Assembly: GCA_028711165.1 (NCBI GenBank)
Contig: JAQTST010000001.1
Coordinates: 232,857-296,856 of the forward strand
Length of the DNA stretch: 64,000 bases
Reading direction: 5' to 3'
From: Candidatus Nanoarchaeia archaeon
GTDB lineage: Archaea; Nanobdellota; Nanobdellia; Pacearchaeales; GW2011-AR1
Shown here: positions 1 through 64,000 of the stretch, piece after piece
How positions within the stretch are numbered: position 1 is the stretch's first letter
How the letters are laid out: every line of letters starts with the position of its first letter
The notes under the pieces: model-generated
What the model was told of the DNA's origin: nothing
Databases searched by the model: none
The model's input: the letters and a program-made list of their open reading frames with translations, nothing else
Program-made: the position numbers and the translations under genes

Positions 1-118
1 CAATTTTGTTGCCGTCTTCTTTTTCGATTATGACTTTTGAAGCAGGAATTTCTTGCTGGGACATTCCCATCTGTTTCATAACAGCCTGCATTTGTTTTGG
101 ATTAATTCCCGGAAACAT
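1..118 (-). CDS. nac: Nascent polypeptide-associated complex (NAC) alpha-domain protein, N-terminal part only (gene runs off the window start)
   Basis: Reverse complement of 1-118 translates MFPGINPKQMQAVMKQMGMSQQEIPASKVIIEKEDGNKI, the conserved MFPG..NP.QM..MMKQMGM N-terminus of archaeal NAC. The six-frame track misses it because it is truncated by the window edge. Confidence 0.7.
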   Translation of the reverse strand, partial: MFPGINPKQMQAVMKQMGMSQQEIPASKVIIEKEDGNKI

Positions 119-325
119 TTTATTTTATAAAAAACCCGAGCGCGACTCTGAACACGACTATGAGAATGACGAATACGACTATGTGGGTTGGTTTTAAATT
201 GAATTTACTTTCGTATTCTTCCTTGAATTTTACTAAACCGCCCATTCCTGATGGAACATTTACTCCGTCTGCCATATTTTATTTACAAGGATAAGGTATT
301 TAAAAGTTTCTTGATTGTTAGGAAT

Positions 326-2695
326 ATGGCTATAGCTGATGTGAAAAACTGGAATATTGAACTGGAAAAAAAGATTACTGACAAATGGAAAGTATCTGAA
401 TTGTTTAAATTCGATATTAAAACAAAGAAAAAAATTTATTCTATTGACACGCCTCCGCCATATGTTAACGCTCCGATTCATATTGGACAGGCAATAACTT
501 ATTGTTACATGGATTTTTTTGCAAGATATAGACGAATGAAAGGATTTGAAGTAATTTTTCCATTAGGATTAGATAGAAATGGTTTGCCAATTGAAATGGC
601 TGCTGAAAAAGCCTTCGGGGTTTCTCCATTCAGGGATGGGAGAGACAAATTTATTGAAGCATGTAAAAAACTTTTGGAGCAGACTTCTTCAGAAACTCAG
701 GACACTTTTGCAAAACTTGGAATTTCATTTACTTCCTATAAAGAAGGAAATCATGTTGGTGCAGTTTACAAAACAGATTCTCCAGACTATAGGAAAATAA
801 CTCAGGCAACTTTCATAGAACTTTTCAGGAAAGGTTTGATTTACGAAGATAACAGAATAAATAATTGGGATCCTAAACTTCAAACTACAATTGCAGATTC
901 TGAAATTGAATATAAAGATATTCCCTCAACTTTTAATTTTGTTAAGTGGAAAGTTAAGGAAACTGGTGAGGAAATTATTATCGCTACTACAAGACCGGAA
1001 TTAATTTGCACTTGCGGGATGGTTATCTTTAATCCGACAGACAAAAGATATAAACATCTCGAAGGAAAAACTGCAATCTCCCCAATATTTAACAAAGAGA
1101 TTCCTATCAAATCAAATAAAACTGCTGATGTAGAAAAAGGAACAGGTATTGTTATGATGTGTTCTGCTGGAGATTTGTCTGATATCCAATTTTTCAGAGA
1201 ACAAAATCTTGAACCGAAAATTGCGATAAATATCGACGGAACTATGAATGAACATGCCGGAATTTTGGAGGGATTGAAAGTTAAAGACGCAAGAAATAAA
1301 ATTATTGAATTGCTGAAAGAGAAAAAATTATTATCCAGACAAGAACAGATAACTCACAGAACACCTATCTCTGAAAGAAGCGGAGCAGAAATTGAATTTA
1401 TACAAATGCCTGAATTTTATCTGAAGCAAATTGAATTCAAGGATGATATCAGAAAAATTGCTGATAAGATTAATTTCTTTCCTAAAGAAGCAAGAAAAAT
1501 TCTTGATGACTGGCTTGATTCAATCAAGATTGACTGGCCTATTTCACGACGGAGATTTTATGCTACGCCGATTCCTTTATGGATTTCTGGAGAATTAATT
1601 GCTGTAGGAAAATCTGGAGAATATTATGAACCTTGGAAAGAATCTCCTAAAAAAGATTTTGAAGTTTTCAAGAACGGGAAAAAAACAGGTGTAGTTGGAG
1701 ATTTCAAAGATTTAAAATGGGAAGGAGAAACAAGAGTCTTAGACACATGGATGGATTCTTCTATTTCTGAACTTATAATGCTGAAATATAAAACTGATGA
1801 CGAATTTTTTAAGAAATCTTATCCTGCAACTTTGAGACCGCAAGGAAAAGAAATTATCAGAACCTGGCTTTACTATACTTTACTTCGGGGATATCTTGAA
1901 ACCAAAAAACCTTGTTTTAAAGATGTCTGGATTAATCAGCATATCACTGATAAACAAGGATACAAAATGTCAAAGTCAAAAGGGAATGTTGTTGATCCTC
2001 AAAAGCTTTTGAAACTTTACGGAGCAGAAGCAATCAGACTTTGGGCTTCTATTGAGGGAGATTTGTCCAAGCAGGATTTGAAATGTTCTGAAGAAAAAAT
2101 CAGTGCAGAAGTTAAGACTCTGAACAAAATTATTAACGTTGCAAAATTTGTGAATCTTTTTGAAAAGCCTTCGAGAATTAAGTTAACTAATCTGGATAAA
2201 TTATTCGTTGATTATATTGAAGATTTGACTAAGAGAACTGATGAATCTTACGGAAATTATGATTTTTATCATCCTGCTTTAGAGCTTAGAAGATTCTTGT
2301 GGGAAATTTTTGCTTCGCATTATATTGAAATTGTGAAATCAAGAGCATACAACCAAGAGAATAAATTTTCGAAAGAAGAGAGCAATTCAGCGCGTTATAC
2401 TCTTCATTATCTTTTTGAAAGATTTTTAGTTTTAATGTATCCGATTATTCCCCAAATAACTTCAGTAATTGCCGACGACAAAGGAATTAATTTATTGAAA
2501 GAAAAATTTCCTGCGATTGTCAAGACAAAATATGAATTTAACTTAATTGAAAAGATAATAGAATTTAACAGCAATGTCTGGAAAGATAAAAAAGAGAAAG
2601 GAATTAGTTTAAGAAATGAAATTGAAGGAATTAAAATTCCGAAGGAATTAAAAGCTTTTGAGAACGATTTAATTTCTGCACATAATCTAAAATGA
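326..2695 (+). CDS. valS: Class I aminoacyl-tRNA synthetase with editing-domain-sized insert, most likely valyl-tRNA synthetase
   Basis: HIGH motif PPPYVNAPIHIGQA; KMSKS motif KMSKSKGNVVDP; DWPISRRRFYATPIPLW motif. About 790 aa with roughly 500 aa between HIGH and KMSKS, which fits ValRS better than LeuRS or IleRS. Start moved to the internal ATG (MAIADVKNW...) of ORF 251-2695. Confidence 0.6.
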   Translation: MAIADVKNWNIELEKKITDKWKVSELFKFDIKTKKKIYSIDTPPPYVNAPIHIGQAITYCYMDFFARYRRMKGFEVIFPLGLDRNGLPIEMAAEKAFGVSPFRDGRDKFIEACKKLLEQTSSETQDTFAKLGISFTSYKEGNHVGAVYKTDSPDYRKITQATFIELFRKGLIYEDNRINNWDPKLQTTIADSEIEYKDIPSTFNFVKWKVKETGEEIIIATTRPELICTCGMVIFNPTDKRYKHLEGKTAISPIFNKEIPIKSNKTADVEKGTGIVMMCSAGDLSDIQFFREQNLEPKIAINIDGTMNEHAGILEGLKVKDARNKIIELLKEKKLLSRQEQITHRTPISERSGAEIEFIQMPEFYLKQIEFKDDIRKIADKINFFPKEARKILDDWLDSIKIDWPISRRRFYATPIPLWISGELIAVGKSGEYYEPWKESPKKDFEVFKNGKKTGVVGDFKDLKWEGETRVLDTWMDSSISELIMLKYKTDDEFFKKSYPATLRPQGKEIIRTWLYYTLLRGYLETKKPCFKDVWINQHITDKQGYKMSKSKGNVVDPQKLLKLYGAEAIRLWASIEGDLSKQDLKCSEEKISAEVKTLNKIINVAKFVNLFEKPSRIKLTNLDKLFVDYIEDLTKRTDESYGNYDFYHPALELRRFLWEIFASHYIEIVKSRAYNQENKFSKEESNSARYTLHYLFERFLVLMYPIIPQITSVIADDKGINLLKEKFPAIVKTKYEFNLIEKIIEFNSNVWKDKKEKGISLRNEIEGIKIPKELKAFENDLISAHNLK

Positions 2696-3786
2696 AAATA
2701 ACTCTTGATGAACTTAGGGAGAAAGTCACAGAACTTGAAAGCCACAAAGGACGGCATACAGAACTGATAAGCGTTTACATTCCTGCGGGATACGACGTGA
2801 ATTCTGTTCAGAGGCAACTTGAAGCTGAAAAATCAACTGCGAAAAATATCAAATCCACGACGACGAGAAATAATGTTACTGAAGCACTTGAAAAAATTGT
2901 CCGTTATCTTAAAGGTTTGAAGAAGACACCTGAAAATGGTTTGGTTTTATTCTCGGGAAATATTTCTAAGGTTGAGGGGCAGATGGATTTGCAGTTGTGG
3001 GACATTGAACCGCCGACAATACTAAGGAACCGACTTTACAGATGCGACAAGGATTTTGTTCTTGAACCTTTGAGAGAGATGCTTGAAGTTTCGGAAATTT
3101 TCGGGCTTCTTGTCATGGACAGAAAAGAGGCGACAATAGGAATGCTCGAGGGAAAACGAATTGAAGTATTTCAAAAAATGACGTCGGGGGTTCCGAGCAA
3201 AGTCAGGGCGGGGGGGCAATCGAGCCAAAGATTTCACAGAATAACTGAAGGACTGACAAAAGAATTTTACAAGAGAATTGCTGAAGAGATGAAAAAAATA
3301 TTTTATGACATGCCAAAATTAAAAGGAATTTTAATCGGTGGGCCTATTCCTACAAAAGACGAATTTATCGACGGAGAATATTTGCCGACGAAGTTGAGAG
3401 AAAAAGTCATCGGCAGAATTGATATTGGTGATTCTGATGAAGCAGGGCTAAAAGAACTTGTTGAAAAATCCAGAGATTTATTGGTCGGGCAGGAAATTGT
3501 TGCAGAGAAAAAAATTCTGGAGAAATTTTTTGAGACTCTCGGGGAAAAACCTGACTTGGCTTTTTACAAGGTGGCTGATGTGAGAAAAGCACTGCAATAT
3601 GGTGCTGTTGAAACTCTGATTTTATCGAAGGCATTTGACAAAAAAACCATGAAAGAATTTTCAGAGCTGGCAGAGAATATTGGCTCTAATATTGAAGTTG
3701 TTTCTACTGAGACGACAGAAGGAGAGCAGTTCAATAATCTCTCTGGCGTCGGTGCTATTTTGAGATACAAAGTTCAACCCGCATAA
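2692..3786 (+). CDS. prf1: Peptide chain release factor aRF1
   Basis: NIKS motif (TAKNIKSTTTRNNV) and GGQ motif (VRAGGQSSQRF). The start overlaps the valS stop by 4 nt (ATGA). Confidence 0.85.
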   Translation: MKITLDELREKVTELESHKGRHTELISVYIPAGYDVNSVQRQLEAEKSTAKNIKSTTTRNNVTEALEKIVRYLKGLKKTPENGLVLFSGNISKVEGQMDLQLWDIEPPTILRNRLYRCDKDFVLEPLREMLEVSEIFGLLVMDRKEATIGMLEGKRIEVFQKMTSGVPSKVRAGGQSSQRFHRITEGLTKEFYKRIAEEMKKIFYDMPKLKGILIGGPIPTKDEFIDGEYLPTKLREKVIGRIDIGDSDEAGLKELVEKSRDLLVGQEIVAEKKILEKFFETLGEKPDLAFYKVADVRKALQYGAVETLILSKAFDKKTMKEFSELAENIGSNIEVVSTETTEGEQFNNLSGVGAILRYKVQPA

Positions 3787-3818
3787 TTTTTTAAACTCTC
3801 TAAATAAAGTATTCTTCT

Positions 3819-4118
3819 ATGATTAATTTTATTTATTACCAACACGATGCAACATTTTTTGAGATTTTGATGAAATTATATGGTTCAGATAAGCCAATTC
3901 CTTCCTCTAACCTTGCGGAACAATCGTTAATAGATGGAAAAAATTTATTCGCTTATACCACTTTTTTAATAGAAAGAGGATTAGTTGAAACTCCCCAAAT
4001 TTTTCATACTGGTCATAAGTCTCATCAATTTTTTAGGTTATCTGATTCAGGAAAAAAATTAGTTGAGAAAATTATAAAACAATTTCCTGTAAGGGGAATA
4101 GATTTGGAAAACATTTAA
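3819..4118 (+). CDS. Hypothetical small protein
   Basis: 99-aa ORF, compact spacing, no recognisable motif. Confidence 0.3.
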   Translation: MINFIYYQHDATFFEILMKLYGSDKPIPSSNLAEQSLIDGKNLFAYTTFLIERGLVETPQIFHTGHKSHQFFRLSDSGKKLVEKIIKQFPVRGIDLENI

Positions 4119-4142
4119 AATATTCTTTCTTTATCCTTATAT

Positions 4143-4685
4143 ATGAACCCGACAAGCAGGACTTTGGAGGAAATCGACGAGGCTCGCGAGAAAGAGGATT
4201 TGAAAAAACTCGAAGCTGTTTTTTTCGTGGCTGCGCGATTTCTCAACATGCAGGAACTTATTTCACTGACAGATTTGAATCCGATAATCCTCGAAGAGCT
4301 TATTGAAAAACTTCAGGACAAATACGAGAGAGAAGATTCTGCGATTGAGATTATCGAGAAAAACAAAATGTGGAAAATGGACGTGAAGCCCGCATACCAT
4401 AATATTATCAACAAACTTGCGGGCGGGAAATCTGAATTCTCGAAGGCAGAACAGGAAACCCTTGCAATAATTGCTTACAAGCAGCCGATAAAACAATCCG
4501 TCATAATAAAAATAAGAGGAAACAAGGCTTACGACCATATCAAAAAATTTGAAGATTTGGAGCTAATCAAAAAGAAAAGAGTCGGGCACACCCACGAACT
4601 TTCAATCAGCGACGACTTTTATGATTATTTTACTTTTCAGGAAAATTCTTCGGGTGGAAATGCACCACAAGAATCTTTAAAATAA
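4143..4685 (+). CDS. scpB: Segregation and condensation protein B (ScpB)
   Basis: LEAVFFVAARFLNMQEL and AEQETLAIIAYKQPIKQSVIIKIRG match the two winged-helix repeats of ScpB. Confidence 0.7.
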   Translation: MNPTSRTLEEIDEAREKEDLKKLEAVFFVAARFLNMQELISLTDLNPIILEELIEKLQDKYEREDSAIEIIEKNKMWKMDVKPAYHNIINKLAGGKSEFSKAEQETLAIIAYKQPIKQSVIIKIRGNKAYDHIKKFEDLELIKKKRVGHTHELSISDDFYDYFTFQENSSGGNAPQESLK

Positions 4686-4815
4686 GAACCACCTGCGGGT
4701 TTCCTAATACCTCCTGCGTCCCAGCAGGAAGCTGAACTAAGAACCCAAGGTTCCTAATACCTCCTATGAATATTTTCGCTGTTAGCGACTGGAATCAATC
4801 CAAGGTTCCTAATAC
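4685..4815. repeat. Three tandemly spaced copies (about 51 and 58 bp apart) of a short motif AAGAACC.AGGTTCCTAATACCTCC(T), plus a GC hairpin CCTGCGTCCCAGCAGG
   Basis: Copies at 4685-4715 (gaaccacctgcgggtttcctaatacctcct), 4736-4766 (ctaagaacccaaggttcctaatacctcct) and 4795-4815 (aatccaaggttcctaatac). The same motif recurs at 25137-25160. Confidence 0.6.
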
Positions 4816-4865
4816 TTTTCTATTATTATAAGAATCTTTAAAAATAACAATCTCGGAATAGTGAA

Positions 4866-6089
4866 ATGGAGATTCTCTCGATTATTTACCTTTTCTACAT
4901 GTTTGTGTCGATTTATTTTCTTGCCTTTTTTTTAATTTTATATTTCAACAACAAAAAAACTTTATTTGATTTCCCAGCCACCCAGAAAAAATATTCAATT
5001 TCTGTTCTTGTTCCTGCATATAATGAACAGGCAACGCTGAGAGAGACAATCGAGGCGATTTTTGATATTGATTATCCGATTAAAGAAGTTATTATTTTGA
5101 ATGACGGCTCTACTGACAGAACGAGAGAAATCTCTGAGGAGCTTTTGAAAAAATTTCCCAAACTGAAATTAGTTAATAAAGAGAATTCAGGAAAAGGAGA
5201 TTCTCTTAATCAGGGAATTAAAATGGCTAAAGGAGAATTGGTTGTGGTTGTCGACGCTGACAGCTATCCTGCGAAAGATTCATTCGGAAAACTTGTCGGA
5301 TATTTTGACGACGAGAAAGTCGGGGGAGTTACCTGTTTTTTTGCCCCGAGAAACAAGAATACCTTTCTGGAAAAAATGCAGGTTATAGAGTACAATGTAA
5401 TTGCTCTCGTGAGAAAACTTCTTGGTTATGTCGACGGTGTTTATGTAACTCCCGGACCTCTGGCAATGTACAGAAAAACTGCGCTTGAGAAAATAAATGG
5501 TTTTGATTCGAAGAATATGACAGAAGATATTGAAATTGCCTGGAATCTCACCAATGCAGGATACGAAAGAAAAATGTGCCTTGCGACAAATGCAACGACG
5601 ACAGTTCCTAACAAATGGAAAGCGTGGTATATTCAGAGAAGAAGATGGGATATTGGTGGAATTCAATGCATCGCGAAATATAAAAAAGAATTTTTGAAAA
5701 AAGGAATGCTCGGAATGTTCATAATTCCTTTTTTTGTATTCACTCTTTTTATTGGTGTTCTTGGACTTGGTGTTTTTGCTTATTTATTTGTTACGAAAAT
5801 TATATCAAATTATCTGCTTGTGACATACTCTATTCCTGTCGGAGTTCCTATACTTACCATGGAAGATATTTTTATCACCCCGAGTTTTTTAAACTATCTC
5901 GGGATAATTTTATTTTTTGTCGGACTTGCGTTTACAATTATGGTATTATACACAATGAAAGAGAGTATACTGAAGAAACAAAATATTTTTAATATTATTA
6001 TCTATTCTCTTGTTTATCTTTCGGTTTATCCGTTTATTATAATCAGTGCAATATACAATTATTTTAAAAGGAACACGAAGTGGAGATAA
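4866..6089 (+). CDS. Family 2 glycosyltransferase, processive type, with C-terminal transmembrane region
   Basis: VLVPAYNE, ILNDGSTD, VVVDADS (DxD) and QRRRWDIGG (QxxRW) motifs. Multiple hydrophobic helices at the C-terminus. Confidence 0.75.
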   Translation: MEILSIIYLFYMFVSIYFLAFFLILYFNNKKTLFDFPATQKKYSISVLVPAYNEQATLRETIEAIFDIDYPIKEVIILNDGSTDRTREISEELLKKFPKLKLVNKENSGKGDSLNQGIKMAKGELVVVVDADSYPAKDSFGKLVGYFDDEKVGGVTCFFAPRNKNTFLEKMQVIEYNVIALVRKLLGYVDGVYVTPGPLAMYRKTALEKINGFDSKNMTEDIEIAWNLTNAGYERKMCLATNATTTVPNKWKAWYIQRRRWDIGGIQCIAKYKKEFLKKGMLGMFIIPFFVFTLFIGVLGLGVFAYLFVTKIISNYLLVTYSIPVGVPILTMEDIFITPSFLNYLGIILFFVGLAFTIMVLYTMKESILKKQNIFNIIIYSLVYLSVYPFIIISAIYNYFKRNTKWR

Positions 6090-6090
6090 T

Positions 6091-6750
6091 ATGCTGATAC
6101 ATCATCAAAAGAGGATTTTTTTGTACGCCCTTATTTTGACTTTTTTCGTTTTCAACTTGGGGATTTTCATGGGGTATATGCTTGAATCGTCGAGGATAGA
6201 CAAAATAAATAATTTATATCTTGAAACTGAAACAGAACTGCTGGACCAAATAACGCAAAAAGATGCAATTGAAATGCTTAATCTTGACTGCGATACTCTT
6301 GTCGAGGAAAATATAAAATTCGGAGACAAAATTTTCGAAGAAGCATTGCTCATACAAAAATACGAGGACGCTAACCGGATTAATGATAATATAGTTTTTC
6401 AGCATAAGAGATTTGATTTGCTGAGAGCATTGTTCTGGATAAACAGCATTAAAATACAGCAGAAATGCAGTCCTAATTATCACAATATTGTTTATTTTTA
6501 CAAATACAACAACCCTTCAATTGAACAGGAATCGAAACAGAAATTTTTCTCTAATCTTCTGCAGGAACTGAAGGCAGAGAAAGGCGACGATATAATGTTG
6601 ATTCCTATCGCTGCTGACAATGATATCCCTTCAATTAATCTTTTAGTTGACAAGTATAAAATTGATACGCTTCCGACGATTTTGGTTGATGAAGAAATTT
6701 TGATGACTGAAGTTGAAAAAAGAGAAGACATAGAGAAATATCTTGATTAA
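6091..6750 (+). CDS. Hypothetical protein with N-terminal membrane anchor
   Basis: Internal ATG (MLIHHQKRIFLYALILTFFVFNLGIFMGY) starts immediately after the GT2 stop. No conserved motif recognised. Confidence 0.35.
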   Translation: MLIHHQKRIFLYALILTFFVFNLGIFMGYMLESSRIDKINNLYLETETELLDQITQKDAIEMLNLDCDTLVEENIKFGDKIFEEALLIQKYEDANRINDNIVFQHKRFDLLRALFWINSIKIQQKCSPNYHNIVYFYKYNNPSIEQESKQKFFSNLLQELKAEKGDDIMLIPIAADNDIPSINLLVDKYKIDTLPTILVDEEILMTEVEKREDIEKYLD

Positions 6751-6846
6751 TTATATAAATCCTTAAAAAGTATTTTCTTTTCCAGTTAGCATGTCAAGAC
6801 TGCAAACAGGAAGTTCGGGTTCATCACGTCAACAGGAGTTTGTCAA

Positions 6847-7614
6847 ATGAATGAATGTTTCAGGTGCGGGGTTTCGGGCGAAAGAGTGAGGCTGCACGAC
6901 GCTATTTCTAATAAAGGAATCGTAAAAGTCTGCAGTGACTGCGCGAACATAGAAAAAATTCCCATCATAAACAAACCTACTGAAAATCAAATAAAAGAAG
7001 CTCAGAGGCACAGGACAGTTCACGAGAGGCTTGTTGGGGTTGGGCTTGGAAAAAAATTGACGACGAGTCATGAAACTACCTTGAGAGATTTAGTAGACCA
7101 GAAATTCAAAAACAGAGGAGTTCAAAGTCATCCTGATTTGATTGAAAATTTTCACTGGAAAATTCAGCAGGTAAGAAGAGCGAAAAGAATAACCCGAGAA
7201 GAATTTATTAGGGGAATTGGAGAATCTGATGCGACAGTCAAAATGGTTGAGCAGGGATTTTTGCCTTCTAATGATTACAAAATTATTAACAAGATTGAAG
7301 GATTTTTAGGAATAAATCTTAGAAAAGCAGGGACTTCTGGATTTCCTGACACTTCAAAGTACAGCCTTGATTCTTCTATGAATAAAGAAGAGAAAAAATT
7401 ATCTTTTGATCCTGATTCAGTAAAGAACCTGAAAATTGAGGACTTGAAGGAGATGGATAAAAAAGTTGAGAAAAGCCAGAGAGGACTGTTTTCATTTTTT
7501 AAGAAAAAAGAAAAAAAAGTTGAGGAGGAATTTAAACCGATAGAAGGTTTTGAAGAAGAATATCCTCAGGATGATGAAAGGTTTTTAGATGAGGAGTTTG
7601 AAGAAGAAAAATGA
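6847..7614 (+). CDS. aMBF1-like transcription cofactor (N-terminal zinc ribbon plus HTH) with long Glu/Lys-rich C-terminal tail
   Basis: CFRCGVSGERVRLHDAISNKGIVKVCSDCA zinc ribbon; Cro/C1-like HTH ITREEFIRGIGESDATVKMVEQGFLPSNDYKIINKIEGFLGINL; acidic tail ...EEEFKPIEGFEEEYPQDDERFLDEEFEEEK. Confidence 0.5.
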   Translation: MNECFRCGVSGERVRLHDAISNKGIVKVCSDCANIEKIPIINKPTENQIKEAQRHRTVHERLVGVGLGKKLTTSHETTLRDLVDQKFKNRGVQSHPDLIENFHWKIQQVRRAKRITREEFIRGIGESDATVKMVEQGFLPSNDYKIINKIEGFLGINLRKAGTSGFPDTSKYSLDSSMNKEEKKLSFDPDSVKNLKIEDLKEMDKKVEKSQRGLFSFFKKKEKKVEEEFKPIEGFEEEYPQDDERFLDEEFEEEK

Positions 7615-7805
7615 CAACATTAGATGATTCCTTTAATTACAAACTTTGTGAATGCGGAAATTACGTTGAAGATGTCAGTTCTCCTATTGATTCTTTACCA
7701 ATCTGCAGAAATTGCCGTGGGCTTCATAAGTTTTATTATAATTCTATGAAAAAAGAATATGAAGAGAATTTGAAGAAGAAAAATGACAATCGAAAAAATT
7801 GCTAA
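7611..7805 (+). CDS. Small Cys-containing hypothetical protein
   Basis: 64 aa with CECG...CRNCRG zinc-ribbon-like spacing. Start context is identical to the next small ORF. Confidence 0.3.
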   Translation: MTTLDDSFNYKLCECGNYVEDVSSPIDSLPICRNCRGLHKFYYNSMKKEYEENLKKKNDNRKNC

Positions 7806-8061
7806 TAAATATAAGAAAAGGTTTCATCCAGATGAAGTTTGGGCAAATATTGAAATGGATGAGCTGAGGAGAAAAGAATGCCTTTGCATTAATTGTGAAA
7901 GAAAAAATGATAAACCCCCTTATAGTTCATGTCCTATCGCAAAGAAGCTATATGGAATATGCAAGGAATACGATATGGCTATTGCAGTTACAAGATGCGG
8001 GGCAACAGATACTGAAATAAATCTTCTCTACCTTCCATTAACTACTTCAAAAGATCAATAA
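7783..8061 (+). CDS. Small Cys-rich hypothetical protein
   Basis: 92 aa with CLCINC...CPIA...C...C. No family recognised. Confidence 0.3.
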   Translation: MTIEKIANKYKKRFHPDEVWANIEMDELRRKECLCINCERKNDKPPYSSCPIAKKLYGICKEYDMAIAVTRCGATDTEINLLYLPLTTSKDQ

Positions 8062-8065
8062 GGAA

Positions 8066-8147
8066 ACTTTTATAAACTATTTTTCTGAATTCATACTATG
8101 ACAGAACAAAGTTCAGCACAGATACAAAATCAAGGAGATTTTGCATA
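8066..8147 (+). promoter_or_regulatory. rpoL promoter and leader: TATA-like box cttttataaa (8066-8075) followed by a roughly 50-nt leader from about 8098
   Basis: AT-rich TATA-like element about 27 bp upstream of the point where a conserved leader sequence begins. The leader plus gene start is duplicated at 45014-45085. Confidence 0.4.
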
Positions 8148-8411
8148 ATGGAAATTAATGTTCTTAAATCTGAGAAAGACGAGATTGAATTTGAAATTGA
8201 AAGCCTTACTTTAGCAGAGATTTTGAGAGTTTATCTTAACAAAGATTCTGCTGTGACTTTTGCGGCCTGGAAAAGAGAGCATCCTACAAAAAAGCCTATT
8301 ATGTCTGTGAAGACAAAAGGCAAGACAGCAAAGAAAGCAATTGACGACGCTGTTTCTGCAATCACCAAAGATTTGGACAGAGTTGAGAAAGACTTTGACA
8401 AGATATTATAA
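8148..8411 (+). CDS. rpoL: DNA-directed RNA polymerase subunit L (Rpo11)
   Basis: MEINVLKSEKDEIEFEIESLTLAEILRVYLNKDSAVTFAAWKREHP matches the RpoL/Rpb11 fold pattern (NE.EF.L.GEDHTL.N.LR..L..D..V.FA.YK..HP). Confidence 0.75.
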   Translation: MEINVLKSEKDEIEFEIESLTLAEILRVYLNKDSAVTFAAWKREHPTKKPIMSVKTKGKTAKKAIDDAVSAITKDLDRVEKDFDKIL

Positions 8412-8643
8412 TCATATTTATTAATTCTTGATTTACTTTTTTATTCTGGATATTCGGTAATTTGGTGTGGATACTTCTGCAGTAAACTGGTTCATAGTTC
8501 TATTTGGCGGGAAAAGGAATAAAGAACTTGCCATGTTCTGCGGATATCATACTGAATTGTATAAATATTACAGATATGAATTTTGAGGCAAACAAGAGGC
8601 CGTTTCCATTTTCGAAAATTGGAAGAATGAGCAGTTTGGATAA

Positions 8644-9438
8644 TTATTCTTTTATTTCCAAAAGAGATTTATAGAAGTATTCTAAATCCGCAATAGTTTC
8701 AATCGGAGCACCAAATCTTTCAAAATATTTTCTTACAGATTGAGGATTTTGCTTCTCACTTATTTTTAGAAAAGGAATATTTTCGCTTAATTTTTCAACC
8801 AAAAAATTTCTTGTTTCTGGCGAAAGAGTTTTGATAATTCTTGAATATTCTTCTCTTTTCTCTTCTTCATTTTGATAGCCATTAGCGGTTAAAGTTCCTT
8901 TACTGTCTAAAGCTAAAGATTTCACTGCTTCTTCAATCCCCTTTGCTTTTGATTCAGATAATCTTCTTACTAATCCTTCATTTTTAGTTAACTCATTTTC
9001 TCTATCCGAAGGAGAATATTTTTTAAATCCAAAAAGATTTTTATCTTCATCTCCAAGATTATGAATATCTGTTATTATCATTGTTGTTTCTCTCTTAAAA
9101 AAATCTTCATACAACTGACAATAATTAACTGCTTGTTTCTTAAAATCTGGGAAAACTGCAATGACTGAGCCATCAGCTGTCATTAAATTTGTCCCAAGTC
9201 TTCCTGCTATCTTAAGATAATGACTTGGGGCTTCCTTTTCATCAGTAGACATACAAAATTTTTTCTTCCCGATGAAACAAAGATCATCCATTTCCCTCCC
9301 ACCATAACGCCATCCCCTAGTCCACCACGTATCAACAAGTCCCGCCTTATAATTTCCTTTCCATCCTTTCCCAAAAGAGGAAGCTACAAATTCATTGACA
9401 ATATCTACTGGATTTCCTATTTTGTCTATGATTTCCAT
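8644..9438 (-). CDS. Hypothetical protein
   Basis: 264-aa ORF with convergent arrangement to rpoL. Trp/Gly-rich N-terminus (GKGWKGNYKAGLVDTWWTRGWRYGG), no family recognised. Confidence 0.4.
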   Translation of the reverse strand: MEIIDKIGNPVDIVNEFVASSFGKGWKGNYKAGLVDTWWTRGWRYGGREMDDLCFIGKKKFCMSTDEKEAPSHYLKIAGRLGTNLMTADGSVIAVFPDFKKQAVNYCQLYEDFFKRETTMIITDIHNLGDEDKNLFGFKKYSPSDRENELTKNEGLVRRLSESKAKGIEEAVKSLALDSKGTLTANGYQNEEEKREEYSRIIKTLSPETRNFLVEKLSENIPFLKISEKQNPQSVRKYFERFGAPIETIADLEYFYKSLLEIKE

Positions 9439-9524
9439 TTTCTTCTAGATAGAATTTGCTTTTTAAAACTTCTTATTTAAAATAATATAACAATTTTTAT
9501 TAATCAATTATTTTCTTCTTATCT

Positions 9525-10262
9525 ATGGAATATGAAAAAATTGAGAAGATTTCGACGGGAAGTTTTGATTTGAATAAGTGGCTTTACGGCGGTTATGAAA
9601 AAGGAATCATCACGATGATTGCGGGAAGTCCTGGAAGCGGGAAAACTAACATGGCGATTTTGGCGGCTTGCAGTCAGGCAAAAAAAGAAAACAAAGTTAT
9701 TTTTATCGACACTGAAGGCGGTTTTTCTTCTGACAGAGTCAAGCAAATCGTCGGGGAAAATTATGAAAACATTTTGAAAAATATCCTTTTGATTTCTCCT
9801 GCAAATTTTGAAGAACAGAAAAAGTTTTTTACGACTCTGAATAATCAACTGAAAAAAGAACAAGTGAGTTTGATTGTCGTCGACGGAATGGCGATGCTTT
9901 ATCGACTGGAATTGGGAGATGCGAGAAAAGAAGGTGATGAAACAGTAAGAAATATTAACGGAGAAGTTGCCTGGCAGATGAAACTCCTTGCTGAAATTTC
10001 TAAAAAACAGAATATTCCTGTCATAATAACAAATCAGGTTTATCTCGGATATCAGTCAGAAGAAGACTGGAAAAAAGGAGTTGAACGGGAAACAAACATC
10101 GTCGGCGGGGATTTATTTCAGTATTGGAGCAAATGCATAATTGAACTGAAAAAAGAAAAAGGAAGAAGAAAAGCGATTTTGAAAAAACACAGAAGTCTGC
10201 CTGAAAAGGAAATGGGTTTTGAAATAAGAAATGAAGGAATTTTTAGAAAGGGAATATTCTAA
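9525..10262 (+). CDS. radB: RadB-like RecA-superfamily ATPase
   Basis: ISTGSFDLNKWLYGGYEKGIITMIAGSPGSGKTNMAI (Walker A); LIVVDGMAM (Walker B-like); about 245 aa without RadA N-terminal domain. Confidence 0.7.
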   Translation: MEYEKIEKISTGSFDLNKWLYGGYEKGIITMIAGSPGSGKTNMAILAACSQAKKENKVIFIDTEGGFSSDRVKQIVGENYENILKNILLISPANFEEQKKFFTTLNNQLKKEQVSLIVVDGMAMLYRLELGDARKEGDETVRNINGEVAWQMKLLAEISKKQNIPVIITNQVYLGYQSEEDWKKGVERETNIVGGDLFQYWSKCIIELKKEKGRRKAILKKHRSLPEKEMGFEIRNEGIFRKGIF

Positions 10263-10341
10263 AAATTCATACTCCATTTTGTTTTACAAAATGTCGGAGG
10301 GGATATTTAAGAAAGGTTTTTTATGAGTTATAATTCCTAAT

Positions 10342-10399
10342 TTCGCTCGTCAATCCCGCCCCCACCCAACGCGGAAACAATTTGTACTCGCGAAATTGA
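10342..10399. repeat. GC-rich miniature repeat, family A, reference copy
   Basis: tttcgctcgtcaatcccgcccccacccaacgcggaaacaatttgtactcgcgaaattg is a GC island in AT-rich intergenic DNA. Homologous copies are listed below. Confidence 0.8.
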
Positions 10400-10411
10400 A
10401 CTAAAGATAAA

Positions 10412-10582
10412 TTAATTATGATAATCTCCAATAAATTCTTGTCTGCTTCTTATTTTTGCTTCTCTTCTTAATTTGAGATAATTTTCAGTATATTCTGTTG
10501 TTTCTTCAATTTCCCCTCTTCTTAATTCTTCTTCGATTTCTTTACTGACTTCAACTTTTTCTATTTTTGTTTCTAATTCCAT
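10412..10582 (-). CDS. Possible small Glu/Lys-rich protein (56 aa), below the ORF-track length cutoff
   Basis: Minus-strand ATG...TAA ORF translating MELETKIEKVEVSKEIEEELRRGEIEETTEYTENYLKLRREAKIRSRQEFIGDYHN. It fills an otherwise empty 400-bp gap. No homology recognised. Confidence 0.2.
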   Translation of the reverse strand: MELETKIEKVEVSKEIEEELRRGEIEETTEYTENYLKLRREAKIRSRQEFIGDYHN

Positions 10583-10674
10583 AGATTATTGACGGATTTA
10601 TTCTTTATAATTATTATCTTCAAGTTGTGATACATTAATATAAAATTTATAAATCCTAGAATCGGGGTAGAAAA

Positions 10675-11325
10675 ATGATAACATTAAACCTTGAACAACT
10701 CTGCAATAATTATACTTATTTACTTGTAGATGCCTCTGCTTTCTTTCATCGCCTTTCAGAACGTGTCAATTTTGAGGATACAGAATATAAAATCGCGAGA
10801 AATAATCTTTCCAGTGAAATCCTATCTTTTTGGACAGAGAAAATACCTTCTAATCCGATTTATTCTACTATAGAGATAAAGAATGAAATAAATCACGGAG
10901 ATTATAAATATGGTAAATCTGTCAAAAGAAATTCTGGATCCAAAGACCGTATTGTCCTTGATTTGAGAAGGTCTATGAAGGAAGTAAAAGTTAATACAAA
11001 CAGATTAGTTAATACATTAGAAGAGAGAGAAAGAATCCTGGATTTAAACAACACGCAAAAACAATTATATAATTTCCTCTCTGATAAGTACAATCCTATT
11101 CTTTATAGAAATTCTAAAGGAGATTCTGATTTACTGCTCTCTGCCGGAATTTTATCCCAAAAACACCGTGTCTGCATTATTTCAAATGATTTTGGTTTGC
11201 TCAATAATTGGAAACTTTTTTTATATGAAGAAGGAATTGGGAGATTGAGATTTAATTTTTATATCCACGAAGAAAAAGACTCATTCAAGGAAGCAGTTTT
11301 TAATCTGAATTATCGCAAAAATTAA
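10675..11325 (+). CDS. Hypothetical protein, possible PIN-like nuclease fold
   Basis: N-terminal YLLVDASAFF and C-terminal DSDLLLSAGILSQKHRVCIISNDFGL resemble PIN-domain acidic residue spacing. Weak. Confidence 0.3.
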   Translation: MITLNLEQLCNNYTYLLVDASAFFHRLSERVNFEDTEYKIARNNLSSEILSFWTEKIPSNPIYSTIEIKNEINHGDYKYGKSVKRNSGSKDRIVLDLRRSMKEVKVNTNRLVNTLEERERILDLNNTQKQLYNFLSDKYNPILYRNSKGDSDLLLSAGILSQKHRVCIISNDFGLLNNWKLFLYEEGIGRLRFNFYIHEEKDSFKEAVFNLNYRKN

Positions 11326-12080
11326 CCCAACTTGTAAATTGCTGTGACATATGCAGTTACTTCTCTTTCCGACGGAGTTATTCCTGCGACTGCGGTTTTT
11401 GCACTCTCTGCTGATGTTCCTGACACTGAAGAATCATAAGCTCTGAGAGGGTAGTAATTATATGAATCCAGCGAAACAGAAACTAATCTTCCTAATCTTT
11501 TATTAAATCCCTCGGCAATTGCTTCTGCTTTTATTTTGGCATCTTCTGAAGCTGTCTGAATTGCCATAGCTTTGTATTCCTGTTCAAGTTCAGGCGAGAG
11601 CTCGAAATTGATATAGCTTATTCCAGCGCCTGCATTTGTTCCTGAATCAATGACGCTTGTTATTTTATCACTTTCCGACGCTGAGAAACTTATTTTCAAA
11701 GAATGAGTTGCCCGATATCCTGTTATCGTCGGTGTTGTTTTGTCGTAATCATATTCCGGATAAATGTTATAATTATCTGTTTTCAAATCATCGTCGCTGA
11801 AACCTAAAGCAACAATGTAACTTTTTAACTTTGTAACTATTGCTGTGTTTGCATCTTCTGCAATTTTTGACGTGCTTCCTGTTGTGTCGACGTTGAAATA
11901 AATTGAGATTAAATCAGGAGCTGCCTTTTCGACTCCCTGTCCGCTTACAGAAATTGTATTTGCCGTCGAGAAATTTGATTTATAAAAATACATTCCTGCA
12001 AGAGAAATAAATAAAACAGCAGCGACGATAATTAAAGTCATCTGAACTGACTTGTGCAGTTTCAATTTCTTTCTTGGCAT
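11322..12080 (-). CDS. SIMPL/DUF541-domain protein with N-terminal membrane anchor
   Basis: Signal-anchor MTLIIVAAVLFISLAGMYF. The body (ISVSGQGVEKAAPDLISIYFNVDTTG...RATHSLKISF...EVTAYVTAIYKL) fits the SIMPL-domain pattern. Confidence 0.5.
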   Translation of the reverse strand: MPRKKLKLHKSVQMTLIIVAAVLFISLAGMYFYKSNFSTANTISVSGQGVEKAAPDLISIYFNVDTTGSTSKIAEDANTAIVTKLKSYIVALGFSDDDLKTDNYNIYPEYDYDKTTPTITGYRATHSLKISFSASESDKITSVIDSGTNAGAGISYINFELSPELEQEYKAMAIQTASEDAKIKAEAIAEGFNKRLGRLVSVSLDSYNYYPLRAYDSSVSGTSAESAKTAVAGITPSEREVTAYVTAIYKLG

Positions 12081-12111
12081 GATTTATAGAAGAGATACGA
12101 GTTTTTAAAAG

Positions 12112-12804
12112 TTATTCAACTGAATACTCATTTTGAATCTCATAAAACTGATTAGTTTTTTCAAATCTTTTTTTTAACTGCTTAATAGAATTACCGCAAA
12201 CTCTCAATATTATTGGGTCATAAAGAGTTATTCTTATCTCATGGTTACTGCCTTCAGAATCAAAACGTATAAATGCCAAATCTTTTTTATTTATTTCTTG
12301 TTTCTTAAATATTTTTTTTATTTTTTTATCCAATTTATAAATACTAAAGCTATAACCTAATCTTTCTATTAAAATATTCTCTTCGGGGAAATCATTGAAA
12401 CATTTACTTAATGTATTCTCCCATGTTAGCATTATCGCTTCTAAAGAGGGAAGAACATTATGCTCTTCTAAGTCCATCATTTGCCTTTCTTTTGAAATAT
12501 ATTTTGACTCAATTATCCTGGACATATATCTTCCAAGACCCATTTCTTCAGCTACTTCTAATGCAATAGATAATGGAATTTTTGTTCTGTCTGTTTCTTT
12601 AAGGAATTTTTCTATTTCATATAAGTCTAATCTTTTTTCTTCATATTGTCTATGAGATTCACTTAAAGCAATTAAGTCCTGAAGTTCTTCATAAGAAATT
12701 TTTATTGAATCATCTAACTTATTTTTTGGATTAATTACTGTCGGAACATTAACCTTTTTTTCTAAACTTTTCTTATATTCTTTAAACTGCGGAGAAACAA
12801 CCAT
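12112..12804 (-). CDS. Hypothetical protein
   Basis: 230-aa ORF, no motif recognised. Confidence 0.35.
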   Translation of the reverse strand: MVVSPQFKEYKKSLEKKVNVPTVINPKNKLDDSIKISYEELQDLIALSESHRQYEEKRLDLYEIEKFLKETDRTKIPLSIALEVAEEMGLGRYMSRIIESKYISKERQMMDLEEHNVLPSLEAIMLTWENTLSKCFNDFPEENILIERLGYSFSIYKLDKKIKKIFKKQEINKKDLAFIRFDSEGSNHEIRITLYDPIILRVCGNSIKQLKKRFEKTNQFYEIQNEYSVE

Positions 12805-12870
12805 AAATCCTCTAAAAAAATTTCTCTTTTAAACTTTATGGATTACTCCTCATATAAGAAATATTCGACG

Positions 12871-15189
12871 TTATTCGGGTGTTTCATTTTCTTCCTGCTG
12901 TTTTTTCAAATTATATTCTTCGAGTCTTTTTTTATTTGATTCACATTCATTATTAAAACAGAAAATCCAGGGACGTTTTCCTTTTGATAATCTCATCAGC
13001 ATCGGGAAACCGCAGGAATCACAAATTTTGTCTGTCTTTTTTATAACGCCGTTGGGAGGAAGTGAATAAGTTTTTTTGCATTCGGGATAAGCATTGCAGG
13101 CGACAAAACTTCTTCTGGTTTTTCTCGAATACATTATTGAGAGCATTCCTTTTTTACAAATAGGACAGACATTCAGTTTGTTTGCTTCTTTTTCCTGCTC
13201 CCATTGTTTTGATTCTGCTGTAATTAATTCCCTGCCAATTTCCATTTTATTCTTTTCAAAATCTCCTGAAATTTCCCTGATTGTTTCTTTTGCCTCTTCA
13301 ATTATCCTGTTTTCTTTTTGTTCAAAATCTTTTTTTGATTCTACTATTGAATCCATTTCTTTTTCGAATTTTCTTGTAAGTTCTTCGTCGATGATAACAG
13401 GAGAATATTTTTCAAGAGTTCCTATAAGTGAAATTCCGAGAGGAGTTGCTTCAATGCTTTTTTCTTTCACGTAACCTCTGTCGTAGAGTGTTTCTAAAAT
13501 TGCTGCTCTTGTTGCTTTTGTTCCGAGGTTTCTCTTTTCAAGTTCAGAAACTATCGACGCTGGAGAATATCTTTTTGGCGGCTGGGTTTCTTTTTCTTCT
13601 GTTCTTGAATCGACTATTTTTACCTCGCCATTCATATCGGGGAGTTCTGTCTCTTTTATTTTGTAAGGATAAATTTCAAGCCACGCTTTTTTTCTTACTT
13701 CAGAACCTTTGGTATTGAATTTTAATTTATCGACTTCGGCGGTTATTGTCTTATTGTCAACTATTGCATCCTCGCAAAACAAAGATAAAAATCTTTTAAC
13801 AATCAGATTGTAAATTTTTCCTTCTTCTTCGCTTAATGTTCCGTTTTCCCCTGTGGGATAAATTGACGGGTGGGCGGGGTCGGATTTTTTTCCTTCAACT
13901 GGTTTGTCTCTTGTGATTAATTTTTCAGCCCTGAATTGTCTTGCTAACTTTTCTAAAATTTCCTTGTAGCCAATTGAATCGGGAAGTTTCTGTGATGAAG
14001 TTCTTGGGTAGGAAATCAGTCCTGCAAGATAAAGTGATTGTGCAATTTGGAGAGTTCTCGTCGGTGTTAATCCGTGAAGGCGATATGCTTCCATCTGGAG
14101 AGAAGTCAAATTAAACGGCGGATTCGGCGGAAGATATTCTTCTTTTTTTATTGTTGAAGCAATTGCAGTTTTACCAATCAAGTTTTCAAACTGCTCTAAT
14201 TCTTTTTTATCAAAAATATCTTTTATGTATTTTAGTTCAACTTTATTTTCGTCATCCTCTACTGTTATGAAAACCTGCCAGTATTTTTGAGACTTGAATT
14301 CCTGAATTTTTCTTTCTCTTTGGACAATTAAATTTAATGCCGGGCCCTGGACTCTTCCTATTGACATAATTTTGAACCTTCCTGTCTCTTTTATTGCATT
14401 CATTAATGCTCTTGACAAATTAATTCCGTAGAACCAATCAAGATAATGCCTTGTCTCTCCTGCAATCGCCTGCCCCCAGTTTATCGTCGGAGATTTAGTT
14501 TCATAAGCGGTATTCAACTCGGGTTTTGTCAGGGTAGAGAATTTCATTCTGTTCGCGTCTTTCTGATTGCAGATAAATCTGACAACATTCAATCCAATCA
14601 CTTCGCCCTCGATATCATAGTCTGTTGCAACTGTGATGCTCCCTGCGTTTTTTACCAGGCTTAATAATGTGTCGTAATATTTTTTTGTGAAGTCTGCTTT
14701 TTTAACGAAATAATTTGGCACCCATTTTATATCGAAGACAGGGTATCCTGAACCTTTTTGCAACTGCGTTAAAGTAAATAAATGTCCGACAGCACACGCG
14801 ACGACAATTTGCTTCCCGTCTTTTTTTAATTCATAATAAGGAATTCCGTGCAGGTTTTCTTTTTTCGATTTTCCAAGTGCATCAGCAATTTTCATCGCTG
14901 CCTGAGGTTTTTCTGTTATGATTAATTCGTATCCCTCTTTTTTCAGATTAACTTTTGGAGGCTCATAACTTTTTTCTTTTCCTGAATATTTTTTCACCGA
15001 CTTGCCTTTTCTTTTTACTACTTTTTTCTTTGTGGTTTTTCTTGGACTTTTTATTTTTGAGGTTACAAGTTCTACATTCAGCGGCTGTTTATACGGCTTT
15101 TCAACTGCATATTTAATGTCCCTTTCATCAACAGGAAAATAATTCTCTGCGAGTTTCTGCTCTTTTGATTTTTCCGGTTTTTTCCGCAT
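12871..15189 (-). CDS. topA: DNA topoisomerase I (type IA) with C-terminal zinc ribbons and Lys-rich N-terminal extension
   Basis: Toprim motifs LIITEKPQAA and VATDYDIEGEVIG; C-terminal CPICKKG...CNAYPECKK...CDSCGFPM zinc ribbons. No helicase domain, so not reverse gyrase. Confidence 0.8.
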   Translation of the reverse strand: MRKKPEKSKEQKLAENYFPVDERDIKYAVEKPYKQPLNVELVTSKIKSPRKTTKKKVVKRKGKSVKKYSGKEKSYEPPKVNLKKEGYELIITEKPQAAMKIADALGKSKKENLHGIPYYELKKDGKQIVVACAVGHLFTLTQLQKGSGYPVFDIKWVPNYFVKKADFTKKYYDTLLSLVKNAGSITVATDYDIEGEVIGLNVVRFICNQKDANRMKFSTLTKPELNTAYETKSPTINWGQAIAGETRHYLDWFYGINLSRALMNAIKETGRFKIMSIGRVQGPALNLIVQRERKIQEFKSQKYWQVFITVEDDENKVELKYIKDIFDKKELEQFENLIGKTAIASTIKKEEYLPPNPPFNLTSLQMEAYRLHGLTPTRTLQIAQSLYLAGLISYPRTSSQKLPDSIGYKEILEKLARQFRAEKLITRDKPVEGKKSDPAHPSIYPTGENGTLSEEEGKIYNLIVKRFLSLFCEDAIVDNKTITAEVDKLKFNTKGSEVRKKAWLEIYPYKIKETELPDMNGEVKIVDSRTEEKETQPPKRYSPASIVSELEKRNLGTKATRAAILETLYDRGYVKEKSIEATPLGISLIGTLEKYSPVIIDEELTRKFEKEMDSIVESKKDFEQKENRIIEEAKETIREISGDFEKNKMEIGRELITAESKQWEQEKEANKLNVCPICKKGMLSIMYSRKTRRSFVACNAYPECKKTYSLPPNGVIKKTDKICDSCGFPMLMRLSKGKRPWIFCFNNECESNKKRLEEYNLKKQQEENETPE

Positions 15190-15280
15190 TGTTATATCTG
15201 GAACTAACCAGTTTTTATAGTTTTTGAAATAGCCATCCCGATATAATAATACTTATAAATTTGAGTTTTGTCCGTTTGTT

Positions 15281-15631
15281 ATGTATAAAAATAAAATAAT
15301 CAGAAGCGGATTGTCCAAAGAGCAGAAAACAAAATTATCTAATTATATTTTTTATGGCGGTTTTACCTGTGATAAATACGGAAAAAATATCTATACTTTG
15401 CCTATGATAAGACGTGAACGACATTATGTTGAAGCGGGATTTTTGGGGGAGACTTATGAAGGTTATTATCTCGAACTCCGAAATATTGGAATGGAAGAAT
15501 TGAAAGAGGCTCATTCTAAACTGGAAAAAATTGCTGTTAGTTTTGATAAAAATGAAGACAAATATTATAGTATAAAAAAGATGAATACTCCTAGTGAAAT
15601 TGTTCAGAAAAAGAAAGTTAAAAAAAGATAA
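15281..15631 (+). CDS. Hypothetical protein
   Basis: 116-aa ORF, basic C-terminus. Confidence 0.3.
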   Translation: MYKNKIIRSGLSKEQKTKLSNYIFYGGFTCDKYGKNIYTLPMIRRERHYVEAGFLGETYEGYYLELRNIGMEELKEAHSKLEKIAVSFDKNEDKYYSIKKMNTPSEIVQKKKVKKR

Positions 15632-16243
15632 CTATATTTCAAATATTTTTTCTCTTCTTGAAACGTTGATTACTTTTGTTTTCCCGATATTTTCTTCCAT
15701 TCCGCCGGCTTCATGAATGTGGCTGAAAATTGCGAAGTCGGGCTGATATTTTTCTATTGCTTCTCTTATGCTTTTACTTCCTCTCCATCCTGAAAATTCT
15801 GATTTGCTTCCTGCAGGATGCATATGAGTTACAAGAATTTGTTTTCCTGTTTTTTTAATTTGGCTGTGAGCTTTTCCTATAACTTTTTTGAAAGTTTTTT
15901 CTGTCATTGGGTCGATGCCAAAATCTGCTCCACCTGCTCCAAAAATTCCGACGTTATTAAATAATAAACTATATCCATGAATATTTTTTGTGTCTGGATA
16001 CATTTCAGAAAGAAAATCTGCTGTTGCAATTCCTTCATGATTTCCGTGAATCAGCAAAACTTTTTTCTTTGCTTTTATAAAAGGACCGACGATGTTTTTT
16101 GTTGACATTTCCGCTAAAGTTAAATCTCCTGCGAGAATTACCAAGTCAACATTTTCTTTTACTGCTTTTTCTGCGAGGCGTTTTACTAATCCTGTATCTC
16201 CGTGAATGTCTCCCACAGCGAGGATTTTTGTTTTCTTATGCAT
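15632..16243 (-). CDS. Calcineurin-like metallophosphoesterase
   Basis: KILAVGDIHGD, LVILAGDLT, LLIHGNHE and VTHMHPAG metallophosphatase motifs. Confidence 0.7.
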   Translation of the reverse strand: MHKKTKILAVGDIHGDTGLVKRLAEKAVKENVDLVILAGDLTLAEMSTKNIVGPFIKAKKKVLLIHGNHEGIATADFLSEMYPDTKNIHGYSLLFNNVGIFGAGGADFGIDPMTEKTFKKVIGKAHSQIKKTGKQILVTHMHPAGSKSEFSGWRGSKSIREAIEKYQPDFAIFSHIHEAGGMEENIGKTKVINVSRREKIFEI

Positions 16244-16471
16244 AAAAAAGAGAAATAAATTATCTTAATAAATCTAATCAAATCAGGAAGATTTTCACTT
16301 AATCTTTTTGTTCTTTTTCTAATGATTATATTGGATATAGGTATAATACAAAAAGTTTAAAGTCGAAACAGGAATTTCTCATTTAAATTTTTGTAGCATT
16401 AAATATATATCACATATACCTATACTACAAAAGATTTAAAAGCAAACTACTATCTGAATATATACATTAAA

Positions 16472-16738
16472 ATGAAGGACAACTTTGATATCTTTTTCCG
16501 AAGAAAGCCTGCTCTTATGCTGGTTTCTCTGAAGAAGAATACAAGAATGAGGTATGGGAGCATCTTGGCTAAAGAAGTGGATTGCACTTACAGCCATGCT
16601 GTGAAAATTTTACAGACGCTTGAAGACCTTAAGTTAGTTGCTTTTGAAAAAAGAGGGCGAATAAAGGTGATACAACTAACAAAGAAAGGGAAAGAAGTTG
16701 CTGATGCGATAGAGAATATACAGCGGCTTATCAAATAA
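16472..16738 (+). CDS. Small winged-helix transcriptional regulator
   Basis: 88 aa; ILAKEVDCTYSHAVKILQTLEDLKLVAFEKRGRIKVIQLTKKGKEVAD fits the wHTH recognition-helix-wing pattern. Confidence 0.45.
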   Translation: MKDNFDIFFRRKPALMLVSLKKNTRMRYGSILAKEVDCTYSHAVKILQTLEDLKLVAFEKRGRIKVIQLTKKGKEVADAIENIQRLIK

Positions 16739-16822
16739 TTCTGTGATTATCGCCCCTAGAAATAATTTTTTTTATTTAGAAATATGTAAACTTTATATAT
16801 TTCTTTTTTTATTATCTTATAG

Positions 16823-17020
16823 ATGGTACTCCAGTACAAACTGAAATCTGAAACGAGGTGGAAAAAATATCCCGGGAAATCTAAATTAAAATATTCTGTC
16901 AGTAAATATGATTTTAGATTGTTAAATGAAGCAAAGACTAAAGTTCTGGTTGGGAAAACCAATTATGCAAAGGTTATGAAAAGATTCAGGCAAATTGAAT
17001 TTTTTAAACGAATGCACTAA
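16823..17020 (+). CDS. Possible small basic protein (65 aa)
   Basis: ORF in a 280-bp gap after an AT-rich TATA-like region. Lys-rich. An antisense ORF also exists, so uncertain. Confidence 0.2.
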   Translation: MVLQYKLKSETRWKKYPGKSKLKYSVSKYDFRLLNEAKTKVLVGKTNYAKVMKRFRQIEFFKRMH

Positions 17021-17301
17021 AATTTTCCCTGTTTTCTTTTTTCAAATCTCTTCCAAGCTGCTGCTGCGGATTTCGATCTTCTCTCAAGCCTTCCAAGAAT
17101 TGACTTTCTTATATCTACAGATTTGACAACCTTCTTTTTTCCGAAAAAGTTGACTACTTCATTTCCAACTTCGTTGACAACTTCTTCAGTTTTCCTGGGA
17201 GAAAAACCAGCTTCTTTTACTGCTCCCTTAATTGCTTTTTTTATTTTAGAAGGGCTGAAAGCCTGTTTTCTTTGTCCGCCTCTTTTAATGACGTGTGTCA
17301 T
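17017..17301 (-). CDS. ATP-cone domain protein
   Basis: MTHVIKRGGQRKQAFSPSKIKKAIKGAVKEAG matches the ATP-cone signature (V.KR.G..E.F...KI..AI). Start trimmed to the internal ATG of ORF 17017-17373. Confidence 0.5.
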   Translation of the reverse strand: MTHVIKRGGQRKQAFSPSKIKKAIKGAVKEAGFSPRKTEEVVNEVGNEVVNFFGKKKVVKSVDIRKSILGRLERRSKSAAAAWKRFEKRKQGKF

Positions 17302-17339
17302 ATTAAAATATATCTTAGAGAATATATAAATTTTTTGGA

Positions 17340-17572
17340 GAATGGCCCCGAAGTCAAAACGGAATTTTCTCATTCGAGTCCACTCACTCCTTCATGGCCC
17401 CGAATACTCGAGCCCCCACTCGTTGCAACTAAAATTTTTCTGGCACTCGTGAAAACTCTCTACTCCCGACCCCACTCGAAATCACAGAGACAAAATCTCA
17501 CTCGTGAAATCGCTCGGGATTTGTACCTCGATTCAAATCAACATTTAGAAATTGCAATTTTTCAATTGCAAA
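17340..17572. repeat. Composite of family-A repeat modules immediately 3' of tRNA-Lys, punctuated by three direct copies of the tRNA 3' terminus (atggccccgaa)
   Basis: atggccccgaag at 17342-17353, atggccccgaat at 17394-17405 and atggccccgaag at 17572-17583 (tRNA end). Modules between them include actcgagcccccactc, cactcgtgaaaactctc, gagtggggtcgg-type and cactcgtgaaatcgctcgggatttgtacctcg, all shared with other copies. Confidence 0.7.
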
Positions 17573-17684
17573 TGGCCCCGAAGGGATTTGAACCCTCGAC
17601 ACCCAGATTTCTCCCTTATGGTCGGAATCTTCTGTTCCACAATCTTAAGAGTCTGGTGCTCTAACCAGGCTGAGCTACGGAGCC
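17573..17684 (-). tRNA. tRNA-Lys(CTT) with 37-nt intron 3' of anticodon position 37
   Basis: Reverse complement: GGCTCCG-TA-GCTC-AGCCTGGTTA-GAGC-A-CCAGA-CTCTTA[AGATTGTGGAACAGAAGATTCCGACCATAAGGGAGAA]A-TCTGG-GTGTC-GAGGG-TTCAAAT-CCCTT-CGGGGCC-A. All stems pair. Intron is about 17609-17645. Confidence 0.8.
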
Positions 17685-17729
17685 AAAGCCTAATTAATTA
17701 TTAGAAAAAGAGATTAAAAACTTTATCTA

Positions 17730-18149
17730 TTACCAACATTGATGGCAAGAAGAATGTGAATGCGATGAATTATGTTCTTCTCTTTTCTTTCTTTCGTCTT
17801 CATACCAGTAATCAAAACACTTATTAACTTTTGGAAGATATTGTTTTAAATCTTCTTTTGAAATCATACCTAATAAAGTTCTTGATAATGCTGGTGTAAT
17901 GTATCCAACTGTCCAATCAGCAGATTTTGGGATAATCCTTCCGATAACTCCATAAATTTTGTAACCTCTTTCTTTTGAAAAATCTTCATTATAAATTAAT
18001 GGTATAAGATTTATTTTTTGAATCGCCTTTTGAAATGTTGTACTATTTATCCGGGCAATAAGTTGTCTTTTTCCATCAATTGTTTCAATATCATCTTCGA
18101 TTTCTATATGGGGGGTGGCTAACGGTTTTCCTGTTTCATAATCATCCAT
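17730..18149 (-). CDS. Hypothetical protein with His/Cys-rich C-terminus
   Basis: 139 aa ending ...EEHNSSHSHSSCHQCW. Confidence 0.3.
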   Translation of the reverse strand: MDDYETGKPLATPHIEIEDDIETIDGKRQLIARINSTTFQKAIQKINLIPLIYNEDFSKERGYKIYGVIGRIIPKSADWTVGYITPALSRTLLGMISKEDLKQYLPKVNKCFDYWYEDERKKREEHNSSHSHSSCHQCW

Positions 18150-18200
18150 CTTTGAAACTATAATTAATTGTTTTTATAGATTTATCCATTAGAAAATATA

Positions 18201-18509
18201 TTATCTATATTCTCTCCAAGTAAACTCGCACTTCGTGCATTTGAAGAATTTTGTTTCTGCCTCATCGCCAGAACGGGTTTGTGCTGTCCAGAAATATGCT
18301 TTGTCATTCCCGCATTTTTTGCATTTTCCGACGATAATTGGGAAAGTTTCCATTTCTTTTTTTATTACTTCCAACTCTTCTGGTTTGTCTTCAATCTTTT
18401 CAGAAGCGATGATTTTCATTTTTCCTTTTGAACTATAACTGCATCTAGGACAGGCTTCTTTTTCCTTTTTCTGAAATAAAACTGCTCCGCATTTAGGGCA
18501 AAAATCCAT
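18201..18509 (-). CDS. tfs: Transcription factor S (TFS), TFIIS-type zinc ribbon
   Basis: N-terminal MDFCPKCGAVL...CPRC ribbon and C-terminal CKKCGNDKAYFWTAQTRSGDEAETKFFKCTKCEFTWRE. Confidence 0.85.
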   Translation of the reverse strand: MDFCPKCGAVLFQKKEKEACPRCSYSSKGKMKIIASEKIEDKPEELEVIKKEMETFPIIVGKCKKCGNDKAYFWTAQTRSGDEAETKFFKCTKCEFTWREYR

Positions 18510-18572
18510 TTTGTTATTTTCCTCTTGTATTTCTAACCTTGATTTACCTCGTTTAAAAACTTTTCTTAATTA

Positions 18573-18666
18573 CGAGTGTTCAGTAATCCCACCCCAACTC
18601 GAGCCCCCACTCCTTCTTCACTGACTCTGCCGTCGTGAAAACTCTCGCCCGCCCGAGGGGAAAGTT
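18573..18666. repeat. Family-A repeat copy (inverted-module variant)
   Basis: cgagtgttcagtaatcccaccccaactcgagcccccactc...cgtcgtgaaaactctcgcccgcccgagggg shares modules with 17400-17470 and 49225-49245. Confidence 0.65.
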
Positions 18667-18700
18667 AATTAGTCTTCGCATTCGTAATTTTATAAAAAGA

Positions 18701-19366
18701 TTAATTCTCATTGCAGAATCCTCTTTCTGATTCCGGGCGTGAAGTTTCGAAAAATACTAATTTCACCCAACCGAACCATGGGACTATTCTGAAAACTGCT
18801 TTGCCGACGAGCTGTTCTGAAGTTATTTTTCTTTCATCGACTCCTGCCGGGTTGTTATCGGGGACAAGCATCTTTGCATTATTATCGCCGATTGTCGCGA
18901 AAACTTTTTCCCCGTTCTCTTCTTTTATACTTATTATTCTATGAATTACAGGAGTTTCCCCTATTCCTGAATTAAATAATATTACATCTCCCATCTTCAA
19001 CGTTTCCGGATTTGCTCTTACAATAAAAAGAATATCTCCCTTGTCAAATCCTCTTCTGAGAGAAAATTTTTCAAACTCTCCTTTTGTTACGTTTAACAGA
19101 GAGTATTTTCCGTCGTGAGATTCAAACCATTTGTCAAAATTTGAGAAAATATTTCCGTCGTGATACATACTGCAGGATTCTACAATTGCCAGGGGAAGTG
19201 CTGTGCCTGTTACAAGACTCAGAAAAGGAAAGAAAATAAATCTTATAAAAACGAACAAAAAAATAAGAGAAAAAATCCAGCCTTTCAGGCTGTTATCTTT
19301 CCATAACAGAAACCAAAATTTCTTAAAACCTTTTTTAAAATTGTCAAACCCCGTCTTTAAATTCAT
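18701..19366 (-). CDS. Signal peptidase I-like (S26 family) membrane protein
   Basis: N-terminal TM segment then IVESCSMYHDG (Ser nucleophile box) and ...GDILFIV...GDVILFNS...HRIISI typical of S26 peptidases. Confidence 0.45.
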   Translation of the reverse strand: MNLKTGFDNFKKGFKKFWFLLWKDNSLKGWIFSLIFLFVFIRFIFFPFLSLVTGTALPLAIVESCSMYHDGNIFSNFDKWFESHDGKYSLLNVTKGEFEKFSLRRGFDKGDILFIVRANPETLKMGDVILFNSGIGETPVIHRIISIKEENGEKVFATIGDNNAKMLVPDNNPAGVDERKITSEQLVGKAVFRIVPWFGWVKLVFFETSRPESERGFCNEN

Positions 19367-19400
19367 CAGAGTAATTAGGAAAAAGGATTTTTAAAATGTG

Positions 19401-19709
19401 TCATCCGTATATTTTTTTATAGATTTCTTCTGTTTCTTTTTCTACTTGTCTTTCTGTATCTTTCTTTCCCTGGAGAAAATATTTTGAATGCAAAACTTCG
19501 TGAATTACTGCTTTTCTTCTGTCTATGATATCTGGTATATCTTTGTCCAGGTAAATTAATTTTTTTTCGAGAATAGTTAATCCGTTATATTTTGGGATTT
19601 TCTTGTCATCCTTATAATTATGCGGAAAATCAGTATGTCTTAAATCAAATTCTGCAAAAACATCAACAACCTCTTTTAGTGTCAGCAAATCTAAATCTTT
19701 TTCTTTCAT
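19401..19709 (-). CDS. Hypothetical small protein with HExxH motif
   Basis: 102 aa containing AVIHEVLHS (HExxH). Possible small metal-dependent hydrolase. Confidence 0.3.
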   Translation of the reverse strand: MKEKDLDLLTLKEVVDVFAEFDLRHTDFPHNYKDDKKIPKYNGLTILEKKLIYLDKDIPDIIDRRKAVIHEVLHSKYFLQGKKDTERQVEKETEEIYKKIYG

Positions 19710-19835
19710 AATTCTATCTCTCTTTTTTGTGATTATAATCTTTCTCGTAATAGAAAATATATTTACTTAATTACAGAAATATTTAAATAGTATATCTTTC
19801 TTGTGTATACCATATGTATATACGTTAACCCCTTT

Positions 19836-19868
19836 CAACCAGCCATATCTAAAAGATATGGTTGGCTT
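19836..19868. promoter_or_regulatory. Inverted repeat (hairpin) upstream of an AbrB-like regulator gene
   Basis: ccatatct-aaa-agatatgg is a perfect 8-bp stem with imperfect extension (aaccagcc/ggttggct). Preceded by an alternating palindromic AT tract gtataccatatgtatatac. Confidence 0.4.
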
Positions 19869-19870
19869 AT

Positions 19871-19987
19871 ATTTACAAAATAAAATGACAACAGATATTT
19901 TTGACAATGGAAACCACCAGCGGGTTTTTCACAAATCCTGCAACCCTGCGACAGGAAATCGCAGAAAAAACAAATCACAAAAATAAA
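19871..19987 (+). pseudogene. Duplicated 5' end of the downstream gene (34-bp direct repeat including ATG) enclosing a roughly 55-bp family-B-like insert
   Basis: aaaataaaatgacaacagatatttttgacaatgg (19871-19904) versus aaaataaaatgacaactgatatttttgataatac (19978-20011). Between them, aaccaccagcgggttt...cctgc...gcag resembles 4687-4735 (aaccacctgcgggttt...cctgcg...cagcagg). Confidence 0.5.
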
Positions 19988-20350
19988 ATGACAACTGATA
20001 TTTTTGATAATACTATATTATGCAGGAAATGCAACACAAAAATGCAGAAAGCAAAAATTGTAAAAAACGGATTTTTATTCAGGGCAATAGTTTGTCCAAA
20101 ATGCAATGAAAAAATAATTCATCCTGCTGACGAACAGGAATATAATAAATTTGTAAATTTGAAAAATAAAGAATTCCATGTGAAGATGAGACTTGTGGGG
20201 AACAGCTACGCTGTTTCAATTCCGAAAGAAATTGTTTCATTCATGAAAGAACAGGAAAAAATAATGGACGACATGGTAAGATTATGTTTTGAGGATATGG
20301 GAAAATTAAGTTTAAATTTTGTTGAAGAAACTAAAAAGTTAGAAAAATAA
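19988..20350 (+). CDS. Zinc-ribbon plus AbrB/MazE/SpoVT-type (swapped-hairpin) DNA-binding protein
   Basis: CRKCNTKM...CPKCNEK ribbon; VKMRLVGNSYAVSIPKEIVSFM matches the SpoVT/AbrB core (K.R.VGNS..VTIPKEI). Start set at the second MTTDIFDN copy. Confidence 0.5.
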   Translation: MTTDIFDNTILCRKCNTKMQKAKIVKNGFLFRAIVCPKCNEKIIHPADEQEYNKFVNLKNKEFHVKMRLVGNSYAVSIPKEIVSFMKEQEKIMDDMVRLCFEDMGKLSLNFVEETKKLEK

Positions 20351-20351
20351 A

Positions 20352-21185
20352 ATGGCAAATAAAGAAATTAAAATTATGAATTATAATATTTTGCATGGTT
20401 TTCATAATGATGCAGAAGCTCCAGTATTAGATAAAGAAAGATTACAATCTGCACAGAAGGTAGTGGAAGAGGAAAATCCAGACATTTTAATCTTGACCGA
20501 AGCTTGTTTTGCTGAAAAAAATAAATACGGGATTAAAATGGACTATCCTAAATTATTTAATTTTCCTTATCACTTTCATGCTGCAGGAAATTGGGAATGG
20601 GGGTCGTCGATTCTTTCTAAATTTCCAATAATCTCGTCGGAAAATTATAGTATGGACAAAAGAAATTTCTCAAAAAATGAATTAGATGTTAATGGTCAAA
20701 AAGTTTATGTTGATGTAGCTCATCCTTATCCAGATTTATCTGAATTTGAAAAAAGAAGATTTTTCTATTCACAACTCCGAGATATAAAAAAACCTTATAT
20801 CCTTGCGGGGGATTTTAATGCTCTTTCCGACGATGATAAATACAATAGAGAAAAATTGTTAAGTGGTTATGGGGGGTTTATGAAAAATAAAGGACTTGCT
20901 AAAAAAGTTGTTGATGACTTATTAACTTACCAAACAATTCCAGAAATTAGAAAACATGGGCTCATTGATACTTACACTTCTTCTTATGATGATAACGATT
21001 ATACTATGCCCACTAAATATATTCTTCCTGAAAATAAAAATTCTCGAATAAGAACTGATTACATCTTTTGTTCTCCTGATTTTATTGTGAATGATGCAAG
21101 AATTATTAAAAATAAATATACCAATAAAGCATCAGACCATTACCCGATTGTCGCAAATTTAAAATTAAAAAACTCTAAGAAATAA
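20352..21185 (+). CDS. Endonuclease/exonuclease/phosphatase (EEP) family protein
   Basis: IMNYNILHG, ILILTEA, AGDFNAL and SDHYPIVANL match conserved EEP catalytic motifs. Confidence 0.65.
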   Translation: MANKEIKIMNYNILHGFHNDAEAPVLDKERLQSAQKVVEEENPDILILTEACFAEKNKYGIKMDYPKLFNFPYHFHAAGNWEWGSSILSKFPIISSENYSMDKRNFSKNELDVNGQKVYVDVAHPYPDLSEFEKRRFFYSQLRDIKKPYILAGDFNALSDDDKYNREKLLSGYGGFMKNKGLAKKVVDDLLTYQTIPEIRKHGLIDTYTSSYDDNDYTMPTKYILPENKNSRIRTDYIFCSPDFIVNDARIIKNKYTNKASDHYPIVANLKLKNSKK

Positions 21186-21186
21186 A

Positions 21187-23490
21187 ATGCCTAAGGAAAA
21201 ACAAATTCAATTGAAAGTTGTGGAAGCATTGCAGGATGATGCATACAAAGGTATCGCGAGAATTGATTCTGAAGTAATGAGAGATTTGAATATCCGAAGA
21301 GGAGACATAATTGTCATTAAAGGAAATCGGGAAACTGTTGCAATTGCTGACAGAGCTTATCCTGCTGATATGGGGGAAGGAATAATTCGTATCGACGGTA
21401 TTTTGAGAAAAAATTCAAAGACAGGAATCGGGGATGTTGTTACAATTACAAAAGCTGATGTTAAAGAAGCAAAAAAAGTTGTGATTGCTCCTGCTCAAAA
21501 AGGAATAATGGTTCAGGCAGATTCTGACGGACTTAGAAGAGGACTTTTGGGAAGAGCTGTTTTGAAAGGAGATATTGTTGTTTTGGGTGGTGTGCAACGA
21601 AGAAGAGATTTGATGTCAGAGGAGTTCGGGGATATGGATGATGTGTTCGGGAATCTTGGAGATATTTTGGGAGGAATGGGTTTTGGAAATATGGGCGGGG
21701 GAGTCACGCAAATCAAATTCATGATTATTTCTGCAAATCCGAATCAGCCTGTTATAATTACAGAAAACACTGAAGTTTCTTTGAGTCCAAAAGCAGTTGA
21801 ACTCAGCGACGAGAAAATCCCTGAAATTACTTATGAAGACATCGGAGGACTCACTGATGAAATTAAAAAAATTCGTGAGCTAGTTGAAATTCCATTGAAG
21901 CATCCTGAAATTTTTGAGAGACTTGGAATTGAACCTCCGAAAGGAATCTTGCTTCACGGACCGCCCGGAACTGGTAAAACACTTTTGGCAAAAGCAGTTG
22001 CAAATGAATCAGAAGCAAATTTTATTTTATTGAATGGGCCAGAAATCATGTCAAAATTTTATGGAGAATCTGAAAAGAAAATCAGAGATATTTTTGAAGA
22101 AGCTGAAAAAACTGCGCCTGCAATTATTTTTATCGACGAGATTGATGCGATTGCACCGAAGAGAGAAGAAGTTCAGGGAGAAGTTGAGAGAAGAGTTGTT
22201 TCGCAATTATTGACAATGATGGACGGATTGAAATCAAGAGGGAAAGTTATTGTTATCGGTGCTACTAATCGTCCAAATGCAATTGATTCTGCTTTGAGAC
22301 GTCCTGGAAGATTTGACCGGGAACTTGAAATTTCTGTTCCTGGAAAAGAAGGAAGATTGCAGGTTTTGAAAATTCACACAAGAAATATGCCGATGGACAA
22401 GAAAGTTAATCTTGATGAAATAGCGTCGATAACTCACGGGTTTGTCGGGGCTGATTTGGAATCTCTGACAAAAGAAGCAGCGATTATTGTTCTTAGAAAA
22501 ATTCTTCCACAGATGAAACTTGACGGCGAAGAAAAAATTCCTCAGGAAATTCTTGAAAAATTAATTGTCAGCCACGATGATTTCGTTGATGCATTGAAAA
22601 CAGTCCGTCCTTCAGCGATGAGAGAAGTTCTTGTTGAAACTCCGAATATTGAATGGAACAGCGTCGGTGGATTAGATTCTATCAAGCAAGAATTGAAAGA
22701 AGCTGTTGAATGGCCTATGAAATATTCTGATAGTTTTGAGAGACTTGGAATTCGTCCTTCACGGGGAATTTTACTCTATGGGCCTCCCGGAACAGGAAAA
22801 ACACTTTTGGCAAAAGCAGTTGCAAAAGAATCAGAGGCAAATTTTATACAAGTTAAAGGACCTTCATTGCTAAGCATGTGGGTTGGTAAATCTGAAGAAG
22901 GTATGAGGAAAATTTTTGAGAGAGCGAGACAAGTTGCTCCCTGCGTGATTTTCTTCGACGAGATTGATTCACTTGCGGGAAGGAGGGGAATGGAAACAGG
23001 AACAAAAGTTACAGAAAGAGTTTTGAATCAAATGCTCGCAGAAATGGACGGGCTTGAAGATTTGAATGATGTTATTGTTATTGGTGCTACTAATCGTCCA
23101 GATATGCTGGACACTGCATTGCTGAGGCCTGGAAGATTCGACAAGATACTTTTGGTGAATGCTCCTGAAGACGACGGAAGACTTGAAGTTTTGAAAATTC
23201 ACACAAAAAAAATGCCTCTTGCGAAAGATGTTGACTTGAAATATATTGCAAAAGAAACTTCAGGATACACTGGTGCTGATTTGGAAGCTGTTGCCAGAGA
23301 AGCTGCTTACTTCGCACTTAGGAAAGACATTAATTCCAAGGAAGTAAAGAAAGAACATTTTGAAGAGGCGCTGAAAAAAGTCAAGCCGAGCGTGACGAAA
23401 TCAACTATTGATTTGTACAAGAGAATCGAGGAAACTTATTTGAAATCAGCGAAGGCTGCTATTCCGATGGATAACAGTTATTTAGGATAA
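21187..23490 (+). CDS. cdc48: Cdc48/VCP-like AAA+ ATPase (two AAA domains plus N-domain)
   Basis: Two Walker A motifs [15 protein letters not shown]; [10 protein letters not shown] and [10 protein letters not shown] Walker B / second region of homology; double-psi N-domain motif [24 protein letters not shown]. Confidence 0.9.
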
Positions 23491-23491
23491 A

Positions 23492-23701
23492 ATGACAAAT
23501 TTTGAAAGTAAGGTTTTAGTTATGTGTGCCTGGTGCAAGAGAATAAAATTAGACGGCAAATGGGTTGGTGAAAAATATCCCAATTATGAATTTGTTGTAG
23601 AAAGTTATGGAAGAAATGTTACTCATACTATTTGTAAAGATGATGCTAAAAAATATTATCCAAACTTATTCACTCGTCACAATAATTTTATCGTCGACTA
23701 A
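23492..23701 (+). CDS. Small Cys/His-containing hypothetical protein
   Basis: 69 aa with CAWCKR...HTIC. Its 3' end overlaps the MetAP 3' end, so uncertain. Confidence 0.25.
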   Translation: MTNFESKVLVMCAWCKRIKLDGKWVGEKYPNYEFVVESYGRNVTHTICKDDAKKYYPNLFTRHNNFIVD

Positions 23702-24556
23702 TATTGTGTTTTCTGCCTGTGAGACTTTTGCGTGAGAGACTTCAATTAACTGTGGATACTGATGAAGATTTCCATTTTCCTCCAACTGCTTTAATGCAAA
23801 CAGAGATTTTATTCCGAATTTTTTTACGAGCCATCTTGAACAAAAAGGAAGTGTCTGATATTCGTCAGCTATAAAATCCAATATTTCCCTCGCTGTTGGA
23901 TTTCTGACATTCTTGCTGTCTATTAAAATATAAATTCCTGAAGGTTTTCCCTCGTAAATTTTTCCGCTTCCGTTTGTTGCGAAAGGCTCGATTGCATACA
24001 ATCCTTCACTGAGCTTTTCTTTATTTGTTGTTTTAATATTCATAATCGTAAGTCCTGCATGAAGTTCATATTCTTCCATTTCATGTCCTGTCAAATTAAC
24101 AATCGGAGAAAATTTGTATGATTCCATAGTCTCCTGAATTACTTTTCCTATTTCTCCGAGGGAACTTTTTTTCTCTGCTTCTCTGATTGCATTTTTCAGG
24201 GCTTTTTCAGATGCTTCAATTAATTTTTTATTTTCTGAATTATTTTCCAAATCAACTGAAAAAGCTGTGTCAGCAATCCAACCGTCGACGTGAACTCCAA
24301 AATCTACTTTCAGCAAACCGCTTGCTTTTGTCTCGTCATTGTAAGAAGGCGTGTAATGCGCGGCAATTTCATTTATTGAAAGATTTGTCGGGAAAGCAGG
24401 TTTTCCTTTTAGTTCTTTTATTTTATTTTCAATTTTTTCTGCGAGTTCAAGAAGGGGCATTCCTTTTTTTATTTGGGGTTTTATCCATTCTTTGACTTCG
24501 CTGGCAATCTTTCCTGCCTGCAAAATTTTTTCCTTTTGTTTTGATCTTGATGTCAT
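23666..24556 (-). CDS. map: Methionine aminopeptidase, type 2 (archaeal)
   Basis: GKIASEVKEW, AFPTNLSINEIAAHYTP, DFGVHVDGWIADTAFSV and the C-terminal ...HAKVSQAENTILV pita-bread fold motifs. Confidence 0.8.
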   Translation of the reverse strand: MTSRSKQKEKILQAGKIASEVKEWIKPQIKKGMPLLELAEKIENKIKELKGKPAFPTNLSINEIAAHYTPSYNDETKASGLLKVDFGVHVDGWIADTAFSVDLENNSENKKLIEASEKALKNAIREAEKKSSLGEIGKVIQETMESYKFSPIVNLTGHEMEEYELHAGLTIMNIKTTNKEKLSEGLYAIEPFATNGSGKIYEGKPSGIYILIDSKNVRNPTAREILDFIADEYQTLPFCSRWLVKKFGIKSLFALKQLEENGNLHQYPQLIEVSHAKVSQAENTILVDDKIIVTSE

Positions 24557-25119
24557 TCTTCTACCTTAATTTCTTTATATTTTAATCTTCTGCTTTTGGG
24601 TATGAAGTTACTTATTTTCTCTGCTGAGATTTTTCCTGTTCCGAGGAAATCGTTTTTGAACTTCATAATAAAAAATCCTTTTTCTATTTCGATTTCGCTC
24701 GTCGAGCCCACCCTCCCGCCCAACGGGGAATTAATTTGTACTCGCGAAATCTCTCTTGATTTCTTTATATCTTCTAATAACAATTCCTGCCCCATCATCC
24801 ATTGCTCTGCCTGTTTCTCGTCGAGTTCAAAAATATTTTTTGTAATTTGCTCTTTCATCAATTGAACTCCTTCAATACTCAATCTCAAGTCCTGTGTCTT
24901 CTCATCTATCTTTGCAAAATACAATCCAATTCCTTCAATCCTTGCAAACCTGTCTAATCCTAAAATTTCTTTTTCTGAAATATCTCCTGAAAAAACAATT
25001 ATTCTTTCTCTTCCAAGTTTTGCTAAACTGAATGGCACGTCTTTTATTCCAAACTGCTCGTTAAGTTGTTTGATGAATTGTTCTTTTTCATTTTTATTAA
25101 AAAATTTGAGAGGTATCAT
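24553..25119 (-). CDS. Hypothetical protein (possible RNA-binding/PUA-like) carrying an in-frame family-A repeat insertion
   Basis: Coding strand contains INSPLGGRVGSTSEIEIE, encoded exactly by repeat copy 24694-24752. The ORF-track N-terminus (to 25194) is encoded by repeat C, so the start is probably the internal Met (MIPLKFF). Confidence 0.4.
   Translation of the reverse strand: MIPLKFFNKNEKEQFIKQLNEQFGIKDVPFSLAKLGRERIIVFSGDISEKEILGLDRFARIEGIGLYFAKIDEKTQDLRLSIEGVQLMKEQITKNIFELDEKQAEQWMMGQELLLEDIKKSREISRVQINSPLGGRVGSTSEIEIEKGFFIMKFKNDFLGTGKISAEKISNFIPKSRRLKYKEIKVEE
24694..24752. repeat. Family-A repeat copy, in frame inside a minus-strand CDS
   Basis: gatttcgctcgtcgagcccaccctcccgcccaacggggaattaatttgtactcgcgaaatctc. 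Confidence 0.8.
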
Positions 25120-25124
25120 TGCGC

Positions 25125-25200
25125 AGACACTAAGAACCGAGGTTCCTAATACCTCCGATTGTCTTCTTAATCTTCCCACTAAATTTGTGCTCATGGCTGA
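25125..25200. repeat. Repeat C (includes family-B motif): GCGCRGACAC...AGGTTCCTAATACCTCC...CTTAATCTTCCC....AATTTGTG.TCA.G.CTGATTA
   Basis: gcgcagacactaagaaccgaggttcctaatacctccgattgtcttcttaatcttcccactaaatttgtgctcatggctgatta. Second copy at 45709-45776. Confidence 0.7.
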
Positions 25201-25465
25201 TTATTTTCTTCTTCTTTAACCTTTTAATTAACCATCTAATAAACAAAAATAATATTGTTGTTCCAATATAAATAATGAACATACCGCCTGTTATCATAAA
25301 TAACAAAGCTACTCCAATTGCTCCGCCAATCCCAGACATTCCAGAGCCACTGAATGTTTTCATTTTGATAAATGCTAATAAAAAAATAATAGTGAGGAAA
25401 CCTCCGAGGATAATCCAGATTATTTTGAATATCTTTTTTATTATTTTTTTTGTTTTGGTGTTCAT
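25130..25465 (-). CDS. Small membrane protein (three predicted TM helices); C-terminal 23 aa encoded by repeat C
   Basis: IIWIILGGFLTIIFLLAFI and GGAIGVALLFMITGGMFIIYIGTTILFLFI hydrophobic segments. Confidence 0.4.
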   Translation of the reverse strand: MNTKTKKIIKKIFKIIWIILGGFLTIIFLLAFIKMKTFSGSGMSGIGGAIGVALLFMITGGMFIIYIGTTILFLFIRWLIKRLKKKKIISHEHKFSGKIKKTIGGIRNLGS

Positions 25466-26418
25466 TTTAACTTTTTGATTTTTGCGATGAAAAACCCTTC
25501 AGTATTTTCTGTTTGAGGATAAACTCTGCAAGTTAATTTAACATCTTCAAGATATTCTTTCTCTCCAAACTTTACAATTCCCTGATTTGTCTTTATCGGA
25601 AGATTTATCTTTTCAACCTTGACATTAAAATTTTTCAGAGCAAAATCAATTACTTCTTCATTTTCTTCTGGTGCGTGAGTGCAAGTGCTGTAAACTAATT
25701 CGCCGTTTGGTTTTAGAATTTCTATTGCTGAAGCAATTAGTGATTTTTGAAGTCTTGATAAATTTTCTATTGTTTTTATGTTCCACATTTCCAGCGTCGA
25801 CGGAGTGCTTCTGATTGTTCCTTCTCCTGAACAAGGTGCGTCCAATAAAATTTTATCAAAGAAGAATTTCTCATTTTTGAAACGATTGCACAAAGCAATT
25901 CCATCTTTTTTTGTGATTATCATATTCATCACTCCGCATCTTTCTGTATTTGCCGCGAGAATTTTTATTCTCCCAATTTTCATTTCATTGGCAATTAACA
26001 ATCCTGAATTTTTCATCATTGCTGACATCTGAGTTGTCTTGCTCCCCGGAGAAGCACACAAATCAAGAACTTTCTCGCCGGGTTTTGGATTAAGAACTAA
26101 TGGAGGAAGCATACTTGCAATTTCCTGAATGTAATAATAACCAAGTAGATGCTCCAATGCTCTTCCAAGTTCTCCGGGCTGAAGTTTTGATTCGACAATC
26201 ATAATCTCTGGAAAATCCTTGAAAGGAATTTTTATCTTCCAACCTTTTTCTTCAAGGCGTTTCTTCAACTCTTTCGGAGAAATTTTTAATGTGTTGCAGC
26301 GAAAAGAACGGACAGGTTCTTCTTTCAGAATTTCCATATAAGACTCAAAATCTTTTCCAAGAAGAATTTTCATTCTCTCAAGAAATAATGGTTTTGGTTC
26401 GTAAGTTCTTTTAGTCAT
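25462..26418 (-). CDS. RNA cytosine-C5 methyltransferase, NOL1/NOP2/Sun family
   Basis: VLDLCASPGSKT (SAM-binding), ILLDAPCSGEGT (motif IV Cys) and YSTCT (motif VI Cys). Confidence 0.8.
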   Translation of the reverse strand: MTKRTYEPKPLFLERMKILLGKDFESYMEILKEEPVRSFRCNTLKISPKELKKRLEEKGWKIKIPFKDFPEIMIVESKLQPGELGRALEHLLGYYYIQEIASMLPPLVLNPKPGEKVLDLCASPGSKTTQMSAMMKNSGLLIANEMKIGRIKILAANTERCGVMNMIITKKDGIALCNRFKNEKFFFDKILLDAPCSGEGTIRSTPSTLEMWNIKTIENLSRLQKSLIASAIEILKPNGELVYSTCTHAPEENEEVIDFALKNFNVKVEKINLPIKTNQGIVKFGEKEYLEDVKLTCRVYPQTENTEGFFIAKIKKLK

Positions 26419-26419
26419 A

Positions 26420-28882
26420 TTAAAATTCCCCCAGCGTCTTCTGCTTTTTTGTTTCGATGATTGTGTTAACGTCGAAATTGAAAACCTGCATTATATTTTC
26501 AACTGCCGGGAGAATCTGATGCTTGAGGTAATATTCAATGTTATATTCCCCTGGCTCGTCGCTGAGTTTTACTTTATCTCTCACAAGTTTTTTCTTGCTG
26601 TCTGTTTCTGCGATGTAATATTCAATCAGGGTTCCCATATCAATTGGCATTTCTTTTTCGAGCATTTTTTGTGCAGCAACGACGTGAGGAGTAATTGATT
26701 TATATTCGGAGATTGGTTTTTTCAATTGCGTTCTTATCATCATTTTTTTAACATTTATTTTTCTCTCCTTTACTTCTTTTACAAGTTTTTTCAAATATTC
26801 AAGAGCGCGTTTTTCATCTCCGTCTTCCAAAATCATAAGAAGAACATTATTCTGGATTTCTCTTGCAAGAGCACACCAGTCTCTTCTGACTGTTTCAAAC
26901 CCACGAATTTTTAATTTATCTTTTTCAGTTATCAAGGCATATTTTTTCTTCGCGCCAAATTCTCCTGTTCTTGTTGTAACCCAAATTCCTCTTTTGTAAA
27001 AATCTTCAAGCTCCAGTTCCATAATTCCTGGCAACCCTGAATTCAATTTTTTCAAAAACTCAAGAGTTTTTTGTTTTGATTTTTCATTAAGCAGGAAAGC
27101 AATTGAATCTGTGTCTGAATAAATTGTCTTGTAGCCTTCATTATTTATTTTTGCAATTATCTCTTTTATGAAATCACGGCTTATCGACGTCGCTGATGCC
27201 GAAGCTTCTGGGCAGTAATATCTTGCTCCAAAAAATCCCAGGTAACCATAAGATGCATTTGCCAAAAGTTTGAATGCATTGCTTCTTGCTTTTTTTATGA
27301 CATCGAATTTTTCAGCCAATTCCTTTTTGTATTTTTTTCTCTTCTCTATTATTTCTTTCAGCATCTCGGGGAAAAATCCCGGCTTCTTTGAAAAATAAAC
27401 TTTCTTGTCTTTCAAGTCAACTTCAAGGGAATTTTTTTCTTTCTTTTCAAGCATCGTCGATTTTGAAAGATTGAATGTAACGATAATACTTGGCCAGTAA
27501 CTTGTGAAATCAAAAATTCCGAGATTCTGATATAATCCTGCTGTCGGCTCGAAAACGAAAGCTCCGACGTATTTTTCTCTTTTTTTTCTTTCTCCAATCT
27601 CGTCGTATCCCGGACGCCTTTCAGGAATCTCGTTAAACCTGCTGAGATTATGAAGTATGTAATCTTCTACATTTCTTGACATGCCATTTCTTGACACATC
27701 AAAAACAGGCTCCTGCATTACTCTTGTAAACTCCAGCAAGTCGGGCCAGATCTTTTCGAAAATTTTGTATGTCAGAACAGAATCGTGAAGATTGTATTCA
27801 AAATATTTTTCCCATCCGTCGCTGTCGATTTTTGACGAGTGCCTGAATTCAAATTCTTTTTTGCCCTCGCCAAGAAATTCATTTGCGACTTCATTAAGCG
27901 ACATTACTTCTGACTGCATATACTGAGAATAAGCTGTTTCTATAAATCGCAGCAAATCAATATGGACAATTCCGTCGATTTTTGCTGTACCAAATCTTCC
28001 AACTCCTGATTTTGAAAATCTCGGCTGGCTTCCGTCAAGTCCGATGTCTAATTTAATTTTATGCTTCATTGCCCGTGCTTTAATATACGGAAAATCAAAA
28101 CCATCTGTAAAATATCCGACGAGAAAATCTGGGGAAATTTTTTTGACTATCTCAACGAATCTTTCAATTAATTCCGCTTCATCTTTCACGCATTCAACAT
28201 AGTCTAATTTTTTTGTGCATTTTTTCCATGTTATCACTTTTTTAAAATTCTCAGAAATAAATGAAACCATCAAAAGTTCTCCTTCGCCAATTTTTAAATC
28301 ATCTGCTTCAATATCGAAGGCAAGAACCTTCGGGGAAAAATTTTGCTTGTCAGATTGTTTTATTGAATCAACTTTTATGCATAAGTCAACATTCAGCGAA
28401 GAATCTATCCCACCAAACTCCAGACTGTTATTTAAAATTTCCCCGTTGATTTCGTACCAGTTTAGCGGATTTAATTTTTTTTCCATGATATAATGGCTTA
28501 TGAAACCCAAATCATAACCTCTTCGTTTTTCTATTTCGGGCATTCCTAGCTGGTCTGCTATGTCGTGCAAATCTTTGTAATTTGTCGCGAAAATTTTCAG
28601 GGCTTTTACTTCGTTTCCTAAAAATTTTTTATTGTGCAGTTCAACCTTCTCGACTTTGGTTCTTCTTCCTTTTACATCAAGCTGTATCTCTCCTATTTTT
28701 TCACTCAATCTTTCAATTTCTTTTTGGCTTATTTTTTCTTTTAGAATTGCCCAGAAATATACGTCGCAGGAATCTATTATACAGACTCTTTTTCCATTTG
28801 AGCTTCTACCAATTACCTTTGCGAAGTTTCTGCCTTCAAAATCAAAATAGTCATAATCGACGGGAATAAAATCTAGTTTCAT
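26420..28882 (-). CDS. polB: DNA polymerase, family B
   Basis: Exo motif VLAFDIEADD; Pol motif A DFTSYWPSII; motif C YSDTDSIAF; KKRY-like KKKYA. Confidence 0.85.
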   Translation of the reverse strand: MKLDFIPVDYDYFDFEGRNFAKVIGRSSNGKRVCIIDSCDVYFWAILKEKISQKEIERLSEKIGEIQLDVKGRRTKVEKVELHNKKFLGNEVKALKIFATNYKDLHDIADQLGMPEIEKRRGYDLGFISHYIMEKKLNPLNWYEINGEILNNSLEFGGIDSSLNVDLCIKVDSIKQSDKQNFSPKVLAFDIEADDLKIGEGELLMVSFISENFKKVITWKKCTKKLDYVECVKDEAELIERFVEIVKKISPDFLVGYFTDGFDFPYIKARAMKHKIKLDIGLDGSQPRFSKSGVGRFGTAKIDGIVHIDLLRFIETAYSQYMQSEVMSLNEVANEFLGEGKKEFEFRHSSKIDSDGWEKYFEYNLHDSVLTYKIFEKIWPDLLEFTRVMQEPVFDVSRNGMSRNVEDYILHNLSRFNEIPERRPGYDEIGERKKREKYVGAFVFEPTAGLYQNLGIFDFTSYWPSIIVTFNLSKSTMLEKKEKNSLEVDLKDKKVYFSKKPGFFPEMLKEIIEKRKKYKKELAEKFDVIKKARSNAFKLLANASYGYLGFFGARYYCPEASASATSISRDFIKEIIAKINNEGYKTIYSDTDSIAFLLNEKSKQKTLEFLKKLNSGLPGIMELELEDFYKRGIWVTTRTGEFGAKKKYALITEKDKLKIRGFETVRRDWCALAREIQNNVLLMILEDGDEKRALEYLKKLVKEVKERKINVKKMMIRTQLKKPISEYKSITPHVVAAQKMLEKEMPIDMGTLIEYYIAETDSKKKLVRDKVKLSDEPGEYNIEYYLKHQILPAVENIMQVFNFDVNTIIETKKQKTLGEF

Positions 28883-28934
28883 AATTAATCAAGCTATTAA
28901 TAAGATTTAAATATTCTCGTTTGAGGATTTTATT

Positions 28935-29408
28935 ATGGCAAATTCACTTGAAATACAAACATTTGATGAACTTAGAAAAAGCAGAGTTATTGCAATAAGT
29001 AATTGGAATGGTCTTGACTATAAACAAATATGTGACACTCTTGGTTTAGAACCAGAAATTCCTGAATTGTATGCATTGGGAGAAGCAGAAAAAATTTATT
29101 GGGATAACAAAGGCTCTGACTACGAAGACAGCAAAATGCGTGAATTTGAGAGAAATAAATTAAAGACTCCGCCAAGAAAAGAACAAAGTCAGGCGAGATA
29201 TGAAAAATTTTATACTCTCTGGGCAAACTCAAGAATTAATGAAAACAGTTTTGGTTTAGACAGTAAAGCAAAAAGAAAAGCTCTTTTAATTTTTCCTAAG
29301 TTTCAAAAAACTGGCGTTCAGAATATAGAACAGTTGAATGATTTGCAAGTTGGAAAATTATACAAAACTATGCTTGATTATTCTATGGAAAGAATTGACA
29401 GAATATAA
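28935..29408 (+). CDS. Hypothetical protein
   Basis: 157-aa ORF between polB and fen1. Confidence 0.35.
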   Translation: MANSLEIQTFDELRKSRVIAISNWNGLDYKQICDTLGLEPEIPELYALGEAEKIYWDNKGSDYEDSKMREFERNKLKTPPRKEQSQARYEKFYTLWANSRINENSFGLDSKAKRKALLIFPKFQKTGVQNIEQLNDLQVGKLYKTMLDYSMERIDRI

Positions 29409-29442
29409 TAAAATATTTATATCTGAATTTAATGAATAACTT

Positions 29443-30474
29443 ATGGGACTAAATATAAGGGAGATTATTCCAAGAAGGGAAATTGAACTTTCTGACTTAA
29501 AAGGGAAAACGATTTGCGTTGATGCTTTTAACACTTTGTACCAATTTTTATCGTCGATAAGACAGGTTGACGGCACTCCGCTGATGGACAGCAAAAAAAG
29601 AGTTACCAGTCATTTGTCGGGAATTTTTTACAGAAATATTGCACTGCTCGAACACGGGATAAAACTTGTTTATGTTTTTGACGGGAAACCTCCTGAACTG
29701 AAATACAAAACTTTTGAGAAGCGAGGCGGGGCGAGAGAAATTGCGAGGGGAAGATATGAAGAAGCAAAAGGGGAAGAAGATTTTGAAAAAATGAAGAGAT
29801 ACGGCAGCCAGCTTATCCGACTGAATGACGATATGATTAAGGAAAGCAAACAACTTCTTGAGGCGATGGGGATTGCAGTTATTCAGGCGCCGGGCGAGGG
29901 AGAGGCACAGGCAGCTTATCTCGCGAGAACAAGAGAAGGAATTTACGCGAGTGCGAGCCAGGATTATGACAGCCTGCTTTTTGGCGCTCCGAAATTAATA
30001 AGAAATTTAACTTTGGCTAAAAGAAGAAAAACAATAAGCGGATGGATGGAAGTTAAACCTGAAATTATTGAACTTGAAAAAGTTTTGAATTCTCTGGAAA
30101 TAAATCTTGACCAATTAATTTGTCTTGGAATCCTGGTAGGAACTGATTACAATCCAAAAGGAATTCCCGGAATTGGGCAGAAAAAAGCACTACAAATTGT
30201 CAAGAAATACAAGCAACCTGTTTTGATATTTGAAAGCCTCAAGGAACAGATGGAGAATCTTCCTGAAGAAGACAAATTTGACTGGAAAGTAGTTTTTGAA
30301 TTATTTCACAAGCCGAATGTTGCTCACTCGATATTTATCTTCGGGAAAGTAAATGAGAATAAGATAAGAGAGATACTTGTCAAAGAACACGATTTTTCCG
30401 ACGACAGAGTTCAGAAGCAGTTAGAAAGACTTAGAGAAATTCTTGAAAAGAACAAACAAAAAACCCTTTTCTGA
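29443..30474 (+). CDS. fen: Flap endonuclease 1 (FEN-1)
   Basis: MGLNIREIIPRREIELSDLKGKTICVDAFNTLYQFL and VYVFDGKPPELK (XPG N-domain); SQDYDSLLFGAP (I-domain). Confidence 0.85.
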   Translation: MGLNIREIIPRREIELSDLKGKTICVDAFNTLYQFLSSIRQVDGTPLMDSKKRVTSHLSGIFYRNIALLEHGIKLVYVFDGKPPELKYKTFEKRGGAREIARGRYEEAKGEEDFEKMKRYGSQLIRLNDDMIKESKQLLEAMGIAVIQAPGEGEAQAAYLARTREGIYASASQDYDSLLFGAPKLIRNLTLAKRRKTISGWMEVKPEIIELEKVLNSLEINLDQLICLGILVGTDYNPKGIPGIGQKKALQIVKKYKQPVLIFESLKEQMENLPEEDKFDWKVVFELFHKPNVAHSIFIFGKVNENKIREILVKEHDFSDDRVQKQLERLREILEKNKQKTLF

Positions 30475-30996
30475 TTATTTGACAAACATAATTTTTCCTT
30501 TTTTCTTTCTCACCAAAATAAATCCTACTATAAACAAGATTACTGCAATTATTATAAGAATTGCTTTTGAGTAGACAAAGAGACTAAGAACAATCAGCAA
30601 TCCTCCGAGAACAAAAAGAGAATTTGTTTTTAGTTTTATTATTAAAAATATAATCGCCCCAAGAATTAGGAGAGGAACTATTGTCATTATTGTGCTTTCT
30701 GAAATTCCTGCGTCAAAAAACACGGCGCCGATATCATATCCCGATTTATTTATTCCGTAGACACTAAGAAAAGCAATTACTGCTGCAATTATTGTCGCGA
30801 CAGGAGTGTTCTCTTTAAACATTGATTTACTTAAAGCGAAAAATACTGCTGCAAAAATTATTATGAATATTCCTGATAAAACAATTGTTGATTCATCGAG
30901 GGTATTCAGCAAATCGCTGAGCAAATCCTGCGCGCTGACAAAATTTATCGCGAAGAGAAAGATAAAAATTGATAGTATTAATGCCCCCTTTTTCAT
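30475..30996 (-). CDS. Integral membrane protein (hypothetical)
   Basis: About 5 hydrophobic helices, no conserved motif. Confidence 0.4.
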   Translation of the reverse strand: MKKGALILSIFIFLFAINFVSAQDLLSDLLNTLDESTIVLSGIFIIIFAAVFFALSKSMFKENTPVATIIAAVIAFLSVYGINKSGYDIGAVFFDAGISESTIMTIVPLLILGAIIFLIIKLKTNSLFVLGGLLIVLSLFVYSKAILIIIAVILFIVGFILVRKKKGKIMFVK

Positions 30997-31046
30997 TCTA
31001 TGGATAGAATAATTACGTTTATAAATTTTGTTGGTTTTTCTTTCTT

Positions 31047-31892
31047 ATGAATGTAAAATCTTTTGATGTCCTCGGGAATATTGCAATTGTAAGATTCCCT
31101 GAGAAATTTAGTCCCGGAAACAAGAAAAAATTTGCCGAGAAAATTCTGAAGGAAAATAAAGGAATAAGAACGATTCTCGAGAAAAGGGAAAAAATTAAAG
31201 GAAGACTTAGAAAATTGTCGACGAATTTTATTGCAGGGGAAAACACAAAGGAAGTTTTGTATCGGGAAAATGATTGTGTTTTCAGATTTAATGTTGATGA
31301 AACTTATTTTTCCCCGAGGCTGAGCAATGAGCGAAAAGAGATTGCTGATAAAATCAAGAAGAATGAAACTGTCTTGGTGATGTTTGCAGGAGTCGCTCCT
31401 TTTTCGATTGTGATTGCAAAGAAATCAAAAGCAAAAAAAGTTTATTCAAACGAAATAAACCGCGAGGCGAACAAATATGCTGAGATGAATATCAAAATGA
31501 ATAAGCTGAAAGACAAGGTTATAATTGTTCCTGGCGATGCGAAAAAAATTCATGAGAAATTTGCAACTTCGTTCGCCAAGCCCACCCGCCCGCCCAAGGG
31601 GGAACAAATTAGTACTCGCGAAGTTGTTCCTTCTAAATTTGATGTCATTGTTATGCCCCGCCCGCAACTGAAAGATACTTTTCTGAAAGAAGCATTTGTT
31701 TTATCAAAAAAAGGAACCAGAATTTATTATTATGATTTCTGCAAGGTTGAAGATATTGATTTTGTCGTCGAGAAAATAAAAAACGAGGCAGAGAAATCAA
31801 AAAAGAAAATAAAGATTTTGAATGTGAAACGGGCAGGGGAAATTGCTCCTTACAAAACTAGATTGAGGGTTGATTTTGTGGTTTTGAATTAA
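31047..31892 (+). CDS. trm5: tRNA (guanine37-N1)-methyltransferase Trm5/Taw2 family, with in-frame family-A repeat insertion
   Basis: FDVLGNIAIV, FSPRLSNER, VLVMFAGVAPFSIV and DVIVMPRP motifs. The inserted peptide FAKPTRPPKGEQISTREV is encoded by the repeat at 31569-31626. Confidence 0.7.
   Translation: MNVKSFDVLGNIAIVRFPEKFSPGNKKKFAEKILKENKGIRTILEKREKIKGRLRKLSTNFIAGENTKEVLYRENDCVFRFNVDETYFSPRLSNERKEIADKIKKNETVLVMFAGVAPFSIVIAKKSKAKKVYSNEINREANKYAEMNIKMNKLKDKVIIVPGDAKKIHEKFATSFAKPTRPPKGEQISTREVVPSKFDVIVMPRPQLKDTFLKEAFVLSKKGTRIYYYDFCKVEDIDFVVEKIKNEAEKSKKKIKILNVKRAGEIAPYKTRLRVDFVVLN
31569..31626. repeat. Family-A repeat copy, in frame inside trm5
   Basis: cgttcgccaagcccacccgcccgcccaagggggaacaaattagtactcgcgaagttg. 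Confidence 0.8.
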
Positions 31893-32578
31893 TGTTTTTT
31901 ATTCTTCTTTTCAATTTCTTTTCTCTTTTCTTTTGCTCTTTCTCTAATACTTCTCCCCCATTCATATAACCCGCTTGCGATATTTGCCCCAATTTGTGTT
32001 AATGCTACTGGGAGTATATATTCTGGTTTTGTAAGAGCTAAAGTAGTATACACTCCCGCACTACCAATAATTGTCCCCGAGATAGTCCATCCTCTTGTGA
32101 CATATTCTCCATAAAATGGAGTATCACCGTTATCAAAGTTAATTGCTTTTCTAAACATAGTTGGAAATAAAAGATTAACTCCAATTGTTGGGTATGTAAT
32201 CATCTTCAAAACACCCCTTACTACCTCAGGAGTATATTCTGCAATTGTTTTAATCCTATCTCCTATTTTTTGCAAATCTTCTTTGAAAACAAGCATTTCT
32301 AAACTCTTTGGCTTTTTTTCAGGTCTCTTTATTTTTTCTTTCTTGATTATTGTTTTGCCATCTTTTTTTATTATCTTTGTTTTATAATTCCTAAGGGACA
32401 GATTCATTTCACTGTTGTAGATATCAAGAACTGTTCTTAACAATTTACTCTGTCCTTTATCATTTAATCCTGATTCTGGAAAGGATTCATAACCGAGTTC
32501 ATTTAGCCCTTTAGACATATAACTTTCAGGGCATTCAATACTTGCTAAAGTTCTTTTAATATCTTCATAGGTATACAT
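31889..32578 (-). CDS. Hypothetical protein
   Basis: 229 aa; basic C-terminus, hydrophobic segment GVNLLFPTMF...IIGSAGVYTTLALT. Confidence 0.35.
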   Translation of the reverse strand: MYTYEDIKRTLASIECPESYMSKGLNELGYESFPESGLNDKGQSKLLRTVLDIYNSEMNLSLRNYKTKIIKKDGKTIIKKEKIKRPEKKPKSLEMLVFKEDLQKIGDRIKTIAEYTPEVVRGVLKMITYPTIGVNLLFPTMFRKAINFDNGDTPFYGEYVTRGWTISGTIIGSAGVYTTLALTKPEYILPVALTQIGANIASGLYEWGRSIRERAKEKRKEIEKKNKKH

Positions 32579-32632
32579 AGAAATCTTCTACCAATCTATT
32601 TTATAAATCTTTCTTTTGTAGTCACTTGAAAA

Positions 32633-33802
32633 TTATAACTTCAGATATTCAACTTCGTCGTCGTCTAATTTGAGCTCTTTCTGAATTTCGGGGTTTGATT
32701 TGATAACTTGTTTTATTACGGGGAATTCATACATCGCGCGTTTCTGGCTGACATGAACATACTGGGCGTATTTCTGGCAGATTGTTTTTTTGTGAACTGT
32801 CTTCTGATTATTGAGCCAAATCTGCAAAATTCTTGAAGGTCTTTTGTAGCTTGTAAATCCTGTTTTTGCAGTTTTTTTGGCAGATGCAATTCCATAACTG
32901 AGAAAAATATTTTCATAGACGAGAAATCTCCAATACTGCTGCTTGTAAATTCTTCCCCTGAAAACATCAGTCTTGCTGAGCAAATCATAAGCTCTCGCGA
33001 GTTCTTCATTTTTGTATTCTGTGGGAATATTTTCTTCAATCCAGAGAATTATATCGTCGGTGGACATATTTACTGAATCAAAAACTCCAAGAATTTCGTT
33101 TGCAGGTTTTTCCTTGAATACTTTTTTCAGCGAACTGAAAATATCTGTCTCTTTATTTCTCTCGTCGATAATCACGGAAAAATAATCTTTTAATTTTGAT
33201 AATGCCTGCAAATCATTTATTGCTGCACGCAAATCCCCTTTTGCTTTTATTGAGACTTCTGTAATTAATTCCTCATCCATTGGCAGATTTTCTTTTTTTG
33301 CAATTTCTGAAATTATACTTTTTATCACATTATAATCAATTTCTTTTAACTGGAGAACTTCGCATTTTTTTCTTAGAGTGCTGAACTTTTTATTCCAGAT
33401 ATCATTCGCAGTAATTATAATCGGGAATGAAGTTGATTCAATTATGTTCAAAAGTTCACCTAATCCTCCGTAATCATATTCAGAAATTCCATCAACTTCG
33501 TCGACGAGAATTATTTTATCTTCTTTTTCCAAAGACATTTGCTCTGCTGCCGGCCTTAAAATATTTTTTAGTTTTTCTTTGTTTCTCAAATCAGAAGCAT
33601 TCAATTCAAATATCTCAAAATTATTTTCCTTTGCTGCTGCGTGAGCGATGCTTGTTTTTCCTGTTCCCGGCGGGCCGTGCAAAAGAAGTGCATTTTTTTT
33701 CTTCCCGAAATTTTTCAAGAATTCTCTTATCTTAAAAACAGCCTCATTCTGTCCTTTTATCTCTTCCAAGGTTTTCGGGCGGTATTTTTCTGTCCAGGGC
33801 AT
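32633..33802 (-). CDS. rfcL: Replication factor C large subunit
   Basis: [33 protein letters not shown] and ILVDEVDG. Start set at MPWTEKYRP. The longer track ORF N-terminus (MGGRMGLPNKISRGLTSK) is encoded by repeat copy 33831-33885. Confidence 0.85.
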   Translation of the reverse strand: MPWTEKYRPKTLEEIKGQNEAVFKIREFLKNFGKKKNALLLHGPPGTGKTSIAHAAAKENNFEIFELNASDLRNKEKLKNILRPAAEQMSLEKEDKIILVDEVDGISEYDYGGLGELLNIIESTSFPIIITANDIWNKKFSTLRKKCEVLQLKEIDYNVIKSIISEIAKKENLPMDEELITEVSIKAKGDLRAAINDLQALSKLKDYFSVIIDERNKETDIFSSLKKVFKEKPANEILGVFDSVNMSTDDIILWIEENIPTEYKNEELARAYDLLSKTDVFRGRIYKQQYWRFLVYENIFLSYGIASAKKTAKTGFTSYKRPSRILQIWLNNQKTVHKKTICQKYAQYVHVSQKRAMYEFPVIKQVIKSNPEIQKELKLDDDEVEYLKL

Positions 33803-33830
33803 TTTACTTGTTAATCCTCTAGAAATTTTG

Positions 33831-33885
33831 TTCGGTAAGCCCATCCTTCCGCCCAAGCGGAAATTAAGTTAGTCCTCACAAAATT
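33831..33885. repeat. Family-A repeat copy spanning the rfcL 5' region and the 3' end of the upstream 119-aa ORF
   Basis: ttcggtaagcccatccttccgcccaagcggaaattaagttagtcctcacaaaattt. Confidence 0.7.
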
Positions 33886-34228
33886 TTTCCTCCTTTCTTA
33901 TCGGTTCACAACCGTTAAAGTAAATTTCATTCGGTTCAATTTTTTTAATTATCTTGTATAATCCTTTAGTCCATACTTCTTCACCAAAAATAAAATGAGT
34001 GTACTCAGTTATTATTATGCTTGCAAGAGGATCTGATAACTTCTGATTTCCTTCTGTCTTTACTAATGGAATCTCCCCCCTTAAATAATAAATTCTTTGC
34101 CCTTTTTTTAAAAAATTATATTCTTTTCCTGTTTCTAATTCTTCGGGGAGACATTCTTCTAACTTTCTGTCTAATGTTCCAAATTTCCTTAACGCTAAAT
34201 CCGGATTAAATTCAACCTGAATTCCCAT
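33869..34228 (-). CDS. Hypothetical protein located between the two RFC subunit genes
   Basis: 119 aa. The last 5 codons (KFCED-stop) lie inside the repeat. Confidence 0.4.
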   Translation of the reverse strand: MGIQVEFNPDLALRKFGTLDRKLEECLPEELETGKEYNFLKKGQRIYYLRGEIPLVKTEGNQKLSDPLASIIITEYTHFIFGEEVWTKGLYKIIKKIEPNEIYFNGCEPIRKEEKFCED

Positions 34229-34229
34229 T

Positions 34230-35195
34230 TTACTCCTTCCCTAATCCTGCTAAAACGAATGATGCAAGAAGAGCCTGCAACTGAATAAATGGGTCAGAAC
34301 CCTCGACAATCCTGAATTCTGCTTCGCCTGTTTTTTCTGTAAGTTTTACTTTTATCGTCGGCTCGACAGGAAGATTCCAGATTTCTTTCTGAATTGCTTT
34401 TATAACATCCTGCCCCGAAATGCTTTCTTTCAGCATTATGTCAAGAAGTTTTTCTTTTGCGTTTACAAAATCTCCTGCGATTGCGTAATCAAGAACAACT
34501 CTTATATCACGGGGTTTTGTGTTTGAAATTATTGTCGCGACAAGTTCAGGAGTTATCGACGGGGAAATAGATGCTGTTGACTGCAAAATGTTTATACAGC
34601 GTCGGCAATCTCCTTCGCAACCTTCATACAGCACTTCAACTGTTTCTGGATTTATTATCAACTTTTCATTTTCAGCAATTCTTATTATAACTTTTTCGAT
34701 ATCTTTTTTTTCAAGAAGCTTGAAACGGAATATTGCACAACGGGACTGGATTGGGTCTATGATTTTGCTGGAGTAGTTGCAGGACATAATAAATCGGCAG
34801 GTTGCTGAATAATTTTCCATTGTTCTTCTCAATGCCTGCTGGGCTTCCGGAGTCAAGGCATCTGCTTCATCCAGAAAAATAATTTTGAAAGGAACATTCC
34901 CGATAGATTTTGTCCTCGCGAAATTTTTTACTTTTTCCCTTACAACATTTATCCCACGTTCATCAGAAGCATTCAACTCAAGATAATTTTCTTTCCAGTT
35001 TTCTTTGTACAGTTCTTTTACAACTATTAATGCGAGAGTTGATTTCCCTATTCCTGCCGGACCTGCGAAAAGCATGTGGGGAATATTCAGCGAATTTGTC
35101 AGTGCTTCCACTCTTTTTACGGAGTTATCCTGGCCGACAATTTCAAAGAACTTAGAGGGGCGATATTTTTCAGTCCATATACTCGATGCCATCAT
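34230..35195 (-). CDS. rfcS: Replication factor C small subunit
   Basis: IWTEKYRP, MLFAGPAGIGKST, FLDEADALT and SRC-motif region FIMSCNYSSKIIDPIQSRCAIFRF. Confidence 0.85.
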   Translation of the reverse strand: MMASSIWTEKYRPSKFFEIVGQDNSVKRVEALTNSLNIPHMLFAGPAGIGKSTLALIVVKELYKENWKENYLELNASDERGINVVREKVKNFARTKSIGNVPFKIIFLDEADALTPEAQQALRRTMENYSATCRFIMSCNYSSKIIDPIQSRCAIFRFKLLEKKDIEKVIIRIAENEKLIINPETVEVLYEGCEGDCRRCINILQSTASISPSITPELVATIISNTKPRDIRVVLDYAIAGDFVNAKEKLLDIMLKESISGQDVIKAIQKEIWNLPVEPTIKVKLTEKTGEAEFRIVEGSDPFIQLQALLASFVLAGLGKE

Positions 35196-35408
35196 ACTTT
35201 ATTTCTATCAGAACTTATAAAGATTATTGTAATAACTTCGATTAATTTAGAATTTTATTTAGCTCTTTCTCTTCTCATCTTTCTCTTATGCTTTTCTTTC
35301 TTCAATCGCTTTCTCTGCCACTTCCATCTCATCTGGCGTTTCTTCTTCCATCTTCTACTTGAGCGTTTCATAGAAAGTGGAGATAAATTTGGTTTTTAAA
35401 GATTTTGA

Positions 35409-36014
35409 TTACCTTTTAGAATTCTTCTTTTTCCTGTCTTCTCTCAGATTTTTCATCTTCTTGTATGAGATGTATATGACTAATATTAATTCAGCGAGGA
35501 TTATCACAGGTCTTGCGAATCTGTCGAGAGAGACGAATGACGTTGCGGTTCCGAACAGCAATGCGAAAGTTCCGCCCAACATGAATCCTGTGCCGACCCA
35601 CTCGTTAAGGCTGTTCTCTTTTGCTGGCAGGAATAATCCGATGAAAATTGCAATTAATGCTAAAACTGCTGAAATGTAGAATAAGTATATGCTGTGGATT
35701 TTTTCTGCAGAAGTAAGTTCGTTCTGACAGGTGTTGCAGACATAATTTTGCGGACAATTGTTTGTGTCATAATCGGAATATTCAATGTAGCCTTTTTTCT
35801 CAGTGCATAAATCTCTGTCTGCCTGATTTATTGTTATATTCGGACAGACTACTGACGAGCCATAAAATTTGTCGGGATAATATGCATTTATATTTTTGCA
35901 AAAATCTTCGTATTGAGGAGCAGGATAAATCGCTTCGATAACTGCAAAAACAAGAACTGAGAAGAGAACAGCGACGACGAATATGATTATTATTTTTCTT
36001 ATATCCACCATCAA
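35409..36014 (-). CDS. Membrane protein with extracytoplasmic Cys-rich segment
   Basis: N-terminal TM, Cys-rich loop (CKNINAY...VVCPN...CTEKKG...NNCPQNYVCNTCQN), then 3 TM helices and basic tail. Confidence 0.35.
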   Translation of the reverse strand: MMVDIRKIIIIFVVAVLFSVLVFAVIEAIYPAPQYEDFCKNINAYYPDKFYGSSVVCPNITINQADRDLCTEKKGYIEYSDYDTNNCPQNYVCNTCQNELTSAEKIHSIYLFYISAVLALIAIFIGLFLPAKENSLNEWVGTGFMLGGTFALLFGTATSFVSLDRFARPVIILAELILVIYISYKKMKNLREDRKKKNSKR

Positions 36015-36042
36015 TTATCTAAGATTATTTTATTCTTAAATC

Positions 36043-36699
36043 TTATCTATGTTTTGTTACACCAACTCTTGGACAATATTTATTTATCGGACAGGTTGAA
36101 CAAAGCGGAGAAACTGGCTGGCAGATTGTTTTTCCGAATTGGACAAAAATTGAATTGAAATCTGCCCAGTATTTTTTTGGAAGAATTTTGTTTAATTCTA
36201 TTTCTGTTTTTTCAGGAGTTTTTGTTTTAATCCAACCGAGCCGATTTGGAATTCTGTGGCAGTGCGTGTCTATCGGAAGAACTTTTTTACCGAAGGCAAA
36301 TGCCAAAACTATATTCGCTGTCTTTGGACCGATTCCTTTTATGCTCATTAATTCCTCTCTTGTTTTAGGAACTTTGCCGTCGAATCTTTCAAGCAAAACT
36401 TTTGAAACGTGCTTTAATGTTCTTGCTTTTTTTCTGTAATGCCCTGATGAGAAAATTAATTTTTCAAGTTTTCTCGTCGGAAGAGCGATAATTTCTTTTG
36501 GAGTATCTGCAACAGCAAATAATTTCTCCGACGCTATTTTGGTATTTTTGTCCTGAGTTCTTAATGATAAAAGGCAGGAGATGAGAATCTTAAATGCATT
36601 CGGATTTTTCCGCATCTTGTTCAGAGTAGTTTTGCTAGTAGGAAATTCACGCCTGAGAATGCTCATTACACTTTCAATCTTCCTGATTTGATTTTTCAT
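36043..36699 (-). CDS. nth: Endonuclease III (HhH-GPD DNA glycosylase with 4Fe-4S cluster)
   Basis: LLSLRTQD, HhH IKGIGPKTANIVL, catalytic-region LPIDTHCHRI, FeS loop CQPVSPLCSTCPINKYC. Confidence 0.85.
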   Translation of the reverse strand: MKNQIRKIESVMSILRREFPTSKTTLNKMRKNPNAFKILISCLLSLRTQDKNTKIASEKLFAVADTPKEIIALPTRKLEKLIFSSGHYRKKARTLKHVSKVLLERFDGKVPKTREELMSIKGIGPKTANIVLAFAFGKKVLPIDTHCHRIPNRLGWIKTKTPEKTEIELNKILPKKYWADFNSIFVQFGKTICQPVSPLCSTCPINKYCPRVGVTKHR

Positions 36700-36931
36700 T
36701 CCACTTTGAAACTATAAAAATTCCTATTATAGAGATAACTGTTATAATAGATGCAATTATAAATTTATTTTGAAAAGGACTTGCCTCTGAAAATTTAGTT
36801 ATCCATTCTGTCAGGACATCTCTCCAGGATAAAGCAATAAGAAAACCGAATGCTGCCATTATCGCAGTAACTGCAGAATGTTTCAAGCTCATTCTCACTT
36901 TCTTAATTGTCTTTTTTGTTTTAATTTTCAT
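36674..36931 (-). CDS. Small membrane protein
   Basis: 85 aa, two hydrophobic helices. Confidence 0.3.
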   Translation of the reverse strand: MKIKTKKTIKKVRMSLKHSAVTAIMAAFGFLIALSWRDVLTEWITKFSEASPFQNKFIIASIITVISIIGIFIVSKWNEKSNQED

Positions 36932-37497
36932 TTTATCAATTCTCCAAACGTTCTTCCTGTTATTCCTGCTGCATTTCCCTCGTCGGTATCGAGATGAAGT
37001 GATAACCTGAAATTTTCATTTGTTCTTACAATAATTTCCTGAAAGATCGTCTCTCTTTCTCCTGAAATTTTTACAGAAACTTTTTGGTTATTTTTTAATT
37101 TTAATTTTCCAGCTTCTTCAATTGAGCAATGCAAATGTCTCTTTGCGATTATGCATGGAATTTTTACCGACGATTTTGGGCCTTTAACTAAAATATTTGT
37201 CGTATTAGCCAAATCTCCTGAAACTTTTATTTTTGGCAGGGGATTTAATTTCAAATTGTAAGCGTCGGTGAGAGAAATTTCTGCCTGAGAATTTTTTCTG
37301 AACGGGCCAAGAATTCTTACATTTTCTATTTTCCTGCCTGAATTAATCAGTGTTACTTTTTCTTCAGAAGCAAATTCCCCAATCTGGGATAATTTTTTCA
37401 TAGGAGTCAGGGTTTTATTTTTTCCAAACAATTTTTCAAAATCTTTTTCTGACAAGTGAATATGCCTTGCTGAAATTTCTATTGGAATTTTTGTCAT
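36928..37497 (-). CDS. pduL: PduL-type phosphate acyltransferase (phosphotransacetylase)
   Basis: IPIEISARHIHLSEKDFEKLFG and second half-domain IPCIIAKRHLHCSIEEAGKL are the two PduL repeats. Confidence 0.7.
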   Translation of the reverse strand: MTKIPIEISARHIHLSEKDFEKLFGKNKTLTPMKKLSQIGEFASEEKVTLINSGRKIENVRILGPFRKNSQAEISLTDAYNLKLNPLPKIKVSGDLANTTNILVKGPKSSVKIPCIIAKRHLHCSIEEAGKLKLKNNQKVSVKISGERETIFQEIIVRTNENFRLSLHLDTDEGNAAGITGRTFGELIK

Positions 37498-37519
37498 ATT
37501 GTTATATAGGGGATTATCT

Positions 37520-38560
37520 TTATAAAATTTTCAGAACTTTTTCAACAGCCATTTTCTCTTCGTTGGTTTTTCTAACGAAAACTTTTACTCTTGATTTTTT
37601 TGAAGAAATAATCTCTGAACTTAATTTATTTTTTTCTCTGTCCATTTCAACCCCAAAAAATGAAAGATGACGGCAAACATCTTCTCTTAACTTTTGGACA
37701 TTTTCTCCTATCTTCGCTGTGAAAATCAGATTGTCTAAACCGTTCAGAGCAGCAATATATGAGCCAATTATTTTTGTAATCTGATAAATCAGCATATCAT
37801 AAGCAAGCCTGCAATTTTTATTCTTGTTCATCCTCGACAAAATGTCTCTGAAATCGCTGAATCCTGTGAGTCCTTTTAATCCTGATTTTTCTGTCAGCAA
37901 TTCCTGAACATTATATCCTTTTTTTTCAAGGAAGAAAATTATTCCGGGGTCTATTGTTCCTGAACGCGTTCCCATAATTAATCCTTCTGACGGCGTGAAT
38001 CCCATTGTCGTGTCGATTGGTTTTTTATTGAGAATTGCAGATATGCTTGAACCAGAACCCAGATGGCAGGTTATTGTTTTTCCTTTCAAATCTCTTGAAA
38101 CATATTCGTGAGAAAGTCCGTGAAATCCGTATCTCTGTATTTCATATTTTTTTGTTATTTCTTTTGGAATTGCATAAATTTTTGCAGCGTCGGGAATTTC
38201 TGAAAAAAACATCGTGTCGAAAACCGCGTACTGCGGTTTTTTATATTTTTCACAAAGTTCAATTACCATTAATTGTCGAGGATTATGCAGAGGAGCAAAT
38301 TCTGAGAATTCTTTTATTTTCTTTTTTGTTTCTTCGTTTATCTTCGACGGTTTTTTTAAATCACCACCATGGACTACTCTGTGTGCAATAACATCTATTC
38401 CGTCTCCGTTGATTTTTTTGAAAATTTTTTCTACAGTTCTGCTGTAATCTTCTTTTGTTTTCAGCCTCTCAAAATTTTCTGAATCTTTCAAATCTAAATC
38501 TTCGAACAGACTATATTTTATGCTCGAACTTCCGACATTAAACACCAGAATTTTTTTCAT
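37520..38560 (-). CDS. ackA: Acetate kinase
   Basis: KILVFNVGSSSIKYSLFE (N-terminal ASKHA motif) and VIAHRVVHGGD. 346 aa is somewhat short. Confidence 0.75.
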   Translation of the reverse strand: MKKILVFNVGSSSIKYSLFEDLDLKDSENFERLKTKEDYSRTVEKIFKKINGDGIDVIAHRVVHGGDLKKPSKINEETKKKIKEFSEFAPLHNPRQLMVIELCEKYKKPQYAVFDTMFFSEIPDAAKIYAIPKEITKKYEIQRYGFHGLSHEYVSRDLKGKTITCHLGSGSSISAILNKKPIDTTMGFTPSEGLIMGTRSGTIDPGIIFFLEKKGYNVQELLTEKSGLKGLTGFSDFRDILSRMNKNKNCRLAYDMLIYQITKIIGSYIAALNGLDNLIFTAKIGENVQKLREDVCRHLSFFGVEMDREKNKLSSEIISSKKSRVKVFVRKTNEEKMAVEKVLKIL

Positions 38561-38655
38561 TTTAATTCTATAATAAAGGAACTTGAGATTTTAAATTTTT
38601 AGAATAGGCAAATCTTTTAAATGAAGACGAATTGTAGATTTTGTTTGATAGAAAC

Positions 38656-38708
38656 GCCCCTGTAGTCTAAGCGTCACACAGGAATGTTCGACATAGACTT
38701 TTGGGGCA
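38656..38708 (+). pseudogene. tRNA-Glu-derived pseudo-fragment (first 14 nt and acceptor 3' end of the downstream tRNA flanking a palindromic core)
   Basis: GCCCCTGTAGTCTA...TAGACTTTTGGGGCA. The first 14 nt are identical to tRNA-Glu 5' end. Too short (53 nt) to be a tRNA. Confidence 0.4.
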
Positions 38709-38718
38709 GGAAGAATAA

Positions 38719-38944
38719 GCCCCTGTAGTCTAGAGGCCAAGGACACCACCCTCTCAAAACGCGGAAAGCGGTTTGAATGAAGATTAAAAATCTGATTTCA
38801 AAGTTATAAGAGAGGTGATCAAATCTCGATGAGAGTGGAGATCTAGCATCTCAATGCAATCTCTCGTAGAGAATAACTTCAATCGCGGACAAAATCCGCA
38901 ATTAGGGTACGGTGGTAACCCGAGTTCAAATCTCGGCGGGGGCA
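38719..38944 (+). tRNA. tRNA-Glu(CTC) interrupted by a roughly 153-nt intron (38758-38910), apparently at position 38/39
   Basis: 5' exon GCCCCTG-TA-GTCT-AGAGGCCAA-GGAC-A-CCACC-CTCTCAA; 3' exon GGTGG-TAAC-CCGAG-TTCAAAT-CTCGG-CGGGGGC-A. Acceptor, D, anticodon and T stems all pair across the two exons. Confidence 0.65.
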
Positions 38945-39171
38945 TATTATTTGAACGAGGGGAACCCGATTCAAATCCGAGAGTTTTCACGTGGGCAAGG
39001 AAAAATTTTGTTCGCTGACTTTTTAAAAAACAATTTCGTTCGTCAATCCCGCCCACCCACCCGTTTGGGAAAAATTTGTACTCACGAAATTGTTTTGTTC
39101 CATTAGAAAAAATTAGTTCTCGCAAAATTTTTGGGAGAATGAGTGGGGGCTCGAGTTAGGCGGGGGCATCC
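38945..39171. repeat. Family-A repeat copies 3' of tRNA-Glu, bounded by a direct duplication of the tRNA 3' terminus (ggcgggggcat at 38935-38945 and 39159-39169)
   Basis: cgttcgtcaatcccgcccacccacccgtttgggaaaaatttgtactcacgaaattg (39036-39092) and aattagttctcgcaaaattttt...gagtgggggctcgag. Also a T-arm-like fragment cccgattcaaatccgag. Confidence 0.7.
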
Positions 39172-39245
39172 TAATTTGTAAACAAATTCCAGCAAGCTGT
39201 CGGATGCGCGACGATTTTTTCCAAAAATCTTCGGGAGCATAATAA

Positions 39246-39770
39246 TTATTTTTTCTTTTTTCTAGAACTACCTTCTTCTGTTCTACGAAGCTTGTGGAGT
39301 TCCCATGTAATAAGAATCCCAACAATAAAAACTGCAGCAGTAAGAAGAATCAAGTAATTTCTTATCTGCCCGATTTCAGAACTTTTAACGCGGAACATAG
39401 AAGTTGCTGTCTTATTGCTGTTTATATTTACAACCAAATCATAAACCCCAGGCAAAGTTTCTTCAGGGACTTGTATAGTAGACAAAAAAGATGCTTGTGT
39501 TTCTACTGCCTTAATTTCTTTCTTATAATTAATAATTATATCTCCTTTCTTTATGTAATATTCTAAACTAATATCTTTTCTTCCTGCTTCTGCAATATTT
39601 TCAATTTGAATCTGAAAATTAAGAGTATCCCCTGCTGTAACTGTCTGGTATTTATCTGGAATTGTTATTGATACATCTAATGCTTGAACAAAAAACATCC
39701 CCAATATTATCCCAAATACCATTGAAAAAGTTAAAAGAAAAATAATCTTTGCCATTGTTTTATTATCCAT
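39246..39770 (-). CDS. Type I membrane surface protein with CARDB/Ig-like extracellular domain
   Basis: N-terminal signal-anchor; ITIPDKYQTVTAGDTLNFQIQIENIAEAGRKDISLEYY...GVYDLVVNINSN beta-sandwich pattern; C-terminal TM plus RKKKK. Confidence 0.45.
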   Translation of the reverse strand: MDNKTMAKIIFLLTFSMVFGIILGMFFVQALDVSITIPDKYQTVTAGDTLNFQIQIENIAEAGRKDISLEYYIKKGDIIINYKKEIKAVETQASFLSTIQVPEETLPGVYDLVVNINSNKTATSMFRVKSSEIGQIRNYLILLTAAVFIVGILITWELHKLRRTEEGSSRKKKK

Positions 39771-40266
39771 TTTTTTTATTTTTAATCATAGAATTTATTA
39801 CTATAAAAAAGACTATCATACTCGGGACAGTTAAGGTTAATCCTTTTATTAATTCAAGATAAAAATTATGAATAAAATAACTGACAATTTTTTCAATTAA
39901 AAACAAAATTGCAAAACCCCCCGCAGCTATATAAAGTTTATATCCTTTGGATTCAATTTTACCCCTGAAATAAATCAAATCAACTGCCCACATAATTACT
40001 ACACCGATTACTATTACAATATTTAAATAATAAGTGTCTGAAAGAAATCTTTCTGCAAAATGGATTTCTTTATGCCCGATATAGTAAAGAGAGGCAACAA
40101 CACTCCAACTAAGAGTAAAAAAAGTTAATCTTGTGAAATTTCCGTATATAATCTTTTTTGTTCTCCATCCAACGAATTCAATCCCGATGGATAATAAATT
40201 AAATATAACACTTATGAATACCGCACTTAATGAAAGAGATAATATTAACACCACATCTTCTGTCAT
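39763..40266 (-). CDS. Polytopic membrane protein (about 5 TM)
   Basis: Hydrophobicity only. Overlapping start and stop with neighbours suggests operon membership. Confidence 0.4.
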   Translation of the reverse strand: MTEDVVLILSLSLSAVFISVIFNLLSIGIEFVGWRTKKIIYGNFTRLTFFTLSWSVVASLYYIGHKEIHFAERFLSDTYYLNIVIVIGVVIMWAVDLIYFRGKIESKGYKLYIAAGGFAILFLIEKIVSYFIHNFYLELIKGLTLTVPSMIVFFIVINSMIKNKKNG

Positions 40267-40520
40267 TTCCCCTTTCCTCTTGCTAAGACAATTAAGACAG
40301 TAAGTATCGCAACGATGTATTCAATTTCTATAATTAACCAAGGAAGAGATAGATATATTTCATGTAATGCAAATGCGCTATCAAGACTTATAGCAATCCC
40401 AGCGATAAAAAACGGTATAAACTTTAAAATTCGTTTCTCTTCAATCATTGCAAAAGCAGTTTTCCACAATATAACTGTCGCAGCTATTAATTCAATTAAA
40501 ACATAAATCAAAATATTCAT
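40263..40520 (-). CDS. Small membrane protein (2-3 TM)
   Basis: Hydrophobicity only. Confidence 0.35.
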   Translation of the reverse strand: MNILIYVLIELIAATVILWKTAFAMIEEKRILKFIPFFIAGIAISLDSAFALHEIYLSLPWLIIEIEYIVAILTVLIVLARGKGK

Positions 40521-40903
40521 TTTGTATTCCTCCTAAACCCATATAGCAAACATAAAAAACCGACAAATTTGAAGAATACAATTATTGCCCAATATAAGAA
40601 ATCTAATGCAACTCCTGTCATTGCTTGATATTCCTGCATTGGAATTTCTGCAAGTTTTGTAATAGCTAAAATTATAGCCCCTGTCATAAAATATCTTTTT
40701 GTAATTTTATCTTCTATCTTAAATGAAAAACATAGCACAAATAAAGAAATTAACGCAAAAATCATATCCGGGATGTCATCAAATAATTTGGCATTCTGCC
40801 ATCCCCGGAAAAAAGAAGTCACAACAAAGAAATATGCCAGGATTAAAATTATTGATATTCCCATCCTAACCAAGCATCTACTACTAAATTTTATTTTTTT
40901 CAT
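40517..40903 (-). CDS. Membrane protein (4 TM)
   Basis: Hydrophobicity only. Confidence 0.35.
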   Translation of the reverse strand: MKKIKFSSRCLVRMGISIILILAYFFVVTSFFRGWQNAKLFDDIPDMIFALISLFVLCFSFKIEDKITKRYFMTGAIILAITKLAEIPMQEYQAMTGVALDFLYWAIIVFFKFVGFLCLLYGFRRNTK

Positions 40904-42057
40904 TCTCCTAATAAACTATTAAACCAACTTTTTAATATGTATAACCATCCTGTTTTTATTTTAAACTTTCCTTCAAATTGTTCTACTATTCCTGCATATT
41001 CAACATTTAATTTAAGTGTGTACTCTCCATCATCTAATTTTAAATTTGAAAATTGTTTTATTATTGACTGGTCTGTGTAAACTCTTATTTCTTCAGTTTC
41101 TTCATATTTTTTATTTCCGTCGCTGTCATAAACACTGTAATCTAATCGTGCAGGGACATATCTTTTCCCAAAATTCTGCAGAGTAATCCAAACGGCTAAT
41201 CTATCTGCTACACTTAATGAATTATCTTCTATGTCGAATGTAATATCAAATAATTGTTCGGGTATTGCTTCTTCTGGAGCAGGAGATTCTTCTGGTGGTG
41301 CTTCTGAAGGGATTTCTGCTGGTGTCTCGGTAGGAGTAGTAGGCTCTTCGGCAGGGGGAACTTCTTCAGGCACAATTACTGGTGATTCAATTTCTTCTTT
41401 TGCTTCTTCTATCTCTTCTTGAAAAGGATTTTCAGCAGAACAACTTTGTTCTTCAATTTCTTTAAATTCGCTACAACCTTCATTTACTCCGAAGCAATCT
41501 CTAGTTTGGAGATTATTAATACAATCCCCCCATGCACCGCATTGCCTTGAAACAGTACAAGTTGCTAAATCTTGATGGGCTTGTCCAGATGCTGCACTAT
41601 CTTTTTTTGCTTTTTCGACATTCATACAATTATCTTCCTGAGTTAGATTAGTCCTGCTGCAATCTTCATTTATAACTGTGCATACTCTTGTTTGTTTGTC
41701 ATTACTGCAACTGCTCCATTCTCCACAGGTTTTTTGGACAGAACATAACGCTCCTTTTTCTTCTTCAAACTTTAATACTTTCCATGTTTCTCCGTCGTAA
41801 AATCTTAATTTTTTAGAAACAGAATCTAAATAAATCATTCCAAAAACTGGAAGAACAGGTTCTGTACTTGGGGATAACAAAAGGAAATTCTTGATTGTGA
41901 TCTGCGGTGTTTTTATTTTTAATTCGGATTCATAAAATGGATTTCCATTTTCATCTTCGTTATAACTAAGAGAACTAGCACAGATTATTAAATTTAAAAC
42001 TAATAAAATTCCAATTCCCAGAATTATTTGCTTTTTCATTTTAGTTATAATAACCAA
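40900..42057 (-). CDS. Secreted protein with two Cys-rich repeats, acidic Pro/Glu/Thr linker and C-terminal beta domain
   Basis: Signal peptide; repeats CGEWSSCSNDKQTRVCTVINEDCS and CGAWGDCINNLQTRDCFGVNEGCS; linker PEEVPPAEEPTTPTETPAEIPSEAPPEESPAPEEAIPEQ. Confidence 0.5.
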   Translation of the reverse strand: MVIITKMKKQIILGIGILLVLNLIICASSLSYNEDENGNPFYESELKIKTPQITIKNFLLLSPSTEPVLPVFGMIYLDSVSKKLRFYDGETWKVLKFEEEKGALCSVQKTCGEWSSCSNDKQTRVCTVINEDCSRTNLTQEDNCMNVEKAKKDSAASGQAHQDLATCTVSRQCGAWGDCINNLQTRDCFGVNEGCSEFKEIEEQSCSAENPFQEEIEEAKEEIESPVIVPEEVPPAEEPTTPTETPAEIPSEAPPEESPAPEEAIPEQLFDITFDIEDNSLSVADRLAVWITLQNFGKRYVPARLDYSVYDSDGNKKYEETEEIRVYTDQSIIKQFSNLKLDDGEYTLKLNVEYAGIVEQFEGKFKIKTGWLYILKSWFNSLLGE

Positions 42058-43345
42058 TTACTGTCACTGACAAATCTGTAACTCTCTGGCTCCCTCCAGT
42101 TCCTGAATATTTAAGAACCATTAAATCCCCCTGGCTAAAATTTACATTAAAATTTAACACAGAACCTTTTGTAACTCCTTGCATGTTTACAAATGCATTT
42201 GTGTCAATAAAACTTGTTTTACTAGAAGTGCTTTTCATTAAAGTAACTTTTGAAATATCTGTTCCATCGATAGATGCTGCATTCCATAAAATTCCAGTAA
42301 CTGTCAGATTTTTATCCACTATTGTAGAAGCCGGGCTTGCAGTTATTTTTGCTGTTCCTCCTATTGAGAATGGCAGATATGAAGTTGATACAATTAAAAT
42401 TCCATCACTTGTCGACGAGAATCTTACCGGAATTTTCATATTTCCACCCGAAAGGCAATTTGTTCCGTCTGCTAAACAAACTAATTTATTGTTAGAATAA
42501 ATATTTCCTGTAACATTAATTCCGTTTTCGTCTATAATCATCCTTTCTATCATTGTATTACTTCCTCTCGCAGTTGTTTTGAATTGTATTTTTTTCCCTT
42601 GAGAATTGCCAATCCAATTTTCAGTAGCCAATATTCTTATATCCCCCTGCCCAATTCCCCCGAGAGAAAACCCGTTTGTTCCATATCCTCTTGTAGAAAT
42701 ATACCCAATAGTATCTCCTGCCAAAATTGGTTGCGGATTTGCTAAAGTTCCTCTAGCTTTTCTTAAAATAATTCCTGAACCAACTACTGTGTCATATGTA
42801 TAAGCATCTATCATTGTTCCTATATTAACAGTAGAATTTGTTTCCTGAATTATATGCAGAAATGCTAAGGGAGTTGTTTGCAATCCTATTCCAACTTTAG
42901 AAGCCTGGATTATAATCGGCACGTCATTTGTAATTAATGGAACTTTAATTTCACTTTCTACTTTTATACTCCCTGTTGTTGTTTCATTAATATCTTTTCT
43001 TAAATAATCGAAATGAGTTAATCTCCTTCTTGGAGATTGAATAGTTCCGTCAATAGAAATTTCAACAAAATAATCTTTTGTTGTGTCGCTGCAGATACTA
43101 GAAAGTCCTGTTAATTCTGTTTTCCATTGCCCCCAATATCCCGTTGAGATATTTTTTGTATAAGAACCTAATAAATTTCCACTGGTTTCAGCGTCGTAAA
43201 TATCAAATTTAAAAGTGAATGTTCCCTGTTGGAATTGTGTCCCCTTATAATATTGCCCCTGGAAAACTGAAACATCACTTGAGGCACAAATAAAATTTAT
43301 AAAAATAATTAATATTACTACACCTAAAAGAAATTTTGAATTCAT
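42041..43345 (-). CDS. Large secreted beta-rich protein (adhesin or fibre-like)
   Basis: Signal peptide; Gly/Thr/Ser/Asn-rich with no Cys clusters; segments such as ERMIIDENGINVTGNIY recall fibre and appendage proteins. No confident family. Confidence 0.4.
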   Translation of the reverse strand: MNSKFLLGVVILIIFINFICASSDVSVFQGQYYKGTQFQQGTFTFKFDIYDAETSGNLLGSYTKNISTGYWGQWKTELTGLSSICSDTTKDYFVEISIDGTIQSPRRRLTHFDYLRKDINETTTGSIKVESEIKVPLITNDVPIIIQASKVGIGLQTTPLAFLHIIQETNSTVNIGTMIDAYTYDTVVGSGIILRKARGTLANPQPILAGDTIGYISTRGYGTNGFSLGGIGQGDIRILATENWIGNSQGKKIQFKTTARGSNTMIERMIIDENGINVTGNIYSNNKLVCLADGTNCLSGGNMKIPVRFSSTSDGILIVSTSYLPFSIGGTAKITASPASTIVDKNLTVTGILWNAASIDGTDISKVTLMKSTSSKTSFIDTNAFVNMQGVTKGSVLNFNVNFSQGDLMVLKYSGTGGSQRVTDLSVTVIGYYN

Positions 43346-43989
43346 TGCCTCCCCCTTTTTATTTTGAGCACTTTCTTCTTTTTAATCCTTACTTTTTTTT
43401 GTTTTCTTTTTGTCCAAAAGAATATTTTTATAAAAATATATACAAACAGCGAAAGAACTAATATCCCTGCAATAATTGCAATTGGTAAAATTAAATTTCT
43501 ATTTCTTCCAAGAACAAGTCCTGCAAAAAGTGGCAGAAACCTTTCACAAATATCCTCATAATTATTAACATACTCTTCTGTTTTGCTGTCTGAAAAATTT
43601 ATTATATTTTTTTGATTAATCTGGGCGGTAAGTTCTTGAATCTCTTCAGATGTATAATTTCTTGTCTGTTGAGTTTTTATGTGATTTACCAGCGACTGAA
43701 AAATTATGTCACAAACCTGTTGTTTATTTGATTCTTCTGCAGTATCTTCAGAAATACAAACCCCGCAATCAATTGAACAACTATCACAGGTTTCTCCAGA
43801 ATCACAAAAATCATTTCCACAATAAATTGCCCTTCCTCCCCCAGATGGACTTGCTTGAGCGATTTCTTCCGATGACATTATAAATTCATCATTATATCCC
43901 AGTTCACCTTCAAAAAAAGTTGTTTCTGCCAAACATAGACTAGAAAAAAATAATGCGAATAAAATTACAATTAAAACTTTTTTTACCAT
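43342..43989 (-). CDS. Cys-rich surface protein with C-terminal TM anchor and polybasic tail
   Basis: Signal peptide; YCGNDFCDSGETCDSCSIDCGVC Cys knot-like motif; TM LILPIAIIAGILVLSLFVYIFI followed by KRKQKKVRIKKKK. Confidence 0.45.
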   Translation of the reverse strand: MVKKVLIVILFALFFSSLCLAETTFFEGELGYNDEFIMSSEEIAQASPSGGGRAIYCGNDFCDSGETCDSCSIDCGVCISEDTAEESNKQQVCDIIFQSLVNHIKTQQTRNYTSEEIQELTAQINQKNIINFSDSKTEEYVNNYEDICERFLPLFAGLVLGRNRNLILPIAIIAGILVLSLFVYIFIKIFFWTKRKQKKVRIKKKKVLKIKRGRQ

Positions 43990-44081
43990 ACAGCCTCTTT
44001 CTAAATCGAAGGTAATAAGAATTATAAACTTTCTGGAACAATAACTTTTAATACCTATACGATACTATTTTAACATCTAAA

Positions 44082-44154
44082 AGCCCCATAGTACAGCGGT
44101 CAAGTATATCGGCCTCTGGAGCCGGTGACCCAGGTTCGAATCCTGGTGGGGCTA
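44082..44154 (+). tRNA. tRNA-Gln(CTG)
   Basis: AGCCCCA-TA-GTAC-AGCGGTCAA-GTAT-A-TCGGC-CTCTGGA-GCCGG-TGAC-CCAGG-TTCGAAT-CCTGG-TGGGGCT-A. All stems pair. Confidence 0.8.
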
Positions 44155-44268
44155 TTTCTTTTATGGGGATGAGAACCTGAAGGTTCGACGAGCGATTTCA
44201 CGAGTGCCGAAAAATATTTTAATGCAACGAGTGGGGTCGCGAGCACTGATGGGGCTATTTCTTTTATC
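44155..44268. repeat. Roughly 85-bp family-A-related insert immediately 3' of tRNA-Gln, flanked by 18-bp direct repeats of the tRNA 3' end
   Basis: TGGGGCTATTTCTTTTAT at 44148-44165 and 44251-44268. The insert contains cggcactcgtgaaatcgctcgtcgaacc (rc) and gagtggggtcgcgag, which match modules at 17497-17515 and 17461-17480. Confidence 0.7.
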
Positions 44269-44304
44269 AGAAATATTTTTATACATCATTATTCTAATTA
44301 AATC

Positions 44305-44622
44305 ATGGAGATGTTAATGATTTTTTTTGTGATTGCAATTCTTATAGTTACTATGTGGGTGATGTTCAAATTCAGGGGATTTCAGCAAAAATTTTTAACT
44401 GTTTTTTTAATAGTCTTAATTTTATTTTCTTTTTTTAGTTTTTATCTTGCGTTCAACGGGAAAAATATTACTATAAAAAGTGTCAGTGATGTTGAGAAAC
44501 TTGGAAAACTTTATTTTTCGTGGCTTGGAAATGTTTTTAATAACATAAAAATTTTGACAACTCAGGCGATAAAAATGCGCTGGGAAGGAAACAGAACAAT
44601 AAAATCGATAAGGTTAACATAA
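44305..44622 (+). CDS. Small membrane protein
   Basis: Two TM helices at the N-terminus. Confidence 0.3.
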   Translation: MEMLMIFFVIAILIVTMWVMFKFRGFQQKFLTVFLIVLILFSFFSFYLAFNGKNITIKSVSDVEKLGKLYFSWLGNVFNNIKILTTQAIKMRWEGNRTIKSIRLT

Positions 44623-44653
44623 TATTTATAAAGCATAAGTTCCAATATATATT

Positions 44654-44944
44654 ATGACAAGAAAAAAGGGGATGAAGAAAACAGCGAGGAGAAATTTGAG
44701 AAAAAAGGGTTCTAAATACATGCAAGCGGGCGGTTTGCAGAACAAAATAAAACTTGTTATCAATAATCTTTTATTATTTGTAGCATTATCTCTCATATCA
44801 TTTGTGTTGTACAGATTTATTGAAAATAGTTTTTTGAATGATTTGTTTTTTATCATTGCAATAGTTTTTGGTTTTATTGGAGTTGGATTTTTGATAGTTC
44901 TTTTAATCTTGATGATTATGAATTTGATGTCTAAGAGAAGATAA
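44654..44944 (+). CDS. Small membrane protein with basic N-terminus
   Basis: KKGMKKTARRNLRKKG then two TM helices. Confidence 0.3.
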   Translation: MTRKKGMKKTARRNLRKKGSKYMQAGGLQNKIKLVINNLLLFVALSLISFVLYRFIENSFLNDLFFIIAIVFGFIGVGFLIVLLILMIMNLMSKRR

Positions 44945-44975
44945 TTTTTTATATACTAATTCTAAATAAATTTAT

Positions 44976-44994
44976 GCCTGCGTAGCTCACTGGG
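44976..44994 (+). pseudogene. Orphan tRNA 5' fragment (acceptor plus D-arm start)
   Basis: GCCTGCGTAGCTCACTGGG versus the tRNA-Thr 5' end GCCTGCGTAGCTCAGTCGG (16 of 19 identical). Not followed by a tRNA body. Confidence 0.5.
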
Positions 44995-45013
44995 TTTCTT
45001 AGAAAGAAACTAC

Positions 45014-45085
45014 AATGACAGAGCAAAGCTCAGCACAAATACAAAACGAGTTTTGCATAATGGTAGAAATGCTTAAAATGCATTC
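45014..45085 (+). repeat. Degenerate copy of the rpoL leader plus first codons
   Basis: atgacagagcaaagctcagcacaaatacaaaacgagttttgcataatggtagaaatgcttaaaat versus 8098-8170 atgacagaacaaagttcagcacagatacaaaatcaaggagattttgcataatggaaattaatgttcttaaat. Confidence 0.6.
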
Positions 45086-45102
45086 ATTCGCTACATATTA
45101 AA

Positions 45103-45176
45103 GCCTGCGTAGCTCAGTCGGTTAGAGCGCGACATTGGTAATGTCGAGGTCCTGAGTTCAACTCTCAGCACAGGCT
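45103..45176 (+). tRNA. tRNA-Thr(GGT)
   Basis: GCCTGCG-TA-GCTC-AGTCGGTTA-GAGC-G-CGACA-TTGGTAA-TGTCG-AGGTC-CTGAG-TTCAACT-CTCAG-CACAGGC-T. One acceptor mismatch (C6/A67). Confidence 0.75.
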
Positions 45177-45224
45177 TGGTAGTCCTTGAAATAAATTTAT
45201 AAACCTCTTCATCAGACTTCTGAT

Positions 45225-45710
45225 ATGCTTAATGAATGGAATCTTAAACAATTAAAGGAAACTTATAGCTCTCTGGGAGAAAAATATAATCTTCCCTCTT
45301 TTGAAAAACTTAATGGAGATTTCCAGATTGAAAAAGTTGCAGAATACGAGACTGATTTCGTGCTGAGAGAAATAAGGGAAAATATAACTGCGAAATTTCT
45401 TAATTATCTCAGGTTTATTGAATCGCTGATAAACCCGTCGAACGGGCCGATGTTCATGTTCGCTGTGATAAAAACTCTCGGTGCAAGGGAAAAAGAAAAA
45501 CTTTCTGAACTTTACAAAAAGATAGCGAAAATAGATGTTGATTTGATTGAACTTGATTTGGAATATTCTGAAAAAAAAGAAGCTGAGGCGATAAAAAAAT
45601 ATTATGAAATGTGGCAGGAAATCAAGAAAGAACTTATTGAAATCGTCAGTGTCATAAAAAATAACTGGGATGTCAAGGAAGAGAACGGGAAAGGGAATTA
45701 TCTGGGGTAG
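45225..45710 (+). CDS. Hypothetical protein
   Basis: 161 aa, helical and Glu/Lys-rich. Confidence 0.35.
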   Translation: MLNEWNLKQLKETYSSLGEKYNLPSFEKLNGDFQIEKVAEYETDFVLREIRENITAKFLNYLRFIESLINPSNGPMFMFAVIKTLGAREKEKLSELYKKIAKIDVDLIELDLEYSEKKEAEAIKKYYEMWQEIKKELIEIVSVIKNNWDVKEENGKGNYLG

Positions 45711-45776
45711 CGCGGACACCTAATCGGTTTCCTTCGCTTAATCTTCCCCTTGAATTTGTGGTCAAGCCTGATTACT
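45709..45776. repeat. Repeat C, second copy (lacks the AGGTTCCTAATACCTCC module)
   Basis: gcgcggacacctaatcggtttccttcgcttaatcttccccttgaatttgtggtcaagcctgatta versus 25125-25200. Confidence 0.65.
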
Positions 45777-46203
45777 TAAGAATCTTTCTGGCAAATTTTT
45801 TTAATTTTCCAACGAAATAATTTTTATTTTCTTCTTTTGTATAATTCACTTTCTTATCTGTCCTTTCTTCTAACAATCCTAAAACTCCGTAGATAAATTC
45901 TTTTAATGTCTGATTTGTTGCTATATTTTCTGTCTTAATTCCTCTTGGAAAATTTTTATCTCTTTGTGCTTTTTTTATTATTTCTGTGTACTCTTTGTAA
46001 TGGAGTGGAAATGTGACAAAACCGATTCTCTCTTTGCCTTTCAATATTTTTCCGAGGTAGAGAATATCCTCTTCGCTGTCATTTCCGTTGAGAATTAAAA
46101 TATTTTTTACTTTTCTTTTTGACGATTCTTCAAGTGCTCTTTTTTTCCTTTGCTGAGTCCAGCCAGTTGGGATAAGAATATAATCGAGTTCTTTTGGTTT
46201 CAT
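45772..46203 (-). CDS. Hypothetical protein
   Basis: 143 aa, no motif recognised. Confidence 0.35.
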   Translation of the reverse strand: MKPKELDYILIPTGWTQQRKKRALEESSKRKVKNILILNGNDSEEDILYLGKILKGKERIGFVTFPLHYKEYTEIIKKAQRDKNFPRGIKTENIATNQTLKEFIYGVLGLLEERTDKKVNYTKEENKNYFVGKLKKFARKILK

Positions 46204-46253
46204 AATTAGTATAAATACCTAATATTTAAAAAGTCTATTTGTAAAAGATTTTT

Positions 46254-46565
46254 ATGAAAAAATTAGAAATCAATCAATTTTTACTTCCCTTACAAGAATC
46301 TCTTAATATAAAATTAAAAACTGGAGAAAAAATTCCTCCAATATATAAAGAAAAGATTAGAGGTTATAAGGGGTTATATTTATTTGATCCTACGTCTGAA
46401 AAACCCTTTTTAATTGCAAGAAATGCTTTTTGGGCTTTAGATGAAATGAGACTACAGGGAGATATGGTTTATCCAATAGAAGCTGCGAGTTATCTATTTA
46501 ATCAAAGCGTAAATCCAATAAAAATTCAAAAGAGAATAAAGAGTCTTCTCAATAAATTTAATTAA
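46254..46565 (+). CDS. Hypothetical protein
   Basis: 103 aa. Confidence 0.3.
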   Translation: MKKLEINQFLLPLQESLNIKLKTGEKIPPIYKEKIRGYKGLYLFDPTSEKPFLIARNAFWALDEMRLQGDMVYPIEAASYLFNQSVNPIKIQKRIKSLLNKFN

Positions 46566-46571
46566 TTTTTA

Positions 46572-47489
46572 ATGAAACAATCAAATTTTTACGGTTTCAC
46601 AGTGCACAATTGGAAAGCAGAATTAGCTGGTTTTCCTAAAGAAGATTCTTATGCTTTTGATGAAGATAAAAAGATTGTTTGTGTTGCTGATGGAGTAACC
46701 CGGGATTTTACCGACGGAAATGTTGTAACTCGCGACTTGGAAGGATTGCTGAAATCTTGGAATGGGAAATATCCAAAATATGCACAAGATGTTTCTAAAA
46801 TTTGTACTGATAATTTCCTAAAAACTAAATCGTTAATCAAGGCAAATAAATCCATCGGCGATTATAATGCTATGACTTTGGATAAAATTGATTATCTCGG
46901 AAATGATTTTGCAGGATGCACTGCTGCGGGGGTTTTTGAGAAAGGTGAATTTTTGTACTGGCAGTTTATTGCTGATTCAGGAATTGCAATTATTGACTCT
47001 TTTGGAAATTTGAAATTTAAAACACCTGATGAAGGACCTCATTGCAAAGAAAAGAATCCTTATCTTGAAAGAATTTTAAAACAGCATGGCGAATTTCAGA
47101 ATCCTGAAGGAAGAAAAATAATTCGAAGCCAATATAGAAATAATCCCGAAGAAAAATTTGCTTATGGGGTTTTAACTGGAGAGAAAACTGCAGAAAATTA
47201 TATCAAAGGGGGAAAAGAAAAACTTAATACTGGAGACTATGTTTTGCTTTATACCGACGGAGTCGGAGAATTTATTTTTAATAATGAAAAGATAGACAGA
47301 GAATTTAGGAATAAATTACTTCAAAATGATTTCAAGGGAATGAGAGAATTCTGCAAGAAAAAAATTTCAAATGAAGGAACTTTGGTTGTTTATCAAAAAC
47401 CTGCTAGGCATTCTTCTCCTTCAGCCTATTCAATGATGATGAGACAAAAAGAACTTTGTGAGAGAGATTTTTTTGGTCCTTTGTATTAA
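46572..47489 (+). CDS. Hypothetical protein, possibly PP2C/SpoIIE-like phosphatase fold
   Basis: IVCVADGVTRD, AGCTAAGVF...FIADSGIAIID and LLYTDGVGEF resemble PPM motif spacing but lack the canonical DG.GG. Confidence 0.35.
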   Translation: MKQSNFYGFTVHNWKAELAGFPKEDSYAFDEDKKIVCVADGVTRDFTDGNVVTRDLEGLLKSWNGKYPKYAQDVSKICTDNFLKTKSLIKANKSIGDYNAMTLDKIDYLGNDFAGCTAAGVFEKGEFLYWQFIADSGIAIIDSFGNLKFKTPDEGPHCKEKNPYLERILKQHGEFQNPEGRKIIRSQYRNNPEEKFAYGVLTGEKTAENYIKGGKEKLNTGDYVLLYTDGVGEFIFNNEKIDREFRNKLLQNDFKGMREFCKKKISNEGTLVVYQKPARHSSPSAYSMMMRQKELCERDFFGPLY

Positions 47490-47490
47490 A

Positions 47491-49146
47491 TTATTCCAGC
47501 TTCCTGAAAATTTCTTCCAGACTAATTTCAAATAACGAAACAGGCATTTTTATTTTCCAGTTCTTCAAAATCTTTGGATGAATTTCTCCGAGGAAACCTA
47601 TTGATTTTTCTTTTTTGTCTTCACGAAGTCCGTTCATTAAAAATATTTCAGCAGTTCTGCCCTCGATGAAATAGTTTGGAATTTTGCTTTCTGGCTCTGT
47701 AATTTTTATTTCTACATTCAGCATTCTTGAAAGATATTCGAGAATCTGCCTGACTTCTGTGAAATTTGCAGGAGCAACAGCGAGTGCAAGACTTTCTGTT
47801 TCTTTGTAATTGCTGAAAACTTTTCCGGTCTCAAATATTTTCTGCGGATATTCTGAGTCAACATTTTCTGAAAGAATTTTCATCAGATAGTGGCTTAAAT
47901 CTTTTCTGAGAATTGTATAATCTGTTTTTGATGCCTCAATCTCGACGGCATTTTCTTCCGGCATTGACATTTTTTTGAACTGGTCGCTTTTGCTTGTAAG
48001 ATGATAACTCGAAGTTTCCAAGATGTTTAATCCTGTAAGAATTTCTGCAATTTTTCTCTTTATTATTTCTTTTCCACTTTCTTTTCCGACTGTTGATATC
48101 TCAGGAATTTCGGGAATGAAATTTTCATAACCATAAGCAATTGCTATATCTTCTATCAAATCAACTTCATGAAGCATATCTGTCCTCCACGACGGTATTT
48201 CCACAATTCCTTTATTATAATTGTGCCCCATTTTTTCTATGAATTCTTTAACTTGTTTTTCGTTCAAATTTAACCCTAAAAGAGAATTTGCATTCTGAAT
48301 ATTCAGTTTCATTTTTTCAGGAGTCAAGTCAGGAGTTATTTTCTTTTTGCCTCCTTCTTTAAGTTCCATCTGATAAATTTTACCACCCATATCTGCAAGA
48401 ATTGTCACAATCATATTCAGGCACTTTTGCAAAACTGAGAAATCAAAACCAGAGCATTCGACGAAAACATCTGTGGTTTCTTCTGTTATCTTTCCTGTTT
48501 TCTGGGAATTTATAATCGGAGGCATACTTAAAACATTATTTTCAGCGTCGACAAATATGGGGAATTTTGATTTGCCTGCAAGCAAGTGTGCATATTCTCT
48601 TCCTGTCGGATGTCTCTGAAGAATTTGTAATCCTGACATTTCTCTGTCAGATTCGAGCGGAATGAATTTTATCTTATCTGGTTCAAGAGCTTTGAAAGTT
48701 ATCGGCAATTTTATTTTTTCAAGAGGATAAATTCCTATGGCAAGTTTTTTTCTTTTCCTGCCGACGGTGAAATGCAATTTTTCCTGCACATCAATTATCT
48801 CCTTAATTTTCTCGTCATCGAACTTCAATCCTCTGACAATCGCACAGGCAGTATAAGGACGAATATTTTTTACTGAAGAATCTATTATTACAGAATAATC
48901 TTTTTCTGGTTTGTTAACTTTGTATTCTTTCAAACCTTTTTGTTTTCCCAAGAATGAGAGGAAACTTCTTTTGAATCCCTGATAAGAAAGCAAGTCCGGG
49001 CGATTTGGATTTACATTTATTTCGAAATCTGTATCAGAAACTGACTCGACTGTTGTTCCGAACATTGCAACTTTGTTTTGCATTTTCTCGTCGAGCTTTC
49101 CGATTTCTTTCTCAAATAATTTTTTGTTTATTGATATATTAGCCAT
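47491..49146 (-). CDS. pheT: Phenylalanyl-tRNA synthetase beta subunit (archaeal type)
   Basis: About 550 aa; N-terminal B3/B4-like region (NPNRPDLLSYQGF) and C-terminal class II core. Confidence 0.75.
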   Translation of the reverse strand: MANISINKKLFEKEIGKLDEKMQNKVAMFGTTVESVSDTDFEINVNPNRPDLLSYQGFKRSFLSFLGKQKGLKEYKVNKPEKDYSVIIDSSVKNIRPYTACAIVRGLKFDDEKIKEIIDVQEKLHFTVGRKRKKLAIGIYPLEKIKLPITFKALEPDKIKFIPLESDREMSGLQILQRHPTGREYAHLLAGKSKFPIFVDAENNVLSMPPIINSQKTGKITEETTDVFVECSGFDFSVLQKCLNMIVTILADMGGKIYQMELKEGGKKKITPDLTPEKMKLNIQNANSLLGLNLNEKQVKEFIEKMGHNYNKGIVEIPSWRTDMLHEVDLIEDIAIAYGYENFIPEIPEISTVGKESGKEIIKRKIAEILTGLNILETSSYHLTSKSDQFKKMSMPEENAVEIEASKTDYTILRKDLSHYLMKILSENVDSEYPQKIFETGKVFSNYKETESLALAVAPANFTEVRQILEYLSRMLNVEIKITEPESKIPNYFIEGRTAEIFLMNGLREDKKEKSIGFLGEIHPKILKNWKIKMPVSLFEISLEEIFRKLE

Positions 49147-49162
49147 TTTATTTCTTCCAAAC

Positions 49163-49276
49163 TTCGCTCGTCAATCCCACCCAACTCAAGCCCTCACTCA
49201 TTGCTATTAATTTCTGCTGGCATTCGTGAAAACTCTCGCCCACCCAATGCGGAAAAAATTTGTACTCGCGAAATTT
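49163..49276. repeat. Family-A repeat, longest composite copy (intergenic between pheT and pheS)
   Basis: acttcgctcgtcaatcccacccaactcaagccctcactcattgctattaatttctgctggcattcgtgaaaactctcgcccacccaatgcggaaaaaatttgtactcgcgaaattt. Confidence 0.8.
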
Positions 49277-49287
49277 AATTTCATTTA

Positions 49288-50793
49288 TCATTTTGTCCAA
49301 AATTTTATCTTTCTTAATTTGTTTAAATTATTCTCATACATCTCACGATAATTTTTTATTCCGTAATAATCCATCACTGTTCTGTCTCCTGGTCCCCACG
49401 CTAATACTGTTATGTTTTCTCCAAAAAGAGGAATGACTACTTCTGGGCGTAAAATTCCTGCTCCTCCGAGTTCGAACCATATCTTTTTCTCGGGATGCCA
49501 TACATCAATCTCGACACTTGGTTCTGTGTAAGCGAAATATGAAGGACGGAATCTTACTTTTTCAAAACCCATCTTCCTGAAGAATTCCTGCAGATAGCCA
49601 AGCAGATTTCTGAAATTTAAATTTGGAGCGACGACAATTCCTTCTGTCTGATTGAATTCAAATCCGTGACTCCAGTCGACTGTTTCATTTCTGAAACATT
49701 TTCCGACGGCAAAGAATTTTGCAGGGATATTTTTTTTATCCAAATTTGCAAGTGTGTGCGCGGATAAAGCAGTTGTATGAGTTCTGAGGACAAGTTTTTT
49801 TGCTTCTTCTTCACTCCATTCATAGCCCCACCCCTTGCTTCCACCAATTCCTTTTTCATGCGCTTCTTTCACTGCTTTCACAATTTTTCTGTCAGACAAT
49901 TCTACTTTTTTATTTATGAAGAATGTATCCTGCATTTCACGGACGGGGTGGTCTTGTGCAGTGAACAATGCGTCAAAAACCCAGAATGAACTTTGCATTA
50001 TATCTCCGCTCATTTCCTGGAATCCCATCTGCGTCCAAATCTTGCGCATATAATCTGTTGCCTGATTTACAAAATGTCTTTTTCCTCCGTTTATCGACGG
50101 CAAAGGAGAAGTCACGTCATATCTTCTGAATTTTTTTCCTCTCCATGCAGATTCTCTTTCAAGAAGTTTTGGTGTCACACCTTCAATTAAATCTCCAACG
50201 CCCCTGTTAGATTTTATAATCTCCTCGCCAAGTTTAGTTATATTTATGCTAATTAATTCTTCCTCTCTAATCTGAACAATGTCTTTTCTTTTCTCCAGAG
50301 ATTTCAAGGAGTACAACTGTTCAGGACTTAGCAAATGATATTCCATCGGGAGCATTTCTATGAATAATTCTTCAAGGGTTTTTCTGGAAATTTCATCTCC
50401 GCTTCCTGTCAGAACCAGTTTTTCATTTTTTATTTCTATCAGCGCCTTTTTTTTCAGAGCGCCGATTGATGCCTTGAACTCTTCAGTTGAAAGTCCGCTT
50501 TGTCTTTGTGCTTCATCTAATTTTAAAATTCTTTTTTCATTCAGCAAATTCAGCAATCTTCTCTCGGGCAATTCTTTTTTTCTGTACAACGCACCATTAA
50601 CTCCCAGCTCGACAGTTTTCTTTCTCTCTTTTGATAAGGTAATCAATTTTTTATTTTCGAGATATTCCAATGCACGAAGAACAGAAGTTTTATCCAGCTT
50701 TGATTGCCTGCAGATTTCATCTATATTTTCTTTTAAGTAAGGAAGAATCTTTCTCTCGTTCGGGCTCAGTGATTCAATGAGTTTCTCGTCCAT
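49288..50793 (-). CDS. pheS: Phenylalanyl-tRNA synthetase alpha subunit (archaeal type)
   Basis: About 500 aa; class II motifs FRPSYFAYTEPSVEIDVW and GAGILRPEV. Confidence 0.8.
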   Translation of the reverse strand: MDEKLIESLSPNERKILPYLKENIDEICRQSKLDKTSVLRALEYLENKKLITLSKERKKTVELGVNGALYRKKELPERRLLNLLNEKRILKLDEAQRQSGLSTEEFKASIGALKKKALIEIKNEKLVLTGSGDEISRKTLEELFIEMLPMEYHLLSPEQLYSLKSLEKRKDIVQIREEELISINITKLGEEIIKSNRGVGDLIEGVTPKLLERESAWRGKKFRRYDVTSPLPSINGGKRHFVNQATDYMRKIWTQMGFQEMSGDIMQSSFWVFDALFTAQDHPVREMQDTFFINKKVELSDRKIVKAVKEAHEKGIGGSKGWGYEWSEEEAKKLVLRTHTTALSAHTLANLDKKNIPAKFFAVGKCFRNETVDWSHGFEFNQTEGIVVAPNLNFRNLLGYLQEFFRKMGFEKVRFRPSYFAYTEPSVEIDVWHPEKKIWFELGGAGILRPEVVIPLFGENITVLAWGPGDRTVMDYYGIKNYREMYENNLNKLRKIKFWTK

Positions 50794-50850
50794 ATAATTC
50801 CTAAAGAAAACAGATTAAAAAGGTTTTTGTTATCTTTTTGAATTCCAATT

Positions 50851-50900
50851 CCCCACTAATATTTCGACTACGTCGAAAAACCCGCCCGAGAGAATTTTAT
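50851..50900. repeat. Partial family-A-like fragment with TCGACTACGTCGA palindrome
   Basis: ccccactaatatttcgactacgtcgaaaaacccgcccgagagaatttt. Confidence 0.35.
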
Positions 50901-50949
50901 AATAGATTGCCAAAACATTCGTGAATTCAAAAAATATTTTTTCTTTATT

Positions 50950-51402
50950 TTACAATTCTCTTATCATATTCGTCGGCATTCCGAGAACTAAATTAAGCGC
51001 TCTCAAATCATAAACATTTCTGTCATTTTTTTTGTCCAGGACGATAATCTCCATTTTCAATTTGTTCTTGCTGCAGATTTTTATATTCTGAGAAACACGG
51101 GCGAGAATCATTGCTTTTTGCTTTCCTTCTGAACTGATTATCTCGTCGAGATTTACTCCTATGATTACATTTTTCTTTTTGGCGAGTTTCGCAAGAACAT
51201 GATTGAATCCTGAATTTCTCTGTTTTTGGAAATCTTTTCTTCCTGCCTGATTTATCAGCAAGACATTAATATCTTCTTTTTCCAAAATCTTTCTGTTCAG
51301 TTCATCGTCGTCAGAAGAGAAAATTATTTTCTTATCTTTATTTTCTTTTATCAGTTTTCTTGCTTTATCAAAGTTATTTTCGTAAATTAAAATCTGCTCC
51401 AT
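50950..51402 (-). CDS. Short RNase P protein component 3 (Rpp30)-like protein
   Basis: C-terminal HVLAKLAKKKNVIIGVNLDEII...LARVSQNIKICSKNKLKMEIIVLDKKNDRNVYDLRALNLVLGM follows the Rpp30 TIM-barrel C-terminal pattern. Only 150 aa. Confidence 0.4.
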   Translation of the reverse strand: MEQILIYENNFDKARKLIKENKDKKIIFSSDDDELNRKILEKEDINVLLINQAGRKDFQKQRNSGFNHVLAKLAKKKNVIIGVNLDEIISSEGKQKAMILARVSQNIKICSKNKLKMEIIVLDKKNDRNVYDLRALNLVLGMPTNMIREL

Positions 51403-51439
51403 TAGTGAACTAAGAAAAAAGAGTTTTTATTTTTTGGTA

Positions 51440-53695
51440 TTACAATACTTTCTTAAGGTATTCACCTGTGTAGCTTTTTTTACACTTTATCAAATCTTCG
51501 GGGGTTCCTTCAAACAATATTTCTCCGCCTTTATTTCCGCCTTCAGGACCCAAATCAATTACCCAATCAGCGTGTCTGATTACATCTAAATTATGCTCTA
51601 TTACAACTACGGTATTATTATTGTCTGTCAGAGATTTTATTATTTCAAGTAATTTTTTAATATCTGCCATGTGCAACCCCGTGGTTGGTTCGTCCATAAC
51701 ATAAATTTTTCCTTTCTTGTGAAGTTCTGAGGCAAGTTTTATTCTTTGGGCTTCTCCCCCCGATAAAGTACTAAGCGGCTGTCCTACTTCGAGATATTCT
51801 AATCCGACGTCAGTTAATACTTTTAATTTTCTGTTTATTTCCGAATCTTTAAAAAAATCTTTTAATTCGAGAATTGTCATACTCAAAATCTCAGAGATAT
51901 TTTTTCCTTTATATTTTAATTTTAAAACATCTTCTGTATACCTTTTTCCATTACACACGTCACAGGTTACTTTAACCTCGTCGAGGAAACTCATTTCGTA
52001 AGATATTGTTCCGAGCCCTTTGCACTTTGGACAGGCACCTTTTGAATTGAAACTGAATAGCGACGGGTTTGCTTTGGTTGCTTTTGCAAATTCCTTTCTG
52101 ATATTATCAAATATTCCGACGTAAGTTGCAGGATTTGACCTTGACGACCTTCCAATTGCAGACTGGTCGATGACAATAGCATCAGGATTTTCTTTTAAAA
52201 ACAAATCATTAATCAAACTGCTTTTTCCGGAACCAGCAACGCCGGTGATACAGGTTAAAATTCCTATCGGGATTTTTGTTGAAACATTTTTTAGATTATG
52301 AAGAGTTGCATTTTTTATCTCGATAAAATCTTTCCATTCTTTTCTCTTGTCATAAATTTTTGTTTTTTTATTCAGAAATTCTGCAGTCAATCCATCAGAA
52401 TCTTTTAATCCGCTAATCGGCCCAGCGTATACAATCTTTCCTCCTTTTGTTCCTGCATGAGGCCCCACGTCAATTATATATTCTGCTGATTTTATAATAT
52501 CGGGGTCATGTTCGACGATGAAGACACTATTTCCTTTATCTTTTAATTTCTTTAACATTTCAATTAATTTGTTATTATCCCGAGGATGAAGTCCAATAGA
52601 AGGCTCGTCTAATATATACATTAAATCTACCAAATCACAATCCAATTGCCTCGACATTTTTACTCTTTGGCTTTCTCCGCCAGATAATGTTACAACTGCA
52701 CGATTGAGAGACAGATATCCAATTCCTATTTCTATCATATGCGAGAGGATTTGTCTCATCTTTGAAATTATTGGTTTTGCTATTTCCCCTTTTATTGCTG
52801 CCAGATATTTGTCTAATTCTGTTAATTCCATCTCGACAACTTCGGGAATATTTTTTCCGTTAACCTTTACACTTCTTGCTCTTTCATTTATTCGGGAACC
52901 TTTACACGAATCACAATCGGCGTAGATAAAATATTTCTGATATACATTCTTTTTATCTTCGGATGATTCGTCAGATGCTTTACTTATGTAAAGTCTTTCT
53001 AATCTTCGGGCGATTCCTTCAAAGTTTTTAGAATATATTCCTGCACCGTGCCTTTTTTCTATCGGGATTGATCTGGCATGTAACAAATCATTAAGTTCTT
53101 TTTTTGAAAAATCTTCTAATTTTTTATCTACATCGAATAAACCCATCCCCATTATCTCTCTCCAATTCCATCCTTCAACTTTGTAATCCGGATGAGTGAT
53201 TGCACCTTCTCTGATTGTTTTTTCTTTATCAATCAATTTATTTATATCGACGATTATTTTTTTCCCGAGCCCTGTACATTCGGGGCACATTCCTAACGTA
53301 TTATTAAATCCGAAGAGAAAAGAAGGGCCGATAAATTTGTCTCCGCATCTCGAGAATAAAAGTTTTAGATAAGTGTAAAGTTCAGTCGCGGTTCCCAATG
53401 TACTTCTTAATGTTGTTCCCATCCTTTTCTGGTCTATCACAATTGCCGTCGATATATTTTTTATTTCATCGACATCTGGCTTGGAAAGTTTTGGCATTCT
53501 TGCTCTTGCGAAAGACGAAAACGTTTCGATTAACTGCCTTTGAGCTTCAGTGTAAATTGTATCAAAAACCAAAGATGATTTTCCAGAACCAGAAACTCCT
53601 GTAAAAACTACTAACTTATTTTTTGGAATTTCAAGAGAAATATTTTTGAGATTGTGGGTTCTTGCTCCTTTGATTATAATTTTGTCCTGATTCAT
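51440..53695 (-). CDS. uvrA: UvrA-like ABC ATPase (short form, 751 aa)
   Basis: Two Walker A motifs [10 protein letters not shown] and [10 protein letters not shown]; ABC signatures LSGGESQRV and LSGGEAQRI; zinc module CPECTGLGK / CDVCNGKRY. Confidence 0.8.
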
Positions 53696-54933
53696 TTGCC
53701 TTCCTCCTTTAATTTCCCATATGCAATTATAAAATTTTTAAGAGCATATGACAATTCAACGAGTTTTTCCATATTTATTATTTTTGGAACGTCTTTTTGC
53801 GTATGGGTTATGTGTTTCATTAAGTAATCTGTTTGGTCTGATGTAATAGCGATTGCAGGTATTTTACTCTGGAAAAAAATCATATGGTCTCCCTGATACC
53901 ATTCTCCGCCCTTAACAATTCCCTTATGCTTCTGAAATATATCATCAGCTTCATTCTGAGTTTTGTTATCACATCCATAAAAAGAATATGCTGTTTTTCC
54001 TTTTTTATAACCGACATCGTCGATGTTTATTGAAAGAACTATTTTCCCAAATTCTTTTTTGTATCTCTTAAAGTAATCCATCTGCCCCCCGACACTGTAA
54101 TTGTCCTCGCCATTAAATGCGATAATTTCTATTTGGTCTTTTATTTTGTAATCTTTAATCATTTCTGCAAGGAGCAATAATACTGCTGTTCCTGAAGCAT
54201 TGTCTGATGCTCCGGGGGTGTCATTATAAGCGTCAATATGTGCGCAGATTACAATTTTTTTTGAACTCTCTCCTTTCTTTGCAATTACATTATTTGCTGT
54301 CGAGGGAATTCTTTTCCCCTCTGCTTTTAAGGTGAATATTTTTCCCGTCTTCAAAGCTATCTTTTTCCCTTCGCTTTCAGTACAATAGACTACGGGAATA
54401 TCAAAATCCCCGTCTTCAATTAATGGGAAAGGATATACTGCTCCTATTGATTCTGGTCTTTTTTCCGTCGCTGTAATTATCGCTGCGGGTTTCTTCTTTT
54501 CTAAAATCTGATATATTTTCTTATGATGCTCTGGATTGTAAAAAATAAAATTTTTTGGCATAAGCTGTTCATTGCATATCTCTCCTTTCATTAATAATAT
54601 CTTTCCTGTAAATGATATTTTTTCGAGTTCTTCAATTGTTGATACTGTTACAAGTTCAGAGGTTACATTGCACCCGAGAGAAAAAGAACTTATGTATACA
54701 TCGAAATTATTCTTGTCACATTTTAAGGAAGATTTTCCGCTCTTAAAATCCAGACATTTAAACGAAGCTGTATCAATTTTATATCCAAAAGACTTTATTG
54801 TTTCAGCAAAGAATTTCGTTGCTTCACGATTTCCCGACGAACCTGTACGCCTGTTTGGTTTTACATTGCAGAATTTATTAATATATTTTTTTGCTTTTAT
54901 TTCATACCCCTTCTGAAGATTATCTTTTTTCAT
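53692..54933 (-). CDS. M28-family aminopeptidase (with PA-like domain)
   Basis: VICAHIDAYNDTPGASDNASGTAVLLLLAE and IIAFNGEDNYSVGGQ metal-ligand motifs. Confidence 0.55.
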   Translation of the reverse strand: MKKDNLQKGYEIKAKKYINKFCNVKPNRRTGSSGNREATKFFAETIKSFGYKIDTASFKCLDFKSGKSSLKCDKNNFDVYISSFSLGCNVTSELVTVSTIEELEKISFTGKILLMKGEICNEQLMPKNFIFYNPEHHKKIYQILEKKKPAAIITATEKRPESIGAVYPFPLIEDGDFDIPVVYCTESEGKKIALKTGKIFTLKAEGKRIPSTANNVIAKKGESSKKIVICAHIDAYNDTPGASDNASGTAVLLLLAEMIKDYKIKDQIEIIAFNGEDNYSVGGQMDYFKRYKKEFGKIVLSINIDDVGYKKGKTAYSFYGCDNKTQNEADDIFQKHKGIVKGGEWYQGDHMIFFQSKIPAIAITSDQTDYLMKHITHTQKDVPKIINMEKLVELSYALKNFIIAYGKLKEEGK

Positions 54934-55712
54934 TTGAATTTTTCTTTCAACTTTGTATTTAATCTGTTGTAAAAACCTCCTGATATTTTGTCAGTATAAA
55001 TTGCTTTTTGAGGACATTTGTTATAACAAACAAAACATCCTTTGCATTTGTCCATCAGAAAACTTGGGGTTTTGTTAAATTTAATTGCCTGATACGGACA
55101 TGAGTTATAACAAATTTTACAGCTGTTGCATTTATTTTTATCTACATGGAGAATTCCAAACTGCTTCATTATTTTTTTATTTGACGTCGGAGGAATTATA
55201 ATATCCCAAAAATTCATCTTAACTTTAACTCTTGAAAGTTTTTCCTTCTTTTTTATCTGATTATATTTTTCTTTTATCTCAGAAATAAATTCCCGAAAAT
55301 TTTTCAATTCTTCATTATTCGGTGCGCTGAGATTTGCCAGATTTTTAGCTATAAATGGAGGATAACTTTCCGGCATATGAAGTTTGTGATATGCAATTAC
55401 TTCAAATCCTTTATTTTTTACAACTTTCTCCAAATTTTTTAAGACACGTCCCGGCATCACTCCAAAAGTTGCCAAGAGGAATACTGGTTTGCTGTTCTGT
55501 TTATTTATTGAGTTCAAAAATTCGTAAACCTTTGGGGGAATATTTAGGTAATAAGTTGAAGTTGCAAATCCGACTAAATCGTATTTATTCCAATTTATTT
55601 TTTTCTCTTCGGAGATATCAATTAATTCTACGCCTGAAATCTGCTTTTTAATATATTCACAGGCAATTTTTGTGTTTCCTGTTTCAGAATAATAAAATAA
55701 TCCTATTGTCAT
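54930..55712 (-). CDS. Flavodoxin-domain protein fused to a 2x[4Fe-4S] ferredoxin domain
   Basis: MTIGLFYYSETGNTKIA flavodoxin start; C-terminal CNSCKICYNSCP and CKGCFVCYNKCP. Confidence 0.6.
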   Translation of the reverse strand: MTIGLFYYSETGNTKIACEYIKKQISGVELIDISEEKKINWNKYDLVGFATSTYYLNIPPKVYEFLNSINKQNSKPVFLLATFGVMPGRVLKNLEKVVKNKGFEVIAYHKLHMPESYPPFIAKNLANLSAPNNEELKNFREFISEIKEKYNQIKKKEKLSRVKVKMNFWDIIIPPTSNKKIMKQFGILHVDKNKCNSCKICYNSCPYQAIKFNKTPSFLMDKCKGCFVCYNKCPQKAIYTDKISGGFYNRLNTKLKEKFK

Positions 55713-56239
55713 TTCAAATCCTTTTGGTATTCCTTAATCCAATTTAATTCTCCAATTATCAGATATTGAGGTCTTCTTGCTAAAGCCCGAACATGTTTCT
55801 GAGAACTACAGCCTTGCAGATATTTTTCAAGCTCTTTGTAACAAGCCAGCATTTCATTAAGCCTCTTCTCATATTTTTTAAGGCATTCGATTGCTTCTTT
55901 TTTTGTCAACTGATCCAAATGAGAAGTTGCCAAGTCAATTCTTGATAATGTCTTCTCAGGTTCACTGATGAGTATTTTTATTTTCTCTTTCAGTTTCTTT
56001 TTACCGTCGCTGGTTAATGAATAAACTTTCTGAGAAATATTCTTTTGGGAAACTTTCATCTCACTTTTGATTAGTTTTTCTTTCTCGAGTTTTCTCAGTA
56101 ATTTGTAAACCGAAGACATAGATATCTCTGTCCAATCACGCATAGCCCTGTTTTTTATTTCCTGTTCGATTTTATATGCATGCATTGCTCCTTCTGAAAG
56201 AAGCCCTAAAAGTGCTGTTTCTTTATTTGATATTGTCAT
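55709..56239 (-). CDS. PadR-family transcriptional regulator
   Basis: LLGLLSEGAMHAYKIEQEI...SSVYKLLRKLEKEKLIKS winged helix typical of PadR. Confidence 0.7.
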   Translation of the reverse strand: MTISNKETALLGLLSEGAMHAYKIEQEIKNRAMRDWTEISMSSVYKLLRKLEKEKLIKSEMKVSQKNISQKVYSLTSDGKKKLKEKIKILISEPEKTLSRIDLATSHLDQLTKKEAIECLKKYEKRLNEMLACYKELEKYLQGCSSQKHVRALARRPQYLIIGELNWIKEYQKDLK

Positions 56240-56286
56240 ATTACTATATTGGAATAATATACTATATAAATCTTCTGATTATAAAA

Positions 56287-56961
56287 TTAGAAATCTCCGA
56301 TTATTGTTCCTTTAAACTTTTTGTGTTCAAGCAGTGCATTCAACTGCTTCATGTCTTTTCCTAAAATATAAGTTGTAATTTTTTCTTTCATAATTATCGT
56401 CGATGCTGTCTGGTCGAGGACAAAATGCTGTCCTGGTTTGAATTTTTCTTTTGTTGCCATCTTGTGAAAATCCTTCCAAGAAATTCTAGGAATAAATTTT
56501 GCATCTTTGTGTTTTTTCGGGTTCTTGTCGTGCAAACCAGCAACGTCGGTGAGATTGATAAAAATCGTTTTGAACTCTTTTGCAATCTGCGCTGAAGTTG
56601 AATCTGATGTTTGGTGGGGTTTGTATTCCAGCGCTCCGCAAAACACAACGTCGAATTTTTTTGCATATTTTTTTAATTCTTCCATCTTGTGGGGAATTCC
56701 TCTTTCCTGGTCCTGTTTAAAAAAATAAGACATGAAACGCGCATTCATTCTCGTCGCTGAAATGCCTGCAAAACTCTGGAAAAGTTCATTCATCCCAATT
56801 TCTCTCAGGGCTGAAATATATTTTCTTGCAATGCTCCCGCCTCCGCAGACAATAATAAATTTGTACCTTCTTGTATTTTCAAGAATTGTCTTTCTGAATT
56901 CTTTCAGATATTTCACGTCGATATTATCTGGAATTATCAGACTTCCCCCAAGACTTAAGAC
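56287..56961 (-). CDS. pyrH: UMP kinase (archaeal type)
   Basis: MKKEVIVLSLGGSLI and FIIVCGGGSIARKY amino-acid-kinase fold motifs. The upstream part of the long track ORF (to 57429) is antisense to dacZ and was excluded. Confidence 0.7.
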   Translation of the reverse strand, partial: VLSLGGSLIIPDNIDVKYLKEFRKTILENTRRYKFIIVCGGGSIARKYISALREIGMNELFQSFAGISATRMNARFMSYFFKQDQERGIPHKMEELKKYAKKFDVVFCGALEYKPHQTSDSTSAQIAKEFKTIFINLTDVAGLHDKNPKKHKDAKFIPRISWKDFHKMATKEKFKPGQHFVLDQTASTIIMKEKITTYILGKDMKQLNALLEHKKFKGTIIGDF

Positions 56962-57033
56962 TATCACTTCTTTTTTCATTTGCAATATTCTAATGAAGAC
57001 AAAATTTAAAAAGTTATTGAATACTGTTTTTAT

Positions 57034-57618
57034 ATGCCAGAAAAAAAAGTCAGCCTTGAAGAAGTACTCGTCCAAGTCGGATTGAGAATTGCCAAGCGCG
57101 GGGAAGGCGCACTTTTTGTCGTTGGAGATGTTCCTTATACTTCTCTTGTAAAACAAACTGTCCCGCCGTTCAATGTCATTGATAATCCTAAACTTCTTGA
57201 ATCTCTCGCACTTATAGACGGTGCTGTGATAATTGACAAAAATGGATTTTTGAAAGCTTACGGTGTTATGATAAAAAGCAAAAGGGTTTTGAAAGATCAC
57301 GGGACAAGGCATAGTGCAGCATTGACTGCCGCAACCGAGGGAAACTTTGTTGTTATAATTTCCGAAGAAGACAGAAAAGTAAAAATTTTGAAAGACGGAA
57401 AAATGGTTATGCAGCTTGATGCTCTGCAAAAAAATGTTGAGAAGACAGTGCCACGTATCGTCGGATTTCTTGAGGCTATCGGTGCAGGAACTGTCGGTGC
57501 TATCGGAACAAGCGTTTTAGCTCCAACCTTGGGAATTGCACTTTTGCCGGGAGTAATTGTATTTGGTTCTGCATATTACCTGGTAAAATTATTAGGAAAA
57601 AGATTTGGGGAAAGATAA
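57034..57618 (+). CDS. dacZ: Diadenylate cyclase (DAC/DisA_N domain) with C-terminal membrane segment, DacZ-like
   Basis: GEGALFVVGD, LIDGAVIIDKNG and DHGTRHSAALTAA follow the DAC signature (GALIV...GAIII...G.RH.AA). Hydrophobic C-terminus. Confidence 0.65.
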   Translation: MPEKKVSLEEVLVQVGLRIAKRGEGALFVVGDVPYTSLVKQTVPPFNVIDNPKLLESLALIDGAVIIDKNGFLKAYGVMIKSKRVLKDHGTRHSAALTAATEGNFVVIISEEDRKVKILKDGKMVMQLDALQKNVEKTVPRIVGFLEAIGAGTVGAIGTSVLAPTLGIALLPGVIVFGSAYYLVKLLGKRFGER

Positions 57619-57633
57619 TTTATTTTGTTTCCT

Positions 57634-57678
57634 CTACTCTCGCCCACCCACGACGGAAGAAAGTTGTTATCACCTCTT
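57634..57678. repeat. Partial family-A repeat fragment
   Basis: ctctcgcccacccacgacggaagaaagttgttatcacc versus ctctcgcccacccaatgcggaaaaaatttgtactcgcg at 49230. Confidence 0.5.
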
Positions 57679-57681
57679 TTT

Positions 57682-57981
57682 CTAAGAAAATATTAATTTC
57701 GGTGCTTCACTTGGAAAACTATTTAAAAAAATTTCAATTTCTTCTTTATGAGTAAATGGGTCATCTGTTACTATGCGAGTTTCTAAATAATGTTTCATTG
57801 CTTGGACAGGTGTTTCAAATCTTTGAACCCATTTTGAGTTCCAGCAATTTGGAGAATATTGTTGCCTTTCATGATATAATATATCTACTGCACTTTCTGA
57901 TTCTCTTGTAATTTTTCCTATTCCCATTGAACCAAGAAACCATCCATAAACTGCCCAAGGTTTTTCTATTTCATTCTCCAT
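57682..57981 (-). CDS. Hypothetical protein
   Basis: 99 aa, Trp-rich. Confidence 0.3.
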   Translation of the reverse strand: MENEIEKPWAVYGWFLGSMGIGKITRESESAVDILYHERQQYSPNCWNSKWVQRFETPVQAMKHYLETRIVTDDPFTHKEEIEIFLNSFPSEAPKLIFS

Positions 57982-58016
57982 CTTTTATTTTAATATTTGT
58001 ACCTTTTTAAGAATTA

Positions 58017-58298
58017 TTATTTCACAGTAAATAATTTGTCGTCGGTAACGTCGAAAATATCGAGACGAACTCCAGAATCAAGCCAGCCGTGAGCATAATT
58101 TAATGCAGCAAATGCATTCACAAAATCTCCTTTTTTTTCAAAATGTTTTGCATCGGAAAGATAATTAGAAACCATCTCGATTATTTCCTTAGCGTATTTT
58201 TCTCTTCCTTTGATTATATTTTTTTTAACTTCTTTAAGTGCCTCTGATGTCAGTGAAAAATATTTTTTCAGTTTTTCTTCTGTTATCCTGTCTTTCAT
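58017..58298 (-). CDS. Hypothetical small helical protein
   Basis: 93 aa (NAFAALNYAHGWLDSG). Confidence 0.3.
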   Translation of the reverse strand: MKDRITEEKLKKYFSLTSEALKEVKKNIIKGREKYAKEIIEMVSNYLSDAKHFEKKGDFVNAFAALNYAHGWLDSGVRLDIFDVTDDKLFTVK

Positions 58299-58328
58299 AA
58301 TTAGTTAGACTTTTCAATATTTATTAAA

Positions 58329-59024
58329 TTAACCGAATGAAACTCTTGGCGTCGCTGAAGCATATTGCGGTTTTCTCGATGCTGCCATTTTTCTTATAAT
58401 AAATCTTGAGCCTACAACTTCTGAAATAACTGCTGAAAGAATCAAATTACCGACGGCAACTCTGTAAACTCCTTCTTCAACCGGAATTTTTGAAGCGACT
58501 GAAAACGCGTTCATCACCCGGGTGATGTCTTCTTTATTTAGAATTATTCCTGTGGGTCTTGTCCCCATTGCTCCTGTGACAATAACTTTCTCGTCGGGAT
58601 TAACCTCAATTAATCTCACTGACGGGTCTTTTATCAGAGGATTTAATTTCCACAAATCAATTTCGACTCCTGCTGTGGGAATTGGTTTTAAATATTCAAG
58701 GTGTGCCGGAAGTTTTGACTCGGGGATTAACAGAGAAGGTTTTTGCACTTCCATCATTCTTATTATTCTCTTTCTTGTTGCGGGTTTTCTGAAAACTTTT
58801 TCCGGAAGAGAAATTTCAAATTCTGTTTTTATAATTCCTTCCGAGGGCAATTTCTTATATTCTGTTCTTATAATTTTTTTTCTCGGGGCAAATTTTCTCC
58901 TTTCTTTTATATCAATTATTCCCTGAAGTTTTCTCAACTCCATTTTTTCAGAGTGCTTGATTAATTCTTCTGTAAATTTAATTAGAAAAAATTTTTTGAA
59001 ATCTTCGGAAAATGTCTGGCTCAT
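58329..59024 (-). CDS. Hypothetical protein; C-terminal half resembles the N-terminal (non-ATPase) domain of secretion/pilus-assembly ATPases
   Basis: LIEVNPDEKVIVTGAMGTRPTGIILNKEDITRVMNAFSVASKIPVEEGVYRVAVGNLILSAVISEVVGSRFIIRK. No Walker motifs present. Confidence 0.3.
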   Translation of the reverse strand: MSQTFSEDFKKFFLIKFTEELIKHSEKMELRKLQGIIDIKERRKFAPRKKIIRTEYKKLPSEGIIKTEFEISLPEKVFRKPATRKRIIRMMEVQKPSLLIPESKLPAHLEYLKPIPTAGVEIDLWKLNPLIKDPSVRLIEVNPDEKVIVTGAMGTRPTGIILNKEDITRVMNAFSVASKIPVEEGVYRVAVGNLILSAVISEVVGSRFIIRKMAASRKPQYASATPRVSFG

Positions 59025-59578
59025 GCTTCCTGTACGAATTTTGTTTTAGGGGGTTCAGTTTGCGGTGACATTGGGGAAGTTCCCATATTTCTCATTTGCG
59101 GAGGAGGAATCATTCTTTGGGGCGGAGGCATTTGTCTTGGCTGCATTTGCATTTGCGGCTGCTGAATTTGCTGTGCCGGCATTATAATTACTTCCTGTTC
59201 CTCTGGCATACTCTTTTCATGAAGAAGAGCAATACCTTTTGCAATTACTTTATCATGTTCGAGAAGAGAATCAAGCTTCGCTAAAATTTTTTTGTCTTCT
59301 CCTGTTGAATATCCTTTTTCAGAGAGAGTCTTTGCAGAAATTTCAAATAATTCAAGAAGCTTTGAAATCTGGTCAGAGAGGCTGTCAAATTTTACTGCCA
59401 TGTTCGTCATAACTTTCTGAAGAGAGACAAAATTTTCAACGAGTATTTTTTCAACACCTGTCCCGCCTGTTTCTCTTTTTTTCGGAGGAGAATAAACTCT
59501 TTTTACAGTGACGTGAGTTTTTGGTTTGTCCTCTTTTATTATTGTCTCTGTTTTTACTACCTTCTTTTTTACAACCAT
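59021..59578 (-). CDS. Hypothetical protein with Pro/Gln/Met-rich low-complexity C-terminus
   Basis: ...QQIQQPQMQMQPRQMPPPQRMIPPPQMRNMG. Confidence 0.3.
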   Translation of the reverse strand: MVVKKKVVKTETIIKEDKPKTHVTVKRVYSPPKKRETGGTGVEKILVENFVSLQKVMTNMAVKFDSLSDQISKLLELFEISAKTLSEKGYSTGEDKKILAKLDSLLEHDKVIAKGIALLHEKSMPEEQEVIIMPAQQIQQPQMQMQPRQMPPPQRMIPPPQMRNMGTSPMSPQTEPPKTKFVQEA

Positions 59579-59617
59579 TGTAGAATAAGGTTTTATTTAT
59601 TTATAAAATTTTGTTAT

Positions 59618-62017
59618 TTAGAAAATATCCAAAACGCCTTTTTCCTCTTCATCGTCCTTTACAGGTGCAACTTCCTCTTCGTAAAATTCCTCTTCTTTTC
59701 CCTCGACGCCATTTATAATCGGAGCCTCTTTTTCCTTAGACTGATACTGCCTTGGCTCTTCTCCTCTTACTCTTTCAATTTCTGCAACATAATCTGAAAT
59801 TTCTTTTGCGACGTCGGCGTTTACACTTATGCTGTCAATTCCTTTTTCCACGAGGAACTTTACCATATCTTTTCTGCTTCCTGCCTGCCCGCAGATGCTT
59901 GTCTCGACGTTATTTCTCTTGCAGACTCTTATCACAAATTCAATCTGATACAAAACTGCAGGATGCATTTCGTTGTAAATATGCTGGACTTCTTCATTTC
60001 CCCTGTCAACAGCGAGGATATACTGCGTCAAATCATTTGTTCCGAAGGAGATAAACTCAATTCCCTCTTCACACAATTCTTTAATTATCTGAACTGCTGC
60101 CGGCGTTTCAATCATCACCCCGAGTTTCGCAGTTGAAAAATTAATTTCTTTCAGAATCTCTTTCACTTTCTGCACTTCTTCGACGGAAATTATCTGAGGC
60201 ATCATTATCCCGACTTTTTTTCCCGACGCTGCAACTCTTTTCATCGCGTTTAATTCTGCTTTCAAAATCTTCGGATTTTTTATTCCGTATCTTATTCCGT
60301 GCATTCCCAACATTGGATTGAGTTCAACTTTTGCAGACGCACCTTCGAGATTCTGGAATTCGTCGCTTCTTATATCAGAAGTTCTCACCCACATTTCGTC
60401 GAAGAACTTTGCAATTCCTGACAAGCCCTTGAAAATCACTTCTTCGTAATCTTCTATTTTTCCTTTGTTCAAAAAGTAATTTGGATGCTTTCCTGATTCG
60501 GCAATTATTCCCTCGATTCTCGTGAGCCCGATGTGCTTGATTCCTGTCAGTGAAGCTCTTTCTGCAAAAGTAGGCAAATCGACAATTAATTTTATTCTGG
60601 TTTTTGTTTTCGTGGTTACCGGGAGAATTTCTTTCTTTTTTGTTTCTGCGATTTTCCCTTTGTAAACCTGCCCTGAACTTCCGTCGACAGTGACTATGTC
60701 TCCGTCTTTTAATTTTTCTGTTGCATCGCGTGTTCCGACTACAGCAGGGATTCCCATTTCTCTTGAGACAATTGCAGCATGAGCAGTGAGCCCGCCCTCG
60801 TCAGTTATTATCGCGGCAGATTTCTGCATTGTAACAACCATGTCGGGATTTGTCATTATCGTAACTAAAATATCTCCTTCGACAATTTTGTTCAGGTCTG
60901 CCAAATCTTTTATTACCTTGACTTTTCCTGAGCCGATTCCCGGAGATGCTCCAAGCCCCGAGAGAATTACTTCTCCCTCGATTTCTTCTGTTTCTATTTT
61001 CTTTTCTCTTGTTGTAACTGCTCTTGTTTGAAGAATGTAAAGCTCTCCGTTCTCGACGGCAAATTCTATATCCTGAGGTTTTTTGTAATGCTCTTCAAGT
61101 TTTAGTGATATCTCTGCAAATTTTTTTATTTCATATTCTTTCAAAACCTGCTGATTTGATTTTTCTTCACTTAGTTTTACGAGTTTTTGCCCTCCGCCCG
61201 AATCTCTTGTTATTGCAACTTTCTTGTCAGAAATTTTTTTGTCGAGAATCTCCAAGTCAGAGGAAAGAATATATTTGTCAGGAGTTATTCTTCCTGAAAC
61301 AATTCCCTCTCCCAACCCGAAAACAGCCTCGATAATTATATTGTCTGTCTTATTTGTCGGGTCTTTTGAGAAAATTACTCCTGATTTTTCTGAGTCAATC
61401 ATTCTCTGCACTACGACGGAGAGACTGACTTTTATTTTTTCATAACCTTTTTTGTGACGGTAATATGTTGCTCTCGCGGTGAACAAAGATGCGAAACATT
61501 TTTTGATGCTCGTGATTAATTCTGTTTTTCCCTTGACGTTGAGAAAAGTCTCCTGCTGTCCTGCAAAACTTGCATCTGCCAAATCTTCTGCTGTCGCGCT
61601 TGAACGAACAGCGACGAAAATAGGCTCTGAATTTTTCAGCATTTCAAGAACTCCTTTTGCATTTTTTAAATTGTTTGTGTCAAGAAGTTCATACGCCTCG
61701 AAGATTTCTTCCTGCATTCCCTTTGGTAAATCTGCTTTGATAATCATCTCACGAATTTTTTTTGTCGCGTCTTCCAGCTCTTTTGTGTTTTCGTATTCTA
61801 TCTGCCCGAGGATTTCGTTCATCTTTTCCCTGAGCCCCGCTTTTTCTATAAAATAATCATATGCCTGTGCTGTGACGACGAATCCGGGCGGGACATTGAC
61901 TTTGAGGTTGTACATCTCACCAAGATTTGCTCCTTTTCCTCCTGCAACAGGACCGGAATTTTTATTGAGTTCAGAAAACCATTTTACGAAGTCTATCTTT
62001 TCCTCTTTTTCTTTCAT
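59618..62017 (-). CDS. ppsA: Phosphoenolpyruvate synthase (pyruvate, water dikinase)
   Basis: N-terminal ATP-grasp VAGGKGANLGEM; phospho-His domain GGLTAHAAIVSREMGIPAVVG; C-terminal PEP-utilising TIM barrel (GMMIETPAA, FISFGTNDLTQY). 799 aa fits PpsA rather than PPDK. Confidence 0.85.
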   Translation of the reverse strand: MKEKEEKIDFVKWFSELNKNSGPVAGGKGANLGEMYNLKVNVPPGFVVTAQAYDYFIEKAGLREKMNEILGQIEYENTKELEDATKKIREMIIKADLPKGMQEEIFEAYELLDTNNLKNAKGVLEMLKNSEPIFVAVRSSATAEDLADASFAGQQETFLNVKGKTELITSIKKCFASLFTARATYYRHKKGYEKIKVSLSVVVQRMIDSEKSGVIFSKDPTNKTDNIIIEAVFGLGEGIVSGRITPDKYILSSDLEILDKKISDKKVAITRDSGGGQKLVKLSEEKSNQQVLKEYEIKKFAEISLKLEEHYKKPQDIEFAVENGELYILQTRAVTTREKKIETEEIEGEVILSGLGASPGIGSGKVKVIKDLADLNKIVEGDILVTIMTNPDMVVTMQKSAAIITDEGGLTAHAAIVSREMGIPAVVGTRDATEKLKDGDIVTVDGSSGQVYKGKIAETKKKEILPVTTKTKTRIKLIVDLPTFAERASLTGIKHIGLTRIEGIIAESGKHPNYFLNKGKIEDYEEVIFKGLSGIAKFFDEMWVRTSDIRSDEFQNLEGASAKVELNPMLGMHGIRYGIKNPKILKAELNAMKRVAASGKKVGIMMPQIISVEEVQKVKEILKEINFSTAKLGVMIETPAAVQIIKELCEEGIEFISFGTNDLTQYILAVDRGNEEVQHIYNEMHPAVLYQIEFVIRVCKRNNVETSICGQAGSRKDMVKFLVEKGIDSISVNADVAKEISDYVAEIERVRGEEPRQYQSKEKEAPIINGVEGKEEEFYEEEVAPVKDDEEEKGVLDIF

Positions 62018-62068
62018 CAGGAAAAAAACAAAAACAAGTTAATAAATATTTTTATTCTACTAGAAGGA

Positions 62069-62263
62069 TTATTTCTTTTTTGTGCCGTCTTCGCTTATTG
62101 CACTGACAGGACATGATTCAAGCGCTTCCTTGACGCAGGGAATATCTTTCTGAGCCTTCACCATCGCTTTCCCGTCTTTTCCCATCGCGAAAACTTCGGA
62201 GCAGATTGTCGCACATAAACCGCATCCGATACAAGCATTCTTATCCACCACAATTCTCACCAT
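62069..62263 (-). CDS. Small 4Fe-4S ferredoxin
   Basis: CIGCGLCATICS...CPVSAI, 64 aa. Confidence 0.7.
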   Translation of the reverse strand: MVRIVVDKNACIGCGLCATICSEVFAMGKDGKAMVKAQKDIPCVKEALESCPVSAISEDGTKKK

Positions 62264-62314
62264 GCGCAGAATATAGAAGATTAAGTTTATAAATCTAATT
62301 TTTCTAAATAAAAT

Positions 62315-62872
62315 ATGGTAGACTCATTGGTATGGATAATCGGCGGAATTGCAGCTGCTGTTGTATTTGTATTCTTTTATTATTTTAATCGTTTTTCTGT
62401 TCTTGGAAACAGAATTGATAATTCTCTCAGCCAAATTGATGTTCAGCTGAAACGAAGAGCTGATTTGATTCCTAACCTGATTGAAACTGTCAAGGGTTAT
62501 GCTAAACACGAGAAATCTTTGATAAAAGAAGTTACTGACGCCAGAAAAGCTTTAGTCAGCGCGGAAAACCTCGTCGGTAAAGTCAAGGCAGATAAAGTTC
62601 TTGAAAATGCTTTAGGAAGATTGTTCGCAATTGCAGAAGCGTACCCTGATTTGAAAGCAAACACAAATTTCCTTGAATTGCAGAAAGAACTTGCAACTAC
62701 CGAGGACAAAGTCGCATACTCAAGACAATATTACAATGACAGCATACTTACTTACAACACTCTCTGCACAACAATGCCGGGAATGTTCTTTGCCAAGCTT
62801 TACGGCAGAAAATCAAGAGAATATCTTCAGATAGCTGAGTCAGAGAAAGAACCTGTTAAAGTTGAATTCTAA
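62315..62872 (+). CDS. lemA: LemA-family membrane protein
   Basis: N-terminal TM then QLKRRADLIPNLIETVKGYAKHEK...ENALGRLFAIAEAYPDLKAN...YYNDSILTYN, the characteristic LemA pattern. Confidence 0.7.
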   Translation: MVDSLVWIIGGIAAAVVFVFFYYFNRFSVLGNRIDNSLSQIDVQLKRRADLIPNLIETVKGYAKHEKSLIKEVTDARKALVSAENLVGKVKADKVLENALGRLFAIAEAYPDLKANTNFLELQKELATTEDKVAYSRQYYNDSILTYNTLCTTMPGMFFAKLYGRKSREYLQIAESEKEPVKVEF

Positions 62873-63121
62873 TTAATCGTAAACTCTACTTCTCTTATCA
62901 ATTTTTAAGACGTATAAAACTTTAATTTTTTCCTGAACATCGACGATAATTCTGTAATCTCCGACTCTTAACTTGTATCCTTTAATCTGTTCTAAATGCT
63001 TCAAATAGCGGAATGGTTCTTGTTTACATTCCTGCAATTTATTCCAAATTCTCTCTTTAATTGAATGCTCTAATTTATCCAAGAAGTCTAAAGCTCTTTT
63101 ATCAAATTGAATTTCATACAT
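62873..63121 (-). CDS. RelE/ParE-family toxin
   Basis: MYEIQFDKRALDFLDKL...GYKLRVGDYRIIVDVQEKIKVLYVLKIDKRSRVY; start set at the internal Met of the track ORF. Immediately downstream of and coupled to an antitoxin-like ORF. Confidence 0.55.
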   Translation of the reverse strand: MYEIQFDKRALDFLDKLEHSIKERIWNKLQECKQEPFRYLKHLEQIKGYKLRVGDYRIIVDVQEKIKVLYVLKIDKRSRVYD

Positions 63122-63122
63122 C

Positions 63123-63368
63123 TTACAAGCCGAGAATTTTCTTTGCCTCTGCTTCTGTGTAGAATTCCCCTTTCTTAATTCTTTCTCTTGCTTCTTTAAT
63201 TTCTTTGATTGTCTTTTGAGATAGTTTTGGTTCATTTTCGCATTTGGTTGCAATATAGATTAATTTTCTAATTAATTCATTGTAGCTCTCATTTTTGTAT
63301 TGCTTGAATTTATCAAGTTCTTCTTTTGTGCTAACATTTAGTCTTATTGTTGTTTCCATTTCATTCAA
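63123..63368 (-). CDS. Putative antitoxin partner of the RelE/ParE toxin
   Basis: 81-aa helical protein. Its stop lies 1 nt from the toxin start (typical type II toxin-antitoxin coupling). EAEAKKILGL C-terminus. Confidence 0.45.
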   Translation of the reverse strand: MNEMETTIRLNVSTKEELDKFKQYKNESYNELIRKLIYIATKCENEPKLSQKTIKEIKEARERIKKGEFYTEAEAKKILGL

Positions 63369-63485
63369 TCATTCAATCAAATCTTATTAGATTTGTATAT
63401 TTATGTATACAAAAGTATATTTAAATCTTTCTAAGTTGAATTCTAATTGCTAAATTGTTTTAAATCTTTGAACTTTTTTTAGTTT

Positions 63486-63962
63486 ATGGGATTTGATTTT
63501 GAATTTAAACTTCTTGATGATGAAAAGGAACTTAAACAATTAGAGAAACATCTGATTGAACAGCCATTTGATTATCCTCATTATGAAGATTGGGTTGAAA
63601 AGGCAATCAGTGAGATTGATTGGGGCTACAAGAAAACGATTCTTGCTTTCAGCGACGGCATTATTGTTGGCAATGGGATTTTTCAGCCGCATAAAACCCT
63701 CCCCAAAATTATGGAATTTAAAAACATGAGAATTCACCCCGCTTTGCAAGGGAGATATTTCGGTTTTTTTATTGCAAGACAAGTCGAGGCAGAATCAAAA
63801 GATTATGATGCGATTATTTGTGACACTCGTTCAGACAGATTAGATGTTTTGAATTTACTAAAACTTTGCGGGTACAGAGAAATTGCAAGAGCTCTGTTAT
63901 ATGATTCAAATACTGAAGATGTTGTCCTGCTTAAAAATCTAAACAAAAGTCTAACAGATTAA
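63486..63962 (+). CDS. GNAT-family acetyltransferase-like protein
   Basis: MRIHPALQGRYFGFFIARQVE in the position of GNAT motif A (R.hP.y.G.G.G..L). Confidence 0.4.
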   Translation: MGFDFEFKLLDDEKELKQLEKHLIEQPFDYPHYEDWVEKAISEIDWGYKKTILAFSDGIIVGNGIFQPHKTLPKIMEFKNMRIHPALQGRYFGFFIARQVEAESKDYDAIICDTRSDRLDVLNLLKLCGYREIARALLYDSNTEDVVLLKNLNKSLTD

Positions 63963-64000
63963 AATTTAAAAACTCTTTTTTCCTTTTCCTATCATGGTTG

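Follow-up and report, generated by a model that had tools for sequence, protein, structure and literature searches.

Short GC-rich hairpin-forming repeats scattered through a small AT-rich archaeal genome

Two elements in the Nanoarchaeia window

The window, that is the whole stretch of 64,000 nt analysed here, belongs to a Candidatus Nanoarchaeia (DPANN) MAG with a GC content of 34%, and elements and enzymes were counted in 84 kb of host DNA from a 447-kb contig, made up of the window plus 10 kb of flank at either end. This small AT-rich genome does contain a real, dispersed family of short GC-rich repeats that form hairpins, located in intergenic spacers, beside tRNA genes and in frame within two housekeeping genes (Table 1). 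With 42-58% GC against 34.3% for the whole window, the elements are indeed the GC islands that a preliminary description had seen in them. The copy at 10342 is no assembly artefact, since it is identical, together with its flanks (10334-10404, 71 nt), in three independent Logan assemblies.

Table 1. Repeat copies and associated tRNA features in the window
Feature	Position	Strand	Evidence or setting
Short element (arms and C-run core)	10340-10401	+	nhmmer E=8e-18; spacer after RadA-like gene, between convergent gene ends
Direct repeats of adjacent tRNA 3' end, CTTCGGGGCCATT and ATTCGGGGCCAT	17341-17353; 17394-17405	-	tRNA sense
Two tandem M2 modules	17406-17461; 17462-17523	+	nhmmer E=1e-14; 2e-10
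tRNA gene with 39-nt intron	17573-17684	-	Rfam RF00005, 55.9 bits
Long form: divergent short element, M2 (18597-18651) nested in C-run	18573-18684	+	nhmmer; spacer between two minus-strand genes
Short element in PUA-domain gene	24691-24755	+	nhmmer, translation, alignments of relatives
Short element in Trm5	insert 31563-31628 (nhmmer 31566-31629)	+	
Short element	33825-33889	+	between 119-aa ORF and RFC large-subunit gene
tRNA-Glu(CUC) with 153-nt intron	38719-38944	+	ARAGORN, intron option
Split M2 halves	38973-39011; 39122-39156	-	nhmmer
tRNA-Gln(CUG)	44082-44154	+	
M2, subtype b	44183-44243	-	nhmmer E=4e-15, fold
Long form: short element with nested M2 (49184-49244)	49152-49284	+	nhmmer
Core-only partial copy (C-run core)	57636-57671	+	nhmmer E about 0.01-0.04 (weak); between convergent genes

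The three sequence modules on which the family had been founded do recur as dispersed copies: allowing up to three mismatches, CGCTCGTCAATCCCGCCC was matched four times (0.00 expected by chance), ATTTGTACTCGCGAAATT seven times (0.16 expected) and CGTGAAAACTCTCGCCC four times (0.08 expected), all far above chance. Using nhmmer profiles to locate the elements, we recovered 10 of the 11 sites listed earlier as family members, whereas 50851-50900 gave no match even at E<=10 and does not belong to the family. The copies align well, match no Rfam family and are not pieces of rRNA or RNase P RNA. No description of a family with this consensus was found in the searchable literature, in line with the initial remark that it was not recognised from any described archaeal MITE.

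The presumed single "family A" is a mosaic of two separable elements. The first, the palindromic or short element (60-66 nt), consists of two arms, TTCGCTCG... and ...CTCGCGAA, with a variable outer stem, which enclose the C-run core CCCNCCCNCCCNCCC (in the layout CCCNCCCNCCCNCCC-AA-GGGRAA), and the opposite strand of this core is a textbook G-quadruplex motif. It folds into a stem of 8-10 bp, a 2x2 internal loop and a second, shorter stem that carries a 1-nt bulge (-14 kcal/mol, z=-3.4 for the copy at 10340-10401). Across 13 copies 80% of the cells are paired, compared to 29-49% with partners slid, and 11 pairs have changed on both sides, which none of 500 shuffles reached. The mismatches are symmetric (12 G-T versus 9 A-C), so the palindrome is maintained as DNA rather than in one RNA strand. 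The outer stem varies from copy to copy and covaries, and the conserved ends do not amount to fixed terminal inverted repeats. The second element, M2, is a hairpin of 55-60 nt and is strand-specific, with three invariant U-G pairs and covarying pairs on the flanks; its G-rich strand is the sense strand of local transcription in all seven cases.

The copy at 33825-33889 provides the upstream 119-aa ORF with its five terminal codons and its stop (KFCED*) and has a positional orthologue with 76% identity (L015 13203-13264). The long form at 49152-49284, in which the nested M2 is flanked on both sides by CCCACCC(A) copies, occupies the entire PheS-PheT spacer and likewise has a positional orthologue (L017 3252). 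Public annotation places a 47-aa gene across this long form. A second core-only copy, resembling that at 57636-57671, lies in the host flank (L095 9055-9093).

Copies within genes and at tRNA 3' ends

Although the repeats carry no ORF of their own, as had been stated, two copies lie in frame within host ORFs and are translated in different frames. The Trm5 gene (31047-31892, plus strand) contains an insert of exactly 66 nt (22 codons) beyond its 258-aa orthologues, placed in a loop ahead of the FDVIVMPRP motif. AlphaFold2 predicts this insert with low confidence (pLDDT <50 at residues 176-191), as a disordered loop that joins a helix to a strand in a model that is confident elsewhere. The same loop has undergone at least 18 gains or losses among 75 orthologues and also holds unrelated GC-rich inserts. 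The PUA-domain gene (24553-25194, minus strand) reads its insert on the G-rich strand of the element, gaining 27 residues relative to L001 and L002 in protein and DNA alignments with syntenic relatives, and its Pfam domain PF13636 comes after the insert. Together with an ORF in L011, these are three independent in-ORF copies, translated from either strand and in more than one frame, and all are in frame and without stops. Testing orthologues for in-frame inserts is biased towards intact genes. The PUA gene of L003 retains an element remnant, also in frame, in which the core persists though the arms are lost. Over all copies, 41 of 78 frames are open, compared to 26.5 expected.

M2 lies downstream of four of the six host tRNA genes, enclosed by a duplicated piece of the tRNA 3' end, with flanking direct repeats of 7 to 18 nt. 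At the tRNA gene 17573-17684 the 3' end is duplicated around the two M2 modules, whose G-rich strand is the sense strand of the tRNA, and an exact 13-nt repeat lies 219 nt downstream. The 3' end of tRNA-Glu(CUC), GGCGGGGGCAT, recurs at 39159-39169. According to nhmmer and arm alignments this locus is a triple nesting within the duplicated tRNA-Glu piece: the M2 (38973-39156) is interrupted by an older short element of which the arms alone are left (39002-39014, 39105-39133), and this element is itself split by an intact short element (39032-39094, plus strand). The same arrangement is present in L003. For tRNA-Gln(CUG), the sequence repeated at 44250-44267 (TGGGGCTATTTCTTTTAT) comprises the 3' end and the 10 nt that follow it, and the G-rich strand of M2 is again the tRNA sense strand.

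Strand polarity and apparent mobility

The elements had been described as occurring in both orientations. This holds for M2, but all ten palindromic copies in the 84 kb of host DNA carry the C-rich strand on the plus strand regardless of gene orientation (two-sided binomial about 0.002 by our own calculation). In 730 kb of loci obtained via the Trm5 gene, 15 of 15 copies have the C-rich strand on the Trm5-sense strand, although many of these loci are syntenic and the copies therefore not all independent events. All three canonical G-quadruplex motifs of the window fall within elements (0.06 expected). This absolute polarity, the G-quadruplex/C-run core, the in-frame insertions in Trm5 and the PUA gene and the tight link of M2 with tRNA 3' ends had been missed in the preliminary description.

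Judged from sequence comparison, the elements are apparently mobile, which is argued by three lines of evidence. Firstly, nesting is reciprocal: at 18.6 and 49.2 kb the short element contains an M2, and at 39 kb it is M2 that contains a short element. Secondly, in the empty-site comparison that had been proposed, the orthologous sites proved empty in the closest relatives: those in Trm5 and the PUA gene in the syntenic relatives L001-L004, L097 and L098, and that flanking tRNA-Gln in L001 and L003. Thirdly, copies resemble each other more within than between genomes, forming genome-specific subfamilies: pairwise identity is 73-84% among host copies but only 56% between the host Trm5 copy and its same-site counterpart in L005, and the two L017 copies share 80% with one another and less than 60% with any other copy. 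For the palindromic element, we found neither a target-site duplication of fixed length nor a clean junction between empty and filled sites, the flanks of the Trm5 site being too diverged between the compared genomes. The earlier statement that integrases and transposases are absent proves correct for the window, and also for the 10 kb flanking it at either end, based on precomputed Pfam hits. A tblastn search of 830 kb with Y1-transposase sequences, a weak test, brought up no mobilising enzyme. Some copies are retained in place even between genomes with Trm5 identities of only about 70-75%, and show compensatory changes in the stem; this could point to a function instead of a parasitic nature, or to template switching that corrects the palindrome.

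Possible origin of the repeats

Starting from the observed repetition, covarying hairpin, nesting, polarity, in-frame copies, variable occupancy of orthologous sites and subfamilies restricted to one genome, we regard the repeats in this Nanoarchaeia (DPANN) lineage as probably selfish DNA elements, non-coding and able to form hairpins, similar to Rickettsia palindromic elements (RPEs) and the GC clusters of yeast mitochondria. New copies would arise within one genome and would preferentially land in AT-rich spacers and in the loops of earlier copies, and M2 beside C- or G-runs such as tRNA 3' ends. Selection would spare only harmless copies, those in spacers or donating a stop codon, and inside genes those that are stop-free, have a length that is a multiple of three and fall into a surface loop of the protein, where they would be translated as a disordered peptide. 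Movement may proceed via a single-stranded DNA hairpin at the replication fork with an enzyme acting in trans; alternatively, G-quadruplex-forming copies may be tolerated on one template strand only. The uniform orientation of the copies would follow from either.

RPEs are likewise short palindromic repeats of a reduced AT-rich genome without a known transposase, which occur in spacers and repeatedly in frame within unrelated housekeeping genes, compatible with folding and kept at orthologous sites (PMC10969869). In contrast, they are bacterial, about 100-150 bp long and unrelated in sequence, and have been described with one coding frame and a conserved peptide, whereas the present element is read in different frames on both strands and has in addition the G-quadruplex/C-run core and strict strand polarity. 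Yeast mitochondrial GC clusters (e.g. GC42; PMC4478555) are also GC-rich hairpins of 30-60 nt proliferating in a very AT-rich genome, with stems more conserved than loops, units that merge and shuffle into mosaics and a copy number varying between lineages; they differ in being organellar and eukaryotic and in a putative AG target duplication, and are not known to show strand polarity or an association with tRNA 3' ends. The REP, REPIN and BIME sequences of bacteria share imperfect palindromes with co-evolving arms, dispersal at gene ends, mosaics and long persistence at orthologous sites. A Y1 (RAYT) transposase mobilises them in the form of single-stranded hairpins. REPs, however, hardly occur within genes, and their definition includes a partner RAYT gene and a GTAG/CGTC head (PMC3733652), whereas our elements also lie within genes and the weak search of 830 kb revealed no RAYT/Y1 gene. 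A term search in a general REP survey of archaea (PMC12306157) gave no mention of DPANN or Nanoarchaeota.

It is rather unlikely that the repeats are instead functional cis-acting structures under selection, such as signals for transcript ends or stability, signals for replication or chromosome polarity, or protein-binding sites in the form of DNA or RNA hairpins or G-quadruplexes. Such roles would fit the positional orthologues with compensatory stem changes (33825 and L015 13203; 49152 and L017 3252), the polarity, the conserved G3N1 x4 core that outlasts the arms in the L003 PUA gene, the position of most copies exactly at gene ends and the strand-specific M2 with its transcription-sense G-rich strand. 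However, ORF copies are read on either strand and in more than one frame, presence in close relatives is patchy, some copies are nested or truncated, the palindrome carries symmetric wobble mismatches and the position relative to promoters and terminators is inconsistent. Some copies may have been exapted.

Even less likely in our opinion is an origin of M2 and its direct repeats as attL/attR scars, left at tRNA 3' ends by recombination of integrative elements (viruses or plasmids); like bacterial CIMEs, such scars might still be mobilised in trans. Four of the six host tRNA genes and tRNA-Glu of L003 do have an exact copy of 11-18 nt of their own 3' end 95-219 nt downstream, with an imperfect copy of the T-arm of the same tRNA ahead of M2; a fifth tRNA (L095 4289-4359) shows a similar duplication around a different insert, and the tRNA-Gln/tRNA-Glu region is rearranged relative to L003. 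Yet the four tRNAs with the same M2 differ in core sequence, so that one site-specific integrase would not serve all of them, and M2 also inserts into the C-run of palindromic elements that are remote from any tRNA. Moreover, there is no integrase in the 84 kb and no match in viral contigs, and the palindromic element would be left wholly unexplained.

The preliminary description had regarded the repeats as non-autonomous, miniature and modular, which is supported, as is their apparent mobility, by nesting, empty sites, genome-specific subfamilies and the lack of coding capacity and of a transposase nearby. The strict MITE reading is not supported, since there are no fixed terminal inverted repeats, no fixed-length target duplication and no known parent insertion sequence. 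Archaeal MITEs such as Sulfolobus SM1-4 are also non-autonomous miniature repeats, and an automated census including DPANN genomes found a high MITE density in one Woesearchaeal genome (PMC11602168), but MITEs are defined by fixed terminal inverted repeats with target duplications and by their relation to an IS, neither of which applies here. It is very improbable that the repeats are IS deletion derivatives moved by a DDE transposase, despite being small, multicopy and ORF-free with inverted-repeat ends: the outermost paired bases covary between copies, unlike a fixed transposase-binding repeat, the palindromic element shows no target duplication of uniform length and the repeats around M2 vary, DDE transposition is not expected to give strict polarity, and the 84 kb contain no insertion sequence.

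The least credible idea, that the in-gene copies are intervening sequences absent from the protein, either as bulge-helix-bulge introns removed by the tRNA splicing endonuclease or by translational bypassing like the byps of Magnusiomyces mitochondria, would suit GC-rich structured inserts in AT-rich archaeal genes, the repeated hits on one Trm5 loop, stems maintained through compensatory changes and a host with many long and unusual tRNA introns, but no splicing motif was found in the elements, no bulge-helix-bulge can be drawn from their fold, the same element is common outside genes, and the reading frame is kept, free of stops, in all three independent in-ORF copies as well as in one decayed remnant (chance for the three at most about 0.04 by our own calculation), which neither splicing nor bypassing needs. 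If the region is translated, the peptide predicted for the Trm5 insert is KPTRPPKGEQISTR.

A mosaic of two nested hairpin elements

DPANN archaea have tiny genomes, which are thought to be poor in mobile DNA. About 1.4% of the window is nevertheless a mosaic of GC-rich hairpin repeats. The preliminary description of a dispersed repeat family is confirmed, and the finding is richer than first reported. The three modules named there occur four, seven and four times with up to three mismatches (0.00, 0.16 and 0.08 expected), and profiles built from the copies recover 10 of the 11 listed sites, so that the family is real and far above chance. Its copies are indeed GC islands, with 42-58% GC compared to 34.3% for the window. 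Only the partial fragment proposed at 50851-50900 has to be removed from the family, as it matches neither profile. The copy at 10342 is identical, together with its flanks (10334-10404, 71 nt), across three independent assemblies of sister samples. The elements are therefore not assembly artefacts, and these assemblies, which all carry the copy unchanged, show no strain-level presence/absence difference at this site. An exact-pattern scan of species-representative genomes gave a single match, in a Nanoarchaeota MAG (L011), indicating that the exact subfamily is narrow. Using nhmmer on 830 kb of related loci, we found 18 copies in eight sources (the window and seven loci), two of which, L003 and L004, seem to share one sequence. 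The two 10-kb host flanks of the window (L095, L096) were taken from contig JAQTLT010000001.1 (GCA_028714745.1), where the window lies reversed at ~313-377 kb; its Trm5 protein has an identical counterpart in a "Candidatus Nanoarchaeia archaeon" MAG.

What had been described as one "family A" consists of two elements: a palindromic short form of 60-66 nt, built of two arms around a C-run core, and a separate hairpin, M2 (see the table). Beyond the arms of the short form follow 3-9 extra base pairs that vary in sequence from copy to copy while complementarity is kept. When 13 copies from the window and from relatives are compared, 80% of the cells are paired versus 29-49% with partners slid, and 11 pairs have changed on both sides, a number reached in none of 500 shuffles. 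Such co-varying arms are also typical of REP/REPIN-type hairpins. G-T and A-C mismatches occur equally often (12 versus 9), which argues that the palindrome is kept at the DNA level, or on either strand, and rejects a structure of one RNA strand. M2, on the other hand, folds on the G-rich strand only. Its 10-bp stem has three invariant U-G pairs, the flanking pairs switch between AU and CG or AU and UG, and 90% of the cells are paired versus 35-47% with partners slid.

The two elements are nested in both directions. At 18.6 and 49.2 kb, where the long forms lie, M2 is inserted into the C-run of a short element. At 39 kb the order is reversed: an older short element, now reduced to its arms, interrupts M2 and is itself split by an intact copy. 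Two copies in the related locus L017 contain an extra small hairpin (GCGGACTTCGTCCGTGGG or GCGAACTTCGTTCGCGGG) directly after the C-run, which is a further nesting layer in the loop.

Elements and associated features (window positions unless a locus is named)
Feature	Position	Strand	Description
Short form, 5' arm			TTCGCTCGTCAAT
Short form, C-run core			CCCNCCCNCCCNCCC, then AA..GGGRAA
Short form, 3' arm			ATTTGTACTCGCGAA
M2			about 55-60 nt; ACTCGAGCCCCCACTCGTTGC, AT-rich loop, GGCACTCGTGAAAACTCTCG
Weak partial 3'-arm match	995-1016		in aminoacyl-tRNA synthetase gene; E 0.01-0.15; may be chance or decayed remnant
Weak partial 3'-arm match	34897-34926		in RFC small-subunit gene; E 0.01-0.15; may be chance or decayed remnant
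Long form	18573-18684		
Copy in PUA-domain gene	24691-24755		
Copy in Trm5 gene	31563-31628		
Intact short copy	39032-39094		
Long form	49152-49284		
Annotated 47-aa gene	49146-49288 (L094 14405-14548)		wholly long-form repeat, between PheS and PheT
Different small hairpin	50851-50900		TTTCGACTACGTCGAAA, then CCCGCCCGAGAG
Copies with extra hairpin	L017 189-258, 3252-3326		
tRNA-Glu(CUC)	38719-38944	+	153-nt anticodon-loop intron; found only with the ARAGORN intron option
Sequence upstream of tRNA-Glu	38659-38712	+	second copy of first 14 nt of tRNA-Glu (GCCCCTGTAGTCTA), GGGGC ~35 nt later
Second repeat family	4701-4764, 25143-25156		CTAAGAACC..GGTTCCTAATACCTCC, itself a small hairpin
Sequence related to second family	L095 4186-4285		~100-nt insert
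Trm5-loop inserts, example loci	L023, L063, L071, L089; L027, L036, L045, L068; L040, L054		

In-frame copies and the history of the sites

Seven copies in the window are full, and two of them lie within genes, in contrast to the extragenic location of REP/REPIN sequences. The copy within Trm5 adds exactly 22 codons compared to the orthologues in the closest relatives, which are 258 aa long, and the one in the PUA-domain gene, on the strand opposite to Trm5, adds 27 codons compared to the relatives L001 and L002. Both ORFs are intact and both sites are empty in the relatives; a predicted peptide spanning an insert would be KPTRPPKGEQISTR. Hairpin repeats have entered essential genes of a DPANN archaeon without breaking them, and a palindromic multicopy element is found in frame within unrelated conserved genes, as known for Rickettsia palindromic elements (RPEs). 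The L011 copy lies within an intact 366-aa ORF and is read in a frame different from that of the PUA-gene copy. There is therefore no conserved element-encoded peptide, and it is the DNA that is conserved. Of the 78 frames of the copies, 41 are open (26.5 expected), an excess that helps them to survive in genes.

In Trm5, the insert is positioned in the loop before the FDVIVMPRP motif, and nothing in the Trm5b structure 5YAC corresponds to residues 172-191. AlphaFold2 places residues 176-191 between a helix and a strand with pLDDT <50, whereas the rest of the fold is confident; according to this model, the insert would be tolerated at the protein surface, again as in RPEs. The same loop carries an insert in many of 80 metagenomic orthologues (30 of 75 scored, about 40%). 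Several unrelated GC-rich families are represented among these inserts, whose distribution on a tree calculated with the insert masked requires 18 or more gains or losses. All of them are in frame, which is not independent evidence since the retrieval of orthologues favours intact genes. The recurrence of unrelated inserts indicates that several element families exploit the Trm5 loop. Among the Trm5 orthologue loci of other lineages (L012-L091), the unrelated inserts are hairpin-forming and GC-rich, and recurrent insert peptides include GRLSEGNRRCP, SRKEREENxG and TQGRTPKNSFQ.

Besides the Trm5 and PUA-gene sites, a tRNA-Gln site is also empty in the nearest relatives, so that the comparison of orthologous loci supports mobility. 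Each genome has its own subfamilies: the host copies share 73-84% identity among themselves, the Trm5 copy of the host is only 56% identical to the copy at the same site in the related locus L005, and the two L017 copies are 80% alike with their private extra hairpin in common. Against a rapid turnover speak compensatory stem changes and positional orthologues of copies 33825 (in L015) and 49152 (in L017), in relatives whose Trm5 is 70-75% identical. At the Trm5 site no target-site duplication is visible in comparison with the closest relatives (80% nucleotide identity), whose flanks have diverged too far to reveal one.

Elements also affect gene annotation. The upstream ORF ends within copy 33825, which provides its final five codons and stop codon, and the annotated 47-aa gene between PheS and PheT is very likely spurious. 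Gene callers already annotate spurious small ORFs and longer proteins over the elements.

Strand polarity, affinities and a possible mechanism

On the opposite strand, the core of the short form reads G3N1G3N1G3N1G3, which on sequence grounds is a canonical G-quadruplex motif (four G3+ runs, loops of 1-7 nt); this G-rich strand, d(GGGCGGGCGGGTGGG), is a candidate G-quadruplex former. The motif is carried on the minus strand by copies 24694, 31569 and 39036 and by most copies in relatives. All three canonical motifs of the window fall within elements (0.06 expected), 15 of 15 further motifs in 730 kb of related loci are C-rich on the Trm5-sense strand, and in the PUA gene of L003 the core is retained while the arms are gone. 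In the 84 kb of host DNA (window and flanks), the C-rich strand is the plus strand in all ten palindromic copies or fragments (two-sided binomial, about 0.002), with flanking or host genes on either strand. The G-rich strand of M2 follows the sense of local transcription in seven of seven cases, and M2 is consequently found on both DNA strands. The assertion that copies occur in both orientations thus applies to M2 and fails for the palindromic element. The elements represent a natural set of putatively strong G-quadruplex motifs with strict strand polarity, which could be used for locating replication origins or for studying G-quadruplex tolerance in unculturable organisms.

Overall, we consider it probable that these are selfish hairpin elements. 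For RPEs, in-frame insertion into housekeeping genes is described and no transposase is known (PMC10969869); our elements share both features, with RPE-like denoting a functional class and not a homology family, and would extend this Rickettsia-type "selfish DNA inside proteins" to Archaea. The GC clusters of yeast mitochondria are GC-rich hairpins that spread in AT-rich DNA and whose units merge and shuffle, with a mechanism left unsettled (PMC4478555); our elements behave alike. Co-varying arms and long persistence resemble REPINs. All three differ from the present elements, which have an archaeal host, a predicted G-quadruplex core, strict strand polarity and a companion module linked to tRNAs. 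MITEs in DPANN genomes have been counted in an automated census (PMC11602168), and in the literature searched we found no published description of this repeat family or its properties.

With respect to the mechanism, movement could proceed via a single-stranded hairpin intermediate at the replication fork. Such a replication-coupled mechanism is a tentative proposal at best, and the polarity may alternatively reflect selection against G-quadruplexes on one template strand. Somewhat less likely still is the joint reading as a new archaeal class of hairpin elements with a G-quadruplex/i-motif core, in which i) insertion or survival would be limited to one orientation relative to replication, ii) spread would occur via single-stranded DNA without a recognisable transposase, perhaps by host replication and repair enzymes together with template switching at hairpins and C/G-runs, iii) new peptide loops would be supplied to essential proteins of genome-reduced DPANN archaea and iv) M2 would be an RNA-level hairpin copying into tRNA 3' trailers by pairing with the acceptor end.

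The initial assignment to non-autonomous miniature mobile elements holds in substance, and the strict MITE class has to be given up. The elements are indeed without a transposase or integrase in the 84 kb of host DNA, where the precomputed Pfam hits of the 10-kb flanks are housekeeping only. A RAYT/Y1 HUH transposase is found neither in the Pfam calls of these 84 kb nor by tblastn in 830 kb, the latter being a weak test. However, MITEs have fixed terminal inverted repeats, while here the inner arms are conserved and the terminal 3-9 paired bases vary and co-vary. There is also no constant target-site duplication (none for the palindromic element, repeats of 7-18 nt for M2) and, in the 84 kb covered of the 447-kb contig, no known parent insertion sequence. 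Fragments of a known structural RNA, considered in the preliminary description, are excluded as only three tRNAs reach the Rfam gathering score and no family overlaps any copy even at E ≤ 5; a separate sensitive RNA-family scan of 38.5-39.3 kb gave no match. Archaeal intron boundaries form a bulge-helix-bulge (helix, 3-nt bulge, 4-bp helix, 3-nt bulge, helix), which is seen neither in the five short copies folded nor in M2 folded with its flanks. A viral or plasmid origin is rejected by two pattern scans of viral contigs, with five chance matches lacking the core and none, respectively, and there is no CRISPR-like tandem array.

M2 and the 3' ends of tRNA genes

In four of the six tRNA genes of the host DNA, and in tRNA-Glu of L003, the tRNA 3' end is recopied exactly (11-18 nt) 95-219 nt downstream, giving a direct repeat that bounds the M2 insert as in att remnants. 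Read in the sense of the tRNA, an imperfect T-stem/T-loop copy of the same tRNA, M2 and the exact 3'-end copy directly adjoin each other. From its place between both copies, M2 sits where T-loop and 3' T-stem meet in a duplicated tRNA 3' piece. Neither the duplicated piece nor M2 is present at tRNA-Gln in L001 and L003. The duplications may be integrase scars that M2 colonised later; in the loci read, these sites contain no integrase gene or full-length element. They may also be a product of M2 insertion itself via microhomology with the acceptor end.

Unusual tRNA genes beside the elements escape default scans: tRNA-Glu(CUC), whose gene and intron are also present in L003, was missed by default ARAGORN and by Rfam, even in the sensitive scan. 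The sequence just upstream of it resembles a degenerate piece of a tRNA, or a hairpin. In L003 (20.2-20.7 kb), tRNA-Gln and tRNA-Glu are adjacent on one strand with a 3-nt spacer, whereas in the window (38.6-44.3 kb) they are 5 kb apart with genes between, which suggests that the region was rearranged, with breakpoints in the repeat-laden flanks of the tRNAs. Of the second repeat family, two tandem copies follow the ScpB gene and a third lies upstream of the PUA gene. The related insert in the host flank L095 is delimited by a near-exact repeat of the 3' terminus of a tRNA, the one at L095 4289-4359.

Follow-up and report, generated by a model that had tools for sequence, protein, structure and literature searches.

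Duplicated tRNA gene ends around short, structured inserts in a Pacearchaeota-like genome

The window studied here, i.e., the whole stretch of 64,000 nucleotides that was analysed, has a GC content of about 34% and an archaeal housekeeping gene content (TFS, Cdc48, PolB, RFC and RNase P p30); the genomes closest to it are Candidatus Pacearchaeota MAGs. Downstream of its tRNA-Lys gene, the end of the tRNA is repeated around two inserts, one of which contains copies of a hairpin module, M3, that is described further below. The locus is arranged as follows, from the tRNA outwards.

17573-17684, minus strand: tRNA-Lys(CUU) with a 37-nt intron at 17608-17644 (Rfam tRNA, 55.9 bits; ARAGORN -i)
17572-17583, minus strand: repeat copy 1, CTTCGGGGCCAT in the tRNA sense, which is the genuine T-stem end, acceptor 3' strand and discriminator plus one base
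17406-17571, minus strand: younger insert LysB, 166 nt, absent at the orthologous site of the relative L003
17394-17405, minus strand: repeat copy 2, aTTCGGGGCCAT, 11 of 12 bases
17354-17393, minus strand: older insert LysA, 40 nt, without M3, about 80% identical to its L003 counterpart
17341-17353, minus strand: repeat copy 3, CTTCGGGGCCATT, 13 of 13 bases compared to copy 1

Default ARAGORN misses this tRNA because of its intron, and the gene is recovered by Rfam and by ARAGORN when introns are allowed. The copy at 17572 is thus the real tRNA-Lys 3' end, as the initial annotation of this DNA had stated. Its claim of three copies is borne out as well, ATGGCCCCGAA(G/T) being present exactly three times in the window. 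When ATGGCCCCGAAK is searched with at most one mismatch, its sole matches in the window are at 17342, 17394 and 17572; shuffled sequences contain 0.27 matches on average, and three or more are reached in 1 of 100 shuffles. A 13-mer is common to copies 1 and 3 (at 17571 and 17341), and copy 3 sits just upstream of the TATA box of an ATP-cone gene (17017-17301, minus strand). The repeats are also found in independent data, as the Logan assembly L002 is 100% identical over all three copies, which rules out an assembly artefact. Read in the tRNA sense, LysB is composed of a hairpin of 8 bp with TTTC after it (17552-17571), a piece similar to a T arm (17516-17539) and two tandem M3 modules, at 17465-17513 and 17402-17464, with covariance-model scores of 36.8 and 77.6 bits, respectively. 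Family-A modules, here called M3, had been proposed to fill both intervals; they do so in the 166-nt interval but not in the 40-nt one (17354-17393), where E=2.2. LysA and the tRNA-Lys intron show some likeness (p=0.04), which is taken as chance.

Related arrangements are present at three other tRNA genes, at the 3' side, the 5' side or both.

38656-38718, plus strand: distal copy of tRNA-Glu positions 1-14 (38656-38669) and a 49-nt insert; the relative L127 has the empty site
38719-38944, plus strand: tRNA-Glu(CUC) with a 153-nt intron at the canonical position, exon 2 being 38909-38944 (ARAGORN -i, manual parsing)
38946-39158, plus strand: tRNA-Glu 3' insert, 213 nt, absent in L127 and present in a one-module form in the relative L128
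39159-39169, plus strand: distal tRNA-Glu 3' copy GGCGGGGGCAT, followed by the ancestral flank; the proximal copy is 38935-38945
44082-44154, plus strand: tRNA-Gln(CUG) (ARAGORN, Rfam)
44147-44267, plus strand: tRNA-Gln 18-nt repeat (copies 44147-44164 and 44250-44267) and 85-nt insert with one M3 at 44186-44248
44976-45102, plus strand: distal copy of tRNA-Thr positions 1-14 (44976-44989) and a 113-nt insert; the relative L126 has the empty site
45103-45176, plus strand: tRNA-Thr(GGU) (ARAGORN, Rfam)

The layout described previously at tRNA-Glu and tRNA-Gln is confirmed: GGCGGGGGCAT is exact at 38935 and 39159, enclosing 213 nt, and the 18-nt TGGGGCTATTTCTTTTAT, which corresponds to the final 8 nt of tRNA-Gln and 10 nt of flank, is exact at 44147 and 44250, enclosing 85 nt; only the coordinates given for the latter (44148 and 44251) were off by one base. 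The statement that three of the four tRNAs are concerned is correct for the 3' ends of Lys, Gln and Glu, and has to be widened to the 14-nt 5'-end duplications of Thr and Glu, both of which are exactly tRNA positions 1-14. tRNA-Glu gives no Rfam call even at E<=10 and is found by ARAGORN with -i only. Its 3' insert contains an imperfect copy of its own 3' exon, ending at the T loop (38949-38978), and then an M3 (38979-39155) whose loop holds a nested element of a second family, S (39027-39096), in opposite orientation. The promoter region of tRNA-Glu and the TATA-like box of tRNA-Thr are located upstream of the respective distal 5' copies. The Thr insert includes a segment (45015-45063) that is paralogous to a mini-ORF/leader (8098-8151) located upstream of an rpoL-like gene, with about 90% identity over the best-matching 32 nt. 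The motif CTCAGCACA of this insert was considered as a tRNA-Thr 3' fragment and rejected, as it is part of the mini-ORF paralog. A homolog search with the 215-aa protein neighbouring tRNA-Gln gave a single, distant match.

M3 is a module of about 55-60 nt whose AT-rich loop, with T-runs, caps a 10-bp stem bordered by GAG boxes; U·G pairs are conserved at three or four positions of this stem, and two of its pairs are compensated. Its boundaries are constant in every copy, as those of a discrete unit. The window contains six copies: two at Lys, in tandem, one at Glu, one at Gln and two nested in S elements. Non-nested copies are always directly downstream of a tRNA with their G-rich strand in the tRNA sense, at the three window loci as well as in L128. 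We estimate at about 2e-4 the chance that three of three random loci are on tRNA 3' flanks, considering about 70 intergenic regions and four such flanks. A targeting of M3 to any G-run is rejected, since 186 runs of four or more G are found in the window. A K-turn or a bulge-helix-bulge was also considered for the GAG boxes and dropped, their geometry fitting neither.

The 3' inserts follow one order in the tRNA sense: the intact tRNA, 10-40 nt of AT-rich sequence (holding the 8-bp hairpin, which is perfect, at Lys), a tRNA-like piece, M3, 1-6 nt, the perfect distal copy and the original flank. At all tRNA loci, the right-hand end of M3 and the distal copy are thus separated by 1-6 nt; the M3 nested in S elements are without long duplication. 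The tRNA-like pieces carry 1-nt deletions and resemble the 3' exon/T arm of their own tRNA (p<0.003 for Lys and Glu, p~0.05 for Gln). They could be mere decayed remnants of a longer duplication, yet they also resemble one another across tRNAs, and that of Lys contributes to an outer stem in the first M3.

S elements are about 60-66 nt long, with a 9-bp terminal stem in which compensatory changes affect five to six of the nine pairs (six copies compared) and a G-rich centre that holds the only three G3N1G3N1G3N1G3 motifs of the window. Seven copies are present in the window and one in a 10-kb extension of it, and all eight, including the one nested at Glu, have the same absolute strand orientation. 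Besides the Glu copy, those of the window are the following.

49159-49276, minus strand: S with nested M3 (49180-49241), between two PheRS subunit genes; reference copy of both families
18570-18700, minus strand: S-like with nested M3 (18593-18650), between the TFS gene and the next gene
31564-31626, minus strand: S inside the Trm5/Taw2 gene (31047-31892, plus strand), adding 22 in-frame codons
24690-24752, minus strand: S inside a PUA-domain gene (24553-25194, minus strand), adding about 24-27 in-frame codons
10338-10398, minus strand: S, intergenic
33823-33886, minus strand: S between two co-directional genes

Exactly the 22 codons of S are missing from an ortholog of Trm5/Taw2 (L126) that is 83% identical, and the 24-27 codons of the PUA-domain protein are missing from most of its homologs. 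Comparison of the latter protein with PDB sequences gave nothing informative. Covariance models of M3 and S have matches in this genome and in L128 only, and none at nine other related loci, which together cover about 130 kb. This restricted distribution points to a recent proliferation of both families.

When the tRNA loci are compared with those of relatives, empty sites are found for Glu (L127), for the Thr 5' side (L126) and for LysB (L003), showing that these intervals are true insertions with target duplication. In L127, the closest relative (acetate kinase 87% identical), tRNA-Glu has the conserved promoter directly 5' and, directly 3', the flank that follows the second copy in the window (91% identity), without a 5' or a 3' insert. 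Likewise, tRNA-Thr of L126 lacks the 5' insert, and more distant relatives have plain tRNA-Thr, tRNA-Glu and tRNA-Gln genes. In L003, tRNA-Lys is intron-less and is followed only by a 41-42-nt unit and one extra TTCGGGGCCAT copy. LysA is therefore older than the split from L003, and LysB was inserted later, at the same place and on the tRNA-proximal side: the tRNA-Lys site has been hit twice. L134 and L136, which are relatives for the ATP-cone gene, have no tRNA-Lys adjoining it. In L128, the one-module Glu 3' insert is followed by a decayed distal copy (CGGCGGGaCAT). The tRNA-end insertions are real and recent.

The same comparisons bear on whether the duplicated ends are maintained for a function. 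M3 and the distal acceptor-strand copy could together belong to the tRNA 3' trailer and be maintained by selection, acting as a terminator, as a processing or stability element, or as a decoy for the acceptor 5' strand. Such a role would fit the co-orientation of M3 with the tRNA, its U·G pairs, which are possible on the transcribed, G-rich strand only, the T-runs of its loops and the distal Lys copy, which is still perfect in two species. However, presence or absence differs between close relatives, the distal Glu copy has decayed in L128, and no Rfam match is obtained: when M3 and insert sequences are compared to Rfam 15, only the tRNAs pass and nothing credible appears at E<=1-10. Furthermore, the entire tRNA-Lys spacer is about 85% identical between L003 and the window, so that LysA is not unusually conserved, which also argues against a functional RNA. 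We consider this explanation most improbable.

Direct repeats of this kind are far in excess of chance. With a minimum length of 11 nt and GC>=0.5, nine short-range direct repeats are counted in the window, compared to 0.19 in composition-preserving shuffles. The duplications at tRNAs measure 11-13 nt (Lys), 11 nt (Glu 3'), 18 nt (Gln) and 14 nt (Glu and Thr 5'). Duplications around an insert also exist at three protein-gene ends, with a 14-nt repeat at 4669/4830, a 21-nt repeat at 7597/7769 and an approximately 33-nt repeat at 19877/19980. The first is located at the ScpB stop codon and surrounds a 147-nt insert of another repeat family, B; the third is at the start of a gene (19988-20350) and surrounds another family-B piece. 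Six of the eight short-range direct repeats with GC>=0.55 are at tRNA termini, and a strong preference for tRNA ends as insertion sites is supported. A metagenome scan with the 16-mer AATTTGTACTCGCGAA gave 120 loci, all of which are chance matches in unrelated high-GC DNA.

The initial annotation had read the duplicated ends as the footprint of an integrase acting on elements of less than 250 bp. The insert size is correct (40-213 nt), and so are the genuine insertions, the duplication of the tRNA terminus and the preference for tRNA ends; the mediation by an integrase is not upheld. According to such an explanation, the repeats would be att footprints of a tyrosine integrase, left either by mini-elements mobilised in trans or by larger elements since deleted, the displaced tRNA 3' halves having then been colonised by M3. 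The direct repeats do include the tRNA 3' end, and the second Glu and Lys copies may extend as far as the beginning of the 3' exon, as att identity blocks typically do. In addition, a relative, L133, has a genuine integrase gene immediately 3' of tRNA-Gln. Nevertheless, Pfam scans and precomputed Pfam labels of the called genes reveal no tyrosine or serine recombinase, transposase, Cas1 or reverse transcriptase among the about 60 proteins of the 64-kb window and its 10-kb extension, the genome being of at least 0.45 Mb. Five distinct cores are used, at the 3' ends of Lys, Glu and Gln and at the 5' ends of Glu and Thr, and a site-specific integrase would need a separate core for each of them. 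The analogous events at protein-gene ends, the variable length of the duplications, the absence of common arm sequences in the inserts and of any common sequence at the junctions beside the duplicated cores (all tRNA loci), and the re-use of one site by unrelated sequences, LysA and LysB, point in the same direction. Moreover, the terminal 11-18 nt are perfect, although the remainder of the putative att block is degenerate. The inserted DNA itself belongs to dispersed hairpin families that are also present in intergenic regions and in frame within genes, the 5' inserts and LysA being members of neither M3 nor S. In L133, no second copy of the tRNA-Gln end was found within 21 kb of the integrase gene. 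The presence of this gene shows that the classical mechanism exists in the lineage, but it looks unlike the tRNA loci described here. Altogether, an origin of these loci by integrase seems improbable.

A casposase-like, solo Cas1 acting in trans could account for other aspects of the data if it preferred tRNA gene ends, inserted short DNA with a duplication of about 14 nt and re-used its target in tandem. In the casposon families known to target tRNA genes, the duplication has a constant length of 14-15 bp. Casposons that duplicate 14 bp where tRNA-Leu ends on its 3' side, and whose tandem arrays have a duplication in common, have been described (PMC4779613). Here, three duplications are of exactly 14 nt (Glu 5', Thr 5' and 4669/4830) and that of Lys amounts to 13 of 14. 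On the other hand, no cas1 gene is present in the window, the inserts have no terminal inverted repeats, the remaining duplications measure 11, 18, 21 and about 33 nt, and the targets have no common motif, all of which makes this explanation very improbable.

The main rival explanation dispenses with any dedicated mobile-element enzyme and relies on template switching during replication or repair, in an MMBIR/FoSTeS-like manner. Stalling of forks would occur both at tRNA genes, which are highly transcribed and structured, and at repeats forming hairpins or G-quadruplexes; the nascent strand would then copy M3, family-B repeats or the rpoL leader, sometimes re-copying part of the tRNA with errors, and would return upstream of its exit point, leaving a duplication around a composite insert. 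Several of our observations are in agreement with this scenario: the duplications vary in length (11-33 nt), the content of the inserts is mixed and includes the copy of an unrelated locus, with approximately 90% identity over the 32 nt that match best, the 3' inserts carry imperfect copies of their own T arm with 1-nt deletions, the termini of the inserts are not conserved, and short-range direct repeats as a whole are in excess in the window (70 observed, compared to 17.4 expected from block shuffles). Variable lengths, mixed content and imperfect local copies are indeed better explained by template switching than by the insertion process that we prefer (see below). Conversely, template switching explains less well that M3 is copied whole, with the same boundaries each time, that it occupies a strict tRNA 3' niche in a fixed orientation, and that both 5' duplications are exactly positions 1-14; nor is any obvious microhomology seen at the junctions. 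We therefore regard it as possible but rather unlikely.

The explanation that we tentatively favour is that small, non-autonomous, structured elements are inserted by a target-duplicating process that acts preferentially at tRNA boundaries and in a fixed orientation. In its favour are the empty sites of the relatives, the exact duplications at all four tRNAs, the constant boundaries, tRNA 3' niche and orientation of M3, its steady distance from the distal copy, the compensatory changes and in-frame insertions of S, and the restriction of both families to this genome and L128. A staggered break could open the tRNA gene at its outermost 3' edge or, in the case of Glu and Thr, at its 5' edge, and the element would be joined in the orientation of the tRNA. 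Once the gaps had been filled in, the element would be bordered on either side by 11-18 nt of tRNA end, the copy beside the tRNA body completing an intact gene and the distal copy being a by-product. Re-use of the site would stack the units, with the younger insert nearest the tRNA, as may have occurred for the three Lys copies. The inserting agent would act in trans and would probably be an enzyme other than a site-specific tyrosine integrase. A survivorship filter may also operate: in such a compact genome, purifying selection would retain only the insertions that regenerate a complete gene end, which would sharpen the clustering at termini.

Some features have to be reconciled with this favoured insertion process. 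No mobilising enzyme was found in the 64-kb window plus 10 kb of a genome of at least 0.45 Mb, and the M3 copies nested in S elements lack a long duplication. The inserts at tRNAs have neither terminal inverted repeats nor a conserved left junction, and the duplications, which vary from 11-18 nt at tRNAs to as much as 21-33 nt at other sites, are unlike those of most transposases. As LysA and the 5' inserts are outside the families and the Thr insert carries DNA copied from elsewhere, the duplication seems to be independent of the inserted sequence. Finally, the imperfect 3'-exon/T-arm copy located between the proximal copy and M3 is unexplained by a one-step cut-and-fill reaction. A bolder, and distinctly unlikely, possibility is that DPANN archaea possess an as yet undescribed insertion system. 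It would recognise tRNA boundaries whatever the tRNA, duplicate 11-18 nt of the target around structured elements of less than 250 bp, always inserted in one orientation, and differ from tyrosine-integrase att recombination. Candidates for such a system could be a solo Cas1-like integrase acting on mini-substrates or an RNA-mediated route via tRNA exons or trailers.

Selfish DNA is usually regarded as scarce in DPANN archaea, whose genomes are very small. The present Pacearchaeota-like genome contains two families of structured, GC-rich repeats that have expanded recently: S, which invades protein genes in frame in a Rickettsia-like manner, and M3, which is almost confined to tRNA 3' ends, with stacked duplications. 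If the targeting is enzymatic, it would represent a compact system for insertion into tRNA genes irrespective of their sequence; should replication conflicts be its cause, the loci would constitute a natural record of template switching at archaeal tRNA genes. A practical consequence for the annotation of MAGs is that duplicated tRNA ends of this kind are not to be taken automatically for integrase footprints.

Our literature search found no papers on such repeats in Pacearchaeota or other DPANN archaea, and the comparison with known systems has to be made further afield. Rickettsia palindromic elements (RPEs) are reportedly short palindromic repeats that occupy a reduced, AT-rich genome, both in intergenic regions and in frame within genes. 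S resembles them in being located in frame within protein genes (Trm5 and the PUA-domain gene) and absent from orthologs, but it belongs to a different domain of life and has no sequence relation to them. To our knowledge, RPEs are not associated with long duplications of tRNA ends. M3 and S are also comparable to MITEs, REP/BIME and PATE, being small (<300 bp), non-autonomous, multi-copy, structured and non-coding. The pairing termini of S and its uniform strand orientation are those expected for a single-strand mobilisation of the HUH/RAYT type. Unlike MITEs, however, these elements have no duplication of fixed length, no parent IS or RAYT gene is present in the window, and the M3 at tRNAs are without inverted termini. 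The GC clusters of yeast mitochondria, which S also resembles, are likewise GC-rich hairpins dispersed over a very AT-rich genome, whose substitution pattern preserves the structure and which merge or nest, but their flanking repeats are of only 2-3 nt (AG or ACT) and they have no tRNA-end niche (PMC4478555).

With respect to the tRNA ends themselves, two systems come closest. Integrative elements at tRNA genes (attL/attR) share with the present loci the direct repeats that include the tRNA 3' end around an insert and the intact tRNA. They differ from these loci, where the inserts are non-coding and of 40-213 nt, the window encodes no integrase, several unrelated tRNAs and also their 5' ends are concerned, the repeats are variable and protein-gene ends are affected. 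Casposons likewise integrate at tRNA 3' ends, duplicate about 14 nt and re-use one target in tandem, with shared duplications. Their size, however, is in the kilobase range, they bear terminal inverted repeats and their genes include those for Cas1 and PolB (PMC4779613, PMC5137440), whereas the inserts described here are tiny and without inverted repeats, with no cas1 in the window and a duplication of varying length. The tRNA-end duplications of this genome thus resemble both att sites and casposon duplications, but depart from each in defining features.

At the 5' side of tRNA-Glu and tRNA-Thr, an upstream duplicate of the first part of the tRNA gene is found, and at both genes this part corresponds exactly to positions 1-14:

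38656-38669 and 38719-38732: duplicate and positions 1-14 of tRNA-Glu, spacing 49 nt
44976-44989 and 45103-45116: duplicate and positions 1-14 of tRNA-Thr, spacing 113 nt
50950-51402: gene for the p30 subunit of RNase P

Empty sites for the 5' inserts are present in two related loci, L127 (the closest relative) and L126. As a TATA-like box lies upstream of the distal copy in both cases, tRNA-Glu and tRNA-Thr would now have to be produced from long-leader transcripts in an RNase P-dependent manner. The tRNA-Thr insert contains, at 45015-45063, a paralogous copy of the mini-ORF at 8098-8151 (MTEQSSAQIQN...), which itself overlaps with the beginning of an rpoL-like gene; DNA taken from a different locus served here as filler.

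Duplication-flanked inserts are also observed at protein-coding genes:

4669-4843 and 19877-20012: family B, a second repeat family (AACCACCWGCGGGTTT; GGTTCCTAATAC, three times)
7597-7617 and 7769-7789: 21-nt direct repeat TTTGAAGAAGAAAAATGACAA, across a stop/start junction at either side

One family B insert is located at the ScpB stop codon and is flanked by a 14-nt duplication; another is located where gene 19988-20350 begins, and here the duplicated stretch measures about 33 nt and takes in the start codon. The 172-nt unit between the TTTGAAGAAGAAAAATGACAA copies codes for a small zinc-ribbon protein, and 7597-7789 looks like a further duplication-flanked insertion.

When 38560-45200 is compared with L126, L127, L128, L130, L132 and L133, nearly all relatives turn out to have tRNA-Gln, tRNA-Glu, tRNA-Thr and their neighbour genes in a different order and orientation. 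The promoter stretch GAAATATTTTTATACATC, for instance, is downstream of tRNA-Gln in the window and downstream of tRNA-Glu in L128. Rearrangement breakpoints appear to coincide with these tRNA genes. In L133, tRNA-Gln is followed immediately on its 3' side by a 407-aa Phage_integrase gene (4315-5698), an arrangement suggestive of a classical integrated element; a search of 21 kb of L133 sequence revealed no further att copy. The window also carries an apparent type II toxin-antitoxin pair:

62873-63253: ParE-family toxin gene (called as L129 9388-9874) and its small upstream partner

Introns are a further feature of these tRNA genes. tRNA-Glu(CUC), overlooked by default ARAGORN and by Rfam, has an intron of 100-156 nt at the canonical position in the window and five relatives:

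38719-38944 in the window, 7854-8084 in L126, 243-424 in L127, 4345-4542 in L128, 9248-9442 in L132 and 6103-6298 in L133: tRNA-Glu(CUC) with intron

A core, GAGAGGTGATCAAATCTCGATGAGAG...GCATCTCAATGCAATCTCTC, is kept among relatives and contains C/D-box-like motifs. The Haloferax tRNA-Trp intron encodes a guide sRNA, and the tRNA-Glu intron may likewise encode one. tRNA-Lys(CUU) has a 37-nt intron (17608-17644), recently gained or lost, since the close relative L003 (3832-3906) is intron-less. In L127 (1-119), tRNA-Gln(CUG), wrongly labelled tRNA-Pyl by ARAGORN, has a 45-nt intron including TTCACGAG, the signature octamer of the M3 hairpin module.

The S elements, which are structured GC-rich repeats, are found within genes as well:

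24690-24752: S element in the PUA-domain protein gene, in frame, translated, +24-27 aa
31564-31626: S element in the Trm5/Taw2 methyltransferase gene, in frame, translated, +22 aa, antisense to the gene
24707-24721, 31581-31595 and 39048-39062, minus strand: canonical G-quadruplex motifs (G3N1G3N1G3N1G3)

A Gly-rich insertion (SGRVGG) similar to the translated in-frame S sequence occurs at the same position in one distant homolog, P0164. The three G-quadruplex motifs are the only ones in 64 kb, each being central in an S element, and M3 is nested exactly between G-tracts 2 and 3 (49180-49241, 18593-18650). Whatever the local gene orientation, the G-rich strand is the minus strand in all eight S copies (window 10338-49276 and L129 20068-20129). 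This uniformity suggests a strand-specific, replication-linked insertion, in which S elements would resemble single-strand transposons.

Follow-up and report, generated by a model that had tools for sequence, protein, structure and literature searches.

Archaeal tRNA introns are 11–129 nt long, with medians of 12–25 nt, and the motif recognized by the archaeal endonuclease is a helix of 4 bp with a 3-nt bulge at each end, as summarized in a 2014 review (PMC4090602). The box C/D intron of tRNA-Trp was called the unique functional intron unit there (PMC4090602). In Caldiarchaeum subterraneum, a stray 5′ fragment of tRNA-Thr and the gain of an intron were tied to a mobile element (PMC3293823).

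Here we analyzed a tRNA-Glu(CUC) gene in a stretch of 64,000 nt, called the window below, from a Candidatus Nanoarchaeia archaeon (GCA_028711165.1, JAQTST010000001.1:232857-296856). Coordinates are counted from its first letter, and all features lie on the plus strand. Judged by comparison with its relatives, the tRNA-Glu(CUC) gene at this locus is functional and belongs to a Pacearchaeota-like DPANN archaeon. The reading that we favor, with moderate confidence, is that of a functional tRNA with a canonical bulge-helix-bulge (BHB) intron of 153 nt, modular in build, whose conserved core would be a functional RNA domain and whose flanks would be debris.

Detection and Conservation of the tRNA-Glu(CUC) Gene

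Default ARAGORN and an Rfam scan of the window at the gathering threshold found three other tRNAs and missed tRNA-Glu(CUC). With intron search, a check that the initial annotation of the locus had proposed, ARAGORN called tRNA-Glu(ctc) at 38719–38944 with a score of 112.3 and an intron of 153 nt, and the spliced tRNA scored 123.8 under either of the two junction choices discussed below. The 5′ exon (38719–38756) comprises tRNA positions 1–37, that is, the acceptor strand, the D arm, the 5′ strand of the anticodon stem, and C32–A37 with the anticodon CTC; its end was moved from 38757 by the BHB analysis. The 3′ exon (38910–38944, positions 38–73), taken from the ARAGORN call and the spliced score, comprises C38, the anticodon stem strand GGUGG, a variable loop of 4 nt, the T arm, the 3′ acceptor strand, and the discriminator A. 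Removal of the intron gave a standard cloverleaf with all arms intact, and the four arms were regular (acceptor GCCCCUG/CGGGGGC, D stem GUCU/GGAC, anticodon stem CCACC/GGUGG, T arm CCGAG-UUCAAAU-CUCGG). The tRNA-Glu with an intron of roughly 153 nt that had been annotated was borne out by this search and by 25 related loci, and since the same tRNA carried a long intron in all of these, the long-intron tRNA cannot be put down to chance.

The exons had a mean identity of 0.93 across the family, with intact stems, and the acceptor stem of the distant member L145 (GCCCUGU/ACAGGGC) differed by compensatory pair changes, a pattern that does not fit a tRNA pseudogene. Comparison of the loci showed the tRNA-Glu(CUC) gene to be under purifying selection, as far as this can be read from sequence. 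The two halves might nevertheless be pseudogene debris, or might be expressed separately and spliced in trans, like the split tRNAs of Nanoarchaeum equitans: the locus is flanked by partial tRNA copies, and N. equitans splits tRNA-Glu(CUC) at the same position (PMC4390854). We assign this a negligible probability, because the exons were contiguous, co-oriented and conserved with compensatory stem changes in the 25 loci (the halves were also co-linear in 25/25, as is not expected of a trans-spliced tRNA), a complete splice motif links them, and the intron held no conserved separate promoter signal. The failure of standard tRNA finders and Rfam on a functional gene means that the genomes of a large uncultured group will seem to lack tRNA-Glu(CUC). 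Incomplete tRNA sets have been reported for DPANN archaea, and the missed gene bears on that report (PMC5829648).

Long Introns in Related Loci

The G+C content of the window was 34%, no rRNA lies in it, and the genes near the tRNA encode acetate kinase, a PduL-type phosphotransacylase, endonuclease III, and the small and large RFC subunits. The acetate kinase had an exact match on contig JAQTLT010000001.1 of GCA_028714745.1, and its close homologues were labelled Nanoarchaeia, Pacearchaeota or Nanoarchaeota archaeon. By these neighbors and homologues the host was a DPANN archaeon of the Pacearchaeota/Nanoarchaeia kind, in line with the archaeal lineage that had been proposed from the intron.

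Related loci were collected by two independent routes. By synteny, contigs encoding acetate-kinase homologues 68–87% identical were examined (L122-L125, L143-L145, L148, L150-L152), and every contig with tRNA-Glu(CTC) had a long intron, of 156, 109, 123, 119, 99, 94, 131, and 94 nt. In addition, metagenomes were scanned for a 24-mer taken from the conserved intron segment; this gave 17 more loci, and the 24-mer lay inside the tRNA-Glu(CTC) intron in 17/17 of them, some on truncated contigs. Together, the 25 related loci, from Pacearchaeota-like DPANN genomes and metagenomes, carried an intron of 76–212 nt in tRNA-Glu(CUC), in 23 distinct versions. At 153 nt in the window and up to 212 nt in relatives, against the reported 11–129 nt, the intron is very long, as the initial annotation had claimed, and these introns exceed the archaeal range in organisms with very small genomes. 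A group I intron was rejected, since the Rfam model Intron_gpI, for a catalytic core (P3–P9) of usually more than 200 nt, gave no match even at E ≤ 10 and the shortest family member has 76 nt; at this threshold the region 38600–39300 gave chance-level Rfam matches only. Our literature searches found no description of a tRNA-Glu(CUC) intron family. Very long, modular, canonical tRNA-Glu(CUC) introns apparently form a widespread and undescribed family.

Position of the Splice Junction

The junction was ambiguous by one base, as either A38757 or C38910 can be nt 38. The bases had been read correctly in the initial annotation, with the string CTCTCAA at the end of the 5′ exon and GGTGG at the start of the 3′ exon, and the intron had been placed between positions 38 and 39. 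According to our comparison of junctions, the intron is at the canonical position 37/38 and spans 38757–38909 (153 nt, from ARAGORN and the BHB comparison), with C38910 as nt 38. In this placement C32–U35 (38751–38754), within the 5′ half of the splice motif (38751–38757), form the 5′ strand of a 4-bp helix, H, and AGGG (38904–38907), within the 3′ half (38904–38910), forms the 3′ strand. The 5′ bulge of 3 nt consists of C36, A37, and the first intron base, and the 3′ bulge of 3 nt consists of U, A, and C38, so that a BHB-like structure, which had been named as the check to make, could be drawn at 37/38. The probable cuts are at 38756/38757 and 38909/38910; their position within the bulges follows the established geometry of the archaeal endonuclease EndA.

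This motif was kept in the relatives. C32–U35 paired with RGRG at the 3′ end of the intron, 4/4 bases in 18/18 aligned distinct introns, and both bulges were 3 nt in all 18. The 3′ strand of H was AGGG, AGAG, or GGAG in relatives and GGAA in L152, where U32 and GGAA make a compensatory change from C32-G to U32-A. In the junction alignment A1, with 18 junctions, the 37/38 model paired 100% of the anticodon stem, 100% of H, and 69% of h′, in which 4 pairs changed on both sides. In register, h′ was 1–5 bp long: 2 bp (AA/UU) in the window, compared with a strict hBHBh′ minimum of 2 bp, and 1 bp, with a junction or loop in between, in L126, L132, and L133, so the family ranges from strict to relaxed.

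The rival placement at the non-canonical 38/39, with exons 38719–38757 and 38911–38944, a relaxed motif, and the loop CUCUCAA, is the one that ARAGORN reports, and the L3 insert of DPANN endonucleases that have one is believed to let them cut relaxed motifs (PMC5829648). In the same 18 junctions it paired worse: H was 86% paired, U33 was paired in 8/18, h′ was 44% paired, and C31-G39 had to break, whereas the 37/38 model paired the anticodon stem and H fully. A scan of contigs with a 29-mer of the 5′ exon found it unchanged in over 119 tRNA-Glu(CUC) genes of bacteria, chiefly Acidimicrobiia, with no archaea among the matches listed. Nucleotide 38 was A in 114/120 uninterrupted bacterial tRNA-Glu(CUC) genes with an identical 5′ half, again among the matches listed, which speaks for the 38/39 placement. 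A38 is the product expected from that reading; C38 is normal in E. coli tRNA-Glu.

Read at 37/38, the loci with the window-type core and exons all had C as nt 38, and the base that opens the intron was A or U. The 38/39 reading would make nt 38 a U in L129 and L137 and would leave a C that never varies as the final base of the intron, the reverse of what is expected of exon and intron. An invariant C38 beside a variable first intron base is the expected pattern. We place the intron at 37/38 and regard an intron at 38/39 as quite improbable. The BHB-constrained fold of the window had −70.8/−71.5 kcal/mol against −73.4 kcal/mol for the minimum free energy (MFE) fold, a cost of 2–2.6 kcal/mol; in the single-sequence MFE fold, the anticodon loop is instead paired to the GAGAG of the core. 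The full comparative structure had −63.4 kcal/mol, 10 kcal/mol above the single-sequence MFE. In RNA data, splicing at 37/38 would give the junction string CCCTCTCA joined to CGGTGG, splicing at 38/39 would give CCCTCTCAA joined to GGTGG, and a circular intron would give a back-splice junction of ...TTAGGGTA joined to AAACGCGG.

A Conserved Three-Way-Junction Core

All family members contained a core of about 56 nt (25/25 loci, from small streamlined genomes), located at 38810–38865 in the window and predicted by RNAalifold, pairing statistics, and a covariance model to fold as a three-way junction. The mean pairwise identity was 0.92 in the core and 0.93 in the exons, compared with 0.40–0.47 in the remaining intron, and an invariant 24-mer at 38842–38865 occurred once in the window. 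P1 (38810–38816/38859–38865) closes the junction; P2 (38817–38820/38840–38843) leads through an internal loop to P3 (38825–38827/38833–38835), a 3-bp stem with the pentaloop GAUGA; P4 (38846–38849/38854–38857) carries the loop CUCA. RNAalifold recovered P1–P4 as they had been read by eye. The P3 pentaloop was GAUGA, GGCGA, GAGGA, or GACGA in the family, and P4 had a stem of 4–5 bp with the loop CUCA, CUCU, CUAA, or CUUU.

Among close relatives, 97% of cells were paired, compared with 41–58% in slid controls, and one P2 pair was C-G in 6, U-A in 5, and U·G in 5 sequences. P1 occurred as GAGAGG/UCUCUC, as AAAAGG/CCUUUU in L145, AUGCC/GGCGU in L150, and AUACC/GGUAU in L152. P2 occurred as GAUC/GAUC and GAUU/AAUC, and in distant members as AGACUU/AAGUCU (L145), GGAGUU/AAUUCC (L150), and GGAAUU/AGUUCC (L152), while P4 was GCAU/AUGC, and GCCUU/AAGGC in L150 and L152. 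With the distant members included, both partners had changed in 9 pairs and no shuffle (0/500) reached any of the measures, in an alignment (A5) that was itself fitted to the covariance model and with much of the covariation coming from the three distant sequences L145, L150, and L152; P3 and P4 hardly varied among close relatives. The covariance model matched the window at 38803–38868 with 86 bits and found exactly one copy per locus, always within the tRNA-Glu(CUC) intron. A model built from close members located the cores of L150 and L152 in the right place, with 20 and 17.6 bits. The compensatory changes in P1, P2, and P4, together with the exon-level identity, show by comparison of sequences that the intron holds a conserved folded domain.

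The core was not shared by the introns of the neighboring tRNA-Gln, Thr, and Lys genes, and a scan of viral contigs for it gave no match. Several other readings of the core were rejected. In the GAGAU/AUCUC hairpin of the single-sequence folds, the 5′ strand varied without compensation, and a micro-ORF in the core was not conserved. P1 is complementary to the anticodon loop in the window-type lineage specifically, so this is not a conserved feature, although it drives the single-sequence MFE fold; a role of P1 or of the CUC of the P4 loop as an anticodon mimic or guide was discarded, as both change in L143, L145, L148, L150, and L152. The hammerhead-like CUGAUGA was an inexact match with no GAAA, and an H/ACA RNA was dismissed since no ANA box stood in register. 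The core had almost no conserved single-stranded sequence able to act as a guide; its few conserved unpaired bases were GNNGA and CUYW.

Variable Modules and Box C/D-Like Motifs

Around the core the intron was modular, with 0–3 variable 5′ hairpin modules and an optional 3′ hairpin. In the MFE folds of the window, a small hairpin CGC-GGAAA-GCG (38760–38770) precedes the module hairpin UUUGAA-UGA-[AGAUU AAA AAUCU]-GAU-UUCAAA (38772–38802), which has a tandem G·A internal loop. The module had the general form UUGAA-UGA-[variable stem-loop]-GA(Y)-UUCAA in the family, with inner stems that differ in sequence and still pair; it was absent in L124 and present in 0–3 copies in other loci. An enclosing stem, P0 (38801–38879), was read from the complementarity of AAGUUAU (38801–38807) with AUAACUU (38873–38879) and occurred only in the window, L122, L124, and L127. 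The hairpin GCGGA-CAAAA-UCCGC that the initial annotation had noticed was located at 38885–38899 by folding and by reading of the sequence. In relatives its stem covaried (GCAG/CUGC, ACAGAA/UUCUGU, AGCGG/CCGCU) and its loop stayed YAAAA, and L125-type introns had no 3′ hairpin. The family shows the evolution of introns through gain and loss of hairpin modules.

The strings in the intron that had been compared with box C/D motifs were present, AATGAAGA...CTGA within 38776–38796 and GATGAGA at 38829–38835; the resemblance itself did not hold, with the sole CUGA in the variable module and the core lacking a D box. The intron could still encode a box C/D guide RNA in the style of the tRNA-Trp intron, directing 2′-O-methylation of tRNA or rRNA, since the 5′ module has AUGAAGA...CUGA and the core GAUGAGA, a weak Rfam match to snoR13 was found (E = 8), and the clade encodes fibrillarin and Nop5, both of which were found in the relative L147. 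A box C/D sRNA carries box C (RUGAUGA) and box D (CUGA) toward its ends, C′/D′ boxes inside, and guides of 10–12 nt that stop upstream of D or D′. The conserved core and the region near the 3′ end of the intron contained no CUGA, however, and the only C/D-like pair lies in a dispensable module, absent from L124, L132, and other loci, where it spans a short hairpin that is too small for such a guide. The complementarity of P1 to the anticodon loop was lost in L145, L150, and L152. The internal G·A loop of the module, as drawn, was symmetric, with no 3-nt bulge next to the G·A pairs, and a k-turn was rejected. We see a very slight chance that the intron encodes such a guide.

Partial tRNA Copies and the Surrounding Region

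Upstream of the gene, a degenerate partial tRNA copy of 54 nt, predicted to fold as a minihelix (38656–38709), was recognized by an exact direct repeat of 14 nt and its fold. Its first bases, 38656–38669, equal 38719–38732 in 14/14 positions, 63 nt upstream of the original. The copy consists of the first 14 nt of the tRNA, a filler of 25 nt, AGAC (the 3′ strand of the D stem), and GGGGC+A, the 3′ acceptor strand with the discriminator (38703–38708), which pairs with the GCCCC of the copy (−22.7 kcal/mol). This accounts for the repeat of the tRNA's own ends that had been annotated there. Upstream copies with different fillers were found in L126, L136, L139, L140, and L148. In L124 the same leader stands directly before the tRNA, and relative to that locus the window has 63 nt inserted after the duplicated 14-mer. 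The TATA-like motif TTTTAAA (38615–38621), read from sequence and a probable archaeal promoter, lies 41 nt upstream of the copy and not of the tRNA. Across the loci such a motif was found 29–41 nt before the upstream copy where one is present and 29–47 nt before the tRNA where none is; its distance is kept relative to the copy, not to the tRNA.

Downstream of the gene, an element of 225 nt (38945–39169) was recognized by the direct repeats D1 and D6. Its start resembles the 3′ exon (ACGAGGGGAACCCGA-TTCAAATCCGAG), and its end is a second copy of the tRNA 3′ end, GGCGGGGGCAT (39159–39169). In L124 there is no such element, and the tRNA is followed directly by the sequence found after 39169 in the window; compared with that locus, 224 nt were inserted after the 3′ end of the tRNA, bounded by the direct repeat of GGCGGGGGCAT. 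The element occurred once in the window, had conserved ends in six aligned loci, including L126, L135, L136, L138, and L140, and was present with a deleted end in L125/L128. Its last bases matched the locus's own acceptor strand in 5/6 aligned loci, in three variants; these acceptor-tracking ends point to gene conversion or constraint as the probable cause. No match to the element was found in the viral contigs scanned. Within the element lie UUUUCAC and a CGAG/CUCG helix that, with its AGU bulges, is BHB-like. A second, disrupted tRNA (e.g., Glu-UUC) was rejected, as no cloverleaf could be assembled from it.

Further downstream, about 4.8 kb with seven ORFs were inserted between tRNA-Glu and tRNA-Gln in the window compared with L124. 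In searches of the seven ORFs at 39246–43989, Pfam gave no match for six and no informative match overall, and PHROGs gave one weak match, to a family with no assigned function. Pfam and PHROGs on these ORFs gave no evidence of an integrase, provirus, or recombinase at the locus. We treat the flanking partial copies as the probable debris of degenerate duplication or recombination.

Proposed Processing and Role of the Core

From these comparisons we propose the following course of events. In the precursor, H forms between C32–U35 and the AGGG close to the intron's 3′ end, with C36-A37-A and U-A-C38 as the two bulges and the anticodon stem as the outer helix, as the comparative analysis shows. 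By analogy with established archaeal tRNA splicing, the splicing endonuclease would cut after A37 and before C38, an RtcB-type ligase would join the exons to a tRNA of 73 nt with the loop CUCUCAC, and the released intron of 153 nt would probably be circularized. The flanking copies would be transcribed as leader and trailer and then trimmed off. The core would be a functional RNA domain, protein-bound or otherwise active, that is carried by the intron and released from it, in the manner of the box C/D RNA in the tRNA-Trp intron though with another type of RNA. We favor a functional core because a closing helix alone would suffice for folding, because short introns splice without such a domain, and because 25/25 loci from small genomes retain it; without some activity of the domain, exon-like conservation would be hard to account for.

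A more specific proposal is that the core is a hitherto undescribed non-coding RNA freed by splicing of pre-tRNA-Glu(CUC), probably as a circle, that acts in trans across the Pacearchaeota-like DPANN archaea, most plausibly as a ribonucleoprotein. We put this forward tentatively, as a plausible possibility that falls short of even chances. If true, archaeal tRNA introns would harbor a second known kind of functional RNA, the first one other than box C/D guides, and the flanking tRNA copies might belong to the same processing unit instead of being debris.

The core may instead have no function of its own and be a cis-acting folding clamp, or a relic, that brings the ends of a long AU-rich intron together for the BHB, with the intron kept as a breaker of a recombination target or by weak deletion pressure. 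In the shortest introns (L132, L126, L152), P1 abuts or replaces h′, a closing helix beside the splice motif, and partial tRNA copies crowd both flanks, as a recombination hot spot would lead one to expect. Disrupted tRNA genes have also been proposed to resist the integration of mobile elements (PMC4390854). A clamp needs P1 only, whereas P2–P4, the GNNGA pentaloop, and the 24-nt block are kept at exon-level identity, and the surroundings of the core turn over while the core stays. Moreover, ordinary archaeal introns of 12–25 nt splice without such a domain (PMC4090602), and the core was kept in 25/25 of the loci examined, in small streamlined genomes. A core without its own function is, in our judgment, rather unlikely. 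The family provides a new system in which to study the purpose of tRNA introns, a question for which archaea have so far provided about one example, the tRNA-Trp box C/D intron.

Comparison With Known Systems

The intron resembles the canonical archaeal BHB introns in its position at 37/38 and in a 4-bp helix with two 3-nt bulges built from anticodon-loop bases 32–35 and the 3′ end of the intron, and the tRNA-Lys(CUU) gene in the same window has the same geometry, with GGAG followed by AA and, after the cut, A. It differs from them in length, with 153 nt in the window and as many as 212 nt in relatives compared with the reported 11–129 nt and medians of 12–25 nt (PMC4090602), in an h′ that is short or replaced by a multi-helix junction, and in the conserved structured domain inside it.

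The tRNA-Trp(CCA) intron of Euryarchaeota, in which a box C/D sRNA is nested, is likewise long and canonical with a conserved interior, and both introns are conserved across a clade in a single tRNA species only. In contrast to that intron, the tRNA-Glu core is a compact three-way junction without C/D boxes, C′/D′ boxes, or guides. The Caldiarchaeum tRNA-Thr locus also combines an intron-containing tRNA with a stray 5′ fragment upstream (PMC3293823); that fragment lies 1.8 kb away across a recombinase gene, whereas the copies here are 10–225 nt away and no recombinase was found. The split tRNA-Glu(CUC)/(UUC) genes of Nanoarchaeum equitans, also a DPANN archaeon, concern the same tRNA with the same break at 37/38, but here the halves are contiguous in one gene with a cis intron, and there are no half genes with complementary leaders. 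The intron sits exactly where this related lineage split the same tRNA into two genes.

Introns in Other tRNAs

A second intron was found in the window in tRNA-Lys(CUU) (17572–17685, minus strand), which was analyzed by ARAGORN, Rfam and reading by eye. The Rfam tRNA match at this locus spans 112 nt. Read by eye, the intron is about 38 nt long and occupies the canonical position 37/38, with the geometry of the tRNA-Glu(CUC) intron: GGAG pairs with C32–U35, and AA|A forms the 3′ bulge. Compared with this reading, the ARAGORN model, which combines an 18-nt intron with a long variable arm, looks wrong.

Comparison of the relatives with ARAGORN revealed a conserved 48-nt intron in tRNA-Gln(CUG) on four related DPANN or metagenome sequences, L124 (1–119, minus strand), L129 (1715–1837), L131 (1537–1657, minus strand) and L142 (93–213, minus strand), and the copy in the window (44082–44154) has no intron. 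Two of these intron-bearing genes were labelled tRNA-Pyl(cta) by ARAGORN. The tRNA-Thr(GGU) of the window (45102–45177) is also intronless, while its counterparts in two further relatives contain introns of 113 nt (L137, 5734–5919, minus strand) and 63 nt (L145, 1929–2065, minus strand). Long tRNA introns seem to be common in this clade.

The box C/D RNP machinery also exists in the clade, since the genes of fibrillarin and Nop5 lie side by side in the relative L147 (7055–8371). Despite the presence of this machinery, the tRNA-Glu(CUC) intron itself is not a C/D RNA.

Downstream Element and Neighboring ORFs

Direct repeats and the aligned relatives delimited a conserved element immediately 3′ of tRNA-Glu(CUC) (38945–39169). 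Its start resembles the 3′ exon, the 3′ terminus of the tRNA recurs at its end, and in five of the six aligned loci its final bases vary in step with the neighboring tRNA's acceptor strand. The element contains a UUUUCAC string and a 4-bp CGAG/CUCG helix flanked on either side by an identical AGU bulge, an arrangement that is BHB-like. Assembly of a tRNA from the element was attempted and none was obtained. A portion of the element occurs as tandem repeats in L135 and L140. A repeat search also found a perfect 13-nt inverted repeat, AAAACAATTTCGT / ACGAAATTGTTTT (39027–39039 / 39084–39096), in its middle part, which is specific to the window.

tRNA-Glu is separated from tRNA-Gln and tRNA-Thr by seven co-oriented ORFs on the minus strand (39246–43989; 174, 167, 85, 128, 385, 434, and 215 aa). 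In the relatives these tRNA genes are adjacent in L122 and L127 and separated by roughly 190 nt in L124. The ORF block may have been inserted into the tRNA cluster. No integrase turned up; six of the ORFs were searched against Pfam without a match, and PHROGs returned for all seven only a single weak match of unknown function.

Bacterial-Type Features of tRNA-Glu(CUC)

The archaeal tRNA-Glu(CUC) in the window carries U11-A24, U13·G22, and a 4-nt variable loop, which is the pattern of bacterial-type tRNA-Glu. A GluRS of bacterial type in these archaea is one conceivable background to this resemblance. Moreover, the 29-nt segment of this tRNA from the D-arm to the anticodon (38728–38756) is identical in more than 119 bacterial tRNA-Glu(CUC) genes among the matches listed, the majority of which belong to Acidimicrobiia.
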